Assembly: GCA_031426555.1 (NCBI GenBank)
Contig: JANPLN010000008.1
Span: forward strand, 1 to 64,000
Direction of reading: 5' to 3'
From: Bdellovibrionales bacterium
GTDB taxonomy: Bacteria; Bdellovibrionota; Bdellovibrionia; Bdellovibrionales; JAGQZY01
Length of the DNA: 64,000 nucleotides
How positions within the stretch are numbered: position 1 is the first letter of the stretch; each line of letters opens with the position of its first letter. The position numbers and the translations under genes are program-made. Positions 1 to 64,000 of this stretch are shown here, piece after piece. Under the pieces are notes generated by a model that saw only the letters and a program-made list of their open reading frames with translations, did no database searches and was not told where the DNA came from.

Positions 1-2
1 TG

Positions 3-404
3 CAGGCCAAAACTTGGGATAAAAAAATTAAAAAAGGAAAAGGTCCGGAAGAAAAAATTTATGAGTGGCAAATTCTTCCCTACTCACAAAACGTATTGTC
101 TGCAGTTTATTACATGCGAACTTTTCAGTACAAAGTGGGCAAAGAAATTTCTATGCGCGTGGGTCACGAGGGAAAAAATATTATAATGAAGGCCAAGATA
201 CTCCGCGAAGAAAAGTTAAGCACAGCGGTAGGAACGCTTGATACCTTTGTAATTAAGCCTGAGTTCGAAATCGATGGCGTTTTTAAACCGGTGGGCGATA
301 TTTTTATGTGGATCACTAACGACACACATCACCGCATTGCGCGAATCGAATCAAAAATAAAAATTGGCAAAGTTGTTGTTAATTTGCAAAAAATTTCTCC
401 ATGA
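3..404 (+). CDS. DUF3108-like protein, 5'-truncated by the window edge
   Basis: The frame is open from position 3. The motifs 'QNVLSAVYYMR', 'LSTAVGTLDTFVIKP' and 'WITNDTHHRIARIESKIKIG' resemble DUF3108 C-termini. Confidence 0.6.
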   Translation, partial: QAKTWDKKIKKGKGPEEKIYEWQILPYSQNVLSAVYYMRTFQYKVGKEISMRVGHEGKNIIMKAKILREEKLSTAVGTLDTFVIKPEFEIDGVFKPVGDIFMWITNDTHHRIARIESKIKIGKVVVNLQKISP

Positions 405-1435
405 TTTTATACGTTCAAACAGCCTTCTTAGGAGACTTGTTACTCAGTATCCCAACTCTCAAGCGGCTTCGAGAAATCTACCCAGATCAAGAAGTTCACC
501 TTCTATGTCGAAAAAATTTGGGTTCTCTGCTCAAAGAAAATGGTTTGGTGGATGTGGTCCACGATCAGTTTTCAAGCACCAAGCCCACACTTTTTGAAAT
601 TAAAAAAATATTTTCGAGACTCAACTTTGATGTGCTGATTTGCCCCCACGAATCGTTTCGCTCTACGTTTATCAGCGCTCTTATCAATGCCAAACGTAAG
701 ATCGTTTATAAAAACTGGGTCAACTCTTTAGTATTCTCTGAATGCGTCAAGCGCCCCATGAATCTCCCAGAGGTTTTACGTCAATTGTCTTTGTTGCGTT
801 TGTTAGACGTACAAACAGAGTCGCACTTTGCCGGTTTGACGGAGTCCACTGCTCCCTTCACGACGATCCCTGCATGGACAGCCATGACTGTGCCGCGCTA
901 TCAAGATGATTTTAAAAAAAGTGAATGGAAAAAAAAGTACGGGTTTGTGCAGGATCTAAAAACAATTTGCTTGGCTCCGGGGAGTGTGTGGCCCACGAAA
1001 CAGTGGGGAGAAGAGAAGTTTTCCCAATTAGCCAGCGAGATTATAAAAAGCGGTCGCCAGGTTGTGCTCGTGGGGAGTCCCGCGGAGTCAGAGCTTTGTC
1101 AAAGAATCCAGGTTCAGGTTCCTGGAGCCATCAGTCTTGCAGGTCGTACAAGTCTTATCGAGCTTGCACAAGTCATTGCGGCAAGTGAAAAATTGGTGAG
1201 CAATGATAGTGGCGCCATGCATATCGCTGCCATGACGGGCACTTCGTCTGTGAGTATCTTTGGACCCACAGTGCTACAGTTTGGTTATCAGCCTTGGAAC
1301 GAAAGAGCTAGGGTGGTGGAGAACAAAGTGCTCCCCTGTCGCCCGTGTTCATCCCATGGGGGCAGGATCTGCCCCATCGGAACCCACGAATGTATGACTT
1401 CAGTTTCCGTGCGCGCTGTGGAACCTTTGCTCTAA
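401..1435 (+). CDS. Glycosyltransferase family 9 (LPS heptosyltransferase, WaaF/WaaC-like)
   Basis: N-terminal 'QTAFLGDLLL', 'LAPGSVWPTKQW', 'SNDSGAMHIAA', 'IFGPT' and C-terminal 'CRPCS..G...CP' motifs. The start overlaps the upstream stop (ATGA). Confidence 0.92.
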   Translation: MILYVQTAFLGDLLLSIPTLKRLREIYPDQEVHLLCRKNLGSLLKENGLVDVVHDQFSSTKPTLFEIKKIFSRLNFDVLICPHESFRSTFISALINAKRKIVYKNWVNSLVFSECVKRPMNLPEVLRQLSLLRLLDVQTESHFAGLTESTAPFTTIPAWTAMTVPRYQDDFKKSEWKKKYGFVQDLKTICLAPGSVWPTKQWGEEKFSQLASEIIKSGRQVVLVGSPAESELCQRIQVQVPGAISLAGRTSLIELAQVIAASEKLVSNDSGAMHIAAMTGTSSVSIFGPTVLQFGYQPWNERARVVENKVLPCRPCSSHGGRICPIGTHECMTSVSVRAVEPLL

Positions 1436-1446
1436 ATAGCAAAGGA

Positions 1447-2832
1447 TTATTTTTTGCTATAATCCTTCGGATTTATACTAAATTTCTTAATCTTTCGCAG
1501 CAACGTGTTTTTCGGAATGTTTGCGTTCGCAACAGTCTGGTTGATCTTGCCGTTGTTCACTTTAAGCGCATTAATAATAAAATCCCTCTCAGCGTCTTCT
1601 TTAAATTTCTCAAAATTCAAAGCTGTTCCTGCATTCGAATCTTGATTCAGTAGATTCTGAAAATTCTCCGGCAACTGCGAAATGGAAAGTCGGCTATCGG
1701 TATTCATGATGGTAAAGCGTTCGATCAAATTTTCAAGTTCGCGAATATTTCCTGGCCACAGATGCTTTTTAAAAACTTGTAAAACGGCAGGATCCACTGC
1801 AGGGATGGGTTTGTCGTACTTTTCGCTAAATTTTTTAAGAAAATACAGAGTCAGATTTTCTATGTCCTCAAGGCGTTCTCTCAAAGGGGGTAAAAAGATG
1901 GGCATCACGTTAAGACGGTAATAAAGATCCTCGCGAAAGCGACCTTCAAGGATCATCTTTTCCAAATTCTGATTTGTCGCCGTGACAATGCGAGCGGATG
2001 TTACAAGCTCTCGATTGGAACCCACAGGATTAAACTTTTTTTCTTGAAGAACACGTAGAAGTTTAACCTGGGTTTCCGGCTTTAACTCGGCAATTTCGTC
2101 GAGAAACAGCGTTCCGTCGTTGGCCAATTGAAATTTTCCAATTTTTCGCTCGTCGGCTCCAGTAAAGGCTCCTTTTTCGTGACCAAAGAGTTCGCTCTCT
2201 ATGAGACTTTCTGCGAGAGCTGCGCAGTTGATAGCTATGAATGGCGAAAGTTTACGGTGCGAATTGTAGTGCACGGCTTGCGCCACAAGTTCTTTTCCGG
2301 TGCCGTTTTCTCCGCGAATCAGCACGGTGGTGTCGACTTTACAAACTTTGTAAACCAGATTAAATACTTCGCGCATCTTTTGTGATTCGCCAACAAAGTC
2401 TGTATTGACGTCATCGTCAAAGATGGGCAACGAGGCGACGACATCTTCGACCAGCTCTTTGGCCTCTTGCGACTTTTTGTAAATTTCTATGAGCTTTCCG
2501 CGCTGGATCGGTTTTTCGAGGTAATCAAAGGCACCCTCTTTAATAGCGTCGATGGCATCGCGAACATTGGTATGAGCGGTAAGGATAACGACAAACGTTC
2601 GCGGATCAATAGACTTAATTCGATGGAGGGCAGAGAGACCATCCATCTGCGGCATTTTCACATCCATGATGATCAGGTCATAAAAATGACTCTCAACTTT
2701 TTCGACGGCCTCAAGCCCATTCATCGCCTGTTCGCAAATAACATCTGGCAGTTCCTGCTGAAACATAGAGATAACAGAGGATCTTAAATCAGCCTCATCA
2801 TCAACAATTAAAACACGATTTTTCTTTTCCAT
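1447..2832 (-). CDS. Sigma-54-dependent NtrC/AtoC-family response regulator (REC-AAA+-HTH)
   Basis: Receiver domain (LIVDDE, MDVKMP), Walker A GENGTGKE, GAFTGA loop, LFLDEI, WPGNIREL and a C-terminal Fis-type HTH. Confidence 0.95.
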   Translation of the reverse strand: MEKKNRVLIVDDEADLRSSVISMFQQELPDVICEQAMNGLEAVEKVESHFYDLIIMDVKMPQMDGLSALHRIKSIDPRTFVVILTAHTNVRDAIDAIKEGAFDYLEKPIQRGKLIEIYKKSQEAKELVEDVVASLPIFDDDVNTDFVGESQKMREVFNLVYKVCKVDTTVLIRGENGTGKELVAQAVHYNSHRKLSPFIAINCAALAESLIESELFGHEKGAFTGADERKIGKFQLANDGTLFLDEIAELKPETQVKLLRVLQEKKFNPVGSNRELVTSARIVTATNQNLEKMILEGRFREDLYYRLNVMPIFLPPLRERLEDIENLTLYFLKKFSEKYDKPIPAVDPAVLQVFKKHLWPGNIRELENLIERFTIMNTDSRLSISQLPENFQNLLNQDSNAGTALNFEKFKEDAERDFIINALKVNNGKINQTVANANIPKNTLLRKIKKFSINPKDYSKK

Positions 2833-2846
2833 AAAATATGCCTTCC

Positions 2847-4430
2847 TTATACTAAGGGTAATTTAAATCCGACTTTTGAGCCACTGAGGCCATCACTCTC
2901 TACAAATACGCTTCCATCATGAGCTTCAACAAAATATTTCACAAGGTACAAACCAAGTCCAGTCCCGTCGGTGTTTTCGTCCGTGCGGTAGAATTTTCTC
3001 CAGATCTTATCCTGATCTTCCATTTTAATCCCGCAACCATGATCCTCAATTGAAACAACGACAAAATTTTCTTCCTCGCTGGAAGAAACATGAATCGTTG
3101 TTGAGTGAGGCGAAAACTTGATCGCGTTTTCGAGAATATTTAGAATAATCTGCTGAACTAAATCTTTATCACAATTGATCGAAAACAGCGGTTCGAGGTT
3201 TTCTTGGATAACGATGTCTTTTTCTTCAGCCAGTGGGCGAATCATGGAAACGCCATTTTTAATCAGCGAGTTGATATCGCAGGGTTCTATCTTTAAGAGA
3301 AATCGATTGGATTCGATTTGTGAAATTTTGAGTATGTTCTTAACGTACTGATTTAATTCGTTGCTATACTTTCGAATTTTTTGCAACCCGTCGGTGATGC
3401 GTTCGTTGATCGGCGGTTCGCCATCCAAAATTTCGATTTGTCCAAGAATCTTGGCGATCGGTGTTTTTAAGTCGTGACTGAAGAGATTCAAAAAGTTTTT
3501 CTTCATCTCATCCATTTCATCTTTATAGGCCTTTTCTTTTTCGAGTCGCCAGGCAAATTGTTCTTTTTTATCCAGTTTGTAATTTAAAAACACGAAGTAA
3601 GATGTAAAGATCTGCAAAATATAGGCTGTCAGGGGGAGCCAAACATTGAATTGATCAAACATCATGAAGCTGATTGAACTGATGACGATAATGAGAATAA
3701 AAATTCCAAGAAAAGCTAAATTACTTGAAAGGCTTAAAATCAACAAAGACACCAACGTCGTGATGATGAGGATGATCAGCATAGAGATCCAGGTGCGCAG
3801 AGGCGTAATCCAACGCTCACGTAGAACGTTATCGATCATATTGGCAATGAGCTCCGAGGTGCTTAGTTCACCCACTGGTGTTATGATCGAGTCTTCCTCG
3901 GGGTCTTGAATATCCAGGATGACAATTTTATCGCGAATGTTCGTCGGTAAAATCTTTTGATTTTTTAATTCGTAAAAATAAATTGTGGTAAAGCTGTTCT
4001 GCGGTCCACGAAAATTAATAAACGACGGAGTCTGAATCTTTTCAAGAGATTGAGCAGGCGTTAGTTTTCGGAGTAAGGACTGAGGAATACTGAGGCTTCG
4101 CAGAATACCATCGGCATCCGCTTTCAGACTTTTTCGTGGAATGAGCACGACACCACTGTATTCGTTGAGCCAGACAAGTGTTTTTCGATTCACGGGCGCG
4201 ACGAGCAAGCGTGGACTGTGTTTCTTGATTTCGTAAATAGCGGTTCGCAGATCAGCGGCCTCTGGAGGGATGTGGGCAATGATGATGTCGGAATTGACGT
4301 TTTGCGCTCCACGGAGTGTAAAATGCAAGTCGAAATTTTGAATGTTCAGGAGGAATAGAAGAAGATAGCCCGAGGCTAAACAAATAAATATACGATTGAA
4401 AAGACCTGTCTGAAGTTGCATTTTTACCAT
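2847..4430 (-). CDS. Membrane sensor histidine kinase with a CHASE2-like extracellular domain
   Basis: 'DADGILR', 'FINFRGP' and 'TPVG' CHASE2-like motifs, three TM segments, H-box SHDLKTP, N-box NAIKF and G-boxes. Start placed at the ATG at 4430 (4421 is an alternative) so it does not overlap ribF. Confidence 0.88.
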   Translation of the reverse strand: MVKMQLQTGLFNRIFICLASGYLLLFLLNIQNFDLHFTLRGAQNVNSDIIIAHIPPEAADLRTAIYEIKKHSPRLLVAPVNRKTLVWLNEYSGVVLIPRKSLKADADGILRSLSIPQSLLRKLTPAQSLEKIQTPSFINFRGPQNSFTTIYFYELKNQKILPTNIRDKIVILDIQDPEEDSIITPVGELSTSELIANMIDNVLRERWITPLRTWISMLIILIITTLVSLLILSLSSNLAFLGIFILIIVISSISFMMFDQFNVWLPLTAYILQIFTSYFVFLNYKLDKKEQFAWRLEKEKAYKDEMDEMKKNFLNLFSHDLKTPIAKILGQIEILDGEPPINERITDGLQKIRKYSNELNQYVKNILKISQIESNRFLLKIEPCDINSLIKNGVSMIRPLAEEKDIVIQENLEPLFSINCDKDLVQQIILNILENAIKFSPHSTTIHVSSSEEENFVVVSIEDHGCGIKMEDQDKIWRKFYRTDENTDGTGLGLYLVKYFVEAHDGSVFVESDGLSGSKVGFKLPLV

Positions 4431-4452
4431 TCTTGAGGTGTGATAATATATC

Positions 4453-5367
4453 ATGATAGTCGTAAGATCAATTTCTGAAGCACAATCTCTCGCTCTCAAG
4501 GGACCCACAGTGGTGAGTATTGGCAGTTTCGATGGCGTTCATCGTGGCCATCAACAACTCATCGACGCGATGTTTGAAAAAAATTCAGTCGGAAAGAAAG
4601 TGATAATCACGTTTTCTCCCCATCCTGCAAAGGTGCTCTCCTCTCAGCCGCCAGCTTTAATTTTTTCGGAGAAGGATCAAATTGAAGTATTTTCCAAAAA
4701 AGGCATCGATGTCCTGTTCTTTATCCCTTTCACGCGAGAAATCGCCAACTGTTCGGCTGAAGATTTTATTGAAACTATTTTAGTGCAAATTTTTGCTCCG
4801 AAGCTCTTGGTTATTGGATACGACTTTAGCTTCGGCAAAGGCAAACAAGGTGGTTTTGAATTGTTACAAAAGCAACTCAACCCGCGCGGCGCAAGTGTGG
4901 TGCGCATTCCCCGGTACGAAGTCGATGGAGTTATTGTTTCTAGTTCAAAAATTCGTGAATTCATTACTGCTGGTAAGGTTGATTCAGCGGCAGAACTTTT
5001 GGGTCGTCCTTACTACATCGAAGGAGTGGTTTCGCCGGGTAAGCAGTTGGGGCGAAAGCTTGGGTTTCCCACGGTCAATCTACGTTGTGAAAATGAGTTG
5101 TACCCGTCGCGGGGAGTTTATTTTTGTCAGACCACAATCGATGGCATTTCCTACAAAGGCGTGGGCAACATCGGTATTAACCCAACCACGCAAGATTCTT
5201 TAAACATTAAAGTTGAATTCCATATCCTTGATTACCAAGGGGACCTCTACGGTCGCACGCTGAGGTTTGAGCTTATTAAAATGCTGAGGACCGAAAAACG
5301 CTTTAGCAGCGTTGCGGAACTCCAAGAACAAATAGCCAGAGATGTGCAGCAGGCTCGTTCCCTCTAA
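4453..5367 (+). CDS. ribF: Bifunctional riboflavin kinase/FAD synthetase
   Basis: 'GSFDGVHRGHQ', 'GYDFSFG', 'SSSKIR', 'GRKLGFPTVN' and 'LRTEKRF' motifs. Confidence 0.97.
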   Translation: MIVVRSISEAQSLALKGPTVVSIGSFDGVHRGHQQLIDAMFEKNSVGKKVIITFSPHPAKVLSSQPPALIFSEKDQIEVFSKKGIDVLFFIPFTREIANCSAEDFIETILVQIFAPKLLVIGYDFSFGKGKQGGFELLQKQLNPRGASVVRIPRYEVDGVIVSSSKIREFITAGKVDSAAELLGRPYYIEGVVSPGKQLGRKLGFPTVNLRCENELYPSRGVYFCQTTIDGISYKGVGNIGINPTTQDSLNIKVEFHILDYQGDLYGRTLRFELIKMLRTEKRFSSVAELQEQIARDVQQARSL

Positions 5368-5502
5368 CCTTTGTCGAGTCGAGTTGACTCTGAGTCGAGC
5401 GGAACCTGGATCAAAGATAGAACTCAAAAAAATCAATAGGCTCCGACGGCCTTAAACCGTTAAATTAATAAGAGGTGTTGAGAAAATACTCAAGGAGACC
5501 TT

Positions 5503-7179
5503 GTGTCTAAAAACAATCTGGCAGAAGTTAAAAAACCAAGTGGTAAGTTGGCTCACGTACAAGCCAATCGCCGAACGAACGAATCTCTCACAGCGGCCGC
5601 CGAGCGCTTGGGCGTGACGCAGCAACAATTGGGCGAGGAGCTGGGTGAATTTTATCAAATGCCATTTATCGATCTTTCGGATTTTGAAATCGATCAAGCC
5701 GCAATCGCTATTTTAAGTGTTGAGCAATGCCGAAAATATTCTGTCATGCCGCTTTCGCGAGCGGGAAATACGTTGGTGGTTGCTTTCTCCGATCCCACTA
5801 ATTTATTCATGCGCGATGATATTTCGTATATTACGAAATGTAAAATTGAGCCAGTAGTGGCAACAGAAGGTGGCATTCAAAAAGCGATTGGGAAGTATTA
5901 TGCGAAGTCAGAGGTTGGCCAAGAAGATTACCTCAACGACTTGGGCGATGAAGAAATTCAAGAAGAAACAAAAAGTACGCACATCGGGTCAGATCCAGAT
6001 GAGGCCCCCGTCGTAAAATTTGTAAATATGATGTTGACCGAAGCGGTCAAAGAAAACGCCTCTGACATCCACGTTGAGCCCTACGAAAAAAGCATCCGCA
6101 TTCGTTTTCGCAAAGATGGCCAGTTGTTCGAAAAATATAGACCACCCAATAATATTGCTTCGGCGATTTCGTCACGTCTTAAAGTAATGGCTAAATTGGA
6201 TTTGGCCGAGCGAAGGAAGCCGCAGGATGGTCGTATCAAATTGAAGTTTAAAGACAAAGGCGATGTGGATTTTCGCGTGAACGTACTGCCCGTGGTCGAC
6301 GGTGAAAAAGTCGTCATGCGGATTATGGATAAGTCCAAAATTACAAATATCAAGCTGACAGAACTTGGTTTTACAAACGATCAGTATTTAGTGTTGCAAG
6401 CTGTTCTGCAGAAACCGCAAGGTCTAGTATTAGTTACCGGCCCCACAGGCAGTGGTAAAACCACAACACTCTATGCTTCTCTGCAGGAGATTCATGATAC
6501 GACCATCAACATTAGCACCGCGGAAGATCCGGTTGAATTTAAATTGACTGGAATCAATCAAACACAAGTGCAACCCGACATTGGATATTCTTTTGCCGAA
6601 GCCTTGCGAGCGTTCCTTCGTCAAGATCCAGACGTCATTCTGGTGGGAGAGATTCGCGACACGGAGACTGCAGAGATTGCGTTTAAAGCCGCCTCGACGG
6701 GCCACTTGGTGTTAAGTACGCTTCACACCAATGACGCTCCGGGAACCGTTTCGCGTCTCATAGAAATGGGCATTCCAGGCTATATGATAACGTCGACTGT
6801 TGAAATTATTTTGGCTCAACGTTTAGTTGGAAAAATATGCCCTGCTTGCAAAGCTGAAGATCGCGTCGATGCGGGCTTACTGGCGAAATTAAATCTTCAG
6901 GCGAAAGATCTTAAGGATATAAAATTTTTTAAAGGCCAAGGCTGTGAGACGTGTTCAGGTACCGGTATTAAAGGGCGAGTTGCCATTTACGAATTTTTGC
7001 CGATCTCGGATACAATTAAAGAAGCCGTGATGGCCAATGCAACACCACTGGATCTAAAAAGAGCTGCTCTGCGGGGTGGAATGAAATCGTTGAGAATGTC
7101 AGCAGTCGAAAAAGCCAAGCTGGGTTTGATTTCGTTGATCGAAGTTCTCAACAGTACCATGCAGGATCCTAACTTATGA
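5503..7179 (+). CDS. pilB: Type IV pilus extension ATPase PilB
   Basis: 'ASDIHVEP', 'PQDGRI', Walker A GPTGSGKTTT, 'LRQDPD', 'STLHTND' and a CxxC..CxxC zinc site. GTG start preceded by an AAGGAG RBS. Confidence 0.95.
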   Translation: MSKNNLAEVKKPSGKLAHVQANRRTNESLTAAAERLGVTQQQLGEELGEFYQMPFIDLSDFEIDQAAIAILSVEQCRKYSVMPLSRAGNTLVVAFSDPTNLFMRDDISYITKCKIEPVVATEGGIQKAIGKYYAKSEVGQEDYLNDLGDEEIQEETKSTHIGSDPDEAPVVKFVNMMLTEAVKENASDIHVEPYEKSIRIRFRKDGQLFEKYRPPNNIASAISSRLKVMAKLDLAERRKPQDGRIKLKFKDKGDVDFRVNVLPVVDGEKVVMRIMDKSKITNIKLTELGFTNDQYLVLQAVLQKPQGLVLVTGPTGSGKTTTLYASLQEIHDTTINISTAEDPVEFKLTGINQTQVQPDIGYSFAEALRAFLRQDPDVILVGEIRDTETAEIAFKAASTGHLVLSTLHTNDAPGTVSRLIEMGIPGYMITSTVEIILAQRLVGKICPACKAEDRVDAGLLAKLNLQAKDLKDIKFFKGQGCETCSGTGIKGRVAIYEFLPISDTIKEAVMANATPLDLKRAALRGGMKSLRMSAVEKAKLGLISLIEVLNSTMQDPNL

Positions 7180-8240
7180 TCACATTGATTCAATTACTCA
7201 AGTTGACTTCTGAACAAGGTGCATCGGATTTGCACATTGTGGCCGGTAGCCCCCCGTGTTTGCGCGTTGAAGGGCGAGTGATTCGAGTTAAAAGTAGTAG
7301 CCTCAATGCCGAAGACACGCGACGACTCTGCTATTCTGTACTTAACGACGCGCAAAAGAGCCGTTTTGAACAGGAAAAAGAATTAGACTTTAGTTTCGAA
7401 GTTAAAGGCTTGTGTCGCTTTCGTGGTAACTTATTTTTTCAAAAAAATTCTTTATCAGGTGTGTTTCGCCGCGTCCCTAACCATATTCCCAATTACATGG
7501 ATTTAGGACTGCCCCCGGCTATCCCGAAACTGACCGGCCTTGCCAACGGCTTGGTATTGGTTACGGGCCCAACGGGTTCCGGAAAAACAACGACCATTGC
7601 GTCGCTGATCGACAAAATCAACCAAGAAAAAGAAGGTCACATCGTGACCCTGGAAGATCCCATCGAATTTATGCATCCCCATAAAAACTGTATTGTGAAT
7701 CAGCGCGAAGTGGGCGTGGACTCCTTATCGTACTCTGAGGGTTTACGACGTTTGATGCGTCAGGATCCTGATTACTGCCTGATTGGTGAGATCCGAGATC
7801 AAGATACGGTGGAAACAGCGTTAAAACTTGCCGAAACTGGCCATTTGGTTTTTGCGACATTGCACACCAATTCGGCAGTGCAAACCATTAATCGTGTTGT
7901 GAGTATTTTTCCTTCTGATCAACAGGAGCGAATTCGTGTTGTTTTGAGTTTTACTTTACAAGCCGTGGTCAGCCAAAGGCTGATCGTGAGTACAACCGGC
8001 AAGCGCATCCTTGCTTGTGAATTCTTGTTGCTCAATGCCGGGATTCGTAATCTGATAAGAGAAGGAAAACTGCACCAAGTTCAGAACATGATGGAAGTTG
8101 GTCAAGAACGATCAGGAATGATAACTTTGAATCAAACCCTTTGTGATTTAATTCGCGCCAGTCGCATCACAGAGAAAGAGGCCTATTCCTGCACCAACAA
8201 CCCAGATGATTTGTTCAAGTTACTACAACGAGGAGCCTAA
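7176..8240 (+). CDS. pilT: Type IV pilus retraction ATPase PilT
   Basis: 'ASDLH', GPTGSGKTTT, 'EDPIEF', 'NQREVG', 'AETGHLVFATLHTN' and an AIRNLIRE-type motif (GIRNLIRE). Confidence 0.95.
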   Translation: MITLIQLLKLTSEQGASDLHIVAGSPPCLRVEGRVIRVKSSSLNAEDTRRLCYSVLNDAQKSRFEQEKELDFSFEVKGLCRFRGNLFFQKNSLSGVFRRVPNHIPNYMDLGLPPAIPKLTGLANGLVLVTGPTGSGKTTTIASLIDKINQEKEGHIVTLEDPIEFMHPHKNCIVNQREVGVDSLSYSEGLRRLMRQDPDYCLIGEIRDQDTVETALKLAETGHLVFATLHTNSAVQTINRVVSIFPSDQQERIRVVLSFTLQAVVSQRLIVSTTGKRILACEFLLLNAGIRNLIREGKLHQVQNMMEVGQERSGMITLNQTLCDLIRASRITEKEAYSCTNNPDDLFKLLQRGA

Positions 8241-9487
8241 TGGCTGTATTTAACTATCAGGCGAAAGCACTCAACGGATCTTCAGTTCAAGGACAGGTTG
8301 AGGCGACCAGCGAAAACGAAGCGCGAGTCAAAATTCGAGCGAATCGTTTAATTCCGCTCAAATTAGAAGTCATCAGTGGCGCATCTGCAGCGAGCTCATC
8401 GCCAATAGCGAGCAAAAAAACCGGAGGAATCAATTTTTCAACGGGGCCTGGAAAAGTTAAACCCAAGGATCTACAGAATTTCACGCGTCAGCTCGCCGTG
8501 CTCGTGGGTGCCGGTGTGGCCATCATACCTTCATTAGAAGCTTTGGCGACGGGGCAAAAAAGCCCGGTGTTTAGAAAAGCCATCACCGAAGTCTGCCAAG
8601 ATATTTCCACCGGAAAAAAAATGGGCCAAGCCTTTGCTCGCCAAGGACATGTGTTTGATAAATTCTATGTCAATATGATTGTTGCCGGAGAAGAGGGCGG
8701 GGTTTTAGAAATCGTTCTTAAAAGGCTTGCCGACTATATTGAAAAAGCGGTGAAAATTCAGGGGAAGATCAAAGGTGCGTTAGTTTATCCCATCGCAGTT
8801 TTAGTGATCTCGTTGCTAATTATTACTGGATTATTAATTTTTGTCGTTCCAACATTCGCCGAACTTTTCATGGGCTCGGGGATGAAGTTGCCGTTCTTAA
8901 CGCAAATGATGATGGATATGAGCACGTTTATGCAACGAACATGGTGGATGTTTGGCGTTGGAATTTTTGTGATGGTGCAGGGGCTTAAGAAGTACTACGC
9001 GACGTCCACAGGACGGCAGACGATCGACGCTCTTTTAATTCGCGCTCCTCTTTTTGGCAATCTTATCATTAAAGGTGGCCTTGCAAAGTTCACGCGAACG
9101 CTATCAACCCTTCTCAATGCGGGCGTTTCCATCATGGACGCCATGGACATCGGTGCTCAAGTCTCAGGAAATTACGTGATCGAAATTGCTATTGTTAAAG
9201 CTAAGGATGCCATTGCTTCGGGAAAGTCTATCGCAACACCGTTTTCGCAAGATAAAATGTTTCCTCCGTTAGTGGTGCAAATGATGGCCGTTGGCGAAGC
9301 AACGGGTGCGTTGGATCAAATGTTGTCAAAGATTGCCGATTTCTTTGAGGATGAAGTGGAAACCATTGTTTCAAGCATTACGACCCTCATCGAGCCTGTT
9401 ATGATTGTGGTCCTAGGGGGGATCGTGGCGTGTCTTGTTTTGGCAATGTATATGCCTATTTTCCAAATGGCAGGCGGCGTTCAGTAG
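8240..9487 (+). CDS. pilC: Type IV pilus inner-membrane platform protein PilC (T2SS-F family)
   Basis: 'FTRQLA', 'AGEEGG', 'ALVYP', 'VGEATGAL', 'EPVMIV' and 'AMYMPIF' motifs. Confidence 0.95.
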   Translation: MAVFNYQAKALNGSSVQGQVEATSENEARVKIRANRLIPLKLEVISGASAASSSPIASKKTGGINFSTGPGKVKPKDLQNFTRQLAVLVGAGVAIIPSLEALATGQKSPVFRKAITEVCQDISTGKKMGQAFARQGHVFDKFYVNMIVAGEEGGVLEIVLKRLADYIEKAVKIQGKIKGALVYPIAVLVISLLIITGLLIFVVPTFAELFMGSGMKLPFLTQMMMDMSTFMQRTWWMFGVGIFVMVQGLKKYYATSTGRQTIDALLIRAPLFGNLIIKGGLAKFTRTLSTLLNAGVSIMDAMDIGAQVSGNYVIEIAIVKAKDAIASGKSIATPFSQDKMFPPLVVQMMAVGEATGALDQMLSKIADFFEDEVETIVSSITTLIEPVMIVVLGGIVACLVLAMYMPIFQMAGGVQ

Positions 9488-9501
9488 TAAGGACACATCT
9501 G

Positions 9502-11100
9502 ATGAGCACTCAAGAAAAGAGTTTTGATTTTTCGCAAAGTCGCAGTCAGATTTTGACTGTGCAAAGTGTGCGCATCTTCTTTCTGACGGTCGTCTTTTTG
9601 GCTTTTTTAGCTTACCAGTTAGTGAACACACACTTTATTGCCCAGGGTGTGTTTTTTTCAGTGTACGGACTTCTTACCTTTTCGTTTTTATTAAACTTTA
9701 TTTATATACTCCTATTTCAGGAAAAAAACTCGTGGATAGGCTTTTTCACAGCACTGCTTTTTGTTTGGGAAGTGTTTTTTGTGACACTTCTTATTTATTT
9801 TATTGGTGTGAATCAATCGCTGCTGATTTTTCTGTACCTCATCAATATCATTTTGTGCGGAATCGTATTTAAGAGACGGGGTGGTGTTTATCTGGCGCTG
9901 GTGACTTCTATTTGTTTTAGTTTTTTGCTGGCGTCTGATCCCCAGTGGCAAGGAAACACCCTGTATATGGCCACGGGGATCAACAATCTCGCGTTTTTTG
10001 CGGTGGCTTATCTTTCGGGGTATTTAAGTGAGCAATTAAACGTCATGGGACTGGAACTTTTAGAAAGAGGGCGTGACATTCGCGCCTTAAAAAATCTCAA
10101 TTCGCTCATTATTGAAGGCATGCCCTCTGGGCAAATGACCATCGATAGTAAAGGAATTATTTTGCAAGCCAACGAACAGGCGCAAAAAATATTTGGTAAA
10201 ACCCCTTCAACAATTCTCAATCAAAATATTCAAACCTTAATTCCCCCTTTTCAGGATTTTATTTCGCGAATCACCGGCGGCCCCTCGGCCGAGATCCATA
10301 CCCAGGACGATCGTATTTTGCGACTGTCGTTTTCGCCCTTAACTGACGAGCAGGGGGTTCGCTTGGGATCTATTTTACTCATCGACGACATCACCAATTT
10401 TAAAAAACTCGAAGCCCGAGTTATGCAGAGTGAAAAGCTCGCAGCAGTGGGGCAGCTTGCCGCCGGCATTGCCCACGAAATACGCAATCCTTTGGCAGGC
10501 ATCAGCGGAAGTGTTCAACTTCTACAATCCGAAGCTTCCATGAGTCAGGATCAAAAAAAATTGATGTCCATCGCTATTAAAGAGATCGATCGCCTCAACC
10601 ATCTGATCACTGAGTTTTTGGACTACGCACGACCGGTGGGAGCGGAACTTACGAACATTGATTTTTCGATTTTGTTGGAAGAAACCTTAGATTCTTTGCG
10701 CAATTATCCCGTCGCACGGCAGATTGAGCTGCAAAAAAACCTCGAGATTGGGCTCCGTATTATGGGTCACGGTGACAAATTAAAACAGGCGTTGCTCAAT
10801 ATTTTGGTCAATGCCATTCAATCCATGGAGTCGACGACAAAAAAAATACTCACCGTTCGACTTTTCCAGTATAAAAGCTCCGTGACGTTGGTGATTCAAG
10901 ATACCGGCGTTGGAATCTCTGAGAAAAATATAAAAAAGATTTTTGAGCCGTTCCACACCACCAAAGTCAAGGGAACCGGGCTTGGCTTGGCCATCGTGCA
11001 CTCCATTTTAGAAGCCCACGCCGCCCAAATCGATGTGAAAAGTGTGGTCAACGAAGGCACGACCTTCAGTTTGAGCTTTGAACGGGTCCTGCCTTCTTGA
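9502..11100 (+). CDS. pilS: PilS-like sensor histidine kinase (TM-PAS-HisKA-HATPase)
   Basis: Six TM segments, a PAS-like region, 'AAGIAHEIRNPL' and 'GTGLGL'. Lies between pilC and pilR. Start moved to the ATG at 9502. Confidence 0.85.
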   Translation: MSTQEKSFDFSQSRSQILTVQSVRIFFLTVVFLAFLAYQLVNTHFIAQGVFFSVYGLLTFSFLLNFIYILLFQEKNSWIGFFTALLFVWEVFFVTLLIYFIGVNQSLLIFLYLINIILCGIVFKRRGGVYLALVTSICFSFLLASDPQWQGNTLYMATGINNLAFFAVAYLSGYLSEQLNVMGLELLERGRDIRALKNLNSLIIEGMPSGQMTIDSKGIILQANEQAQKIFGKTPSTILNQNIQTLIPPFQDFISRITGGPSAEIHTQDDRILRLSFSPLTDEQGVRLGSILLIDDITNFKKLEARVMQSEKLAAVGQLAAGIAHEIRNPLAGISGSVQLLQSEASMSQDQKKLMSIAIKEIDRLNHLITEFLDYARPVGAELTNIDFSILLEETLDSLRNYPVARQIELQKNLEIGLRIMGHGDKLKQALLNILVNAIQSMESTTKKILTVRLFQYKSSVTLVIQDTGVGISEKNIKKIFEPFHTTKVKGTGLGLAIVHSILEAHAAQIDVKSVVNEGTTFSLSFERVLPS

Positions 11101-11188
11101 GAAATGCTTGCAGATAAAGTCGAGGCTGGAGACAATCATAGAGTCCCTATAAATCAGTCCCAGGATTTCAATAAGTTAGAGGTATTTT

Positions 11189-12601
11189 ATGAAGGCCCGA
11201 GTTTTAGTGGTGGATGATGAAGAATCCATAAGAGAATTTTTAAATATCATGCTACGCAAAGAAGGTTACGATGTGACCTGTGTCGAAGACGGCCAGAAGG
11301 CCATCGATATCTTAAAGAAAAAATCCTTCGAAATGATTATTTCGGACTTACAGATGCCACATGTGACGGGGCTGGAATTACTGAAATTTGTAAAAGAAAA
11401 CTATCCTGATCTGTTGTTCATGCTCATCACTGCCTTTGGAACTACAGAGACCGCCGTCGAAGCCATGAAGGCCGGTGCCTATGACTACATCACGAAGCCT
11501 TTTAAGCTGGATGAAGTCAGAATTAATATCGCCAATGCTCTTCGCAGCAAAACTCTCGAAACAGAAAACCGAAGTCTTAAAAAAGAACTGACGAAAGAAT
11601 ACAGCTTTCAAAACCTCGTCGGTAATTCGCCAGCGATGCATGCCATCTACGATCTCATCAAACGCGTTTCCGACACACCAACCAATGTGTTGATCACCGG
11701 CGAGAGCGGGACTGGAAAAGAAATGATCGCAAAAGCGATTCATTATAACGGCCTTTTAAAAGACCGCGCCTTTATGTCGGTGAACTGCGGCGCCATTCCC
11801 GAGGCGCTCATGGAATCGGAAATGTTTGGTCATAAGAAAGGCTCCTTTACTGGCGCCCACGTTGATAAAACAGGTATTTTTGAAGCGGCCGATGGTGGGA
11901 CTTTGTTTTTAGATGAAGTGGGTGAGTTGCCGTTGACCATCCAAGTAAAACTTTTACGCGCGATTCAAGAGCGCATCATTCGACGTGTGGGTTCCACCGA
12001 AGACACGCAAGTGAGTGTGCGAATCATTGCCGCCACGAACCGCGACCTGGAGCAAATGGTCAAAGCTGGAACGTTCCGGCAAGATCTTTACTATCGTTTA
12101 AATGTGATCCAAATCGAAGCTCCTTCTTTGCGCCAGCGTCGCGATGATATTCCAATTTTGGCGAAACACTTTTTAAAAAAATACAACGAACGACTCAATA
12201 AAAATATTTCGGGAATTAGTCAGGACGCTCTTGCGGTCCTCAAAACTTACGACTTTCCGGGGAACGTTCGCGAACTGGAAAATATTATTGAGCGCACGGT
12301 GGCTCTTGAAGCGGGAGCATCAATTCTTCCCGAAAGCTTGCCGCCATTTGTAAAAACATCCTCGGGTGCAAAACAAATGGTATCCAGCGATGGTATTGAG
12401 GTGACAACAGAGGGTGTGGATCTTGATAAAATTATTGGTCAGATCGAAAAAGAGTTGATCATTAAAGCCATTCATACGGCTGACGGGGTCAAAAAGCGCG
12501 CAGCTAAATTACTGGGCATTACCTTCAGATCGATGCGTTACCGAGTTGAGAAATATAATTTAGGGTCTATTTCAGAGGATGAATTGGATGATGAAGCTTA
12601 G
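11189..12601 (+). CDS. pilR: PilR-like sigma-54-dependent response regulator
   Basis: REC domain, GESGTGKE, GSFTGA, FPGNVREL and the C-terminal 'AAKLLGITFRSMRYR' typical of PilR. Confidence 0.88.
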   Translation: MKARVLVVDDEESIREFLNIMLRKEGYDVTCVEDGQKAIDILKKKSFEMIISDLQMPHVTGLELLKFVKENYPDLLFMLITAFGTTETAVEAMKAGAYDYITKPFKLDEVRINIANALRSKTLETENRSLKKELTKEYSFQNLVGNSPAMHAIYDLIKRVSDTPTNVLITGESGTGKEMIAKAIHYNGLLKDRAFMSVNCGAIPEALMESEMFGHKKGSFTGAHVDKTGIFEAADGGTLFLDEVGELPLTIQVKLLRAIQERIIRRVGSTEDTQVSVRIIAATNRDLEQMVKAGTFRQDLYYRLNVIQIEAPSLRQRRDDIPILAKHFLKKYNERLNKNISGISQDALAVLKTYDFPGNVRELENIIERTVALEAGASILPESLPPFVKTSSGAKQMVSSDGIEVTTEGVDLDKIIGQIEKELIIKAIHTADGVKKRAAKLLGITFRSMRYRVEKYNLGSISEDELDDEA

Positions 12602-13223
12602 TTTAAAATTAGCAGTGTTAGTTGGATCGTGTTTTTTATATTTGGGCTGTGACAACCTAGACACCTCTTATAAGATGGATAAAACTCAACCACCCCCACA
12701 AAAAAGCACGACTTGCACAGTGGACTTTGCAAAAACCTGCTGGGTCGAGACCCTACGAACGATTACGTCGTGTTTAACCAGCGATCGGCAAGGCACTTTT
12801 AGTTTTGATAAAAAATTCTGCACCAACCAGGAAAAGATGCTTGTAGATTTTGCCAATCCCATCGCTATGTTCGAACGCCCCTACGATGTGTTGAGCAACC
12901 CAGTGGACTTTCGCGTTCTTGCGAACAGCAAAGATGAGTGCTTTCGTTTACAAGGAACGCGCACAAACTTTACCATCACCGTGGCGCAAACGGGGCAGAC
13001 AGTTCATTTTGAAAACGACGGTGAGCAAATTCATTTTAATTGTTTAGATGGCCAAGAAATCATGGTGGAAACAAAAAATGTGGAAGGCTGCACAGACAAG
13101 CTGGGAGCGGATTCCGTGCCTGGCATGAGCCTAGACCTTTGGACCGAACAAAAGGTCGAGGCTGGGTGGCAACTGGACCTTCGCGGCGCAGGACTTGAAC
13201 CTATCTTTCGCTGCCGCTTTTAA
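12588..13223 (+). CDS. Hypothetical Cys-rich lipoprotein
   Basis: Signal peptide with a lipobox-like YLGC. It overlaps the pilR stop and has several cysteines in the mature part. Confidence 0.65.
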   Translation: MMKLSLKLAVLVGSCFLYLGCDNLDTSYKMDKTQPPPQKSTTCTVDFAKTCWVETLRTITSCLTSDRQGTFSFDKKFCTNQEKMLVDFANPIAMFERPYDVLSNPVDFRVLANSKDECFRLQGTRTNFTITVAQTGQTVHFENDGEQIHFNCLDGQEIMVETKNVEGCTDKLGADSVPGMSLDLWTEQKVEAGWQLDLRGAGLEPIFRCRF

Positions 13224-13312
13224 TTTATCCTGACGAATTCGTGAGCAGTTTTTTTTCAAAACGCAGATATCTGCTCTGATCAGTTTTTTTTAAAAAAAAT
13301 GGCGTCAAAATC

Positions 13313-13339
13313 TCAACGTTCTTAAAAGATGGTCGATAA
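13313..13339 (+). promoter_or_regulatory. Sigma-28 (FliA)-like promoter
   Basis: TCAA-N15-GTCGATAA, upstream of an AAGGAG RBS and the ATG at 13367. Confidence 0.5.
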
Positions 13340-13366
13340 GCCCTTTGTCTCAACAAAGGAGCATTT

Positions 13367-14092
13367 ATGAAACTTCGACTCGTCCTATGTCTCGCTTTAT
13401 TTTCGGTATCCTGTGCGCAAAATGCGGGAGAATCTTTACAAGCTGTAAAAGGTTTCGAAACCATCCCGAGTAGTGAAGAGATTGAAACAGATGAAAGTGT
13501 AATGACACCTGACGATGAAGTCGAGTTCGAGAAAATATACTTTCCTGGTTCCGCAAAAGCCTTTACCTATAAATTTTCACAAACGGGCTGGAAAGAGTGT
13601 GTGGATGTAGTGACAGGTAACTACTACGGTTACAAGTGCGCAACCTCGCGAGGAATTTCAGTAATATTAAAAAAGTTTATGGATCAGCATATGTATAAGT
13701 GTGTTAACGCGGGCCTCGCCGCACAGGGCGGTGGCACAGTAGACGACTACCACATCGTACATGCCGGAATTAAAGGCGATCCAAATCATTCGCCAAAGAG
13801 TATGCATGCTGAGAATCGCGCCATCGATATTAAATCCATCGAAGTGCAGTTAACTTCTGGTGCCGTAAAAAACTTTGTTTTTTCAGGAACCTCCAGCAAT
13901 CCGTTCTTCGGTGCCTTCCGCAGCTGCTGGGGAAAAGTCGTGCGCGATTTTAATACCTGTCCGTACTACAAAGGAGCAGCCAGCTTGACCGGTTCCATCG
14001 GCAAAGAAGATGGTAATCACCAACACCACATGCACACGTCAGTACCCTACTGCGTGAGCGGCAACTACGGTCCTTACTACTACCAGAAGTAA
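13367..14092 (+). CDS. Lipoprotein with an extensin-like C-terminal/M15-type (LAS) zinc-peptidase motif
   Basis: Lipobox SVSC, H-x6-D motif 'HAENRAID' and a downstream HxH 'HMH'. Confidence 0.65.
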   Translation: MKLRLVLCLALFSVSCAQNAGESLQAVKGFETIPSSEEIETDESVMTPDDEVEFEKIYFPGSAKAFTYKFSQTGWKECVDVVTGNYYGYKCATSRGISVILKKFMDQHMYKCVNAGLAAQGGGTVDDYHIVHAGIKGDPNHSPKSMHAENRAIDIKSIEVQLTSGAVKNFVFSGTSSNPFFGAFRSCWGKVVRDFNTCPYYKGAASLTGSIGKEDGNHQHHMHTSVPYCVSGNYGPYYYQK

Positions 14093-14175
14093 AAAAGGTA
14101 CCAAGCACCTTTTCCGGGTACTTGGAGTAGATGAGATCTGTTATATCCACGGAAAAGGTACTTGGTACCTTTTTT
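14091..14175. repeat. REP-doublet-like inverted repeat, possible bidirectional terminator
   Basis: 26-bp arms at 14091-14116 and 14150-14175 with one mismatch. Each arm is itself palindromic (AAAAGGT..ACCTTTT). Lies between convergent genes. Confidence 0.85.
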
Positions 14176-15258
14176 TTATTCGTGGAGGTTGCTGAGGGTT
14201 ACGGTTGTGGAAAGTTTGGATTTTTTGCGCAGGTAATCCACCTTCACTGTGTCGCCTGCATTCTTGTTTTCTAAAATGCTAAAAAGATCATCTACGTCCT
14301 TCACCGGTTTGCCATCTACGGCTGTGATGACGTCGCCCAGTTCGGCATTGCTGTCCGAAATTTTCATGCCTCGGAGACCCGCTTTGTCGGCTCCACCGCG
14401 AGGTAATATACTTTTGATAATGATTCCGTCAAAACCCCGTACGCCCAGCATACGGTAGTAAAATTCGGGTAGATATTCAATGCCCAACCCCGGTTGCGAA
14501 ACTTTGCCGTTCTTTATAATTTGCTCCACCACGCGGCGGATAGTGTTGACAGGCACAGCGAAACCGACGCCGGCAGAGCTTCCTGACTGCGAATAGATGG
14601 CAGTGTTCATGCCGATTAAAAATCCACGGCTGTCCATCAACGGACCGCCGGAGTTACCGGGGTTGATGGCAGCATCGGTTTGTATCATTTCGCGGTTCAT
14701 AATTCCCTGGGCAGGGGAGGGTACACTGCGTCCGAGGGCCGAAACAACTCCTGTGGTGAGCGTGTGCGAAAGTTCAAAGGGGTTACCAATGGCCACGGTT
14801 TTCTGACCCACTTGCAGTTTGGCTGAATCTCCAAGTTGCGAAGAAAACCCAAGGGGCAAATTTTTAGTGTCTTTAACTTTAAGGAGTACAATGTCGCGAC
14901 GAGGTTCGGTGCCGATAATTTTCGCATCGATGGAGCGGCCATCTTTCAGCGTCACTTTCACATTGTTGGATGTTGCAGCCTCGACCACGTGGTAATTTGT
15001 AACAATATGACCTTTTTGATCCCATATAAAACCCGTCCCCGCACCAGCCGGCACTTCAAACACGTCCCGCGAAAAAAAATCGCGAACTTTGGTGGTCGTA
15101 TTCACAAACACCACAAAGTCGGCGGCCTTGTTGAAAACATCGATGGTGTTTTTTTCGTCCTGCAGAAGCCATGGCTTTTCGTTTTCCAAAACCGTGGTGT
15201 TTTGGGCAAAGAGCAGAGTGGACGACCAGAACAAAAGCGAAGTTAAAATCATCGACAT
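14176..15258 (-). CDS. HtrA/DegP-family trypsin-like serine protease with one PDZ domain
   Basis: 'TNYHVV', 'QTDAAINPGNSGGPL', a signal peptide and a C-terminal PDZ domain. Confidence 0.95.
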   Translation of the reverse strand: MSMILTSLLFWSSTLLFAQNTTVLENEKPWLLQDEKNTIDVFNKAADFVVFVNTTTKVRDFFSRDVFEVPAGAGTGFIWDQKGHIVTNYHVVEAATSNNVKVTLKDGRSIDAKIIGTEPRRDIVLLKVKDTKNLPLGFSSQLGDSAKLQVGQKTVAIGNPFELSHTLTTGVVSALGRSVPSPAQGIMNREMIQTDAAINPGNSGGPLMDSRGFLIGMNTAIYSQSGSSAGVGFAVPVNTIRRVVEQIIKNGKVSQPGLGIEYLPEFYYRMLGVRGFDGIIIKSILPRGGADKAGLRGMKISDSNAELGDVITAVDGKPVKDVDDLFSILENKNAGDTVKVDYLRKKSKLSTTVTLSNLHE

Positions 15259-15481
15259 ACAAAAACCTCCTGCGATGACCTTAATATGAATGCCCGGTGG
15301 GAATCGTCAAGCGAGTCCCGACGAGCCATTCACTGACTGCGCCAAAAGGAGATCCAAGCGGCGCCAGCATGCCTTTTTAATAAGCAGTAAATTAATACCT
15401 TAACAAAATCCTGACAGAATCCATAATTGTAAAAAATACGTACTTTGGTAACGTTTTATTGTCTTTGAATGGGGGGGGAAT

Positions 15482-15961
15482 ATGAGATCTGTCATCAGTA
15501 CTTTTTTTCTACTGTTTCTAAGCCAACAAATCGCCTTCGCGGCACCCGTTGGAAACTCGATTCCAGTGACCCCGGATGTGGAAAAAACGCCGGGCGAATT
15601 ATGCTCCGATGAGGACAAAGACTTTTACGAGTATCGCTACTCCGAAAAAATGCCCTACTGCATTCGCAAAGTGGCGCAGTGGCAAAAAGACAAAATCTAT
15701 AAGCAGTACAATATCCCGCAAAAGTGCCGCCATCGTTACACCGTGGATCACCTCGTGCCTCTCGCCGTGGGTGGAAATAACGCCTTCGAAAATCTTTGGC
15801 CCGAACACGTGCTGGTTAAAAAAACTCGACAAGAGCTTGAGCAAGAACTCTACGAAGACGTTCGCAAAGGTTTAATGCCATCTAAGGACGCCCGCGAAAT
15901 CATTTTTAGAGCCAAGATCGAACTTCAATTGGATCTTAGCGACGTCGACGGCTGCGGCTGA
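15482..15961 (+). CDS. Secreted HNH-type (beta-beta-alpha-metal) nuclease-like protein
   Basis: Sec signal peptide ending in AFA and the motif 'DHLVPLAVGGNN..ENLWP'. Confidence 0.7.
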   Translation: MRSVISTFFLLFLSQQIAFAAPVGNSIPVTPDVEKTPGELCSDEDKDFYEYRYSEKMPYCIRKVAQWQKDKIYKQYNIPQKCRHRYTVDHLVPLAVGGNNAFENLWPEHVLVKKTRQELEQELYEDVRKGLMPSKDAREIIFRAKIELQLDLSDVDGCG

Positions 15962-16026
15962 GAGTCTTGACGGGTGCGGCTAAGCACCTTGACGCTAACA
16001 GCTGACTTCATGGAATATGCAGTCCC

Positions 16027-16845
16027 ATGCTTCAGCCTAAAAGCCGCTTTAAAAACTACCTCATAAATACGAATTCTCTGGCCGAGGAGGCCATACAACT
16101 CGCCAGTCAATTTGAAGAGTTGCAAAAAATAACTGCAAATCTGCGACTGACTCCTCCGGAAAAGGTGCTTATTTTTGTGCTGATCTATCTTTTTCAGCGC
16201 AGGGGCGATCGATGGATGATGCCTTCGGGACAATTGGTGGTCGGCAGTGGCGTGCGCATCGACGCCCTTAAAGACCATTGGAGTTTTTTGCATACCTTCA
16301 AAACCACAGCGCATCTTCTGGACGTGGCCGTGGAGTATCGAATCCGCCTTTTACCGCAAGCCATTTTTTCTGTTTTGTGGAAGTGGGGGCGGGGTGAGTG
16401 CGATCTACTGCTGTGGGATCGAGTGCCCACGCCGTTTGAAATGTTGGATTATCAGTCCAAGGGGCAAAGAATTGTCACCATGGATTTGCAAAAAGCCGCG
16501 CAGGGGGAGTTGGTCGACGGGCAAAGAGATGCCTTTGAGTTTTTGTTGCATGATTTATTGCATGCGGATCTTTTTTTTAAAGATCAAGAAACCCATGCGC
16601 AACAGAGGAGTTTTTTTTCGCAGCTGAAAGAAATTATTCTTCGCGAAAAGCTTCTCGACGTCACCGACGAGCTTTTTTTGCGGGACCTTGCGTACCTGAT
16701 GGCAGATATGAATTCTCACCGAGCCCATCTCGAAGCCCACTTCAGAGCCATTTTGATCGCGATGCAATTGCGCCAGGAGCGGCGAGACCCGCGCGAAGTT
16801 TTGAGTGCAAAAGGCCTTGATTGGGTGCAAAGAGTGACAATTTAG
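16027..16845 (+). CDS. Hypothetical protein with an HDxxH motif
   Basis: 272-aa ORF containing 'RDAFEFLLHDLLHAD' and 'DMNSH'. Confidence 0.65.
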   Translation: MLQPKSRFKNYLINTNSLAEEAIQLASQFEELQKITANLRLTPPEKVLIFVLIYLFQRRGDRWMMPSGQLVVGSGVRIDALKDHWSFLHTFKTTAHLLDVAVEYRIRLLPQAIFSVLWKWGRGECDLLLWDRVPTPFEMLDYQSKGQRIVTMDLQKAAQGELVDGQRDAFEFLLHDLLHADLFFKDQETHAQQRSFFSQLKEIILREKLLDVTDELFLRDLAYLMADMNSHRAHLEAHFRAILIAMQLRQERRDPREVLSAKGLDWVQRVTI

Positions 16846-16887
16846 GGCAGCTCACCGCTGACAACTCAAATGAAGGGAACCCTGATT

Positions 16888-16903
16888 TGGTTTCTAGCTT
16901 GCA
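16888..16903 (+). promoter_or_regulatory. Possible sigma-54 (-24/-12) promoter
   Basis: TGG-TTTCTAGC-TTGCA gives the exact GG-N10-GC spacing, ~35 nt upstream of the small ORF at 16939. Confidence 0.35.
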
Positions 16904-16938
16904 AGGAGTTTCGTAGCTCGCAAGAGCGAGGAGGACCT

Positions 16939-17019
16939 ATGTTGCAGTTACCAGAAACCATTTTGATGATCGTATTTTGTTCGCTGATCCTATTTGGCGG
17001 CGGATACATGGTTGTTTAA
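16939..17019 (+). CDS. 26-aa hydrophobic small protein (MLQLPETILMIVFCSLILFGGGYMVV)
   Basis: Strong GAGGAGG RBS a few nt before the ATG and a single hydrophobic stretch. Too short for the supplied ORF track. Confidence 0.55.
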   Translation: MLQLPETILMIVFCSLILFGGGYMVV

Positions 17020-17029
17020 TTGACTCTCA

Positions 17030-17068
17030 GGACTCTCCCGTTGATGATAAATCAATAAGGGAGAGTCC
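17030..17068 (+). promoter_or_regulatory. Hairpin occluding the RBS of the downstream gene
   Basis: Perfect 10-bp stem GGACTCTCCC/GGGAGAGTCC plus an inner TTGAT/ATCAA pair, ending at the base before the ATG at 17069. Confidence 0.55.
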
Positions 17069-18325
17069 ATGCTTCAACGTTTATCTCTATCAGCTCTTTG
17101 TTTTATCTGTCTAACGGTGTTTTCCCCAGCGCAATCGCACGCGCAAAACCTGCAATGGAATCAACCCGAAGTGGTGCCCGAAAAATTGGCTCGCGACAAC
17201 CGCCGAGTTCTGCGCTTTTCGGGAACGGCAAAAGCCGGAACCCAATTGCGTGTTCGCGAAAACAAAGTCAAAATGATTTTTAACCAAACAAAAGTAAAAT
17301 GGGCTCGCATTCCGCAAAAACACCGCGTGCAGTTTCCGGTGATTGCTAGTGACACCGGTTATTTTTCCTTCGAACTTTATCTTCCCACTGTTTCCGTAGA
17401 AATTCCCCTGGAAATTTTTAGAGGCGGAAAGTGGGTTCCGTATCGCTTTAGCTTTGAAGTTCCAGATCGCGGTGCTGCGGACGAGTTTAAGTTTGTCGAA
17501 GAAAGTTTTAAAATTCGCAAAGACGAAGAGGGCGCTAAAATTGAAGAATTCCTCTCTGAGTACGACAGCGACGAAGATCGCGGAATGGTTGTTAACGACC
17601 GCGGTGAGTGGAAATCCTGGGTCACCGGCAAAGTGGTGGTTTGGGGAAGTTTGGGTTTTAGTTACACCACTCTTGAACAAGAGATCAGTGCCGCTGCCAC
17701 GGACAGCTTAGGATCATTTGGTGGGTTGTCCTTTCCTTACTGGGAAATCGGCGGAGAATACCGCTGGAACGAAAAATGGAAAATCGACCTAGCTTTTATG
17801 AATCGCCCAGGCAAAGCCGACGCCGACGGTGCTTACACCTTACAAAACGAAGATATGGAATGGACAGAGTTGAGAACCAATCTTTCCTATTTCCCGATTT
17901 CTTGGGAGTCGGCAAAATATCGCCTTGGCTTTAAAGGCGGTTTACAAAGACATGATATTCCGTTTGTGAAGCGTTCAGGTATCGGCGTGTATCGTGTGTT
18001 TAGCAATGACGTGCTTTTAGCAGCAGCGGGTGTTGCATTTGAGACGATGAAGGCCAAGGATTGGAACATCGATGCCAGCGCTCAATTTATGTATCCCATT
18101 TCTGTGGGCGGAGAATTTAACGAGTCAGCGATGTATGGACTCAATATGAATCTTTCGATTTTTAAAGAATTGATTCCAGCTCTCAGCTTGGGCGGCAAAG
18201 TGGATTTCAGTTGGCTGACCTTCGAAGGTCAACACGCAGAAATCTCCAACCCCACACTGTCGGCAACCTCCGACACAACGTTATGGCAGATCACACCCAG
18301 CTTTTTACTCAAGGCGGAGTTCTAG
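17069..18325 (+). CDS. Putative outer-membrane beta-barrel protein with an N-terminal soluble domain
   Basis: Signal peptide, amphipathic beta-strands in the C-terminal half and a C-terminal Phe (..LLKAEF). Confidence 0.65.
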   Translation: MLQRLSLSALCFICLTVFSPAQSHAQNLQWNQPEVVPEKLARDNRRVLRFSGTAKAGTQLRVRENKVKMIFNQTKVKWARIPQKHRVQFPVIASDTGYFSFELYLPTVSVEIPLEIFRGGKWVPYRFSFEVPDRGAADEFKFVEESFKIRKDEEGAKIEEFLSEYDSDEDRGMVVNDRGEWKSWVTGKVVVWGSLGFSYTTLEQEISAAATDSLGSFGGLSFPYWEIGGEYRWNEKWKIDLAFMNRPGKADADGAYTLQNEDMEWTELRTNLSYFPISWESAKYRLGFKGGLQRHDIPFVKRSGIGVYRVFSNDVLLAAAGVAFETMKAKDWNIDASAQFMYPISVGGEFNESAMYGLNMNLSIFKELIPALSLGGKVDFSWLTFEGQHAEISNPTLSATSDTTLWQITPSFLLKAEF

Positions 18326-18506
18326 GCACGGAAACTCTTTTGGGATTTGAAGCGTTATAATTTTTGAATCCTCATTTGAAATATTACTTAAAAACGAGTT
18401 CCGCAGACCCGCAGGGGCGAGGACTGTCCGAGGCTTTTCAGTGATATTTGAAATGAGGATTCAAAAATTATAACGCTTCAAATCCCAAAAGAGTTTCCGT
18501 GCCTAG
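18322..18506. repeat. 185-bp CTAG-bounded palindromic element (MITE/RPE-like)
   Basis: 67-bp inverted arms at 18322-18388 and 18440-18506. The outer 56 bp are perfect, with 2 mismatches overall, around a GC-rich central loop. Confidence 0.88.
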
Positions 18507-18540
18507 ATACAGGCGCAAGCTAGCAACAACGCTCGCGCAC

Positions 18541-18744
18541 CTAGTGGAGTTTATGCTCTTTGTTCTTGAGATCGATTTTGCATTTGGGGCAGGATGAGAT
18601 CTCGATGACGGTTTGTTTTAAAAAGTTAAAATCATGTTCAAACGTAAGGTCATTTCCACAAAAACAACAAGAACACTCTTGTTGAAGAAAATCGTCGCCC
18701 CAGCTGATGTCGTCGGTTGTCGTATCTGTAAGTGTCTTTGACAT
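18541..18744 (-). CDS. Small zinc-ribbon-like protein
   Basis: 'CSCCFCG' and 'CPKC' motifs, with a GAGG RBS upstream. Confidence 0.7.
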   Translation of the reverse strand: MSKTLTDTTTDDISWGDDFLQQECSCCFCGNDLTFEHDFNFLKQTVIEISSCPKCKIDLKNKEHKLH

Positions 18745-18762
18745 AGGTACCTCGCTTGTACC

Positions 18763-18789
18763 TTGTCGGTGCTTTTGCTTAGACCTTAA
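18763..18789 (-). promoter_or_regulatory. Sigma-28-like promoter
   Basis: Minus-strand TTAA-N15-ACCGACAA upstream of 18744. Confidence 0.4.
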
Positions 18790-18847
18790 GCGGCAGGTTG
18801 GATTCTAGACTTGAGCACTAGGAAAAATACCGCTAGTGTCCCTCTCC

Positions 18848-19309
18848 ATGGAGAAGGCCGCAGTGAACCCTTTTGATTACTACTTACAAGTTTACGGCAT
18901 CGACAGCTTTGTTATCCCGACCTCCGCGCCAACCGCAACAGCCGGCATCCTGTCTCCGTCCGCTGCTGGCCCACAGCCATGGATTGTATTTACGAGCTCT
19001 TTAACAACAGCCGAGTTTCATTCTTACCGAGAGATGTTTGCTAAAATCACTAGAGCCATGGGCCTCAAACCCCACGAATTTGCACTCAGCTTGCAAGACT
19101 TACCACCACCAGTCTCTAATGAAACACGGGTGCGTGTAGCCTTTGGCGGCGACGAGCAAGGCTGGCAAGAGACGAGTGGCTTACAAAAACATCTTGTTGT
19201 TTCATCGCTCCAAGACATGGCACAAAATCCAGAACTTAAAAAATCAGCATGGTCTTTCTTGAAGCAAGCCATGGACCATCGTCGTATCGATCAAGGTCGG
19301 GCTTTTTAG
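18848..19309 (+). CDS. Hypothetical protein
   Basis: Open frame. The ATG at 18848 follows TTGAGC-N17-TAGTGT. 'HLVVSSLQDMAQNPELKKSAW' weakly resembles UDG-like or DNA polymerase III psi-like C-termini. Confidence 0.55.
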   Translation: MEKAAVNPFDYYLQVYGIDSFVIPTSAPTATAGILSPSAAGPQPWIVFTSSLTTAEFHSYREMFAKITRAMGLKPHEFALSLQDLPPPVSNETRVRVAFGGDEQGWQETSGLQKHLVVSSLQDMAQNPELKKSAWSFLKQAMDHRRIDQGRAF

Positions 19310-19355
19310 ATAAAGCGAGTCTTCCCGTTTTTGTTCGTGCTAGCCTGATTTGTAC

Positions 19356-20543
19356 ATGGCGATTCTTCTTTCGATGCTCATCAGTATGGCCGTAAGTCCA
19401 GCCTTTGGCGAAGCGGTGCGGGTTTTACTCGAGCAAGACACAAAAGCTCCGCAGTTTTACTTTTTAGGCCCGGCAGAATTTTCAACGGGACAGCAAAAAG
19501 TAGCCATTTATGAATCGCGATATCATCTGTCTGCAGAATTTAAAAATCAGCATTGGATTTTAAAAATCAAAACCAAATATTTCCAAGATCAATATAAAAT
19601 CCGCGGAGAGTTCCTTTCGATTTCGTCTTTATCAGACATTCAATGGAAGGACAGAAATTTAGATTTTAAAACTCATCTGGTTTGGCGCGAGCAGCAATAT
19701 CATGTTCTCGGCGAGATGGCTATGAACCGGTATTTGCAAGGTGTGATTCCACACGAGATGCCGGCGTCATGGCCATTGGAATCGTTAAAGGCCCAAGCCG
19801 TGGCCTCGCGCTCCTATGCTTATTGGAAAATGCGGAGCAAACAGCAAAAGCAAAAACTTTACGACTTGAAACCCTCTGTCATGGACCAAGTTTTTGAATT
19901 GCCACGCTGGGGCCTAGGAAATTCGATTGCACCTAATGTGGTTGAAGCTTTGCGAGCCACCGATGGCGAAGTGCTTTTTGAAAAACCAAAAGCCATCTTG
20001 AAAGCTTATTTTCACTCGGACTGCGGAGGCTCTACGACCACCGCACAGGAGGCGTGGGGCGAAAACAGCACAGCAGGAACTGCCGTCAAAGATCCCTACT
20101 GTGAAAATCGCGAAAGCCACTGGCAGGCGGCGTGGTCCAAAGAAAAAATTCAGAGTCGCCTTTTGCAAAAACTTGTTTTGCCTCCGGGATCTTCGCTCAA
20201 AGAAGTGATTTCGCGAACGGTTGCCAATTCCGAAAGAGTCGAAGCGGTGGATTTTTTATTCACTCAAGGTGTGTTCAAGCGAGTGCGGGCGGAGGATCTT
20301 CGGCAGCTTTTAGGTTACGACAAAATCAAAAGCACCACCTTTACCATTGCTAAAAAGAATAATGAGTGGACATTTTCGGGACGTGGTTTTGGTCACGGAG
20401 TGGGCATGTGCCAGTACGGTGCGCGGGCCATGGCGCAAAGAGGTAGGGGTTATCGTCAGATTCTCACGCATTATTATCCCAAATCCGTATTGCGCGGGAT
20501 TGAAAGTGATTCAGTATTGCTTAGCGCCATAGAGCCTTATTGA
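19356..20543 (+). CDS. SpoIID/LytB-domain protein (peptidoglycan lytic transglycosylase-like)
   Basis: 'YLQGVIPHEMP..W..ESLKAQAVASRSYA', 'YFHSDCGG', 'GRGFGHGVGMCQYGA' and 'ILTHYYP' motifs. Confidence 0.93.
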   Translation: MAILLSMLISMAVSPAFGEAVRVLLEQDTKAPQFYFLGPAEFSTGQQKVAIYESRYHLSAEFKNQHWILKIKTKYFQDQYKIRGEFLSISSLSDIQWKDRNLDFKTHLVWREQQYHVLGEMAMNRYLQGVIPHEMPASWPLESLKAQAVASRSYAYWKMRSKQQKQKLYDLKPSVMDQVFELPRWGLGNSIAPNVVEALRATDGEVLFEKPKAILKAYFHSDCGGSTTTAQEAWGENSTAGTAVKDPYCENRESHWQAAWSKEKIQSRLLQKLVLPPGSSLKEVISRTVANSERVEAVDFLFTQGVFKRVRAEDLRQLLGYDKIKSTTFTIAKKNNEWTFSGRGFGHGVGMCQYGARAMAQRGRGYRQILTHYYPKSVLRGIESDSVLLSAIEPY

Positions 20544-20573
20544 AAATTGCAAGCGATGTGACAAGATCAATTC

Positions 20574-21467
20574 ATGGCATTGTCCAAGTGGGTTGAATTT
20601 TTTGATGAGTTAGAACACGTTCGCGGACGCTCGTTAAATACAATACAGGCCTATCGCCATGATCTGGAATCCTTTGATGAGTTTTTACAGAAGCACAAAG
20701 ACCTCAAAGAGATTTATTATTTTTTAAGCAAAAAAAAATTATCCACCCGCTCGCAAGCTCGAATTATTAGCAGCATACGCACTTATTTTCGTTTTTTGGC
20801 GTCCAAGGGTGAAAAGATTCCCGATCTCACTCAGCTGCGACCCCCACGCGTTTCCGCGGCTCTGCCTGAGGTTTTAAGTTATGAAGATTTTCAAAAGTTA
20901 TTCCATGCCTGTGTGAGCGACGATCCGTTAAAATCAGCCCGTAATCAAATCACGCTTTTGCTGCTCTTTGGTTTGGGCTGTCGGGTGACGGAATTGATTC
21001 AGTTGGATGTTCGCGATTTCGTGCCCACCGAAGGGTGGCTGAAAGTTTTAGGCAAAGGCAACAAGGAGCGCATGATTCCGCTGACCGAACAGCTGCAACA
21101 GGAGCTTGTGGCTTATCTGGAGAAAGCGCGCCCCCACCTTTGCAAAGAAGGCGAAGTATCGATTCTGGTGAACGACCGGGGCCGCCGCCCCAGTCGCGTG
21201 GACATTTGGCGTTGGTTAGACTCGTGGTCAAAAAAAGCCGGATTTCAAGAGACCATCAACCCGCACAAATTTCGCCATGGCTGTGCAACAGCGTTGCTCG
21301 ATGCTGGTGCGGACCTGCGCTCCATCCAAAAACTTTTGGGGCACTCCAGCATCCAAACAACACAGATCTATACGTCAGTTTCCACTGCTAAAATGAAAGA
21401 GACCATCGATCAACATCATCCTCTTTCGTCATCCAATAAGAATTCGCTGCCGGAAACCGAAATCTGA
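20574..21467 (+). CDS. xerD: Tyrosine recombinase of the XerC/XerD family
   Basis: 'GCRVTEL', 'GKGNKER', 'PHKFRHGCAT.LL..GADLR.IQ.LLGHSSI.TTQIY'. XerD versus XerC is not certain. Confidence 0.8.
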   Translation: MALSKWVEFFDELEHVRGRSLNTIQAYRHDLESFDEFLQKHKDLKEIYYFLSKKKLSTRSQARIISSIRTYFRFLASKGEKIPDLTQLRPPRVSAALPEVLSYEDFQKLFHACVSDDPLKSARNQITLLLLFGLGCRVTELIQLDVRDFVPTEGWLKVLGKGNKERMIPLTEQLQQELVAYLEKARPHLCKEGEVSILVNDRGRRPSRVDIWRWLDSWSKKAGFQETINPHKFRHGCATALLDAGADLRSIQKLLGHSSIQTTQIYTSVSTAKMKETIDQHHPLSSSNKNSLPETEI

Positions 21468-21533
21468 TATTTCGTCCTTTATAATGTTCATTTCCTTGCT
21501 GCTTGAGTGACCGCTCTTGCAAAGCACTTGCGT

Positions 21534-22925
21534 ATGATTATCAAATCCTTTGTGCGCGATCATTTTTCGTTGAGACCCGTCGATGTGGAAATTGCTTTAA
21601 CACCCGGCTTGCCGGTGATATCCGTGTTGGGGTTGCCAGATAAGGTGATTCAAGAGAGCACCAAACGAATTCAGACAGCTCTCTTAAATCAAGGGTATCA
21701 AATGCCGCGAGCCAAACAGGTGATCGTGAATCTTTGGCCGAGGGATATTCGCAAAAGTAGTCTGGGATTGGATTTAGCCATCGCCCTCGGAATTCTTGTC
21801 GAAAGTGGCCAGAGGTCTGCACTGGATCCAGATCTTGTGGTGTATGGAGAGCTCGACATGCAGGGTGCCGTGAGGGTACCCAAAGACATTGTGATGATGG
21901 ACACAGTCCCCCCGCTTCTCCTGACGGGAGTTGGTAGCTCAGAGCTTAGCGGAGGTCGTTTTGAACTTTCGGCCCTCAAAGAAGATCCGCAGTGGGTGGA
22001 GAGTGTTTATGTTCGCGAAGAATCCCAGCGACCGCCATTTCTCTATCCCACACTCAGTCCGCAAGTGTGTGAACTTTTAAAAATCGTCGCAAGTGGAGAA
22101 CACTCCCTTCTGCTGGCCGGGCCGCCGGGAACGGGTAAGACGGCATTTGTGGATGGAGCATCGGCATTTTTTGCACCTCCTTCCCGCGAACAATTGCGCG
22201 ATATTCAAAAAAACTCGTTTTATTTTAAACAACCGGCAAAATGGCGCCCCGTCGTAAAACCTCATCACTCGTCCACGGTCCTGGCGTTTTCGGGAGGTGG
22301 AAACGGGTTGGTACCAGGAGAGTTGATGCGCGCTCACCACGGAATTTTAATTCTCGATGAATTATTGGAATTTTCGACGGGTGTGCAGTCACTGTTGCGC
22401 GAGCCCATGGAGGCGGGAGTTTTTCATATGGCTCGAGCCGGAAGGCGCTATGAATTTCCTTGCCAGTCCACCATCCTAGCGACAAGTAACCTTTGTCCCT
22501 GTGGAGAGTTTAGTCCCAATTTGCACAAGCAATGTCGCTGCTCCAGCTTACAACTTCGGCGCTATTTGCAAAAGTTAAGTGGACCTTTTGTCGATCGCTT
22601 TTCACTTTTGCATTTTACCAATGATTGGAATCAGACGGAAAAAAACGACTTTGTGGCGAGTCACCAATTACTACAGGAAATTGAAAGAGCTAATGAATTT
22701 CGAAGCAATCAACGGGGACAAATACTTCCGAATGAATTGGCAGTGCCCTCGCAAGCAAGATTATCGCTGCCAAAATTTAAATCGAAACGCCGCGAGATCG
22801 CCTGTTTAAAGGTGGCACGCACCATCGCCGATTTTGATTTCAGTTTCGATATTAAACCGAGTCATCTTGAAAAAGCGCTACAGTACTGTTACTTTCCCTT
22901 CGAACAGATCAAGAAGATCTATTAA
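21534..22925 (+). CDS. comM: ComM/YifB Mg-chelatase-like AAA+ ATPase
   Basis: 'GLP..VLGLPD', 'DLAIALGIL', 'GELDMQG', GPPGTGKT, 'PHHS', 'PGE..RAHHGILILDE', 'NLCPCG' and 'LSGPFVDR' motifs. Confidence 0.88.
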   Translation: MIIKSFVRDHFSLRPVDVEIALTPGLPVISVLGLPDKVIQESTKRIQTALLNQGYQMPRAKQVIVNLWPRDIRKSSLGLDLAIALGILVESGQRSALDPDLVVYGELDMQGAVRVPKDIVMMDTVPPLLLTGVGSSELSGGRFELSALKEDPQWVESVYVREESQRPPFLYPTLSPQVCELLKIVASGEHSLLLAGPPGTGKTAFVDGASAFFAPPSREQLRDIQKNSFYFKQPAKWRPVVKPHHSSTVLAFSGGGNGLVPGELMRAHHGILILDELLEFSTGVQSLLREPMEAGVFHMARAGRRYEFPCQSTILATSNLCPCGEFSPNLHKQCRCSSLQLRRYLQKLSGPFVDRFSLLHFTNDWNQTEKNDFVASHQLLQEIERANEFRSNQRGQILPNELAVPSQARLSLPKFKSKRREIACLKVARTIADFDFSFDIKPSHLEKALQYCYFPFEQIKKIY

Positions 22926-23062
22926 CGTTTAATTTTAATTAAAAAATCACCTACTTTGGTCTTAAGAAAAATCATTTTGCAGTGTCAATTTTGTGTCACT
23001 TTGGTTTTGTGGCGATTTCAATATTGGGAAAATGCAGGACTTTTTCTGGCGAAAAGTCGCGC

Positions 23063-23085
23063 AAAAATCTCATTCTGAGATTTTT
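23063..23085. promoter_or_regulatory. Operator-like palindrome upstream of the giant gene
   Basis: Perfect 10-bp inverted repeat AAAAATCTCA-TTC-TGAGATTTTT. Confidence 0.45.
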
Positions 23086-23149
23086 TTGAATCACTATGAA
23101 ACATAAAAATTATTTTTTTATCCCGAGTTAAGAAAATTTCTGCCAAAAC

Positions 23150-23176
23150 TCAAAATAGTCAAAAAAATGCCGATAG
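23150..23176 (+). promoter_or_regulatory. Sigma-28 (FliA)-like promoter of the giant gene
   Basis: TCAA-N15-GCCGATAG. Confidence 0.55.
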
Positions 23177-23288
23177 ATAGATATTGGTCGAGTGGCTATT
23201 TTGGCAGAACCTTGGATTTGTTTTTTAAGTACATATATATGCATGAATATTTTTTTAATACACTAAAGGCAGGAAAGGTCGAAAGATT

Positions 23289-26200
23289 TTGATAACTGAC
23301 GTGGTACGTTTCTGCACTTCTAGATTTTCCTCTGTTTCTCGATGGATTCTTCTATCGACGTTAAGTGCATTTCTTTTATCCTGCGTTGCCAACGTGACCG
23401 AGCCAGGTGAAGCCACCGAATCCAATCTTATTTTTTCTACCAGCGCTGATGGGACCACTCCTATCACGTCGCTCGATTTTGGAATAGCCGCTGTTGGAGG
23501 CTACTACGACATCTCACTTTTCGTTTTTAATGCGGGGCGCGTGCCTGCACAGAACATCAACGACACGAGCGACGTCGCCCAAAAGTTTGCCTACGCTGGG
23601 GGAGCCTTTCCTGGCACCGGTGGGACTTGCACAACCGAAATCCTCGCGGGGCAATCGTGTATTATCAAATTGCGCTTTTCGCCAACCGACACCAGTGTTT
23701 CTTCAGGAACAATTTCGTTTGGCTATGAAGATCGCGTCAACGGCGCTAAATCTTCGGCTCTCGCAGTGACGGGTCAGGGTGGAACTCCTGGCTTACTCAC
23801 GATTTCGGATGCGCCCCTCTACGATTTTGGTGTGGTCGCCATCGGGAGTTCAGCCGAATATTCGTTTACAGTTTCCAACTCGGGCGAGTCTCGCGCTGTG
23901 AGCATTGCCGAAATCGGACTTTCAACCAATTACGGTTTTAAGGGTGGCATTTATCCCGGGACTGGCGGAACTTGTCTGCCAGAAATCCTTGGTGGTACGA
24001 GTTGCACCATTGTCGTCGCCTTTACGCCTACATTGCTGGGAGTTTTACCTGACACAATTAATCTTTCTTACTTTGACGGTGTTGGCAGTCAAAATTCGAC
24101 GCGCGATATTCAAGGAACCGGCGTGTTTCCGGCTGTTTTGGAAATATCGGATGCTCCGATCTACAGTTTCGGAACAGTGCTTATCGGCCAGCAGCCAACT
24201 TATACGTTCACCATTAGCAATACCGGCGGCATAGCAGCCTCAGGACTATTCCTCGGGGGTTTGGCAGCACCTTATTCATTTGCTGGCGGTTCCTACCCAG
24301 GCGTCGGTGGAACCTGCGGCGTGGGACTCGGCGTGGCAAGCAGTTGTACGTTGGTGATTCAGTTCGCGCCAACAATTGCTGGCACATATATGGATACGAT
24401 GAATTTAGTGTATAACAACGGTATCACCCTCGCTTCGAGCGACCGCGACGTGATAGGTGTTGGCGTAACTCCTGCGTTAATCACGATTTCGGATGCGGCT
24501 TTGTATAATTACGGTACTGTAGCGGTGGGTTCTACCAACGATCACGCGTTCACACTTACTAACACCGGCGGCGTGAGTGCGACTCTGGTTTCAGGTTCGG
24601 GCTTGGTGGCTCCATTTGATTTTAAAGGTTTTGCGTATCCCGGTGCCGGCGGCACATGTACGGGAAATCTGCTTCCAGGCGCCAGTTGCGATGTGGTGAT
24701 CAGTTATCAACCGGTTGGAATCGGACTTTCCAGCGACACTTTAAACATCGACTATAATAATGGAATTGGACTGGTTCAATCCACCCGCGATATGCAGGGT
24801 ACTGCCGCGGCACCGGCTCTGCTCGCAATTACCAACGGCCCACTTTATGATTTTGGCACGTTGGCCGTCGGTGCGAGCAATACGCATGTTTTTACTATAT
24901 CTAATGGTGGTGGTGTGGCTGCCACGCTTGTGGGCATTGCCAGCTTATCGGCGCCGTTCACGTTTGTTGGTGGAGCTTATCCGGGCGCAGGTGGAACCTG
25001 CACAACCACCGTTGTTGCCGGCACTAGCTGTACAATCAATGTGGTCTTTACTCCGATCGCTATGGGCTTGTTTACCGATAGCATCGACGTTGACTATAAT
25101 GATGGAGCCTTTGCACAAGTCTTAAGTTTACCCATTCAAGGATCGGGTGTGGCTCCTGCCAATCTCGTGATCGCTGATGGCCCAACGTACGACTTTGGCC
25201 AAGTGGTGGTTGGCGGTGTGGGTGAACATATCTTTACAGTCACAAACTCCGGCGGAATTGATGCTTTAACAATTTCTGGACTGGGACTTGCTCCGCCATT
25301 CTCTTTTAAGGGTGGTGCCTACCCGGGTACCGGTGGAACTTGTGCTAACAGCTTAGCGGGCGGTGCAAACTGTTCGATCATCGTGACCTATGCGCCAGTC
25401 GTCGGTGGTATTGATAACGACACGATTGTTCTCGATTATTTTGATGGAGCCAACACGCAGCAGGCGCTGCGCGATGTCACTGGTCAAGGTTTTCCGCCAG
25501 CGCTCTTAACCATTTCCGATGGGCTTATCTATAATTACGGAACTATAGCTACAGGCGCCGCGGTGAACTATTTGTTTACCATCACCAACAGCGGTGGAAC
25601 AACCGCCACAGCTCTTGCGGGCGCAGGTCTAGCAGCTCCGTTTAATTATTTTGGCGGAAGCTATCCTGGAACTGGTGGAACCTGCGGATTGGCCATAGCG
25701 GCAGCTGCGACTTGCTCCATCGTTGTGGAATTTGCGCCGACAATCAATGTCGCCTATCTTGATACTATCCAGATCGATTATTTTGATGGCGTTGTGGCTC
25801 GATCGGCTCTCCGCGATGTTCAAGGTTCTGGTGCAGACCCTGCTCTCTTATTAATTAGCAATGCACCATCTTTTGATTTTGGTCAGCGCCCTACGGGCTC
25901 GTTGATTTCGCAAACTTTTTCGATCATCAACAATGGTGGTGTGAATGCCACGGGAGTGACCGGTCTGGGCTTAGCCGTGCCTTACACTTTCACCGGTGGA
26001 ACATATCCCGGAACCGCTGGAACTTGCGGCGCTGTTTTAGTGCCAACGGCCACGTGTTTAATTGAAGTGACCTTCGCGCCTGTTGCGATTGGTGCTACTG
26101 TCGACACCATTCAAATTGATTACAACAACGGTGTTGGTGTTGTGTCTTCCACGCGCGATGTGCTTGGCGAAGGCGTTGCTCCGGCGCTGTTAACACTTTC

Positions 26201-29200
26201 TGAAGCCGATCCTTATGACTATGGAACATTTGCTGCGGGTTCAACAAACAGTCACACCTTTACTTTTACCAATACCGGTGGATTTACTGCAACGGCCATC
26301 ACCGAAGTTGGATTAGCGGCTCCATTCCAATTTGCAGGCGGAACATTCCCAGGTACGGCGGGCACTTGCACAAGCACCATTCCAAGCGGAGCAAGTTGCA
26401 GCATCGTCGTCGATTTTATGCCAACGCTCACTGGGTTGTTTACCGACACCATCGACTTTACTTACAATAACGGAACTACAACACAAAGTGTACAACGCCA
26501 AATTCAAGGAACGGGCGTGAGTGCAGCGTCCATCGCGATCAGTGATGGTTTGATTTACGATTTTGCAACTCAACCCACGGGCAGTGTCACCATTAAAACA
26601 TTCACGCTGACAAACTCTGGCGGCTTTCCAGCCACGGCAATGTCGGGCGGCGGTTTAGCAGCACCTTTTGATTTTACTGGTGGCGCTTACCCAGGTGCAG
26701 GCGGAACTTGCGGACTCGTTCTCGGAGCCAGCCTCACCTGTACCATTGAAGTGAGTTACTCACCCCTCGCGGTGGGTACAAATAGCGATACAGTAATTAT
26801 TAGTTACAACGACGGTTCGGTTGTGCAAACCTCCACGCGCGCCGTGCAAGGAACAGCCGTGGCTCCGGCGTTACTCACGATTGCGGGACCAAGTCCGTAT
26901 CTTTACGGCACGATGGCGACAGGCTCAATCACCAATCAAACCTTCACCGTAACCAATACAGGTGGTTTTGCTGCGTCGGCGATCGCCGAAGTGGGCCTTG
27001 CCGCTCCATTTGCTTTTGCCGGTGGCATCTTCCCTGGAACTGGTGGAACTTGCGCGATAACATTGGCCGCTGGTGCAAGCTGTGATTTGGTCATCGCATT
27101 TAGTCCAACCATCAATGGTGTCTATTCGGATTCCATCGATCTAAATTACAATGACGGTGTCGCTGCACAAACGGCACTCAACGCGGTTCAGGGAACTGGC
27201 GCCACACCGGCTATTTTGGGATTGAGCGATGGTCCAACCTACGACTTTGGTTTACAAGGAACCGGTTCTACAACCAATCATACATTCATATTATCAAACA
27301 CCGGGGGCGTGAGTGCCTCGGCCATTCTGCCAGTGGCCATGGTTGCGCCATTTTCTTTTGCGGGAGGAACTTTTCCAGGCACGGCGGGAACGTGTGTTGC
27401 CACGCTGGCTGCGGGTTCGTCGTGCACAATTGTAGTGAGCTTTGCGCCAACAACTACGGGATTACAAACGGGAACATTATCACTTGGCTACAACGATGGC
27501 GCGGGCTCACAAAGTGTGAGCGGAGCCCTCGAAGGAACCGGTGCCTCACCAGCGCTCCTAACAATCGATCAAGCGCCATCTTACGACTACGGCACCGCCG
27601 CTGTGGGCTCTGTGACCAATCATGTGTTTACAATTATAAACTCGGGCGGAGTGACGGCAACGGCCATGGCCGGCGGCGCCTTTGGAGCGAACTTTTCGTT
27701 CGCTGGCGGAACCTATCCAGGAACTGCTGGAACCTGCGCGGCCACACTCGGTGCGACTCTTTCATGTACTGTTGTTGTCAGCTTTAATCCCATCGCCTCG
27801 GGAGCTCTTTCCGATACATTGTCGGTGGGCTACAACAGCGGCGTGGCATTGCAAACAGCGTCGCGCGCCGTGCAAGGAACTGGAGCGTCGCCGGCATTCC
27901 TCACTTTGACAAACGGTCCAACTTACAATTTTGGTAACGTGGCAATCGGTGGAACGGCCAACGTTGTCATCACCGTGACCAACACCGGTGGCGTTGATTC
28001 CACAGCCATGAGCGGCTCGGGACTTGCGGCTCCTTTTGATTTTACCGGAGCTGCTTACCCGGGAACCGCCGGTACCTGCGCGGGAACTCTTGCGCCCCTT
28101 GCAAGTTGTACCATTGTTGTGCAATTTGCGCCGACCATTGCGGGATCCTACAACGACAGCGTCGTCGTCGATTATAACAATGGTGCCGCGGTGACAAGTG
28201 TGGCGCGCGCTCTCACGGGGAACGGCGCCCTCCCTGCACAAATTACGATTAGCAATAATCCAACGTACGATTTTGGCAATGTGGCTTTAACTGCCACCTC
28301 GGCGTACTCTCTCACGCTCACCAACACTGGCGGTGTTGGCGCGACACTCATGACAGGTGTGGGGCTTGCAGCCCCGTTTGAATTTGCAGGTGGATCTTAC
28401 CCAGGAACTACCGGGACTTGCGGAGCCACTTTGGCAGCTACGGCCTCGTGCACAGTGCAAATCACTTACACGCCGACCATTTTGGGTTTGGCCACAGATA
28501 CTCTAGACATAAATTTTAACGATGGTGTCGCAGGGCAAACTTCAAGTCGTCCGTTGCAAGGAACGGGTGTGAATCCGGCAGTGCTAGCCATTGACAGTGG
28601 TCCAACCTACGACTACGGAACTCAAGCGACGGGATCAACCACCAACCGCACGTTTGTGGTTAACAATTCGGGTGGCGCACCTGCCACAGGTATCACTGGT
28701 ACGGGCTTAGCAGGAGCCTATAGTTTTGCTGGTGGAACTTATCCAGGCACGGGTGGAACTTGTGCGGCGACGATCGCGAACGGAGCCTCTTGTAACATCG
28801 TGGTGTCGTTTGCACCAACGGTGACGGGTCTGCTAACAGATTCCATCGAAATCAATTACAACGACGGAGCCCTCGTTCAGCAGGCCACGCGCGCGGTTCA
28901 GGGAACAGCAGTGAATCCAGCGCTCCTCACAATTTCTGATGGCCCCACTTACAACTATGGGTCTCTCCCGCAGGGTTCGACCACAAATTATTCGTTCACA
29001 ATTAATAACTCGGGTGGCTTTACCGCTACGGGAATGACCGGTTCGGGTCTGGCAGTTCCATTTAGTTTCGAAGGTGGAAGTTACCCAGGCACCACCGGAA
29101 CATGTACCGCAACACTCGCTGCCGGAGCCAATTGTACCATCGTGGTGACGTATGCGCCGGTGGCTTTAGGATCTGTCACCGATACCATTCTTGTCGCCTA

Positions 29201-32200
29201 CAACGATGGGTCCGCTGCACAAACGGCCACTCGCGATGTGACTGGCACAGGCGTACCACCGGCGGTTTTATCTATCAGCGATGGTCCATCTTTTGATTTT
29301 GGAATTCAAGCCACCACCAGCATCACCGATCGCACCTTCACGGTCACCAACACTGGGGGCTTTGTGGCTTCCAGTATTACGGGATTAGGCTTAGCGGCGC
29401 CGTTTGAGTTTGCTGGCGGATCGTATCCAGGAGCTTCTGGAAATTGCGGAGCCAATCTTTTACCTGCGGCTACGTGCACAATCGTTGTTCGTTTTAGTCC
29501 AACGCTTGTCGGCCCATTTGCGGATACTATTCAGCTCGATTATGACAATGGCTTCTCAACGCAGTCAGCGACGCGTAATGTAGTGGCCACGGGCGCTAAC
29601 CCAGCGTTATTAACAATTTCCAACGGGCCTACATTCGATTACGGAACTTTAGCTACAGGGTTTAGTCTCAACCAAGCTTTTACAATTAATAACACCGGCG
29701 GCGTTCCAGCCACAGTTATTAGCGAAGTGGGCCTTGCAGCGCCGTTTGCTTTCTTTGGTGGATCATTCCCAGGAACCGGTGGAACATGTACCACGACGCT
29801 TAACCAAGGTGCGAGCTGTACATTGGTAGTTGCATTTAGCCCCACTGTGACAGGTTTGCAATCGGACACGATCGATTTGAGTTATAACAATGGAGCGGGA
29901 GCGACAAATTCCTTACGTGCGGTTCAAGGGACCGGGGCAGCACCAGCGCTCATTACCATCACCGAAGTGGATCCTTACGATTATGGCACTTTAGCTAACG
30001 GCGCCTCCCTTGATCATGTATTCACATTAACAAATACTGGCGGCGTTCCATCATCTGTAATGACGGGAACCGGCCTTGCAGCGCCATTTACTTTTGCCGG
30101 CGGTGCCTACCCGGGTGGTGCAGGAACATGTACGGCAACGTTAGCACCAGCTGCGACCTGTACGATCATTGTGCGATTTAGTCCAACAGTGAGTGGTGCG
30201 GCGAGCGATACCATCGACATCACTTACAACAATGGTGTCATTGCACAAACTTCCAGCCGTCAAGTGATGGGAACGGGTGCAACACCAGCCTTGCTCGCAA
30301 TTTCCAACGGACCAACTTATGATTACGGTTTGATCGCCAATGGTGGAACTTCATCATTTGTATTCACCGTGACCAATAGCGGAGCGGTTCCCGCCACGGC
30401 CATTAGCGAAATTGGTTTGGCAGCTCCCTTTGCCTTCCTCGGTGGAAGCTTTCCAGGAACGGGCGGAACCTGCGGTGTCTCGCTAGGTGCCGGCGGAAGT
30501 TGCTTGGTTGCCATCGAATTTGCTCCCGCAGGTTTGGGTCCATTTAACGACACCATCAGTTTGCAATACAACAATGGAGCCATCGTCACCACTGCAAATC
30601 GCGCTGTTCAGGGAACGGCGGGAGCGCCGGCAAATATTTCAATCAGCGATGGTCCTACCTATAATTACGGAATCAAAGCGACAGGATCCAGTACCGATTA
30701 CACACTCACCCTCACAAACGGCGGCGCTGTCAGCTCCACCTCCATGGCGGGTGTTGGTCTTGCAGCACCATTCACATTCAAGAACGGATCCTACCCAGGA
30801 ACTGGCGGGACCTGTGCGGCCACTCTTGGCGCGGCACTAACGTGTACGATTGTTGTGACCTACGAACCAACCACGGTGGCGGCCCATGCCGATACCATTC
30901 AAATTAATTACAATAACGGAGCCATAGCGACAAACAGCACCCGCGACGTGGCGGGCACTGGCGCCAACCCTGCACTTCTCACCATCGATAGCGGTCCAAC
31001 TTATGACTACGGAAATATCACTTCGGGCGGCGTGGCCATTCGCACCTTTACGGTGGCGAACACTGGCGGCGTGCCAGCTACGACCTTGATAGATACCGGC
31101 GCACTGGCTGCACCATTTTCGTATGTGGGCGCCACATATCCCGGAACTACGGGTACATGTACTGGCAGTTTAAATGCGGGTGCAAGTTGTACGTTGCGAA
31201 TTCAATTTGCGCCGTCAGCAGGTGGTGCGTTTAGTGATACCTTGATTTTAAGTTATTTTGATGGAGCCTCAGCGCAGAGCACCACTCGCGATATACAAGG
31301 AACAGGGTTGAGCCCAGCAGTTCTCACATTGAGCAACGGTCCACTTTACGATTACGGCACACTGACTATTGGCAATAACGCGAATTTTACATTTACTGTA
31401 ACCAACACCGGCGCCACGACAGCAACCGGCGTTTCGGGTTCAGGCCTCGCAGCGCCATTTACATTCTTGGGGGGATCGTACCCAGGGATTGGTGGAACTT
31501 GCGCAGCCACTCTTGTTGGCAGTGGCACAACGTGTACCATCGTTGTCAATTACACGCCTTCCACTGTGGGAACTCAAACCGATACTCTTGATATCGCTTA
31601 CAACGACGGTGTGAATGCGCAAACGTCGAGTCGCAATATTCAAGGTACCGGTATCACGCCAGCAAGCTTAACGTTGAGTGATGGCCCAAGCTTTGACTTT
31701 GCGTTGGTGGCAACCGGCAGTAATAACACAAAAACATTTACCATCACTAACGGTGGCGGAACAACGGCCACAGGTTTGGGTGAATCAGGTCTCGCAGTAC
31801 CATACACATTGCTCGGTGGAGGATTTCCTGGAACCGGCGGAACCTGCGGGGCCACTCTTGCAGCTGCCGGAACTTGTACAATTGTGGTGGCCTATGCACC
31901 AACTCTTGTGGGCGCAACCAGCGACACCATTGTTATTGATTACAACGACGGCGTGATCGCACAAACTGCCACACGCGGTGTTACTGGCACAGCGGCAAAT
32001 CCAGCACTCCTCGCCATTGATAGCGGTCCCACTCACAATTACGGAACTTTGGCCATTGGCTCAGTAAATCTTCGCACCTTCACAGTCAACAACACGGGGG
32101 GCGTGAGCGCCACCGCAGTGAGTGAAGTTGGGCTGGCTGCTCCATTTGCTTTTGCAGGTGGTACATTCCCAGGCACTGGTGGAACATGTATAGCCACCAT

Positions 32201-35200
32201 CGGTGCGGCGAGCAGTTGTACGTTAGTGATTGCTTACTCTCCGACGGCAACAGGTCTACAGAATGATAGTATCGATCTCAGCTATAACAACGGTGCAGCC
32301 GTAACCAATTCCACACGCGCCATTCAAGGAACCGGCGCTTCGCCGGCTTTGATTACGGTGTCGGGTGTGGATCCTGTGGATTATGGAACCCTCGCCAATG
32401 GCGCCAGTCTTGATCAAACATTCACTTTAACAAACACCGGCGGTGTGGATGCCACCGTGATGACCGGAACGGGTCTTGCGGCGCCGTTCACATTTGCTGG
32501 CGGATCTTATCCTGGCGGCGCAGGGACGTGTACGGCGACGTTAACCCCTGCCGCGACATGTACCATTGTTGTTAGATTTAGTCCCATCGTGAGCGGGGCG
32601 GCCAGCGATACCATCGACATTACGTATAACAACGGCGTGATTGCACAAACATCAAGCCGTCAAATTATCGGTACCGGAGCGACACCGGCACTCTTAGCCA
32701 TTTCAAATGGTCCAACCTATGATTATGGTTTGATCGCTAACGGCGGAACATCGTCGTTTGTATTCACAGTGACGAATAGCGGAGCCGTACCTGCAACAGC
32801 CATCAGTGAGATTGGTCTTGCAGCTCCGTTTGCATTCCTAGGCGGAATTTATCCCGGAACCGGTGGAACTTGCAGTATCACTCTTGGCGCTGGCGGAAGT
32901 TGTTTGATCGCAGTGCAGTTTGCTCCTGTGGGCCTGGGTCCATTTAACGACACGATCAGCTTGCAATACAATAACGGAGCCATTGTAACAACGGCCAATC
33001 GCGCTGTGCAGGGAACTGCCGGTGCACCAGCAAGTATTGCGATCAGCGATGGGCCTACCTACGATTACGGTATCAAAGCGACAGGTTCGAGCACGGATTA
33101 TACATTTACTCTCACCAACAGTGGAGCTGTGCCAACAGCCTCTATGGCAGGGGTGGGTCTTGCAGCCCCCTTCCAATTTAAAAACGGATCTTATCCAGGA
33201 ACCGGTGGAACTTGCGGTGTAACTCTTGGAGCAGCACTAACTTGTACAATCATTGTCACTTACGAACCACTCACTGTTGCCGTGCATGCCGACACCATTC
33301 AAATCAATTACAATAACGGCGCCATAGCAACAAATAGCACCCGCGATGTGGCCGGCACTGGTGCAAATCCAGCGTTGCTCACAATTTCCGATGGCCCAAC
33401 TTATGACTACGGAAGCATAACAACCGGCGCCAGTGCGACGCGCACTTTCACAGTGAACAATTCGGGCGGCGTGGCCGCAACCACCTTGGCCGATACGGGA
33501 GGGCTGGCAGCCCCATTCAATTACCTCGGTGGAACTTATCCAGGAACGGGTGGAACGTGTAACACGTCCATTTCGGCAGGTGCGAGTTGTACTATAAGAG
33601 TTAGATACGCACCAACCGCCTCAGGCGTGCAAACCGACACCATCGATTTAAGTTACTTCGACGGCGCTTCCACACAAAACTCAACTCGCGACTTACAAGG
33701 AACTGGTTTAAGCCCTGCTGTTCTCACGATTCTTGGTGTAGATCCTTTCAACTTTGGAACCGTTCCCACCGGCAGCAACAACACGCAGACATTTACAGTT
33801 ACAAATACGGGCGGCACTTCAGCCACCGGAATGTCGGGCACGGGTTTAGCCTTCCCATATAGTTTCTCAGGTGGTTCATACCCAGGTGGTGTGGCAACGT
33901 GCGGAGTTGCTTTAGCTCCAGCGGCATCGTGTACAATCACTGTGGCTTACACTCCTGCAGCGCCGAGTGGTTCAGATGCAGATACCGTGCAAGTCAGTTA
34001 CAACGACGGCTCTGCCGCGCAAGTGGCTTCACGCAATCTTTTAGGAGCCGCAGTAAATCCAGGACTTCTTACGATCAGCGACACAGACCCATATAATTTT
34101 GGAACTCTCGCCATCGGCTCAAGCATCACTCGCACATTCACAATTACCAACACCGGTGGATTTCAAACGTCGGCCATGATTGAATCGGGAATCGCTGCAC
34201 CATTTACTTATTTTGGTGGAACGTACCCAGGAACTGCTGGAACCTGTTCCACCACTCTTGCGGCGGCAGGAACATGTACGATCGTTGTTCAGTACGCACC
34301 ATCGGCGGCTGCCTTACAAACAGACACTATTAGTTTTGCCTACAACGACGGCGTCAACGCTCAAAGCGTGACTCGTCAGGTTCAGGGAACTGGCGCAAAT
34401 CCAGCGGTACTCACACTGTCTGATGCGGATCCTTATGATTATGGAACGCGCGCTGTGGGCTCGGCTCTTTCCCGCACTTTCACTCTCACAAATACCGGTG
34501 GCTTTACCGCCTCGGCCATTGCCGAAGTGGGACTGGCTCTTCCATTTCGTTTTGTCGGTGGAACGTTCCCTGGAACTCTCGGAACGTGTACGGCCACACT
34601 CACGCCCACATCCAGTTGTACTCTCGTTATTGAATTTGTGCCTACGGGAACAGGTCTTTTTGCTGACACCATCGATATCAATTACAACAATGGTGCGAGT
34701 TTGGTTAACGTCACTCGCCAAGTTCAAGGAACTGGCGCAGCGCCGGCGCTGATTACTATTACCGATACCGATCCTTACGATTTTGGCAACATCACCGTGG
34801 GCGCGACTGCCACACGGGCATTTACGTTGAACAATACTGGCGCTGTTCCTGCAACGGCTTTGGGTGGTGCGGGTCTTGCGTCGCCGTTTTCGTTCCTCGG
34901 TGGATCGTTCCCTGGAACGGGTGGAAATTGCGGTGTCACCCTCGGAGCCGGCGCCAACTGTTTAGTGGTGGTTGAATTTGCACCGGTGGCTCCAGTGGCT
35001 TCCAGCGATACAATGGATATTAACTATAATAACGGAGTGACAGGTCAGACCAGTTCTCGTCAAGTGACGGGAACCGGTGTGGCTCCGGCGCTCTTAGCCA
35101 TCGATAGTGGTCCAACCTATGATTATGGTTTGATCGCCAACGGCGGCGTGCTCGATCGAACATTCACAGTTTCGAACAGTGGAGCCAGTGCGGCTTCGGC

Positions 35201-38200
35201 CATTAGCGAAACTGGCTTAGCAGCTCCGTTTGCTTTCTTAGGTGGTGGTTATCCTGGAACTGGCGGAACGTGTGGCGTGAGTATCGCAGCGGGTGCAAGT
35301 TGTACCCTCGTGATTCGTTATTCGCCGCTCGCGGTGGCTGTCCACAGCGACACGATCAATCTGCAATACAACAACGGTGCGGCCGTGGCCAACGCTACTC
35401 GTGCGGTGCAAGGTCAAGCGGGAGCTCCGGCTCTGGTTGCAATCTCCAACGGACCTACCTTTAACTACGGAACACAAGCGACAGGAAGTAGCACATCGTT
35501 TACCTTTACTTTAAATAACAGCGGTGCAGTGAGCGCCACAAGTTTAGCTGACGCCGGTGTCTTGGCAGCTCCGTTTGTTTACGTGGGTGGAACCTATCCT
35601 GGAACTTTGGGAACTTGCGGAGCCACTCTCTTAGCCGGTGCCAACTGTACCATCGTCCTCGCCTTTGAACCGACGGGACTTGGAGCGGCGACCGACACCG
35701 TGCAAATTAATTACAACGACGGTGCAACAGCGCAAAATACAACTCGTGATCTTGCCGGAACCGGTGCCAACCCAGCCCTCTTAGCCATCGACAGTGGTCC
35801 AACATACAACTACGGAAGTATCACCGTGGGAGCCACCGCCGATCGCACCTTCACTGTGAACAACTCGGGCGGCGTTGCTGCCACGCTCATCAGCGAAACT
35901 GGTTTAGCAGCTCCATTTGCCTTCTTGGGCGGAACGTATCCAGGAACGGGTGGAACTTGTGCTGCGTCCGTTTCGGCGGGTGCAAGTTGTACGCTCGTGG
36001 TGCGCTACGCACCGACGGCATCGGGTGTGGTTAACGACACTCTCACTCTTCAATACTACAACGGAGCAGCGACAACAAATTCCACGCGCGATATCACTGG
36101 CGCTGGTTTACTTGCCGCAACCATCACCATCAGCGAGCTTGAACCTTACTCGTTTGGTACTGTGCCAAGTGGAAGCTTAAACAACTACACATTTACATTA
36201 TCAAACACCGGTGGATCCACTGCCACTGCCATCGTCGGTGGCGGATTAGCGGCGCCGTATAGTTTCTTTGGCGGAAGTTATCCTGGAACTGGTGGAACAT
36301 GTACAGTCACACTCACGGCCGGCGCCAACTGTACGATTGTGGTTCGTTACGCGCCAGCGGCACCAAGTCCGTCCGATGTTGACGCCATTCAAATTGATTA
36401 TAATAACGGTGTGATTGCCCAATCGGTCACTCGCGGAGTGACCGGTGTGTCGGTAGCTCCAGCGATTCTCATTATCAGCGATGCCAACCCTTACAACTTT
36501 GGAACACTTGCCGTGGGCGCCAGTTCTACAAAAACATTTACAATCACGAACAGCGGGGTCTTCCAAGCGTCAGCCATGACAGAGATCGGACTTGCCGCTC
36601 CATTTACTTTTGTGGGTGGAAGCTATCCTGGAACAGCGGGAACGTGCACTGCAACCCTCAATGGCGGAGCTTCGTGTACGTTGGTTGTTCGTTACGCACC
36701 AGGTGTTCCAAGCCCTGCGGATAATGACACTCTCACAATGCAGTACAACGATGGTGTGAATGTTCAGGTTTCCAATCGCACCGTCACGGGTGTCGCTGTA
36801 ACTCCTGCCAACATCACAATTACCGACAGCGATCCTTACGATTACGGAACAGTCGCGCAAGGAGCGGTGGCCACGCGAACATTTACGTTAACGAACTCCG
36901 GCGGATTTACAGCCAGTGCGCTGAGCGAGGTTGGCTTGGCAGCTCCTTTTGGTTTTGCCGGTGGAGCATTCCCTGGAACTGCTGGTACTTGTGCGGTGAC
37001 TATTGCTCCGGCAGCAGCCTGTACAGTGGTTATTGCTTTTAGTCCAACCGGTACAGGGCTATTCTCCGACACCATGGATTTTAGTTACAACAACGGAGCG
37101 ACAACGGTTAATTCGACACGACAGTTGCAGGGAACTGGCGCCGCTCCAGCCTTGATCACTATCACCGATACAGATCCTTACGATTTTGGAAATATCACCG
37201 TGGGCGCCACAGCAACGCGCACCTTCACACTGACGAATACAGGAGCCGTTCCAGCCACAGCCGTGGGAGGCGCAGGACTGGCTTCGCCATTCTCGTTCTT
37301 AGGTGGAAGCTTCCCCGGCGGCGGAACGTGTACGGCGACGATTGCTGTTTCTGCAAGTTGCACTGTGGTTGTGGAATTTGCCCCTGTAGCATCGGTCGCT
37401 TCCAGCGACACCATGGACATTAATTATAATAACGGAGTGAATGCACAAACGAGTTCTCGTCAAGTGACAGGAACTGGTGTTTCGCCTGCACTTCTCGCGA
37501 TCAACAGTGGTCCAACCTATGATTACGGTTTAATCGCTAACGGCGGCGTGCGCGACAGAACATTTACAGTTTCAAACAGTGGCGCCAGCGCGGCTTCGGC
37601 AATCAGCGAAACGGGTTTAGCGGCTCCATTTGCTTTCTTAGGTGGAGGCTATCCAGGAACGGGTGGAACTTGCGGTGTTTCCATCGCTGCTGGTGGAAGT
37701 TGTACTTTAGTGATTCGTTACTCTCCACTAGCCGTGGCCGCACATAGTGATACGATTAATTTACAGTACAACAACGGCGCGGCAGTCGCTAACGCCACTC
37801 GTCCTGTGCAAGGTCAGGCGGGAGCTCCAGCCCTCGTGGCCATTTCCAACGGGCCTACGTATAACTACGGAACACAAGCGACAGGCAGCAGCACGCCATT
37901 TACATTTACATTAAACAACAGCGGTGCGGTGAGCGCCACGAGCCTTGCAGATGGTGCGGGTCTCGCAGCACCATTTGTCTATGTGGGTGGTTCGTATCCT
38001 GGAACCCTTGGAACCTGCGGAGCCACTCTCACTGCAGGGGCAAATTGTACGATTGTTGTGGCCTTTGAACCAACCGGTTTGGGTGCTTCGGCCGACACGA
38101 TTATTATTAATTACAACGACGGTGCCGTCGCGCAAAGCTCCACTCGTGATCTTGCAGGCACCGGCGCAAATCCTGCGCTTCTTGCGATTGACAGTGGCCC

Positions 38201-41200
38201 AACTTACGATTTTGGTAACGTCACAGTGGGTGCCAGCGCAACCCGCACATTTATGGTAAGTAACACCGGCGGAGTGGCGGCCACAGCGCTCGCCGATGCC
38301 GCAGCATTGGCCGCTCCATTTAATTATTTGGGAGCAGCCTATGCTGGAACCGGCGGAACATGTAATACGACACTTTCAGCGGGTGGCACATGTACAGTGG
38401 TGTTGGAATACGCGCCTGTCGGCACCGGTTTAGCTACTGATACTTTAGTACTTAATTATTTTAACGGCGCCACAGCACAAACCACAACTCGTCCTCTGCA
38501 AGGAACGGGTTTAGCTCCAGCCGTGCTTGCGATCTCGAACGGTCCGGTGAGTTATGATTTTGGAACACGGCCCACTGGAAGCACCAACGACTTTACACTG
38601 ACTGTCACCAACACGGGCGGATCCATTGCAACGGCCATGGCCGGAGCAGGTCTCGCTGCGCCTTACAGTTTTGTCGGTGGTTCATACCCGGGTGGCGCAG
38701 GAACTTGTGCTCTCACACTTGGAGTGGGTGCAAGTTGTACCATCATCGTACGCTACGCTCCGATCGTGGTCAGCGGCAGCGATGTGGATACGATTCAAAT
38801 TACATATAACGACGGCTTCGCCGCGCAAATGAGTACACGCGGCCTTACTGGCGTGGCGGTGGCTCCAGCCGTATTGACGATCAGCGATTCAAATCCCTAC
38901 AACTTTGGAACACTGGCTGTGGGTGCGGGCTCAACAAAAACATTTACAATCACCAACACCGGAACTTTCCAAGCGTCGGCTGTCATTGAAAATGGTTTGG
39001 CCGCTCCATTTACTTACGTGGGTGGTTCATATCCTGGAACAGCAGGAACATGTTCTAACACTCTGAACGGTGGAGCAGCTTGTACGATTGTTGTTCGATA
39101 CGCCCCGGGCGCACCAAGTGTTTTAGACGCGGATTCCATCAATTTTGATTACAACGATGGAGTCGCAGCGCAATCAGTAGCTCGAACAGTCCAAGGTGTG
39201 GCAGTGACGCCGGCCAATATTACGATCACCGACAGCGATCCCTATGATTATGGAACCATTGCGCAAGGTGCCGTGGCCACGCGAACATTCACTTTAACCA
39301 ACACCGGCGGATTTACAGCCAGTGCGCTGAGCGAAGTTGGTTTAGCTGCACCGTTTGCGTTTGCCGGTGGAACATTCCCTGGCACAGCAGGTACCTGCGC
39401 GGTGACTATTGCGCCGTCTGCAGCGTGTACCGTTGTGATTGCGTTTAGCCCAGTCGCTACTGGTTTATTCTCCGACACGATGGATTTTAGTTACAACAAC
39501 GGAGCGACAACGGTTAATTCTGCACGGCAGTTGCAGGGCACTGGCGCCGCTCCGGCATTGATCACGATCACCGATACAGATCCTTACGACTTTGGAAATA
39601 TCACTGTGGGTGCCACAGCGACTCGCACATTCACACTGACGAATACGGGAGCCGTTCCAGCAACAGCTGTGGGTGGAGCTGGATTGGCTTCGCCATTCTC
39701 GTTCTTAGGTGGAGCATATCCTGGTACGGGCGGAACATGTTCTACGCCGATCGCAGTGTCTGCAAGTTGCACCGTGGTCGTGGAATTTGCGCCGGTAGCA
39801 TCGGTCGCTTCCAGCGACACCATGGATATTAATTATAATAACGGAGTGAGTGCGCAAACAAGTTCTCGTCAAGTAACTGGGACGGGCGTTTCTCCGGCGC
39901 TACTCACCATCGACAGTGGTCCCACCTATGACTATGGTTTGATCGCTAACGGTGGCGTACGCGATCGCACCTTTACAGTTTCAAACACGGGTGCCAGTGC
40001 CGCCTCGGCCATCAGCGAAACTGGTTTAGCCGCTCCATTTGCTTTCTTAGGTGGAGGTTTTCCTGGAACGGGCGGAACGTGCGGCGTGAGTATCGCAGCC
40101 GGTGCAAGTTGTACATTAGTAATTCGCTACTCTCCATTGGCCGTCGCTGCCCACAGCGATACGATTAATCTTCAATACAACAACGGAGCAGCTGTAACCA
40201 ACGCTACACGCGCCGTACAAGGTCAAGCGGGAGCGCCAGCTCTTGTGGCCATCTCGAATGGTCCTACTTACAGCTTCGGAACACAAGCGACAGGCAGCAG
40301 CACACCATTTACTTTTACGCTAAATAACAGCGGTGCGGTGAGTGCCACAAGCTTGGCTGATGGTGCCGGTCTCGCAGCTCCATTCACTTATGTGGGCGGA
40401 ACATATCCTGGAACATTGGGAACCTGCGGAGCCACACTCACTGCCGGTGCAAATTGTACCATCGTCGTGGCCTTCGAACCCACCGGTCTTGGCGCTGCCA
40501 ACGACACCATTCTCATTAACTATAACGATGGCGCTGCTGCACAAAGCACAACTCGCGATCTCACAGGAACTGGCGCCAACCCAGCTCTCTTAGCCATCGA
40601 CAGCGGGCCTACCTATGATTTTGGAAACGTCACTGTCGGTGCCACTGCAACTCGCACGTTTATCGTCAGTAACACGGGTGGCGTAGCTGCCACTGCGGTT
40701 GCCGATGCGGCTGCACTTGCGGCGCCATTTCGCTACTTGGGTGCGTCTTATCCCGGGACTGGTGGAACTTGTAATACGACACTCTCCGCAGCAGCAACCT
40801 GTACTGTTGTCCTCGAGTACGCACCGACCGGAACAGGGTTAGCCACAGACACCTTAGTAATTAATTATTTTAACGGCGCTTCGGCGCAAACCACCACTCG
40901 TGCGATTCAAGGAACTGGTTTAGCTCCAGCATTACTTACCATTTCAAATGGTCCTGGAAGTTACAACTTTGGAACCGTGCCAACTGGCAGCACAAACAAC
41001 TTTACATTCACTATTAACAACACGGGTGGATCCATTGCCACGGCCATGGCCGGAGCAGGTCTTGCAGCTCCGTACAGTTTCGTTGGCGGATCTTATCCCG
41101 GTGGCGCAGGAACGTGTGCTCTCACTCTTGGAGTGGGCGCAAGTTGTACGATCATCGTGCGCTACGCTCCAACAGTGGTGAGTGGTAGCGATGTGGACAC

Positions 41201-44200
41201 TGTTGAAATCACTTATAACGATGGTGCAGCAGCACAAATGAGTACGCGCGGTCTTACTGGAATTGCTGTAGCTCCCGCTGTATTGACGATCAGCGATGCA
41301 AATCCTTACAACTTTGGCACTTTGGCTGTGGGTGCGAGTGCCACAAAAACATTTACAATCACCAACACCGGAAGTTTCCAAGCGTCGGCCGTTGTTGAAA
41401 ACGGTTTAGCTGCTCCGTTCACTTATGTGGGTGGTTCATATCCTGGTACAGCAGGAACATGTTCGAACACTCTTAACGGTGGCGCAGCTTGTACGATCGT
41501 TGTGCAGTACGCTCCAGGTGCACCAAGCGTCCTCGATGCAGACTCCATCAATTTTGACTACAATGACGGAGTCGTAGCACAATCCGTGGCTCGCACGGTG
41601 CAAGGTATTGCAGTTACACCAGCCAACATTACCATCACCGATAGCGATCCTTACGATTATGGAACCATCGCGCAAGGTGCCGTAGCCACGCGAACATTTA
41701 CCTTAACGAACACCGGCGGTTTCACAGCTTCGGCACTGAGCGAAGTTGGTTTGGCTGCTCCGTTTGCTTATGCCGGCGGATCCTTCCCAGGAACAGCGGG
41801 AACTTGTGCAGTGACCATTGCGCCATCGGCGGCGTGTACCGTTGTGATTGCGTTTAGTCCAACAGGCACAGGTTTATTTTCAGACACCATGAATTTTAGT
41901 TACAACAACGGAGCGACAACTGTGAGCTCCACACGACAGCTTCAGGGAACTGGCGCAGCTCCAGCGTTGATCACTATTACCGACACCGATCCTTACGACT
42001 TCGGCAACATCACTGTAGGTGCCACGGCCACGCGCACGTTTACAATTACAAATACGGGTGCGGTTCCAGCCACAGCAGTGGGTGGAGCCGGACTGGCTTC
42101 GCCATTCTCATTCTTAGGTGGTTCTTATCCAGGAACTGGCGGTACGTGTTCGACACCGATCGCTGTTTCTGCAAGTTGTACTGTGGTTGTGGAATTTGCA
42201 CCAGTCGCTTCTTTGGCTTCAAGCGATACCATGGATATCAATTACAACAACGGCGTTTCGGCGCAAACAAGTTCTCGTCAAGTGACGGGAACTGGTGTTT
42301 CACCAGCACTGCTCGCCATCGACAGTGGTCCAACGTATGATTTTAGTTTAATAGCTAACGGCGGCGTGCGCGATCGCACCTTTACAGTTTCAAACAGTGG
42401 AGCCAGTGCTGCTTCGGCTATCAGCGAAGTTGGCTTGGCCGCACCTTTTGCTTTCTTAGGTGGTGGTTATCCAGGAACCGGTGGAACCTGCGGCGTAACA
42501 ATCGCAGCGGGAGCCAGTTGTACGCTGGTGATTCGTTACTCACCACTTGCCGTTGCCGCGCATACCGACACTCTCGATTTACAATACAATAACGGTGCGG
42601 CCGTCGCCAACGCCACTCGTCCTGTACAAGGTCAAGCGGGAGCTCCTGCTCTGGTTGCCATTTCTGATGGCCCTACTTATAACTACGGAACGCGCGCGAC
42701 AGGCTCCAGCACATCGTATACGTTCACGTTAACCAACAGTGGTGCCGTGAGTGCAACCAGCATGGCCGATGCGGCAGCTCTCGCAGCTCCTTTCGTTTAC
42801 GTCGGTGGCACTTATCCTGGAACTCTAGGAACTTGCGGAGCCACACTCCTTGCTGGCGCAAACTGTACCATCGTTCTTGCCTTCGAACCCACTGGAACCG
42901 GTTTGGCTAGCGACACCGTACAGATCAATTACAACAACGGGGCTTCGGTACAAAACTCCACGCGCGATCTCATCGGTACTGGCGCAAACCCAGCCCTCTT
43001 AGCCATCGACAGTGGACCCACTTACAATTATGGAACCGTAACTGTGGGCGCCATCGCCACGCGCACCTTTCTTGTCTCGAACACTGGTGGCGTCGCCGCC
43101 ACTGTTGTGAGCGAAACCGGTTTAGCCGCACCATTCACGTTTGTGGGTGGAACATATCCTGGAACTGGTGGGACCTGTGCCGCTTCGATTTCGGCGGGCG
43201 CAAGTTGTAACTTAGTGGTCCAATTTGCTCCAGCGGGTTCTGGTGTGGCCAACGACACGATCAATCTTTCCTACTACAACGGCGCGGCAACAACTGCGGC
43301 CACTCGCGACGTGACCGGTGCGGGTGCAGCTCCTGCAGTGATCACGATCAGCGAACTCAATCCTTACAATTACGGAACACGTCCAACCGGAAGCATCAAT
43401 AACTACACATTCACGTTAACCAACACTGGCGGATCCACAGCTACAGCCATTGTCGGCGGTGGTTTGGCTGCGCCTTACAGTTATCTCGCAGGTTCTTACC
43501 CAGGCACGGGCGGAACATGTACGGCCACACTCACTGCGGGCGCAAACTGTATCATCGTTGTTTCCTACGCTCCGTCGGCTCCAAGTGTTGCCGACAATGA
43601 TTCCATTCAAATTGATTACAACGATGGTGTAAATTCGCAATCGTCACTTCGCCAGCTTACAGGCGTGGCAGTGGCTCCGGCCTTACTCACCATCAGCGAC
43701 GCGAACCCTTACAACTACGGCACACTGGCCGTTGGCGCAAGCGCCTCGCACCCATTTACAATCACCAATACGGGTTCTTTCCAAGCCAGTGCCATGACCG
43801 AAATTGGTCTGGGCGCACCTTATACGTTCGTCGGTGGAAGCTATCCTGGGACTGGCGGAACATGTACGGCCACCTTGAATCCAACCGTCTCTTGTACATT
43901 GGTTGTTCAATACGCTCCCGGTGTTCCAAGTGTTGCGGATAACGACACACTCACCATGCAGTACAACGATGGCGTGAATGTACAAACGGTCAACCGCACA
44001 GTGACTGGTGTGGCAGTGACGCCAGCGAATATTACGCTTTCCGATAGCGATCCGTATGATTATGGAACCATTGCGCAAACGTCGTCGGCAAATCGTACGT
44101 TCACGTTAACAAATACGGGTGGATTTACCGCGTCGGCGATTAGCGAAACTGGTTTAGCGGCACCGTTTGCTTTCCTCGGTGGCGCGTTCCCAGGCACTGG

Positions 44201-47200
44201 CGGAACGTGTGTGGTGACTTTAGCCCCGGCAGCTGCCTGTACGGTCGTTATCGCCTTTAACCCCACAGGAACCGGTTTATTTTCGGATACAATAAATTTC
44301 AGCTACAACAACGGAGCGACAACCGTCAGCTCCACACGCCAAGTTCAAGGAACCGGCGCGGCGGCGGCTCTTATTACCATTACCGACACCGATCCATATG
44401 ACTACGGCAATATCACCGTGGGTTCTACCGCCACGCGCACGTTCACACTCACCAATACCGGAGCCATCGCTGCAACGGGTGTGGGTGGAAGCGGCTTGCT
44501 CGCTCCGTACTCTTTCCTCGGCGGATCGTATCCGGGCGGCGCTGCAACTTGCGGCGCTACAATTAACGCCGGAGCCAGTTGCACAATCATCGTTGAATTT
44601 GCACCGACGTCGGCTGTTGCGTCTTCGGACACCATCGACATCAATTATTATAATGGCGCTTCAGCACAAGTGAGCTCTCGTCAAGTGACGGGCACAGGCA
44701 CTGCGCCAGCGATGCTCGCCATCGATAGTGGACCTACTTATGACTACGGCTTGATTGCCAACGGCGGGGTGCGCGATCGCACCTTTACAGTTTCAAACAG
44801 TGGAGCCAGCGCAGCGTCGGCCATCAGTGAAATTGGTTTGGCAGCACCGTTTGCTTTCTTAGGTGGTGGATATCCTGGAACGGGTGGTACGTGCGGTGTC
44901 ACCATCGCCGCTGGCGCAAGTTGCACGCTCGTGATTCGTTACTCTCCAGTCGCCGTGGCTGCCCATAGCGATACCATTGATTTACAATACAACAACGGCG
45001 CCGCCACCGCCAACGCAACACGTGCGGTACAAGGTCAAGCAGGAGCTCCGGCTCTGGTGGCTATTTCCAACGGGCCTACTTATAACTACGGTACGCAAGC
45101 GACAGGATCGAGCACATCCTTTACGTTCACCCTCAACAACAGCGGTGCGGTGAGCGCCACAAGTATAGCCGATGCGGGCGCTTTAGCAGCTCCGTTTGTT
45201 TATGTTGGTGGAAGCTATCCTGGAACTCTCGGAACTTGTGGAGCAACCCTCACAGCCGGTGCGAATTGTACAATTGTCATTGCATTTGAACCTAGCGGTC
45301 TTGGTGTGGCGAGCGACACTGTGCAAATCAATTATAACAATGGTGCTTCGGCGCAAAACACAACTCGCGATTTCACTGGAACCGGCGCCGCTCCTGCCCT
45401 CTTAGCCATCGACAGCGGTCCAACGTATGATTTTGGCAACGTGACTGTTGGTGCATCCACCACCCGCACTTTCATCGTTTCAAACACCGGCGGAGTGGCC
45501 GCGACAACCATCGCCGACACGGCGGCACTGGCCGCTCCATTTAATTATTTAGGAGCTGGTTATCCTGGCACGGGTGGAACATGTAACAATACGCTCTCGG
45601 CTGGAGGCACATGTACCATCGTGCTTGAATTTGCACCGACCGGGACGGGTCTCGCGACAGATTCTGTAGTTTTAAGTTATTTCAATGGAGCAAGTTCACA
45701 AACTTCGACACGGGCGTTGCAAGGGACGGGACTTGCGCCAGCGCTTCTTACAATCTCGAATGGTCCTGGAAGTTACAACTTCGGCACTGTTCCAACAGGT
45801 AGCACCAACGACTTTACATTCACAGTGAGCAATACCGGTGGATCCATTGCAACAGCTCTCGCTGGCGCGGGCCTCGCCGCTCCTTACAGTTTTGTGGGTG
45901 GAAGTTATCCTGGGGGCGGAACCTGCGGTCTCACTATTGGGGTCGGTGCGAGTTGTTCCATCATCGTAAGATATGCGCCGATTGCCATCAGCGGTGCTGA
46001 TGTAGATACCATCGATATCACTTACAACAACGGCGTGTCGGCGCAGCTGAGCAATCGAGGATTGACCGCTGTGGCGGTAGCTCCAGCGGTATTAACCATC
46101 AGCGATTCCAACCCTTATAACTTTGGCACCTTGGCCGTAGGGGCCAGTGCACAGCGCACATTCACCATCACCAATACTGGAACTTTTCAAGCGACGGCCG
46201 TCGTCGAAAACGGCTTAGCAGTGCCATTCACATACGTCGGCGGCTCATATCCAGGAACCGCAGGTACATGTTCGAACACATTAAACGGCGGGGCCACTTG
46301 TACCATCGTTGTTCAGTACGCCCCCGGAGCGCCAAGTGTTCTCGATGCCGACGCCATCAGCTTCGACTACAACGACGGAGTCGTTGTGCAGACAACCACT
46401 CGCACGGTGCAAGGTGTGGCGGTGCCTCCGGCACTCATTACAATCAGCGATACGGATCCTTACGATTACGGAACCATTGCCCAAGGCTCTACACTCACGC
46501 GAACATTTACGCTCACCAACGCCGGCGGCTTTACAGCATCGGCCCTTCTTGAAACAGGCCTTGCGGCACCATTTGGTTATATGGGCGGCACGTTCCCTGG
46601 AACCGGCGGCACGTGTGCGGTGACCATTGCCCCGACCGCGGCTTGTACGGTGGTGATTGCGTTTAGCCCAGTGGGAACTGGTCTTTTTGCAGATACAATT
46701 AATTTTAGTTACAACAGCGGAGCGACAACTGTCAGCTCTACACGACAGATTCAAGGAACTGGCGCCGCACCAGCACTCATTACCATTACCGACACCGATC
46801 CGTATGATTATGGAAACATCACAGTGGGCGCCATGGCCACGCGCACATTTACGTTAACGAACACAGGCGCCATCAACGCCACTGGCGTGGGCGGAAGCGG
46901 CTTGCTCGCACCGTTCTCATTCCTCGGTGGATCATACCCAGGTGGAGCGGGAACTTGCGGAGCAACGATTAACGCTGGCGCAAGCTGTACTGTGATTGTT
47001 GAATTTGCTCCCACATCCGCAGTGGCGTCGTCAGACACCATGGATATCAATTATTACAATGGAGCCTCGGCGCAAGTCAGCTCGCGACAGCTCACGGGCA
47101 CCGGCGTTTCTCCAGCGCTCCTCACCATCGATAGCGGTCCAACCTATGACTACGGTTTGATTGCCAATGGCGGCGTTCGCGATCGCACCTTCAGTGTTAC

Positions 47201-50200
47201 AAACAGTGGAGCCAGCGCGGCTTCAGCGATCAGCGAAGTTGGGTTGGCGGCACCGTTTGCTTTCTTAGGTGGTGGTTATCCAGGAACAGGCGGAACATGC
47301 GGTGTGACCATCGCAGCTGGTGCCACATGTACCCTCGTGATTCGTTACTCGCCACTGGCGGTGGCTGCTCACAGCGATACCATTGATCTACAATACAACA
47401 ACGGCGCGGTCACAGCCAACGCCACCCGCGCAGTACAAGGTCAAGCTGGAGCGCCAGCTCTTATCACGATTTCTGACGGACCTACTTATAACTACGGAAC
47501 GCGAGCGACGGGTTCAAGCACATCCTATACTTTCACTCTTAATAACAGCGGAGCGGTGAACGCCACCAGCATGGCCGATGCCGCAGCTCTAGCAGCACCG
47601 TTTGTTTACGTGGGTGGAGGATATCCTGGAACATTGGGAACATGCGGAGCCACACTCACAGCGGGTGCAAGTTGTACTATCGTATTGGCATTTGAACCTA
47701 CTGGAACGGGTGTTGCTACAGACACTGTGCAAATCAATTATATCAATGGTGCTACGGCGCAAAACACAACCCGTGACTTAACAGGAACTGGCGCCAACCC
47801 AGCGCTCTTAGCCATCGACAGCGGTCCAACCTACAATTACGGCAGCGTCACAGTTGGTGGCATAGCAGATCGTACCTTCACAGTGAACAACACCGGCGGC
47901 GTGGCAGCAACTGCCGTGAGCGAAATTGGACTTGCTGCACCGTTTGCCTTCTTCGGTGGAACATTCCCAGGAACCGGTGGAACGTGCGCGGCTTCGATTT
48001 CGGCCGGCGCAAGTTGTACTTTGGTTGTGCGCTATTCGCCAACAGCCTCAGGCGTTGTTAACGACACGATCAATCTACAATACAATAACGGCGCGGCAAC
48101 AACCAACTCCACACGCGACGTCACAGCCGCTGGTCTCAGCCCTGCATCGATCACTTTGAGCGAGCTTGATCCTTATAATTATGGAACACGTCCCACAGGA
48201 AGTTTAAACAATTACACGTTCACTTTAACAAACGGCGGCGGTTCCACAGCCACAGCCATTGTGGGCGGTGGTTTGGCAGCTCCTTACAGTTTCTTCGGCG
48301 GAAGCTACCCTGGAACCGGCGGAACATGTATCGCGTCGCTCACGGCCGGCGCCAGCTGTACAATTGTGGTGCGCTATGCTCCAACGATTCCAAGTGTGGC
48401 CGACACCGACAGCATTCAGATTGATTACAACGATGGCGTGAATTCTCAGTCATCCCTTCGCCAGGTTACAGCTGTGGCGGTGGCTCCGGGACTTCTCACC
48501 ATCAGCGAATCCGATCCATATAATTTTGGTACCTTTGCCATCGGTGCAACAGCTCAACATTCGTTTACGATCACCAACACCGGCGGCTTCCAAGCCACGG
48601 GCCTCGTTGAAACAGGCATTGCGGCTCCATTTATTTACCTTGGTGGAGTGTATCCGGGAACTGGTGGAAATTGTTCGAACACTCTCAACGCCGGTGCCAG
48701 CTGTACGATCATGGTGCAGTACACGCCAAATGCAGCGGCCTTACAAACCGATACCATCGATTTTGCTTACAATGATGGTGTTAACGCGCAAACGGTGACT
48801 CGCCAAGTTCAGGGAACAGGTTCAGCTCCTGCCACGCTCACAATTTCGGATGCCGATCCTTACGATTACGGAACCATTGCGATCGGTGGAAGTTTAACGC
48901 ACTTCTTTACTATCTCGAATACGGGTGGATTTACTGCCACAGCCATGGCCGAAGTGGGAATTGCCGCTCCGTTTGTTTACGTCGGCGGTGCTTATCCTGG
49001 AACGGGTGGAACATGCGGTACAACGTTGACACCAATCACCAGCTGTTCGATCAACGTGGCCTTCTCTCCAACCGCAACCGGTTTAGTGGCTGACGTGATC
49101 ACGATGAATTATAACAACGGTGCAAGTATCCAATCGGTGAGTCGTCAAGTGCAAGGAACAGGAACTTCGTCAGCGTTAATTACGATTAGCGAATCAGATC
49201 CTTACAATTTCGGTAACATCACCATTGGTTCAAACACCAATCATATGTTCACGTTGATCAATTCGGGTGGTGTGCCTGCAACCGCCATGAGCGGTGGCGG
49301 CCTTGTTGCCCCATTTACTTTCCTCGGCGGAGCGTATCCAGGAACGGGTGGAACATGTACAAACAACCTGGGCGTGGGTAATGCCTGCACAATCTTTGTT
49401 GAATTTTCTCCCTTCTCTGGCGGACTTGCAGGTGACGCCATCGACATCAGTTACAACAACGGCGCGGCACCAGCCACTTCGCTGCGCACAATACAAGGAA
49501 CCGGAATCACTCCAGCCTTGTTGACGATTAGCGAAAGCGAACCTTACGATTTTGGTCTTGTGGCCAACAACGGCGTACGCAATTACGCCTTCACCATCTC
49601 CAATGCCGGCGGTTCAGCTGCCACGAGCATTTCTGAAGTGGGCATCGCAGCGCCATTTATTTATCTTGGTGGTGGTTATCCAGGAACGGGTGGAACATGC
49701 GGTACGGCTCTCGCGGCGTCCACCACTTGTACCATCGTCTTATCGTTCTCACCAACGGTTCTCGGCGCCTACACCGATTCGATCCAAGTGAATTATCAAA
49801 GCGGTGTTGGCGCAGCTTCGGCCACACGCGGAATTCAAGGGACAGCAGGGGCGCCAGCGCTTCTCACCATCAGCGATGGACCCACCTTCGACTACGGAAC
49901 AAAAGCTACAGGAAGCTCCACCGATAAAACCTACACCATCACCAACTCGGGTGCGGTGGCAGCCACAAGCATCGTGGATGCCGCGACCATGAATGCGCCG
50001 TTTGTGTTTAAAGGTGGCGGTTATCCAGGAGTGGGCGGAACCTGCGGAGCAAGCCTAGGTACCGGCGCTTCGTGTTTTATCGTTGTGAGCTTCGAGCCTA
50101 CACTCAACGGCTTGCAGACCGACTCCATCGAATTCAATTACAACAACGGCGCCAACACAACCAATACGTTGCGCGCGGTTCAAGGAACTGGCGCGGCCCC

Positions 50201-53200
50201 GGCAAGTTTATCCATCAGCGACTCCAATCCGTACTCGTTTGGCACAATCCCAACCGGCGGAACAACGCAGTACACGTTCACGGTGACAAACACAGGCTCG
50301 GTCACGGCCACCACCATGAGCGAAGTGGGCTTGACCACGCCATTTGGTTTTGTGGGCGGCACATACCCTGGAACGGGTGGAACTTGCAGCACCACGTTGA
50401 GCTCGGGCGGAAGTTGTACATTGGTTGTGCGTTACTCGCCAATCGCCACGGGCGTACAAAACGGCACTCTCACTATGAGTTACTTTAACGGAGTCAGCAC
50501 ACAAAACTCCAGCCGCACAGTCACTGGTACGGGCGCAGCTCCGGGAACAATTACGATCTCCGAAGTCAATCCTTACAGCTTTGGAATTGTGCCCACAAAC
50601 TCTACTCGCACGTACACCTTCACTCTTACGAACACGGGTGGATTCATCGCCACATCCATGGGCGGACTTGGTTTATCGGCTCCATATTCATTCTTAGGTG
50701 GTACATATCCTGGTGCCGGCGGGACGTGCGGTGTGACTCTCGCGGTGGGTGCAAACTGTACTGTGATCGTTCAATATGCGCCAACGGTGATTAGTGGTGC
50801 GGATAACGACACCATAGATATTTCGTTTAACGACGGTGTTGCGACGCAAACGTCCAGTCGCGATGTCACCGGTAGCGCCGTTGCGCCGGCGCTCCTTACC
50901 ATCAGTCAAACCGATCCATACAACTTCGGAAGCACACCTGCGGGGAACAACATTGATTTCACATTCACGGTTTCAAACACCGGAAGCGTCACTGCCACCT
51001 CAATTTCCGAAGTGGGCCTTGCCGCTCCATTTGGATTCCTCGGTGGAACATTCCCAGGGACTGGTGGAACATGTCTGGTCACTTTAAATCCTGCTTCAAG
51101 TTGTACCATTGTTCTTCGCTTTAACCCGGCCGTTGCGGGAGCGTATAGCGATACTATCAACTTAAATTATAACAATGGTGTGAGTGTTGTTTCCTCTACG
51201 CGCGATGTTCAAGGAACGGGCGTGTCCACAGCTAACATTCAAATTTCCGACGTGGATCCTTACAACTTCGGCACCATCGCCGTGGGCGCATCCACCAACT
51301 ACACGTTCACACTCACAAACACGGGTGGATTTACGGCAACCACCATGACAGAGGTTGGTGTGTCGGCTCCGTTCTCCTATGTGGGTGGCGCGTATCCTGG
51401 AACTGGTGGAACCTGCGGTGGAACTCTCACACCGGCTTCCGCTTGTACCATCGTGCTTCGTTTTACTCCAACCACAACGGGGCTGGCTCCTGATGTGATA
51501 GACGTGTCGTACTTTAACGGATCGGCCACTGTGACCTCATCGCGCTCCATTCAAGGAACGGGTGCATCACCTGCGCTTATCACCATCAGCGAAACCAATC
51601 CTTACGATTATGGCAACGTCACAAACGGTGGAAATTCAAATCATACCTTTACTGTGACTAACACAGGTGGTGTATCGGCCACCGCTATGGGCGGATCGGG
51701 CTTAGCGGCTCCATTTACATTCTTGGGTGGAAGCTACCCTGGAACCGGTGGAACCTGCGCGTTGAGTGTTGCGGCCGGCGGAAGTTGTTCCATCGTAGTC
51801 AATTTTGCTCCAACAGCTACTGGAATTCAAAGCAGCACCATCAACGTGGATTATTTTAACGGCGTTAGCTCGCAAACGTCCATGCGCAACGTGCAAGGAA
51901 ACGGAATTGCTCCAGCTCTCTTAACCATATCGGATTCAGATCCCTACGATTATGGTTTGCTTGCCAACAATGGAGTTCGTTCTCGTACATTTGTTATCAC
52001 CAACGCCGGTTCCAGTGCGGCTTCAGCCATCACCGAGATCGGTTTGGCAGCCCCCTTTGGATTCTTAGGTGGTGGTTACCCAGGAACTGGCGGAAATTGC
52101 GGGGCTTCACTGGCTCCGGCGGCTACATGTAATATCGTGATCGCTTACAGTCCTACAGTTTTGGGAGTGAATTCCGACACACTCAGCTTGCAGTATAATA
52201 ACGGTGCTGTGGTAACAACCGCCAATCGCACAGTCCAAGGAACAAGCGGAGCTCCAGCCACCTTGAGCTACTCGGGCATCAGTCCATTTAACTACGGTAT
52301 CAGAGCGACAGGATCCACAACCGATCAAACATTCACCATCACCAACACCGGTGCGGTGATGGCCACAGCCATTGTGGATAGCGGAAACATGGCGGCGCCA
52401 TTTGTTTTCAAAGGCGCGCCATATCCTGGAGTGGGCGGAACTTGCGGAGCGACTATTGCGGCCGCCGCGAGCTGCACAGTGGTGGTTTCGTTCCAGCCAA
52501 CCAGCAATGGTCTGCAGACGGACGACATTGAACTCAACTTCAACAACGGCGCTGGCACAGTGGCGGGACTGCATCCATTGCAAGGAACCGGCGCATCGCC
52601 TGCCAGCTTAACCATTTCCGAATCAAATCCTTACACCTATCCATCCGTCACCGCGGGCTCCACCTCGGCCTACGTATTTACGGTCACAAACACCGGCGGC
52701 GTGGTGGCCTCGGCCCTCAGCGAAGTGGGACTGAACGTGCCATTTAGATTCCGTGGTGGATCATATCCTGGAACCAGTGGAACCTGCGGTGCCACACTCA
52801 GTAGCGGCTCTTCGTGCAACCTCGACATCGAATTTGCGCCCATTGCCACAGGACTTGTAACCGACACCATCGACATTTCGTACTTCAACGGTCAGTCCAC
52901 AGCCAACGCACAACGAAACATTCAAGGTACCGGATTGTCCGTGGCCACTCTTGCCATCAGTAGCTCGGATCCCTACAACTTTGGTACCGTAGCGACAGGC
53001 GGAACAGCCACGTTTGTGTTCACGGTGACAAACTCAGGATCCTCCGCCGCCACTAGTATCGCCGAAGTGGGCTTAGCAGCCCCGTTTGTATTCCCAGGTG
53101 GATACCCAGGAACAACGGGAACATGTACCACCACGCTCCCTGCGAGCTCCACATGTACAATTCAGGTAGCCTTCAGCCCGGGTTTAACTGGGCTGCAATC

Positions 53201-55964
53201 AGATACCATCAACCTCAGCTACTTCAACGGTGTGTCTTCGCAAAATACCACCCGCGATGTGCAAGGAACGGGCGCCGCTCCAGCAACACTCACGCTCAGT
53301 TCCAATCCACTTTTTGATTTTGGAACTCTGGCCGTGGGCGCCACCGCGCAAACCACGCTCACCGTGCAAAACACCGGCAGCGTCACGGCCACGGCCATCG
53401 CTGATGGATTGGGCCTTGCGGCACCATACACATTCTTCGGCGGCACGTTCCCAGGAACGGGCGGAACTTGTTTGGCCACACTCGCACCTGCGGGAACCTG
53501 TACCATCGTCATTAACTACGCGCCAACGGGCACAGGAACCTTTAACGATGGCGTGATCGTCAGTTATAACAACGGAGTCAGTGCACAAACAGTGACACGA
53601 AATATCACAGGAGCTGCGGCAAGCCCAGCTCTCCTCAGTGTTTCCGTGGGAACTTACGATTGGCTCTTGTTATTTAATAGCAACGTGCAAACCACAAGCT
53701 TCACATTCCAAAACATCGGTGGCGTATCGGCCACTGGGATGAACGGAACAGGTCTCGCCAATCCATACAGTTTCGCTGGTGGCACATACCCAGGCTCCAG
53801 CGGAACTTGCGGTGTGACTCTAGCTCCGGCAGCCACGTGTACGGTGTTTGTGAGATTTAGCCCACTTGTGACGAACACCTATACTGACTCTGTACAAATG
53901 GATTATAATGATGGCGTGGGAACGACAAATACGACGAAAGCAATGACTGGTCGTTCGTACTCGGATGTGATGACATTGGCTCTTTCAAGTCCATCATCGA
54001 GCCCTGGCTCAGACACCACGCCGTCGATTCAGGCCAACCAAACCGTACCCTCCCTCAGAGTTTATTTATATAGCGATGCGTGTACGTCGCAGGTTGCAAC
54101 TGGTACCGCAGTGGCAAGTTCCATCGTGCTTACTTCCAGCGCTCTCGCCGAAGCCGCATACACTTTCCGCGTAAAAGGCGAGGACAGCTACGGCAACCAA
54201 TCGGCTTGTTCTGCAACTAGCGTGGCCTACACTATCGATGCGACGGCTCCAACTCCAAATACATGGTTGTGGGGTATGGCGAGTCCGAACGATGGAACTG
54301 AGAGCACCGACACCACTCCGCAGATTTCAGTGGCAGGGGTGATTGGTGAAGAAGGTACGATCGTTCAGATGTACCAAGACACTCTCTGTACTCAATCAGT
54401 GGGATTACCACAAACGATCTCCGGTGGCGGCGCGACGTTCAGTTTAACTTATGTCACTGGCGGCGCAGACGATGGCAATAAAACATTCTATGTGCGCGCC
54501 ACGGATCTTGGAACAAATCAAAACGTATGTGCGGCGGGCAATACCAATATGAATTATTTCTTGGATACGGTGAATCCAGCGAATCCAAGCTCGGTGGCTA
54601 TTGCAAGTGCATGGTCGCAAAGTAGTAGTAACTCACCGGCGTTAACATGGGCGACGGCTACAGATCCTGCACCGAGCTCGGGCGTGAATCGTGTTGAAAT
54701 TGGTCTATCAAATGTTGTTGGAGGTGGTAACCAAGTGGCCGGCTGGTTCTCACTCGCTCCCGCGACAGTAGGGTATACCTTCACAGGCCTTACTGGCTTA
54801 ACAGAATGTACAAACTACTGGCCAAGCCTGCGCGTTTTTGATGACGTTGGAAACGTAAGCTCAACGGTGGTGTCAACTCCATACAGAGTTGATACTGTAA
54901 ACCCACCAGACGTGACAATCACATCTCTTGCCAACGACAACGATACGGATAATTCTCCAACAGTTGTATGGTCATCTTCGGTCGATAACTGCGGCGCCGC
55001 CAACGTGACGTACTATGTAGCCATCAGTTACGATACTAATAATAATGGAGCCTTAGACGGGGGAGAACTCGGTAACACCGTTGGATTCACGAGCGTTGGG
55101 AATGTTACCACAGATATTAGAACGGGATTAACTCTTACTGGTATCAACGGCTACTTCACTTCGATTCGTGCTCAGGATCAGTCAGGTCGTCAATCGAATC
55201 GAACAGACACGGTAAGATGGTATTCTTTCAGAGGCGTACAGTACGATGGTACTGCCGAATATATTACTTTGCCGGATGCTCAGTGGAACACAGGCGACTT
55301 TACAATCTGTATGTGGATACGTCCAACTGTTGTAAACAGCTCTGGCACATCAGGCCATACATTATTGAGTATGTCGGCCGTGGACAAATATTTTTATCTC
55401 TCGTTTGATAATAATGAAATCGATTGGAAAATGGAATCAAACGGAGATGAGGACATGGTAATTGATGGTGTGGCCGCATTTGCAATCAATACGCTTTACC
55501 AAATTTGCGTGACTGCAGATTATGGTGGCGCCAACTCGCGCATTTATCGAAACGGTGCCATACTTGCTCAGACGTCGGGGACCAATCTGAGTGCAACACC
55601 ATCAGTGGCTCATACAACATTAACGATTGGTTACGAGCCAGCATCGAGCTTCCAGTCAACCGATGGAGACAAAACACTTCCGTTCCAAGGAACTATTGAT
55701 AACGTTATGATTTGGAGAAACAGAAATCTTAGCACAGCAGCTATCAACCAGCTCTATGCAGCTGGTGGCGGATTTGATCCTCGCTTCGCCTTCAGTAGTT
55801 ATGGGGCGGCTGATCTCGCTGCTTTGAGAATTTACTATCTAATGGGTGATGATCCAGCCGACGTCATTAACGGTGGCGGCGCAGTGATTAAAGACGTTAT
55901 GGGAGTTCAAGATGCAACGCCATTTAACTTCGAAGCGGGCGATTTCGGCCCGGGTTCTTGGTAA
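23289..55964 (+). CDS. Giant (10,891 aa) repetitive surface lipoprotein/adhesin: ~89 Ig-like (choice-of-anchor-D/ASH-like) repeats, then Big/FN3-like domains and a C-terminal LamG domain
   Basis: Uninterrupted 32.7-kb ORF with a TTG start after AGGAAAGG and a lipobox LLSC. Repeat consensus is 'YDYG....G....FTxTNTGG....GLAAPFxFxGGxYPGTGGTC...L..GASCTIVV.F.P......DTI.I.YNNG......R.VQGTG'. The C-terminus has LamG motifs 'FTICMW' and 'FQGTIDNVMIW'. Confidence 0.92.
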   Translation: MITDVVRFCTSRFSSVSRWILLSTLSAFLLSCVANVTEPGEATESNLIFSTSADGTTPITSLDFGIAAVGGYYDISLFVFNAGRVPAQNINDTSDVAQKFAYAGGAFPGTGGTCTTEILAGQSCIIKLRFSPTDTSVSSGTISFGYEDRVNGAKSSALAVTGQGGTPGLLTISDAPLYDFGVVAIGSSAEYSFTVSNSGESRAVSIAEIGLSTNYGFKGGIYPGTGGTCLPEILGGTSCTIVVAFTPTLLGVLPDTINLSYFDGVGSQNSTRDIQGTGVFPAVLEISDAPIYSFGTVLIGQQPTYTFTISNTGGIAASGLFLGGLAAPYSFAGGSYPGVGGTCGVGLGVASSCTLVIQFAPTIAGTYMDTMNLVYNNGITLASSDRDVIGVGVTPALITISDAALYNYGTVAVGSTNDHAFTLTNTGGVSATLVSGSGLVAPFDFKGFAYPGAGGTCTGNLLPGASCDVVISYQPVGIGLSSDTLNIDYNNGIGLVQSTRDMQGTAAAPALLAITNGPLYDFGTLAVGASNTHVFTISNGGGVAATLVGIASLSAPFTFVGGAYPGAGGTCTTTVVAGTSCTINVVFTPIAMGLFTDSIDVDYNDGAFAQVLSLPIQGSGVAPANLVIADGPTYDFGQVVVGGVGEHIFTVTNSGGIDALTISGLGLAPPFSFKGGAYPGTGGTCANSLAGGANCSIIVTYAPVVGGIDNDTIVLDYFDGANTQQALRDVTGQGFPPALLTISDGLIYNYGTIATGAAVNYLFTITNSGGTTATALAGAGLAAPFNYFGGSYPGTGGTCGLAIAAAATCSIVVEFAPTINVAYLDTIQIDYFDGVVARSALRDVQGSGADPALLLISNAPSFDFGQRPTGSLISQTFSIINNGGVNATGVTGLGLAVPYTFTGGTYPGTAGTCGAVLVPTATCLIEVTFAPVAIGATVDTIQIDYNNGVGVVSSTRDVLGEGVAPALLTLSEADPYDYGTFAAGSTNSHTFTFTNTGGFTATAITEVGLAAPFQFAGGTFPGTAGTCTSTIPSGASCSIVVDFMPTLTGLFTDTIDFTYNNGTTTQSVQRQIQGTGVSAASIAISDGLIYDFATQPTGSVTIKTFTLTNSGGFPATAMSGGGLAAPFDFTGGAYPGAGGTCGLVLGASLTCTIEVSYSPLAVGTNSDTVIISYNDGSVVQTSTRAVQGTAVAPALLTIAGPSPYLYGTMATGSITNQTFTVTNTGGFAASAIAEVGLAAPFAFAGGIFPGTGGTCAITLAAGASCDLVIAFSPTINGVYSDSIDLNYNDGVAAQTALNAVQGTGATPAILGLSDGPTYDFGLQGTGSTTNHTFILSNTGGVSASAILPVAMVAPFSFAGGTFPGTAGTCVATLAAGSSCTIVVSFAPTTTGLQTGTLSLGYNDGAGSQSVSGALEGTGASPALLTIDQAPSYDYGTAAVGSVTNHVFTIINSGGVTATAMAGGAFGANFSFAGGTYPGTAGTCAATLGATLSCTVVVSFNPIASGALSDTLSVGYNSGVALQTASRAVQGTGASPAFLTLTNGPTYNFGNVAIGGTANVVITVTNTGGVDSTAMSGSGLAAPFDFTGAAYPGTAGTCAGTLAPLASCTIVVQFAPTIAGSYNDSVVVDYNNGAAVTSVARALTGNGALPAQITISNNPTYDFGNVALTATSAYSLTLTNTGGVGATLMTGVGLAAPFEFAGGSYPGTTGTCGATLAATASCTVQITYTPTILGLATDTLDINFNDGVAGQTSSRPLQGTGVNPAVLAIDSGPTYDYGTQATGSTTNRTFVVNNSGGAPATGITGTGLAGAYSFAGGTYPGTGGTCAATIANGASCNIVVSFAPTVTGLLTDSIEINYNDGALVQQATRAVQGTAVNPALLTISDGPTYNYGSLPQGSTTNYSFTINNSGGFTATGMTGSGLAVPFSFEGGSYPGTTGTCTATLAAGANCTIVVTYAPVALGSVTDTILVAYNDGSAAQTATRDVTGTGVPPAVLSISDGPSFDFGIQATTSITDRTFTVTNTGGFVASSITGLGLAAPFEFAGGSYPGASGNCGANLLPAATCTIVVRFSPTLVGPFADTIQLDYDNGFSTQSATRNVVATGANPALLTISNGPTFDYGTLATGFSLNQAFTINNTGGVPATVISEVGLAAPFAFFGGSFPGTGGTCTTTLNQGASCTLVVAFSPTVTGLQSDTIDLSYNNGAGATNSLRAVQGTGAAPALITITEVDPYDYGTLANGASLDHVFTLTNTGGVPSSVMTGTGLAAPFTFAGGAYPGGAGTCTATLAPAATCTIIVRFSPTVSGAASDTIDITYNNGVIAQTSSRQVMGTGATPALLAISNGPTYDYGLIANGGTSSFVFTVTNSGAVPATAISEIGLAAPFAFLGGSFPGTGGTCGVSLGAGGSCLVAIEFAPAGLGPFNDTISLQYNNGAIVTTANRAVQGTAGAPANISISDGPTYNYGIKATGSSTDYTLTLTNGGAVSSTSMAGVGLAAPFTFKNGSYPGTGGTCAATLGAALTCTIVVTYEPTTVAAHADTIQINYNNGAIATNSTRDVAGTGANPALLTIDSGPTYDYGNITSGGVAIRTFTVANTGGVPATTLIDTGALAAPFSYVGATYPGTTGTCTGSLNAGASCTLRIQFAPSAGGAFSDTLILSYFDGASAQSTTRDIQGTGLSPAVLTLSNGPLYDYGTLTIGNNANFTFTVTNTGATTATGVSGSGLAAPFTFLGGSYPGIGGTCAATLVGSGTTCTIVVNYTPSTVGTQTDTLDIAYNDGVNAQTSSRNIQGTGITPASLTLSDGPSFDFALVATGSNNTKTFTITNGGGTTATGLGESGLAVPYTLLGGGFPGTGGTCGATLAAAGTCTIVVAYAPTLVGATSDTIVIDYNDGVIAQTATRGVTGTAANPALLAIDSGPTHNYGTLAIGSVNLRTFTVNNTGGVSATAVSEVGLAAPFAFAGGTFPGTGGTCIATIGAASSCTLVIAYSPTATGLQNDSIDLSYNNGAAVTNSTRAIQGTGASPALITVSGVDPVDYGTLANGASLDQTFTLTNTGGVDATVMTGTGLAAPFTFAGGSYPGGAGTCTATLTPAATCTIVVRFSPIVSGAASDTIDITYNNGVIAQTSSRQIIGTGATPALLAISNGPTYDYGLIANGGTSSFVFTVTNSGAVPATAISEIGLAAPFAFLGGIYPGTGGTCSITLGAGGSCLIAVQFAPVGLGPFNDTISLQYNNGAIVTTANRAVQGTAGAPASIAISDGPTYDYGIKATGSSTDYTFTLTNSGAVPTASMAGVGLAAPFQFKNGSYPGTGGTCGVTLGAALTCTIIVTYEPLTVAVHADTIQINYNNGAIATNSTRDVAGTGANPALLTISDGPTYDYGSITTGASATRTFTVNNSGGVAATTLADTGGLAAPFNYLGGTYPGTGGTCNTSISAGASCTIRVRYAPTASGVQTDTIDLSYFDGASTQNSTRDLQGTGLSPAVLTILGVDPFNFGTVPTGSNNTQTFTVTNTGGTSATGMSGTGLAFPYSFSGGSYPGGVATCGVALAPAASCTITVAYTPAAPSGSDADTVQVSYNDGSAAQVASRNLLGAAVNPGLLTISDTDPYNFGTLAIGSSITRTFTITNTGGFQTSAMIESGIAAPFTYFGGTYPGTAGTCSTTLAAAGTCTIVVQYAPSAAALQTDTISFAYNDGVNAQSVTRQVQGTGANPAVLTLSDADPYDYGTRAVGSALSRTFTLTNTGGFTASAIAEVGLALPFRFVGGTFPGTLGTCTATLTPTSSCTLVIEFVPTGTGLFADTIDINYNNGASLVNVTRQVQGTGAAPALITITDTDPYDFGNITVGATATRAFTLNNTGAVPATALGGAGLASPFSFLGGSFPGTGGNCGVTLGAGANCLVVVEFAPVAPVASSDTMDINYNNGVTGQTSSRQVTGTGVAPALLAIDSGPTYDYGLIANGGVLDRTFTVSNSGASAASAISETGLAAPFAFLGGGYPGTGGTCGVSIAAGASCTLVIRYSPLAVAVHSDTINLQYNNGAAVANATRAVQGQAGAPALVAISNGPTFNYGTQATGSSTSFTFTLNNSGAVSATSLADAGVLAAPFVYVGGTYPGTLGTCGATLLAGANCTIVLAFEPTGLGAATDTVQINYNDGATAQNTTRDLAGTGANPALLAIDSGPTYNYGSITVGATADRTFTVNNSGGVAATLISETGLAAPFAFLGGTYPGTGGTCAASVSAGASCTLVVRYAPTASGVVNDTLTLQYYNGAATTNSTRDITGAGLLAATITISELEPYSFGTVPSGSLNNYTFTLSNTGGSTATAIVGGGLAAPYSFFGGSYPGTGGTCTVTLTAGANCTIVVRYAPAAPSPSDVDAIQIDYNNGVIAQSVTRGVTGVSVAPAILIISDANPYNFGTLAVGASSTKTFTITNSGVFQASAMTEIGLAAPFTFVGGSYPGTAGTCTATLNGGASCTLVVRYAPGVPSPADNDTLTMQYNDGVNVQVSNRTVTGVAVTPANITITDSDPYDYGTVAQGAVATRTFTLTNSGGFTASALSEVGLAAPFGFAGGAFPGTAGTCAVTIAPAAACTVVIAFSPTGTGLFSDTMDFSYNNGATTVNSTRQLQGTGAAPALITITDTDPYDFGNITVGATATRTFTLTNTGAVPATAVGGAGLASPFSFLGGSFPGGGTCTATIAVSASCTVVVEFAPVASVASSDTMDINYNNGVNAQTSSRQVTGTGVSPALLAINSGPTYDYGLIANGGVRDRTFTVSNSGASAASAISETGLAAPFAFLGGGYPGTGGTCGVSIAAGGSCTLVIRYSPLAVAAHSDTINLQYNNGAAVANATRPVQGQAGAPALVAISNGPTYNYGTQATGSSTPFTFTLNNSGAVSATSLADGAGLAAPFVYVGGSYPGTLGTCGATLTAGANCTIVVAFEPTGLGASADTIIINYNDGAVAQSSTRDLAGTGANPALLAIDSGPTYDFGNVTVGASATRTFMVSNTGGVAATALADAAALAAPFNYLGAAYAGTGGTCNTTLSAGGTCTVVLEYAPVGTGLATDTLVLNYFNGATAQTTTRPLQGTGLAPAVLAISNGPVSYDFGTRPTGSTNDFTLTVTNTGGSIATAMAGAGLAAPYSFVGGSYPGGAGTCALTLGVGASCTIIVRYAPIVVSGSDVDTIQITYNDGFAAQMSTRGLTGVAVAPAVLTISDSNPYNFGTLAVGAGSTKTFTITNTGTFQASAVIENGLAAPFTYVGGSYPGTAGTCSNTLNGGAACTIVVRYAPGAPSVLDADSINFDYNDGVAAQSVARTVQGVAVTPANITITDSDPYDYGTIAQGAVATRTFTLTNTGGFTASALSEVGLAAPFAFAGGTFPGTAGTCAVTIAPSAACTVVIAFSPVATGLFSDTMDFSYNNGATTVNSARQLQGTGAAPALITITDTDPYDFGNITVGATATRTFTLTNTGAVPATAVGGAGLASPFSFLGGAYPGTGGTCSTPIAVSASCTVVVEFAPVASVASSDTMDINYNNGVSAQTSSRQVTGTGVSPALLTIDSGPTYDYGLIANGGVRDRTFTVSNTGASAASAISETGLAAPFAFLGGGFPGTGGTCGVSIAAGASCTLVIRYSPLAVAAHSDTINLQYNNGAAVTNATRAVQGQAGAPALVAISNGPTYSFGTQATGSSTPFTFTLNNSGAVSATSLADGAGLAAPFTYVGGTYPGTLGTCGATLTAGANCTIVVAFEPTGLGAANDTILINYNDGAAAQSTTRDLTGTGANPALLAIDSGPTYDFGNVTVGATATRTFIVSNTGGVAATAVADAAALAAPFRYLGASYPGTGGTCNTTLSAAATCTVVLEYAPTGTGLATDTLVINYFNGASAQTTTRAIQGTGLAPALLTISNGPGSYNFGTVPTGSTNNFTFTINNTGGSIATAMAGAGLAAPYSFVGGSYPGGAGTCALTLGVGASCTIIVRYAPTVVSGSDVDTVEITYNDGAAAQMSTRGLTGIAVAPAVLTISDANPYNFGTLAVGASATKTFTITNTGSFQASAVVENGLAAPFTYVGGSYPGTAGTCSNTLNGGAACTIVVQYAPGAPSVLDADSINFDYNDGVVAQSVARTVQGIAVTPANITITDSDPYDYGTIAQGAVATRTFTLTNTGGFTASALSEVGLAAPFAYAGGSFPGTAGTCAVTIAPSAACTVVIAFSPTGTGLFSDTMNFSYNNGATTVSSTRQLQGTGAAPALITITDTDPYDFGNITVGATATRTFTITNTGAVPATAVGGAGLASPFSFLGGSYPGTGGTCSTPIAVSASCTVVVEFAPVASLASSDTMDINYNNGVSAQTSSRQVTGTGVSPALLAIDSGPTYDFSLIANGGVRDRTFTVSNSGASAASAISEVGLAAPFAFLGGGYPGTGGTCGVTIAAGASCTLVIRYSPLAVAAHTDTLDLQYNNGAAVANATRPVQGQAGAPALVAISDGPTYNYGTRATGSSTSYTFTLTNSGAVSATSMADAAALAAPFVYVGGTYPGTLGTCGATLLAGANCTIVLAFEPTGTGLASDTVQINYNNGASVQNSTRDLIGTGANPALLAIDSGPTYNYGTVTVGAIATRTFLVSNTGGVAATVVSETGLAAPFTFVGGTYPGTGGTCAASISAGASCNLVVQFAPAGSGVANDTINLSYYNGAATTAATRDVTGAGAAPAVITISELNPYNYGTRPTGSINNYTFTLTNTGGSTATAIVGGGLAAPYSYLAGSYPGTGGTCTATLTAGANCIIVVSYAPSAPSVADNDSIQIDYNDGVNSQSSLRQLTGVAVAPALLTISDANPYNYGTLAVGASASHPFTITNTGSFQASAMTEIGLGAPYTFVGGSYPGTGGTCTATLNPTVSCTLVVQYAPGVPSVADNDTLTMQYNDGVNVQTVNRTVTGVAVTPANITLSDSDPYDYGTIAQTSSANRTFTLTNTGGFTASAISETGLAAPFAFLGGAFPGTGGTCVVTLAPAAACTVVIAFNPTGTGLFSDTINFSYNNGATTVSSTRQVQGTGAAAALITITDTDPYDYGNITVGSTATRTFTLTNTGAIAATGVGGSGLLAPYSFLGGSYPGGAATCGATINAGASCTIIVEFAPTSAVASSDTIDINYYNGASAQVSSRQVTGTGTAPAMLAIDSGPTYDYGLIANGGVRDRTFTVSNSGASAASAISEIGLAAPFAFLGGGYPGTGGTCGVTIAAGASCTLVIRYSPVAVAAHSDTIDLQYNNGAATANATRAVQGQAGAPALVAISNGPTYNYGTQATGSSTSFTFTLNNSGAVSATSIADAGALAAPFVYVGGSYPGTLGTCGATLTAGANCTIVIAFEPSGLGVASDTVQINYNNGASAQNTTRDFTGTGAAPALLAIDSGPTYDFGNVTVGASTTRTFIVSNTGGVAATTIADTAALAAPFNYLGAGYPGTGGTCNNTLSAGGTCTIVLEFAPTGTGLATDSVVLSYFNGASSQTSTRALQGTGLAPALLTISNGPGSYNFGTVPTGSTNDFTFTVSNTGGSIATALAGAGLAAPYSFVGGSYPGGGTCGLTIGVGASCSIIVRYAPIAISGADVDTIDITYNNGVSAQLSNRGLTAVAVAPAVLTISDSNPYNFGTLAVGASAQRTFTITNTGTFQATAVVENGLAVPFTYVGGSYPGTAGTCSNTLNGGATCTIVVQYAPGAPSVLDADAISFDYNDGVVVQTTTRTVQGVAVPPALITISDTDPYDYGTIAQGSTLTRTFTLTNAGGFTASALLETGLAAPFGYMGGTFPGTGGTCAVTIAPTAACTVVIAFSPVGTGLFADTINFSYNSGATTVSSTRQIQGTGAAPALITITDTDPYDYGNITVGAMATRTFTLTNTGAINATGVGGSGLLAPFSFLGGSYPGGAGTCGATINAGASCTVIVEFAPTSAVASSDTMDINYYNGASAQVSSRQLTGTGVSPALLTIDSGPTYDYGLIANGGVRDRTFSVTNSGASAASAISEVGLAAPFAFLGGGYPGTGGTCGVTIAAGATCTLVIRYSPLAVAAHSDTIDLQYNNGAVTANATRAVQGQAGAPALITISDGPTYNYGTRATGSSTSYTFTLNNSGAVNATSMADAAALAAPFVYVGGGYPGTLGTCGATLTAGASCTIVLAFEPTGTGVATDTVQINYINGATAQNTTRDLTGTGANPALLAIDSGPTYNYGSVTVGGIADRTFTVNNTGGVAATAVSEIGLAAPFAFFGGTFPGTGGTCAASISAGASCTLVVRYSPTASGVVNDTINLQYNNGAATTNSTRDVTAAGLSPASITLSELDPYNYGTRPTGSLNNYTFTLTNGGGSTATAIVGGGLAAPYSFFGGSYPGTGGTCIASLTAGASCTIVVRYAPTIPSVADTDSIQIDYNDGVNSQSSLRQVTAVAVAPGLLTISESDPYNFGTFAIGATAQHSFTITNTGGFQATGLVETGIAAPFIYLGGVYPGTGGNCSNTLNAGASCTIMVQYTPNAAALQTDTIDFAYNDGVNAQTVTRQVQGTGSAPATLTISDADPYDYGTIAIGGSLTHFFTISNTGGFTATAMAEVGIAAPFVYVGGAYPGTGGTCGTTLTPITSCSINVAFSPTATGLVADVITMNYNNGASIQSVSRQVQGTGTSSALITISESDPYNFGNITIGSNTNHMFTLINSGGVPATAMSGGGLVAPFTFLGGAYPGTGGTCTNNLGVGNACTIFVEFSPFSGGLAGDAIDISYNNGAAPATSLRTIQGTGITPALLTISESEPYDFGLVANNGVRNYAFTISNAGGSAATSISEVGIAAPFIYLGGGYPGTGGTCGTALAASTTCTIVLSFSPTVLGAYTDSIQVNYQSGVGAASATRGIQGTAGAPALLTISDGPTFDYGTKATGSSTDKTYTITNSGAVAATSIVDAATMNAPFVFKGGGYPGVGGTCGASLGTGASCFIVVSFEPTLNGLQTDSIEFNYNNGANTTNTLRAVQGTGAAPASLSISDSNPYSFGTIPTGGTTQYTFTVTNTGSVTATTMSEVGLTTPFGFVGGTYPGTGGTCSTTLSSGGSCTLVVRYSPIATGVQNGTLTMSYFNGVSTQNSSRTVTGTGAAPGTITISEVNPYSFGIVPTNSTRTYTFTLTNTGGFIATSMGGLGLSAPYSFLGGTYPGAGGTCGVTLAVGANCTVIVQYAPTVISGADNDTIDISFNDGVATQTSSRDVTGSAVAPALLTISQTDPYNFGSTPAGNNIDFTFTVSNTGSVTATSISEVGLAAPFGFLGGTFPGTGGTCLVTLNPASSCTIVLRFNPAVAGAYSDTINLNYNNGVSVVSSTRDVQGTGVSTANIQISDVDPYNFGTIAVGASTNYTFTLTNTGGFTATTMTEVGVSAPFSYVGGAYPGTGGTCGGTLTPASACTIVLRFTPTTTGLAPDVIDVSYFNGSATVTSSRSIQGTGASPALITISETNPYDYGNVTNGGNSNHTFTVTNTGGVSATAMGGSGLAAPFTFLGGSYPGTGGTCALSVAAGGSCSIVVNFAPTATGIQSSTINVDYFNGVSSQTSMRNVQGNGIAPALLTISDSDPYDYGLLANNGVRSRTFVITNAGSSAASAITEIGLAAPFGFLGGGYPGTGGNCGASLAPAATCNIVIAYSPTVLGVNSDTLSLQYNNGAVVTTANRTVQGTSGAPATLSYSGISPFNYGIRATGSTTDQTFTITNTGAVMATAIVDSGNMAAPFVFKGAPYPGVGGTCGATIAAAASCTVVVSFQPTSNGLQTDDIELNFNNGAGTVAGLHPLQGTGASPASLTISESNPYTYPSVTAGSTSAYVFTVTNTGGVVASALSEVGLNVPFRFRGGSYPGTSGTCGATLSSGSSCNLDIEFAPIATGLVTDTIDISYFNGQSTANAQRNIQGTGLSVATLAISSSDPYNFGTVATGGTATFVFTVTNSGSSAATSIAEVGLAAPFVFPGGYPGTTGTCTTTLPASSTCTIQVAFSPGLTGLQSDTINLSYFNGVSSQNTTRDVQGTGAAPATLTLSSNPLFDFGTLAVGATAQTTLTVQNTGSVTATAIADGLGLAAPYTFFGGTFPGTGGTCLATLAPAGTCTIVINYAPTGTGTFNDGVIVSYNNGVSAQTVTRNITGAAASPALLSVSVGTYDWLLLFNSNVQTTSFTFQNIGGVSATGMNGTGLANPYSFAGGTYPGSSGTCGVTLAPAATCTVFVRFSPLVTNTYTDSVQMDYNDGVGTTNTTKAMTGRSYSDVMTLALSSPSSSPGSDTTPSIQANQTVPSLRVYLYSDACTSQVATGTAVASSIVLTSSALAEAAYTFRVKGEDSYGNQSACSATSVAYTIDATAPTPNTWLWGMASPNDGTESTDTTPQISVAGVIGEEGTIVQMYQDTLCTQSVGLPQTISGGGATFSLTYVTGGADDGNKTFYVRATDLGTNQNVCAAGNTNMNYFLDTVNPANPSSVAIASAWSQSSSNSPALTWATATDPAPSSGVNRVEIGLSNVVGGGNQVAGWFSLAPATVGYTFTGLTGLTECTNYWPSLRVFDDVGNVSSTVVSTPYRVDTVNPPDVTITSLANDNDTDNSPTVVWSSSVDNCGAANVTYYVAISYDTNNNGALDGGELGNTVGFTSVGNVTTDIRTGLTLTGINGYFTSIRAQDQSGRQSNRTDTVRWYSFRGVQYDGTAEYITLPDAQWNTGDFTICMWIRPTVVNSSGTSGHTLLSMSAVDKYFYLSFDNNEIDWKMESNGDEDMVIDGVAAFAINTLYQICVTADYGGANSRIYRNGAILAQTSGTNLSATPSVAHTTLTIGYEPASSFQSTDGDKTLPFQGTIDNVMIWRNRNLSTAAINQLYAAGGGFDPRFAFSSYGAADLAALRIYYLMGDDPADVINGGGAVIKDVMGVQDATPFNFEAGDFGPGSW
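30300..53960 (+). repeat. Seven-domain super-repeat (~2400-2409 bp period) within the giant gene
   Basis: The 'GLIANGG'-type domain recurs at ~30327, 32727, 35127, 37527, 39936, 42345, 44748, 47154, 49554 and 51954. Confidence 0.9.
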
Positions 55965-55986
55965 TTTAAATCAACGCGGAGGTTTT

Positions 55987-56874
55987 ATGAAGAATTTTTT
56001 CACTAATGCAGGCAACAAAAGTATATTTATTTTGGGAGTCTTGGTAATCAGTTTGGCCACGGGCTGCCTCTCGAAAGACGAAGAAGACACAGACACCACT
56101 GGAGGCGGCACAACAGGTGGCGGAGGTGGTGGTGGAGCAACAAGTGGTGAGAGTGTTCTCTTTGACGGCACCGCCGAGTACCTTACAACGTCGTCAGCGT
56201 GGTTGACCGGCGATTTTACGATCTGTTTATGGATGAAGCCAAGTAGCGTGGATAGCTCAGGAAGTTCTGGCCATACACTTTTAAGTATGTCATCTGCTGA
56301 CAAATACTTTTACCTGTCTTTTGATAACAACGAACTCGATTGGAAAATGGAATCCAGTGACGACACAGATATGAACATTGACGGCGTAACAACATTTACG
56401 TCAGGTAATACTTACCAAGTTTGCGTCACTGGCGATTACGGCGGAAATCTTTCACGAGCATACGTCAATGGTGCACAAGTTGGCGGGGTGCCGGCATCTC
56501 TTGGCGCCGGTGTCGCGGCCGCCCACACCACTTTAACAATCGGATACGATCCAGCTCCTAGCTTTCAGGCCGCCGACGGAAACAAAACCCTCCCATTCGC
56601 CGGGGTGATGGACAACGTGATGATTTGGACCTCAGTGCTTCCAGCAAATGCCATCAGTCAGTTGTACGCGGGTGGCGCAGGAATGGATCCACAATTTGCT
56701 TTTAGCAATTACACGGCTTTCCATGTATCAAACCTCGAAGTCTACTATCTCATGGGCGACTACGCAGCTGACGTCATCAGCGGCGGCAGCGCCGTGATCA
56801 ACGATCAACTGGGCAACCAAAACGCCACCCCGGTAAATTTTGAGTCCACTGATTGGGATTACAATCTTTGGTAA
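55987..56874 (+). CDS. LamG/concanavalin-A-like lipoprotein, paralog of the giant protein's C-terminal domain
   Basis: GGAGG RBS, lipobox ATGC and a Gly/Thr linker, then a domain colinear with the last ~245 aa of the giant ORF (shared SGHTLLSMS, DKYFYLSFDNNE.DWKMES, HTTLTIGY, DNVMIW, YYLMGD). Confidence 0.88.
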   Translation: MKNFFTNAGNKSIFILGVLVISLATGCLSKDEEDTDTTGGGTTGGGGGGGATSGESVLFDGTAEYLTTSSAWLTGDFTICLWMKPSSVDSSGSSGHTLLSMSSADKYFYLSFDNNELDWKMESSDDTDMNIDGVTTFTSGNTYQVCVTGDYGGNLSRAYVNGAQVGGVPASLGAGVAAAHTTLTIGYDPAPSFQAADGNKTLPFAGVMDNVMIWTSVLPANAISQLYAGGAGMDPQFAFSNYTAFHVSNLEVYYLMGDYAADVISGGSAVINDQLGNQNATPVNFESTDWDYNLW

Positions 56875-56956
56875 AGAAAGTTAAAATTTTAAGTGTATGA
56901 ATAATGGCTAGGTCCTACCTGGCCTTAAAAAATTTAAATTTTTATCCTGCATCTAT

Positions 56957-56996
56957 TAAGATCGGATCATAACCAATAAGATCGGATCATAACCAA
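56957..56996 (+). repeat. Perfect 20-bp tandem duplication
   Basis: TAAGATCGGATCATAACCAA repeated twice. Confidence 0.9.
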
Positions 56997-57106
56997 CAAC
57001 TGATACGAAGAGTCTTTACCGTAAGATGAATATCAAGCTACGCTTGACCCTACCCCCATAATTAGTACCACTTTGCGGACTGAGTCATTGATAAGTCTCA
57101 GTCGGA

Positions 57107-57385
57107 ATGGATACAAAGATGGGATATATGCCACACAAACCGAGACCCAAGGAAGAAACTTTAGGAATTCTTAACGACTACGAGCAAGGAATGTCGGCCA
57201 AAGAAATTTGTCAAAAGTACGATATTTCTGAAACCACATTTTTCCGTATGCTCAGGGTGAGTCGTGGTTTTCCAGCTGATGCAACAAGGCGTAAGATTGA
57301 AAATAAAGTTCAAAAACTCGAAAAGACTTTAAAGGAGCGTGAACGAGAGATCACGCTGTTAAAGGCCGCTTTAAAAAAAAGTTAA
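57107..57385 (+). CDS. IS3 OrfA (HTH plus coiled coil)
   Basis: 'GMSAKEICQKYDISETTFFR' HTH and a leucine-zipper-like tail. Ends just after an A8G slippery run at 57373-57381. Confidence 0.88.
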   Translation: MDTKMGYMPHKPRPKEETLGILNDYEQGMSAKEICQKYDISETTFFRMLRVSRGFPADATRRKIENKVQKLEKTLKEREREITLLKAALKKS

Positions 57386-57423
57386 AAATCAATGATCGAA
57401 AAGAACTCGTTACAGATTTTATA

Positions 57424-58248
57424 TTGAATCATGAAATGAGTGCGCGTCGAGCGTGCGAGCTTTGTGGGATGAGTCGCTCTCAATTTAAATACCAGAGTCG
57501 AAAAACAGAAGACCCAGAGGTTATTAAAGAGATTTTGATGATTAAAGAGAAGCACTCGTATTATGGACTTCCCCGGGTTTTAGCGTTGTTAAGAAATAAA
57601 GGTTTTACAGTGAATGGAAAAAAAGTTTATCGAAATTTAAAGGTGATGAATCTGCTTGTTCTGAGAAGGAGAAGAAAGAAGAAACTATTTATTACGAAGC
57701 CGAAGAGTACGCCAGATGCCACAAGAGGTGGAGATACCTGGGCAATGGACTTCGTGTTTGATCGATTAAAAAATAATGAGTCGTTTAGATGTTTAACGAT
57801 CATCGACCACTACACGAGGGAAACACCTGGTATTTTTGCAAGTCGAAGTATGGCGGGGTTTTCGCCAGTGGAGTATTTAGATCGACTTAAAGAAACGGTA
57901 CATCTTCCAAGGCACATCGTTGTAGATAACGGGCCTGAGTTCGCAAATACGGCGTTTGTGGAGTGGTGCAATCGGCACGAAATAGAACTTCACTTTATTG
58001 ACCCAGGAAAGCCCGTGCAAAACGCGTATGTGGAGAGTTTTAACGGGAAGTTTAGAAATGAGTTTTTAGATCAAAATAAGTTTAGTTCAATAAGGGAGGT
58101 GCAGAAGCAGCTCGAACAATGGATAAAACATTACAACGAGGAGCGGCCACACAGTTCGCTCGATTACCTAACGCCGAAAGAATTTGCAAAGCAGGAAAGT
58201 GCTGTGCTAGATAAGAAAAATAATTTACTGGTACTAAAAACGGGGTAA
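57424..58248 (+). CDS. IS3 OrfB DDE transposase, probably expressed as OrfAB by -1 frameshift
   Basis: 'WAMDF', 'VDNGPEF', 'PGKPVQNAYVESFNGKFRNE' and 'YNEERPHSSL'. Its frame is -1 relative to orfA and is open back to the A-run. Confidence 0.95.
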   Translation: MNHEMSARRACELCGMSRSQFKYQSRKTEDPEVIKEILMIKEKHSYYGLPRVLALLRNKGFTVNGKKVYRNLKVMNLLVLRRRRKKKLFITKPKSTPDATRGGDTWAMDFVFDRLKNNESFRCLTIIDHYTRETPGIFASRSMAGFSPVEYLDRLKETVHLPRHIVVDNGPEFANTAFVEWCNRHEIELHFIDPGKPVQNAYVESFNGKFRNEFLDQNKFSSIREVQKQLEQWIKHYNEERPHSSLDYLTPKEFAKQESAVLDKKNNLLVLKTG

Positions 58249-58256
58249 AGGTCACG

Positions 58257-58278
58257 CTCACTGCCGCTGCGGTAGTAC
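58257..58278. repeat. Left 22-bp palindromic repeat flanking the HNH gene
   Basis: CTCACTGCCGCTGCGGTAGTAC. Its reverse complement matches 59651-59672 at 20/22. Confidence 0.8.
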
Positions 58279-58548
58279 AGCCGCATCAATCCGGTAATTT
58301 ATTTTAAAAACTATTTGACCTGGGTTTTTGATCATACATTTTGTTTATAGCCTTTCATTTTACTCCATCTCGTACCGCTTCTTGCGTCTTTCAAAATCGC
58401 AGTTTAAAAGCCTGCTAGCATTCGTTAGAGCGCGCTTCAGAGCAAAATTCATTTTAGATGTCCGGAAAGCAAAAGTTCGAAATCTTAAAAAATAAAAATC
58501 ATGTTAAGTGTATTTGCATGAAAAGAATTAATTTTTTTAGGAGGTCCT

Positions 58549-59643
58549 ATGCAACTTTCACAATTAACAACCACACTTCTAATTTCGAACTTCGATTCTC
58601 TGGTTCGTACGGAGCGCAAGATCACGGCGCAGATTTTAGAATTTATCGCAGAGCTTGACCGACGAAGGTTATATTTAGAAAACGGCCACAATAGTCTTTT
58701 TGATTATTTGGTGAAAGGCTTTGGTTACAGCCCTGGTTCCGCCATGCGCAGAATCGATGCGGCGCGCCTACTACGCGAACTGCCCGAAGCTGCCAGTAAA
58801 TTTCAAAATGGTTCCCTGACTTTATCGCAAGCCTCGCAAGTGCAACGCGCATCGCGGGAATTGAAGAAAACGAAGAAAAGAGTTCTCGACACGGACGACA
58901 AGCGAGATCTGATACTTCAGATCGAAAGTACAACGCAAAAGCAAACGGAGCAAATTTTAGCAAGTAAATTGGAGCTACCCCTCATGTCAGTGCAGAAAGA
59001 GACATTTCATCGCAATCAGTCTGTCACAGTGACGATGACTTTTACGGCAGAGCAAATGCAAATTTTGGTGCGAGCACAAAATTTAATTTCCCATTGCGTT
59101 GGCGACAACAATTGGGCCGACCTTTTCACCCATTTGGCACAACGGGAGATTGCACGCAGAACGTCTGTGCGAAAGTCGGCGCCATTGGGGGCGGGCGAAG
59201 CTATGACGTTATCAGAGCGATCGGCCTCGGCACCAAAATCTAAATCAAGATTGGCACGATCGGAAACACCGAGCTCAAAATCGGAATCGGAATCGGTACT
59301 GGTGGCAAAACTGGAATCGATATCGACATCAACGCCACCATCTCAATTGGCATCAGCATCGAAAACATCGCCGGTGAATTACCGACCCGCGATCCCCGCA
59401 GACCTGCGCAAGCAGCTACTCCACGAAAATGCGAAATGCGCTTTTAAATATATTAATGGTACCACATGCGGGAGCACAAAATTTTTGCAGATTGATCATA
59501 TCAAAAGCTGGAGCGACGGCGGATCCCATGATCCTGAGAATTTGCAGGTGTTATGCGGGGTGCATAATCGCTTAAAGTTTTCGCGCCATAAGCGATGGGG
59601 GGTCGCTAGCAAGCCTCAGAGCGGGACTTTACTTTTGGAATGA
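58549..59643 (+). CDS. HNH endonuclease with a DUF222-like N-terminal domain
   Basis: AGGAGG RBS, N-terminal 'SLFDYLV..FGYS..SA.RRI.AARL', a Ser-rich low-complexity linker, and C-terminal 'C....C.S..FLQIDHIKSWSDGGSHDPENLQVLCGVHN'. Confidence 0.9.
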   Translation: MQLSQLTTTLLISNFDSLVRTERKITAQILEFIAELDRRRLYLENGHNSLFDYLVKGFGYSPGSAMRRIDAARLLRELPEAASKFQNGSLTLSQASQVQRASRELKKTKKRVLDTDDKRDLILQIESTTQKQTEQILASKLELPLMSVQKETFHRNQSVTVTMTFTAEQMQILVRAQNLISHCVGDNNWADLFTHLAQREIARRTSVRKSAPLGAGEAMTLSERSASAPKSKSRLARSETPSSKSESESVLVAKLESISTSTPPSQLASASKTSPVNYRPAIPADLRKQLLHENAKCAFKYINGTTCGSTKFLQIDHIKSWSDGGSHDPENLQVLCGVHNRLKFSRHKRWGVASKPQSGTLLLE

Positions 59644-59650
59644 CGCTATC

Positions 59651-59672
59651 GTACTACCGCTGCGGAAGTGAG
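59651..59672. repeat. Right 22-bp palindromic repeat flanking the HNH gene
   Basis: GTACTACCGCTGCGGAAGTGAG, 7 bp after the HNH stop codon. Confidence 0.8.
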
Positions 59673-59713
59673 GTTTAAATAACGGTTTCTGTCTGTTTAC
59701 AAGTGGCTCAACC

Positions 59714-60286
59714 TTACTTTGTCTTTGCAGGAGGAGTTTCCGGCTCGCGCGGCAGGTGCGGAGGAGGCAACTCAACTTCATTGGATTTTTTCTCTTTCGG
59801 GAGTGCGATGCTTAGTTTTTCTTTGTTCACTAAAAAGTTTTCGCTCAGGATCATGCGGTCGCGAATTTTTCCATCCAACAGACGGTAGCCGACGGCGGCT
59901 TCGAAGACCTGCTCTTCCATCTCTATCAGTTCTTTCACCATCACCCAGGGGTAGACTGTAAAATGCGAGAGTGGCGTAATTTTTAAAGACCGTTTTGTTT
60001 GAAAAATACGCTTGTAGTAACTCTTAAAGTTTTCCTTACCGGCGATGATGCGCGTATTTCCGAGTCCGCTCTCCTTAAATACATTAATTTCATCGGAAAA
60101 AAAGCTGCAGTAGCCCTCCAGCTCTTTTTTATTGTACATGTCATACATTTTTTCGATGGAGAGAAACAACGAGTCGTCCTCTTTTTTTGCGCCGCCCAAG
60201 AGGGAAGATATTTGATCGCAGGCTGTTTGGGAGATGAGCAGGGCGAAAATCAATACCTTGAGAAGCGGGTTAAGAGTTTGTATCAT
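59714..60286 (-). CDS. SnoaL/NTF2-like fold lipoprotein
   Basis: GAGGA RBS before the ATG at 60286, lipobox-like QTAC, 'YN.KELEGYCSFFSDEI', 'GKENFKSYY..IF' and 'Y..LDGKI' NTF2-like pattern. Confidence 0.65.
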   Translation of the reverse strand: MIQTLNPLLKVLIFALLISQTACDQISSLLGGAKKEDDSLFLSIEKMYDMYNKKELEGYCSFFSDEINVFKESGLGNTRIIAGKENFKSYYKRIFQTKRSLKITPLSHFTVYPWVMVKELIEMEEQVFEAAVGYRLLDGKIRDRMILSENFLVNKEKLSIALPKEKKSNEVELPPPHLPREPETPPAKTK

Positions 60287-60468
60287 AATATTTATTCCTC
60301 GTCTCGAATCACAAAATAAATTCGTTCTTTCAAGATTAACCGATTCATTTGAACTTAGACGACATTTTTGCAAACCAGACTCGACCACCATCGGGAAAAT
60401 AATTTAAAATCGGGAGTGCGTGAAAGCGCCACCTAGGATTAAAATGTAATAAAAGGGATCACCACACG

Positions 60469-61773
60469 ATGAAATTTAAATACATCTTCTTTGCAATGGC
60501 GCTTTTTTTACTGGCCGGCGTATTTGTTTATTACAACAAGCGCGATCTTGGGATTCGCTCGGGGGCGCAAAACTATACGTTTTCTAAGCTCGATACAAAA
60601 CTTGCAGCCCAGGTGCGGTTTCGCGGGGAGAGTTTAGCTTCCATTTCACCATTTCAGATTACCTTTGAAGAGATTCTCGATGTGCACTACCGCACCCTTG
60701 CGGAAAAGAAAGACCATCTGCTTTTGGCGTCGGCGCTGGAGCAATTTGCGTTACAAAGCAAAGACGTTATTTCCGTGGGGCAGGCACCACCGTCGCGAAA
60801 GCTTTTAGAAATTTGCAACCAATTCGGGTTTCGCTGTCCGCCGGAGTCCCGCGTAAAATTTGCGGGGCCACAAAATTATTTTTTACAGGTGAACGGGCGT
60901 TCCATCACGCTGGACCAAGTGAAACAGGATTCCATTATCTTAAAAGCCGCCCATTCAGAGATTTTGGATTATTTAATCACCAGAATCGACGAAAAAATTC
61001 GCGGCAAGGTGCTGTATGTTTTGGCAAAAGAACAAAAGCAAACGATCCAGGAGTACGTCGACAAAAATATCGTGCGCGAGGATGAGCTTGTGGAGTGGTC
61101 GAAAAAAGCGAGTGTTGCCTATTCCTCGTCGGAAGACGAGCAGAAATATTATGCCGGCCACTTGTATCAGCAGCACAAAGATCGGGTAATCACTGATTTT
61201 TTGCTCAAAAACCATGTGCAAAAACCTATCGTGGTAAATATTCAGCGGCCGCAGTTTAATTTTGAAACGCGCTGGGAGTGGACACCATTTTTTGGCATCG
61301 CTCCACGCAAAAACTCGGTGCACGTGATTATTTTTTATGACTACTTTTCCCAAGCCAGCCGCAGCACGCTGAAAATGCTCACAGCCCTGCGGGAAAAGAA
61401 AATAGATTACACCGTGGGGTTTCGCCCTGCATTTGCCGAAACTGATCGCATGCAGGAATTTTTAACCGAATATTTTTTTTGTGCCTGGCTTAAAAATCCC
61501 GGTGATTACTGGCTGTTGCTGGAAAAACTTTCGGACTTAAAAGTCGATTTTTCCGAGGAACAAGTCAACGAAATCGCTGCGCGCGAGGGCGTAAATCTCG
61601 ACACGATCAAAAAATGTCTTCTTGCCCAAGAGGCCAAAGAGATCGTGCAGTATCATCGTAAAACGGCGCAGTATTTACGGCTCACGGCATTGCCCACCAC
61701 GTTTATCGGCAACGAAGTTCACGTGGGCCCTCTCAACGCCGTAGACTTTGAGCGCATTCTCAATCGTCAGTAG
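60469..61773 (+). CDS. Membrane-anchored DsbA/thioredoxin-fold protein lacking the CxxC motif
   Basis: N-terminal TM anchor. In the C-terminal domain, 'VIIFYDYFSQAS' takes the place of 'FSDFQCPFC', and 'LPTTFIG' takes the place of the cis-Pro 'TPTFFIN' loop. Confidence 0.6.
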   Translation: MKFKYIFFAMALFLLAGVFVYYNKRDLGIRSGAQNYTFSKLDTKLAAQVRFRGESLASISPFQITFEEILDVHYRTLAEKKDHLLLASALEQFALQSKDVISVGQAPPSRKLLEICNQFGFRCPPESRVKFAGPQNYFLQVNGRSITLDQVKQDSIILKAAHSEILDYLITRIDEKIRGKVLYVLAKEQKQTIQEYVDKNIVREDELVEWSKKASVAYSSSEDEQKYYAGHLYQQHKDRVITDFLLKNHVQKPIVVNIQRPQFNFETRWEWTPFFGIAPRKNSVHVIIFYDYFSQASRSTLKMLTALREKKIDYTVGFRPAFAETDRMQEFLTEYFFCAWLKNPGDYWLLLEKLSDLKVDFSEEQVNEIAAREGVNLDTIKKCLLAQEAKEIVQYHRKTAQYLRLTALPTTFIGNEVHVGPLNAVDFERILNRQ

Positions 61774-61784
61774 TCGTAAATATT

Positions 61785-62468
61785 TTATTGTCGAGGAATT
61801 CTTCTAAGAATATTCAGGCAAGCTATAAAACTAAAACCAATGATAAAAATCGGCGCAGTACCAAACCACATCGCTGAACACCAGATTCCCACCTGGCAAC
61901 GGTACCATATTGCATAAATCGCCAGCGAAATAACGAAGGCCAAGGCCATTTGATTTACTGGAAAGGAACCAATGGTTAAGTTGGAATTAACTGGATGCAC
62001 AACGAGGCCGGACTGAGCGTTGCTCCCAACGATCAGCGCGAGGGATTCGGCCTCGCTGACAATTTCCGACTGATCTAAGGACCATCGACCGGTTTTGATT
62101 TGTTGAGAATTTTTTAAATCAATCACAAGTTGGTAGACAACAGGCCCCTTAGATCGCCCCATTCGAAGAGTTCTTATCTGTTCAACGTGCGCAAAAGGAA
62201 CAACGTTGGAAGTCGTGCGAAAAAGATTTTTCTTTTGAATCACGAGCGTTTTTGTTTTTTCGTCCACCCAAACGGAAACAGCATCCACAAGGGGCCACCC
62301 AATGGCGCCGAAGGCGATCAGTAATCGTCCGAGCCATAGTACTTGCATGGCCTTTTCGGGATCTATGGTTAAAGTTTTTGCGCAGAAATAAACCACAATA
62401 CCCAGGCCGGCGAAGGCTAGAAAGAGTAATTTTGTGGTTCGTGAATTGGATTTCGTAAACAGCGTCAT
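61785..62468 (-). CDS. Hypothetical membrane protein (about 4 TM segments)
   Basis: Two N-terminal and two C-terminal hydrophobic segments around a soluble domain. Confidence 0.65.
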   Translation of the reverse strand: MTLFTKSNSRTTKLLFLAFAGLGIVVYFCAKTLTIDPEKAMQVLWLGRLLIAFGAIGWPLVDAVSVWVDEKTKTLVIQKKNLFRTTSNVVPFAHVEQIRTLRMGRSKGPVVYQLVIDLKNSQQIKTGRWSLDQSEIVSEAESLALIVGSNAQSGLVVHPVNSNLTIGSFPVNQMALAFVISLAIYAIWYRCQVGIWCSAMWFGTAPIFIIGFSFIACLNILRRIPRQ

Positions 62469-62617
62469 TCTGCTTTATCGGTGCCTACGAGGAAAATTTA
62501 TATGGCACAAAACGAACACTTTCCCGACTTAAGACAGGATTTTTTTAGACGCCACGGCTTAAGTCGAAAGGGGATCATCTGAAGCGATTTAAAACAGTTT
62601 CAATCTGATACAATGGC

Positions 62618-62644
62618 TTTAGATTTCGTTAATAAAGCCGATAA
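62618..62644 (+). promoter_or_regulatory. Sigma-28 (FliA)-like promoter
   Basis: TTTAGATT-N11-GCCGATAA, compared with the consensus TAAAGTTT-N11-GCCGATAA. Confidence 0.55.
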
Positions 62645-62658
62645 GATGATGGGTCTAA

Positions 62659-64000
62659 ATGTTTAAAAACTTTATGTTTCGCCTCATGTTGTACGTTGGC
62701 TCTGGCGCCATCTGTAGTTTCGGTTTCACACCGAATGCAGTTGCCGCTTGCGGCACCACCATATCCTGGTTAGCGAATGCCAACACCACTGCTTGGAATA
62801 CCGTCGGCAACTGGAATCCGAATAATGTTCCCGATGCAAATACCGAAACTGCTTTTATCGTTGCCGACTGGCAAATTCCCACTCTGCCGAACGCCGCCCG
62901 TAGTTTGAGTTGCCTTGAAATTAATTCTGGTTCCATGACGGCTCCTGCCGCCAGCACGCTCACTATCGTCGACGATTATTTTAAAAACCTCAATTTAGGA
63001 TCTATAAGTGTTCCCGGCGGAAGCACGTGGACCATCGCCATGGCGGGTACCAGCACGCAGGCTTTTAGCAACGTCGACCCCATTCCACGTCTAACACTGA
63101 CCAATTCTTCAACTGTTAATCTGACCAATGCCTTCGTCATTACAAATTTGTTCACGATTACAGCGGGTACAGGCAATGTGAATATTCAGGGAAATCTAGA
63201 AACTCAGCAGGTGAGCACCATCACCATACCTTCATCCTCCACAGTGACCTTGTCGAGCGGCGTGGAATGGAAAGTGAACGGCAGTTTAACAGTGAATGGA
63301 ATTTTAAAACTCATGCCCGGCGCCAGTTTAAAAATGGCCAACGGAAGCACTTTGTCTGTTGGAGCTACCGGTACCATTCAAATTGCAGGAGCGTCGGGGA
63401 ATGCGGCCATTGTCGATGCTATTGACTCCAGTTCTACATTCACATTTAACGTCATAGGAAAAATCGATGCGGAGTATTTTTCCATCAGTCGTATGAGCGC
63501 GACGGGAATCAACGTTACTGGGCAGATCTTAGATCTTTCCAATGGCACACTCAATTATATTTCGAACGGTGGGTATGGCTTAACTTTGGGTGCAGCGGCA
63601 ACTTCGGTTGCAACGCTCACAGGGGTTGGGTTTTACGGACAAAATGCTGTGACTCCCCTGAATGTGAATGCAACGGCCTATGCAGGAAGTGTTATTACGT
63701 TTAGTAATTACTCCGGCATCGGAGGCGCTGCCAACGAAACAGACCCAACTAACAAAATCACATGGGGATCGCCAGCGGCAGTGGAGTTGTTACTAACCAA
63801 TAATTCTCCATCGGGTTCGCCGCCAACAACAATCGCAGCAAGTTCTGCGTACACACATTTTGCGACATTCTCTTTTGCCCTATCAACAAGTGCAACTGCG
63901 ACGGATATCACCTCCATCAAATTTACGATATCAGGAGTCAACAGTGCCTCTGACTTAGCAGGCGCTCGCGTTTATCGCGATGATAACAACAATTGTGTTT
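62659..64000 (+). CDS. Large secreted beta-rich surface protein, 3'-truncated and absent from the ORF track
   Basis: The ATG at 62659 opens a frame that appears to run off the window. Signal peptide (..PNAVA), then 'W...GNW.PNNVP' and Thr/Gly/Asn-rich beta-strand sequence typical of adhesin or beta-helix passengers. Confidence 0.78.
   Translation, partial: MFKNFMFRLMLYVGSGAICSFGFTPNAVAACGTTISWLANANTTAWNTVGNWNPNNVPDANTETAFIVADWQIPTLPNAARSLSCLEINSGSMTAPAASTLTIVDDYFKNLNLGSISVPGGSTWTIAMAGTSTQAFSNVDPIPRLTLTNSSTVNLTNAFVITNLFTITAGTGNVNIQGNLETQQVSTITIPSSSTVTLSSGVEWKVNGSLTVNGILKLMPGASLKMANGSTLSVGATGTIQIAGASGNAAIVDAIDSSSTFTFNVIGKIDAEYFSISRMSATGINVTGQILDLSNGTLNYISNGGYGLTLGAAATSVATLTGVGFYGQNAVTPLNVNATAYAGSVITFSNYSGIGGAANETDPTNKITWGSPAAVELLLTNNSPSGSPPTTIAASSAYTHFATFSFALSTSATATDITSIKFTISGVNSASDLAGARVYRDDNNNCV

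Follow-up and report, generated by a model that had tools for sequence, protein, structure and literature searches.

In Bdellovibrio, the MAT proteins swap tips on a shared fibre, and one of these tips binds prey glycans, as passages of PMC10769870 describe. The MAT fibres of Bdellovibrio bacteriovorus are ~1,000 aa long and trimeric, and one has been modelled at ~55 nm (parts of PMC10769870 and PMC12428579); in the passages of the 2025 review drawn on here, MAT and MIDAS are the sole adhesin families named (PMC12428579). The MpIBP-type giant RTX adhesins have ~1-1.5 MDa and consist of an anchor, an Ig-like extender and a ligand-binding tip, with MpIBP spanning 0.6 micrometre for ~120 domains (sections of PMC5550230). 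In Periscope proteins, a head sits on a single-chain stalk of highly identical repeats, and the stalk varies in length from genome to genome, with repeat numbers differing between close strains, according to portions of PMC9704523.

Here, we describe a locus in a window of 64,000 nucleotides of DNA from an uncultured Bdellovibrionales bacterium (genome G000), in which the gene of a giant predicted lipoprotein is followed by that of a short one with a related head. Judged from its composition and its relatives, the locus probably encodes a surface adhesin of long reach whose tip can be swapped, along with a short partner that matches it. The DNA of the window was found in one run, a freshwater sediment metagenome. 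Our literature search, which extended to neither subscription journals nor supplements, found no description of this giant lipoprotein family, and no paper combining "Bdellovibrio" with "choice-of-anchor". A preprint on giant genes (10.1101/2023.11.21.568195) contains passages on Omnitrophota and others, and its supplements could list such proteins; the words "lipoprotein", "laminin" and "Ig-like" are absent from its main text.

Results

The giant gene occupies 23289-55964 on the + strand, where a single frame is open over 10,891 aa (1,076 kDa). It begins with a TTG start and a signal peptide with the lipobox LLS-C32 (23289..23384, + strand; Cys32 at nt 23382), which was read by eye and whose Cys is kept in the giants of relatives. 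The stalk (23460..53954, + strand) consists of 89 choice-of-anchor D repeats (ASH/HYDIN-type Ig-like; NF012200, PF22544) of 113-115 aa, a count made up of 87 motif matches plus two double-length gaps and in agreement with the Ig-like stalk of ~89 domains claimed in a preliminary description of this DNA. NF012200 scored 288 and 331 bits on two pieces of the giant against a cut-off of 45, which places the repeats in the choice-of-anchor D family. The giant contains 188 Cys, about two per repeat, and the Cys pair is conserved in the stalk repeats, where it presumably forms a disulfide. A neck of ~420 aa (53955..55223, + strand), Big_13-like in its first part by a weak PF19077 match, lies between stalk and tip and is common to giants with several tips.

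In the middle of the stalk, a higher-order repeat of seven and sometimes six units is visible, with identity peaks at lags 7, 13-14 and 20. Since the repeats are only 72-80% identical at the DNA level (12 repeat alignments found) and the gene contains no exact repeat of at least 50 nt, the length of the giant is unlikely to be an assembly artefact. Positions 53000-58500 are covered with zero differences by one 11.9-kb Logan contig, which probably stems from the source sample and is therefore not independent; the assembly at the locus looks sound.

Scaled from MpIBP, the stalk is predicted to reach ~0.35-0.45 micrometre. Since the periplasm is too small for the extended giant, we infer that the protein must be exposed on the surface. 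Pfam scans over the whole giant detected no RTX family, and a TafC match was disregarded at 25 bits against a cut-off of 410. The terminator-like hairpin seen at 55936-55952 is no more than chance would give (3 such hairpins against 3.1 expected), and the promoter-like sites, 10 against 5.0 ± 2.0 expected, all score only 9/12. Type IV pilus genes lie near the giant locus, at 5503-12601.

Behind the neck, the giant ends in a pentraxin/LamG-fold head, here called LamG-A (55224..55964, + strand; PF13385, E 5e-20). A 22-bp spacer with a Shine-Dalgarno-like GGAGG (55965..55986, + strand) separates it from the short gene (55987..56874, + strand; ATG start at 55987), which encodes a predicted lipoprotein of 295 aa with its own LamG-A head (56146-56871). 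The lipobox of the short protein, ATGC with Cys27 at nt 56065, was also read by eye and its Cys is likewise kept in relatives, so that each protein has a lipobox of its own (LLSC in the giant), as the preliminary description had stated; a ~27-aa acidic, Gly-rich linker leads from it to the head. The claimed end-to-end relationship of the heads holds as well: the giant's last 246 aa and the short protein's last 242 aa align with 147/244 residues identical (60%), BLASTP of the tip against the short head gives E 8e-97 over the full length, and the blocks DKYFYLSFDNNE, HTTLTIGY, DNVMIW and YYLMGD are present in both. This is well above the similarity of unrelated LamG domains, for which the mean was 26% and the maxima 32% and 34%, in 220 alignments of at least 120 aa per head against 149 other library proteins (P0009-P0157) that a profile had retrieved from 1.84 billion representatives, the close relative P0011 being left out. 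G000 contains two head copies, and its third LamG protein gave no significant BLAST match to them.

Both heads belong to Laminin_G_3 (PF13385) and its jelly-roll fold, with 70-73 bits against a gathering cut-off of 27.6. Structure prediction of the tip gave a confident pentraxin/LamG fold (pLDDT 88, 14-row alignment), which matched PAPP-A LG, BACOVA_03559 and PTX3 at Z about 20; over these pentraxins and the Bacteroides putative carbohydrate-binding protein, Z was 18.7-20.3 and rmsd 2.7-3.1 Å over 187-204 residues, at 14-18% sequence identity. Pentraxins proper form ring oligomers and have a Ca2+-dependent ligand site. E71 and D75 are invariant across the 14 alignment rows and are a candidate Ca2+/ligand site, and the short head retains the conserved acidic residues of the giant's tip. 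Folding the short head from its sequence alone gave a poor model (pLDDT 38), which was not used. Two other readings of the fold were discarded: a circularly permuted LamG domain was dropped because the full 246 residues align with pentraxins, and the matches to clostridial neurotoxin binding domains come down to the common jelly-roll, at 12-19% identity, and do not point to a toxin.

In Bacteroidetes, C-X-K-(D/E)2 after the lipidated Cys is a lipoprotein export signal, as stated in part of PMC5080379. The short protein reads C-L-S-K-D-E-E, with K one place late relative to this signal; the giant lacks the Bacteroidetes signal, which is not known to work in Bdellovibrionota.

As for the history of the heads, long and short differ at saturated synonymous sites (pS 0.79) with pN 0.27, and pN was 0.19-0.39 against saturated pS in 8/8 head comparisons, which indicates constraint on both heads; both genes are intact. 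Silent donor cassette systems hold an unexpressed partial copy with near-identical DNA tracts. The preliminary description had considered the short gene as a donor for tip exchange. That the short gene renews the giant's tip via ongoing gene conversion now appears very improbable. The short gene has no near-identical tract with the tip, the longest exact DNA match being 19 nt, and it has its own start, ribosome site and lipobox; the codon is shared at 51/137 identical residues, no more than between genomes. In the tree, the tips of G000 and genome G010 are sisters (support 96/92), and in the AU test a grouping of the two heads of the window is rejected (p 0.027), with a clade of all three long tips borderline (p 0.050). 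Likewise, the tip piece on metagenome contig L029 is 88% identical to the window's tip and 63% to L029's own short gene.

Some pair-specific features speak for conversion. A 5-aa loop insertion is common to both G000 heads (and also occurs in P0003), a 6-aa insertion is common to both heads of genome G009, the two from G009 form one group at 93/95 (not starred, each on a long branch), and sites favouring grouping by genome outnumber those by paralogue in quartets with G009 (11:3 and 17:9). The insertions and the G009 grouping would be explained by rare ancient conversion, a second duplication or co-evolution. Conversion between the heads was therefore at most rare and ancient, recent conversion being largely refuted, and by the measures above the short gene is an old constrained paralogue and no active donor.

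Close relatives of the heads occur in three of the 384 Bdellovibrionales genomes searched (G000, G009 and G010), each with one long and one short copy, and none of the 384 has one of the two alone. Three further genomes gave merely weak generic LamG matches; a head profile over 390 genomes of the class recovered the same three plus one weak match, a sample of 401 genomes of the phylum yielded G000 only, and five same-genus genomes gave no match. In G009, a giant of 8,489 aa is followed by the short gene and the gene order is that of the window (xerD-like, yifB-like, giant, short, SnoaL-like, DsbA-like); upstream of this giant stands a gene that by eye looks flagellin-like. In G010, a giant of 10,112 aa precedes a 227-aa gene, a SnoaL-like and a DsbA-like gene, with the short gene located on a separate contig. 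L029 contains the giant's end, a C1q-domain gene, the short gene and, by eye, the end of a SnoaL-like gene. LamG-A giants thus have 8,489, 10,112 and 10,891 aa, with one genome per species. The pair of the preliminary description is kept in these relatives, the four LamG-A loci being kin and not independent trials, whereas its proposal of one operon is weakened by the inserted gene in L029 and the separate contig in G010. A single-protein scan of genome contigs, a longer-protein search and a tblastn of phage genomes gave nothing useful.

Giants of this kind are far more widespread than the LamG-A head. The last repeats and neck matched 115 of 384 genomes, many via the repeat alone, and open frames of 6,651-11,209 aa were found in 12 other genomes of the 384. 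Among the roughly two dozen stalk genes whose ends were fetched, at least seven classes of tip behind a related stalk could be told apart: LamG-A in the window's giant; tip B, of ~205 aa, without Pfam match and, in one of the two tips compared, similar to phage minor tail proteins; LamG-B, a second LamG type; FN3 plus IgGFc-binding; LRR; and the RCC1-like and GLUG-like classes, both named by eye. No cross-matches were found between the classes compared, none of which matched the window's tip, and no toxin domain was detected in the scanned tips. Three same-genus genomes have tip B, and G009 and G019 each encode a pair of giants that differ in their tips. Versions with a short stalk, 950-1,013 aa long, are present in G008, G017 and G019, and G001 and G004 gave no neck match.

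The two ends of the window's giant have different affinities. All 11 blocks across residues 16-1306 resemble same-genus genomes (identity 0.61-0.83) more than G009/G010 (0.41-0.65), and XerD behaves likewise (84% and 80% to same-genus genomes vs 69%). This is reversed in the neck (same-genus 0.33-0.56 vs G009/G010 0.59-0.83) and in the last four repeats (0.48-0.56 vs 0.59-0.75), the same-genus C-terminal pieces compared being 663-1,352 aa long, on other contigs than the N-termini and joined to them by inference from flanking genes. By these comparisons, the window's giant is a mosaic whose N-terminus follows the genus and whose distal part follows the tip type, and the distal module appears to have been exchanged by recombination. 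The giant represents a single allele at a polymorphic locus, where the distal stalk changes from genome to genome in concert with the neck, the tip and the downstream genes. The preliminary description had overlooked this allelic nature.

On the left flank, xerD-like and yifB-like genes (20574..22925, + strand) mark where the locus is bounded, both in the genus and in G009. On the right, an IS3-type transposase pair and an HNH/DUF222 gene (57107..59643, + strand), absent there in G009, lie between the short gene and a predicted SnoaL/NTF2-like lipoprotein (59714..60391, - strand; PF12680), which occurs in 3/26 family genomes, exactly those with a LamG-A tip. It is followed by a DsbA-fold protein without CxxC (60469..61773, + strand; weak PF01323), possibly a folding helper, whose family is found downstream of giants of several tip classes, with 19 relatives in the fetched downstream loci. 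At 10/10 tip-B loci, a predicted secreted protein of 137-165 aa from one family lies directly behind the giant's stop, and a profile of this protein found no match in G000 or the fetched LamG-A regions of G009 and G010. As gene content goes, the two tip types LamG-A and tip B each travel with their own downstream genes.

Such linkage could mean that the short lipoprotein does not bind the outside ligand and instead binds the giant's head as the tip's cognate partner in export or display, such as a chaperone, cap or hetero-oligomer, which we consider rather improbable. The tip-B genes and the genome-specific shared insertions would fit a partner co-evolving at an interface, and pentraxin-fold proteins are frequently oligomeric. 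However, the tip-B genome G279 has the small cognate gene as well as a stalk-less twin, so the two roles look separate; the SnoaL-like lipoprotein could be the helper at LamG-A loci, and the short head's retention of the conserved acidic residues also argues against this role.

A stalk-less twin is present at 4/4 LamG-A loci and in one of eight searched tip-B genomes. The latter, in G279, is a lipoprotein of 276 aa, 8 kb downstream and 40% identical to its own giant's tip, with which it groups at 99/97; G279 is the sole member of its family in that tree, and kinship could explain the grouping. No twin was found among FN3/IgGFc-tip giants (0/3) or GLUG-tip genomes (0/5), and none was clear for the LRR tip; genome G309 contains a 686-aa relative of the LRR tip. 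G308 has stand-alone LamG-B relatives of 317 aa and 405 aa, and the 317-aa protein (51% to the giant's tip) was rejected as a twin for its tree support of 36/0 and its lack of a lipobox. Since an unrelated tip has a twin and most giants have none, the twin has at least two origins and is an optional feature.

These counts bear on a further explanation, that the giant captured its tip from a stand-alone LamG lipoprotein gene with an unrelated job, which now merely travels along by linkage. Head look-alikes are common in phages, so tips may be recruited from outside, and the scarcity of twins among tip classes and the LamG-B relatives in G308 point the same way. We nevertheless regard it as unlikely: the short gene occurs alone in no genome among the 384-401 searched, G010 retains it though unlinked, and the shared insertions require continued coupling or a second duplication.

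Discussion

The reading we favour, tentatively and at a little short of even, is a long-reach surface adhesin together with a short protein whose related head lies near the membrane and addresses the same ligand class. The paralogous pentraxin/LamG heads would recognise one kind of ligand, probably a surface glycan, from two distances, the first from the end of the ~0.35-0.45 micrometre stalk and the second from close to the outer membrane, with prey, a surface or kin as conceivable targets. The short copy would derive from an old duplication and may have been kept so that a cell that has come close does not lose this target. Proteins, too, are bound by LamG domains. The pair-specific loop insertions fit a shared ligand or old conversion, and because 40% of residues differ, the specificities of the heads may differ too. 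Against binding at two heights count the many giants without a twin and the unlinked pair of G010.

A wider proposal, which we think possible but doubtful, is that Bdellovibrionales have a polymorphic long-reach recognition system, with distal half, tip and cognate genes swapped across genera and the twin as an allele-matched second receptor. If so, the swapped cassette would set what the cell grabs at ~0.4 micrometre, and the twin would either dock the same prey ligand at the membrane or be a counter-receptor for kin tips. The kin version, in which the tip binds the short twin on a cell of the same allele (kin recognition, aggregation), seems quite unlikely to us. It would suit a polymorphic locus with allele-linked partner genes and pair-specific insertions, as well as the acidic stretch after the short protein's Cys, which occurs in 9/125 rough lipobox ORFs of G000; but most alleles have no twin, and the heads match those of other genomes about as well as their own. 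Returning to the favoured adhesin with a short partner, its 31-kDa protein is a stand-in for the head of a 1.1-MDa protein, so that specificity is testable without the giant. Even with a function other than adhesion, the locus clearly exemplifies how cassettes are exchanged on a megadalton lipoprotein.

The building blocks belong to known families, and the entries for choice-of-anchor D (NF012200; PF22544) and Laminin_G_3 (PF13385) contain nothing on the giant architecture, the tip polymorphism or the twin. In genetic logic, the locus resembles polymorphic toxin loci (Rhs, CDI), which have a conserved N-terminus, an exchanged distal part and an allele-specific gene directly downstream; the giants differ in that their tips are binding-type folds, with no toxin domain in those scanned. 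It also resembles the giant Ig-stalk adhesins, which also include LapA and SiiE. However, RTX adhesins have type I secretion, RTX repeats, a C-terminal signal and no signal peptide, whereas the giant has an N-terminal lipobox and Cys-paired repeats. Its likeness to Periscope proteins lies in the head on a single-chain stalk of varying length, but the giant's repeat DNA is far more diverged than the highly identical repeats of Periscope, and its short form is a separate gene. By these features, the giant is neither an RTX adhesin nor a Periscope protein.

The nearest parallel is with MAT, in the same bacterial order, where C-terminal tips are exchanged on a shared part and, in the passages cited above, some tips are phage-like. 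No match to S74, the chaperone domain that many of the beta-helical MAT fibres carry, turned up in G000, and the giant stands apart as a lipoprotein of 10,891 aa built from Ig-like domains in tandem, accompanied by partner genes linked to its allele and by a stalk-less twin. By domain content, it works like MAT in tip exchange but is not a MAT member. For prey choice by Bdellovibrio-like predators, the locus adds to MAT and MIDAS a third candidate adhesin family, roughly tenfold in length, with exchangeable tips of at least seven kinds and partner genes linked to the allele.

Genes accompanying the tips of the giant lipoproteins

At all ten of the ten tip-B loci (L067, L068, L069, L070, L071, L072, L073, L074, L075 and L079), where the giant ends in a tip of ~205 aa, we found the gene for a 137-165-aa predicted secreted protein directly behind the tip-B gene, and these proteins form one unnamed family. 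Most members have a Cys pair, the family is duplicated (two copies) in the genomes G002, G003 and G005, and the three members scanned gave no Pfam match. We regard these proteins as candidates for a tip-specific chaperone or partner.

Downstream of giants from two tip classes lies a C1q/BclA-domain gene encoding 218-227 aa. It was located on the metagenome contig L029 (417-1073), on contig C152 of the LamG-A genome G010 (76139-76822) and in G005 (L069:11864-12538); tblastn of G000, the genome of the window, returned no match. Behind the giants with an RCC1-like tip, a DsbA-like gene together with motA-, motB- and FliG-like genes named by eye was present in G131 (L082:9182-14420) and G321 (L084:6449-10498). 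G000 gave only a weak MotA-like match, on a contig other than that of the window.

Shorter lipoproteins with stalk parts

Some genomes of the order carry lipoproteins of 950-1,013 aa, which combine the giants' neck with a tip on a short stalk (G008 C1 and C3, G017 C10, G019 C2) and represent a third, intermediate length class. In G000, a predicted lipoprotein of ~690 aa (contig C70, 6584-8674, minus strand) ends C-terminally in two Ig-like repeats of the giant's kind, and its relatives seem common across the order, as exemplified by a 687-aa protein on G002 C44.

Other features of the window and fibre-like ORFs

A type IV pilus cluster occupies 5503-12601 of the window, with pilB, pilT, pilC, pilS and pilR-like genes named from their Pfam domains. 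Two exact tandem copies of a 19-bp unit (56957-56995) stand just ahead of an IS3-type element. The HNH + DUF222 gene at 58549-59643 matched the IscB model weakly (24 bits versus a cut-off of 175), and the match was confined to the HNH part.

Elsewhere in G000, contigs C45, C57 and C34 carry several fibre-like ORFs of 1,400-2,600 aa, four of which have a common N-terminus. These fibre-like ORFs are possibly similar to the mosaic adhesive trimer (MAT) fibres of Bdellovibrio bacteriovorus, although the S74 domain was searched for in G000 and not found.
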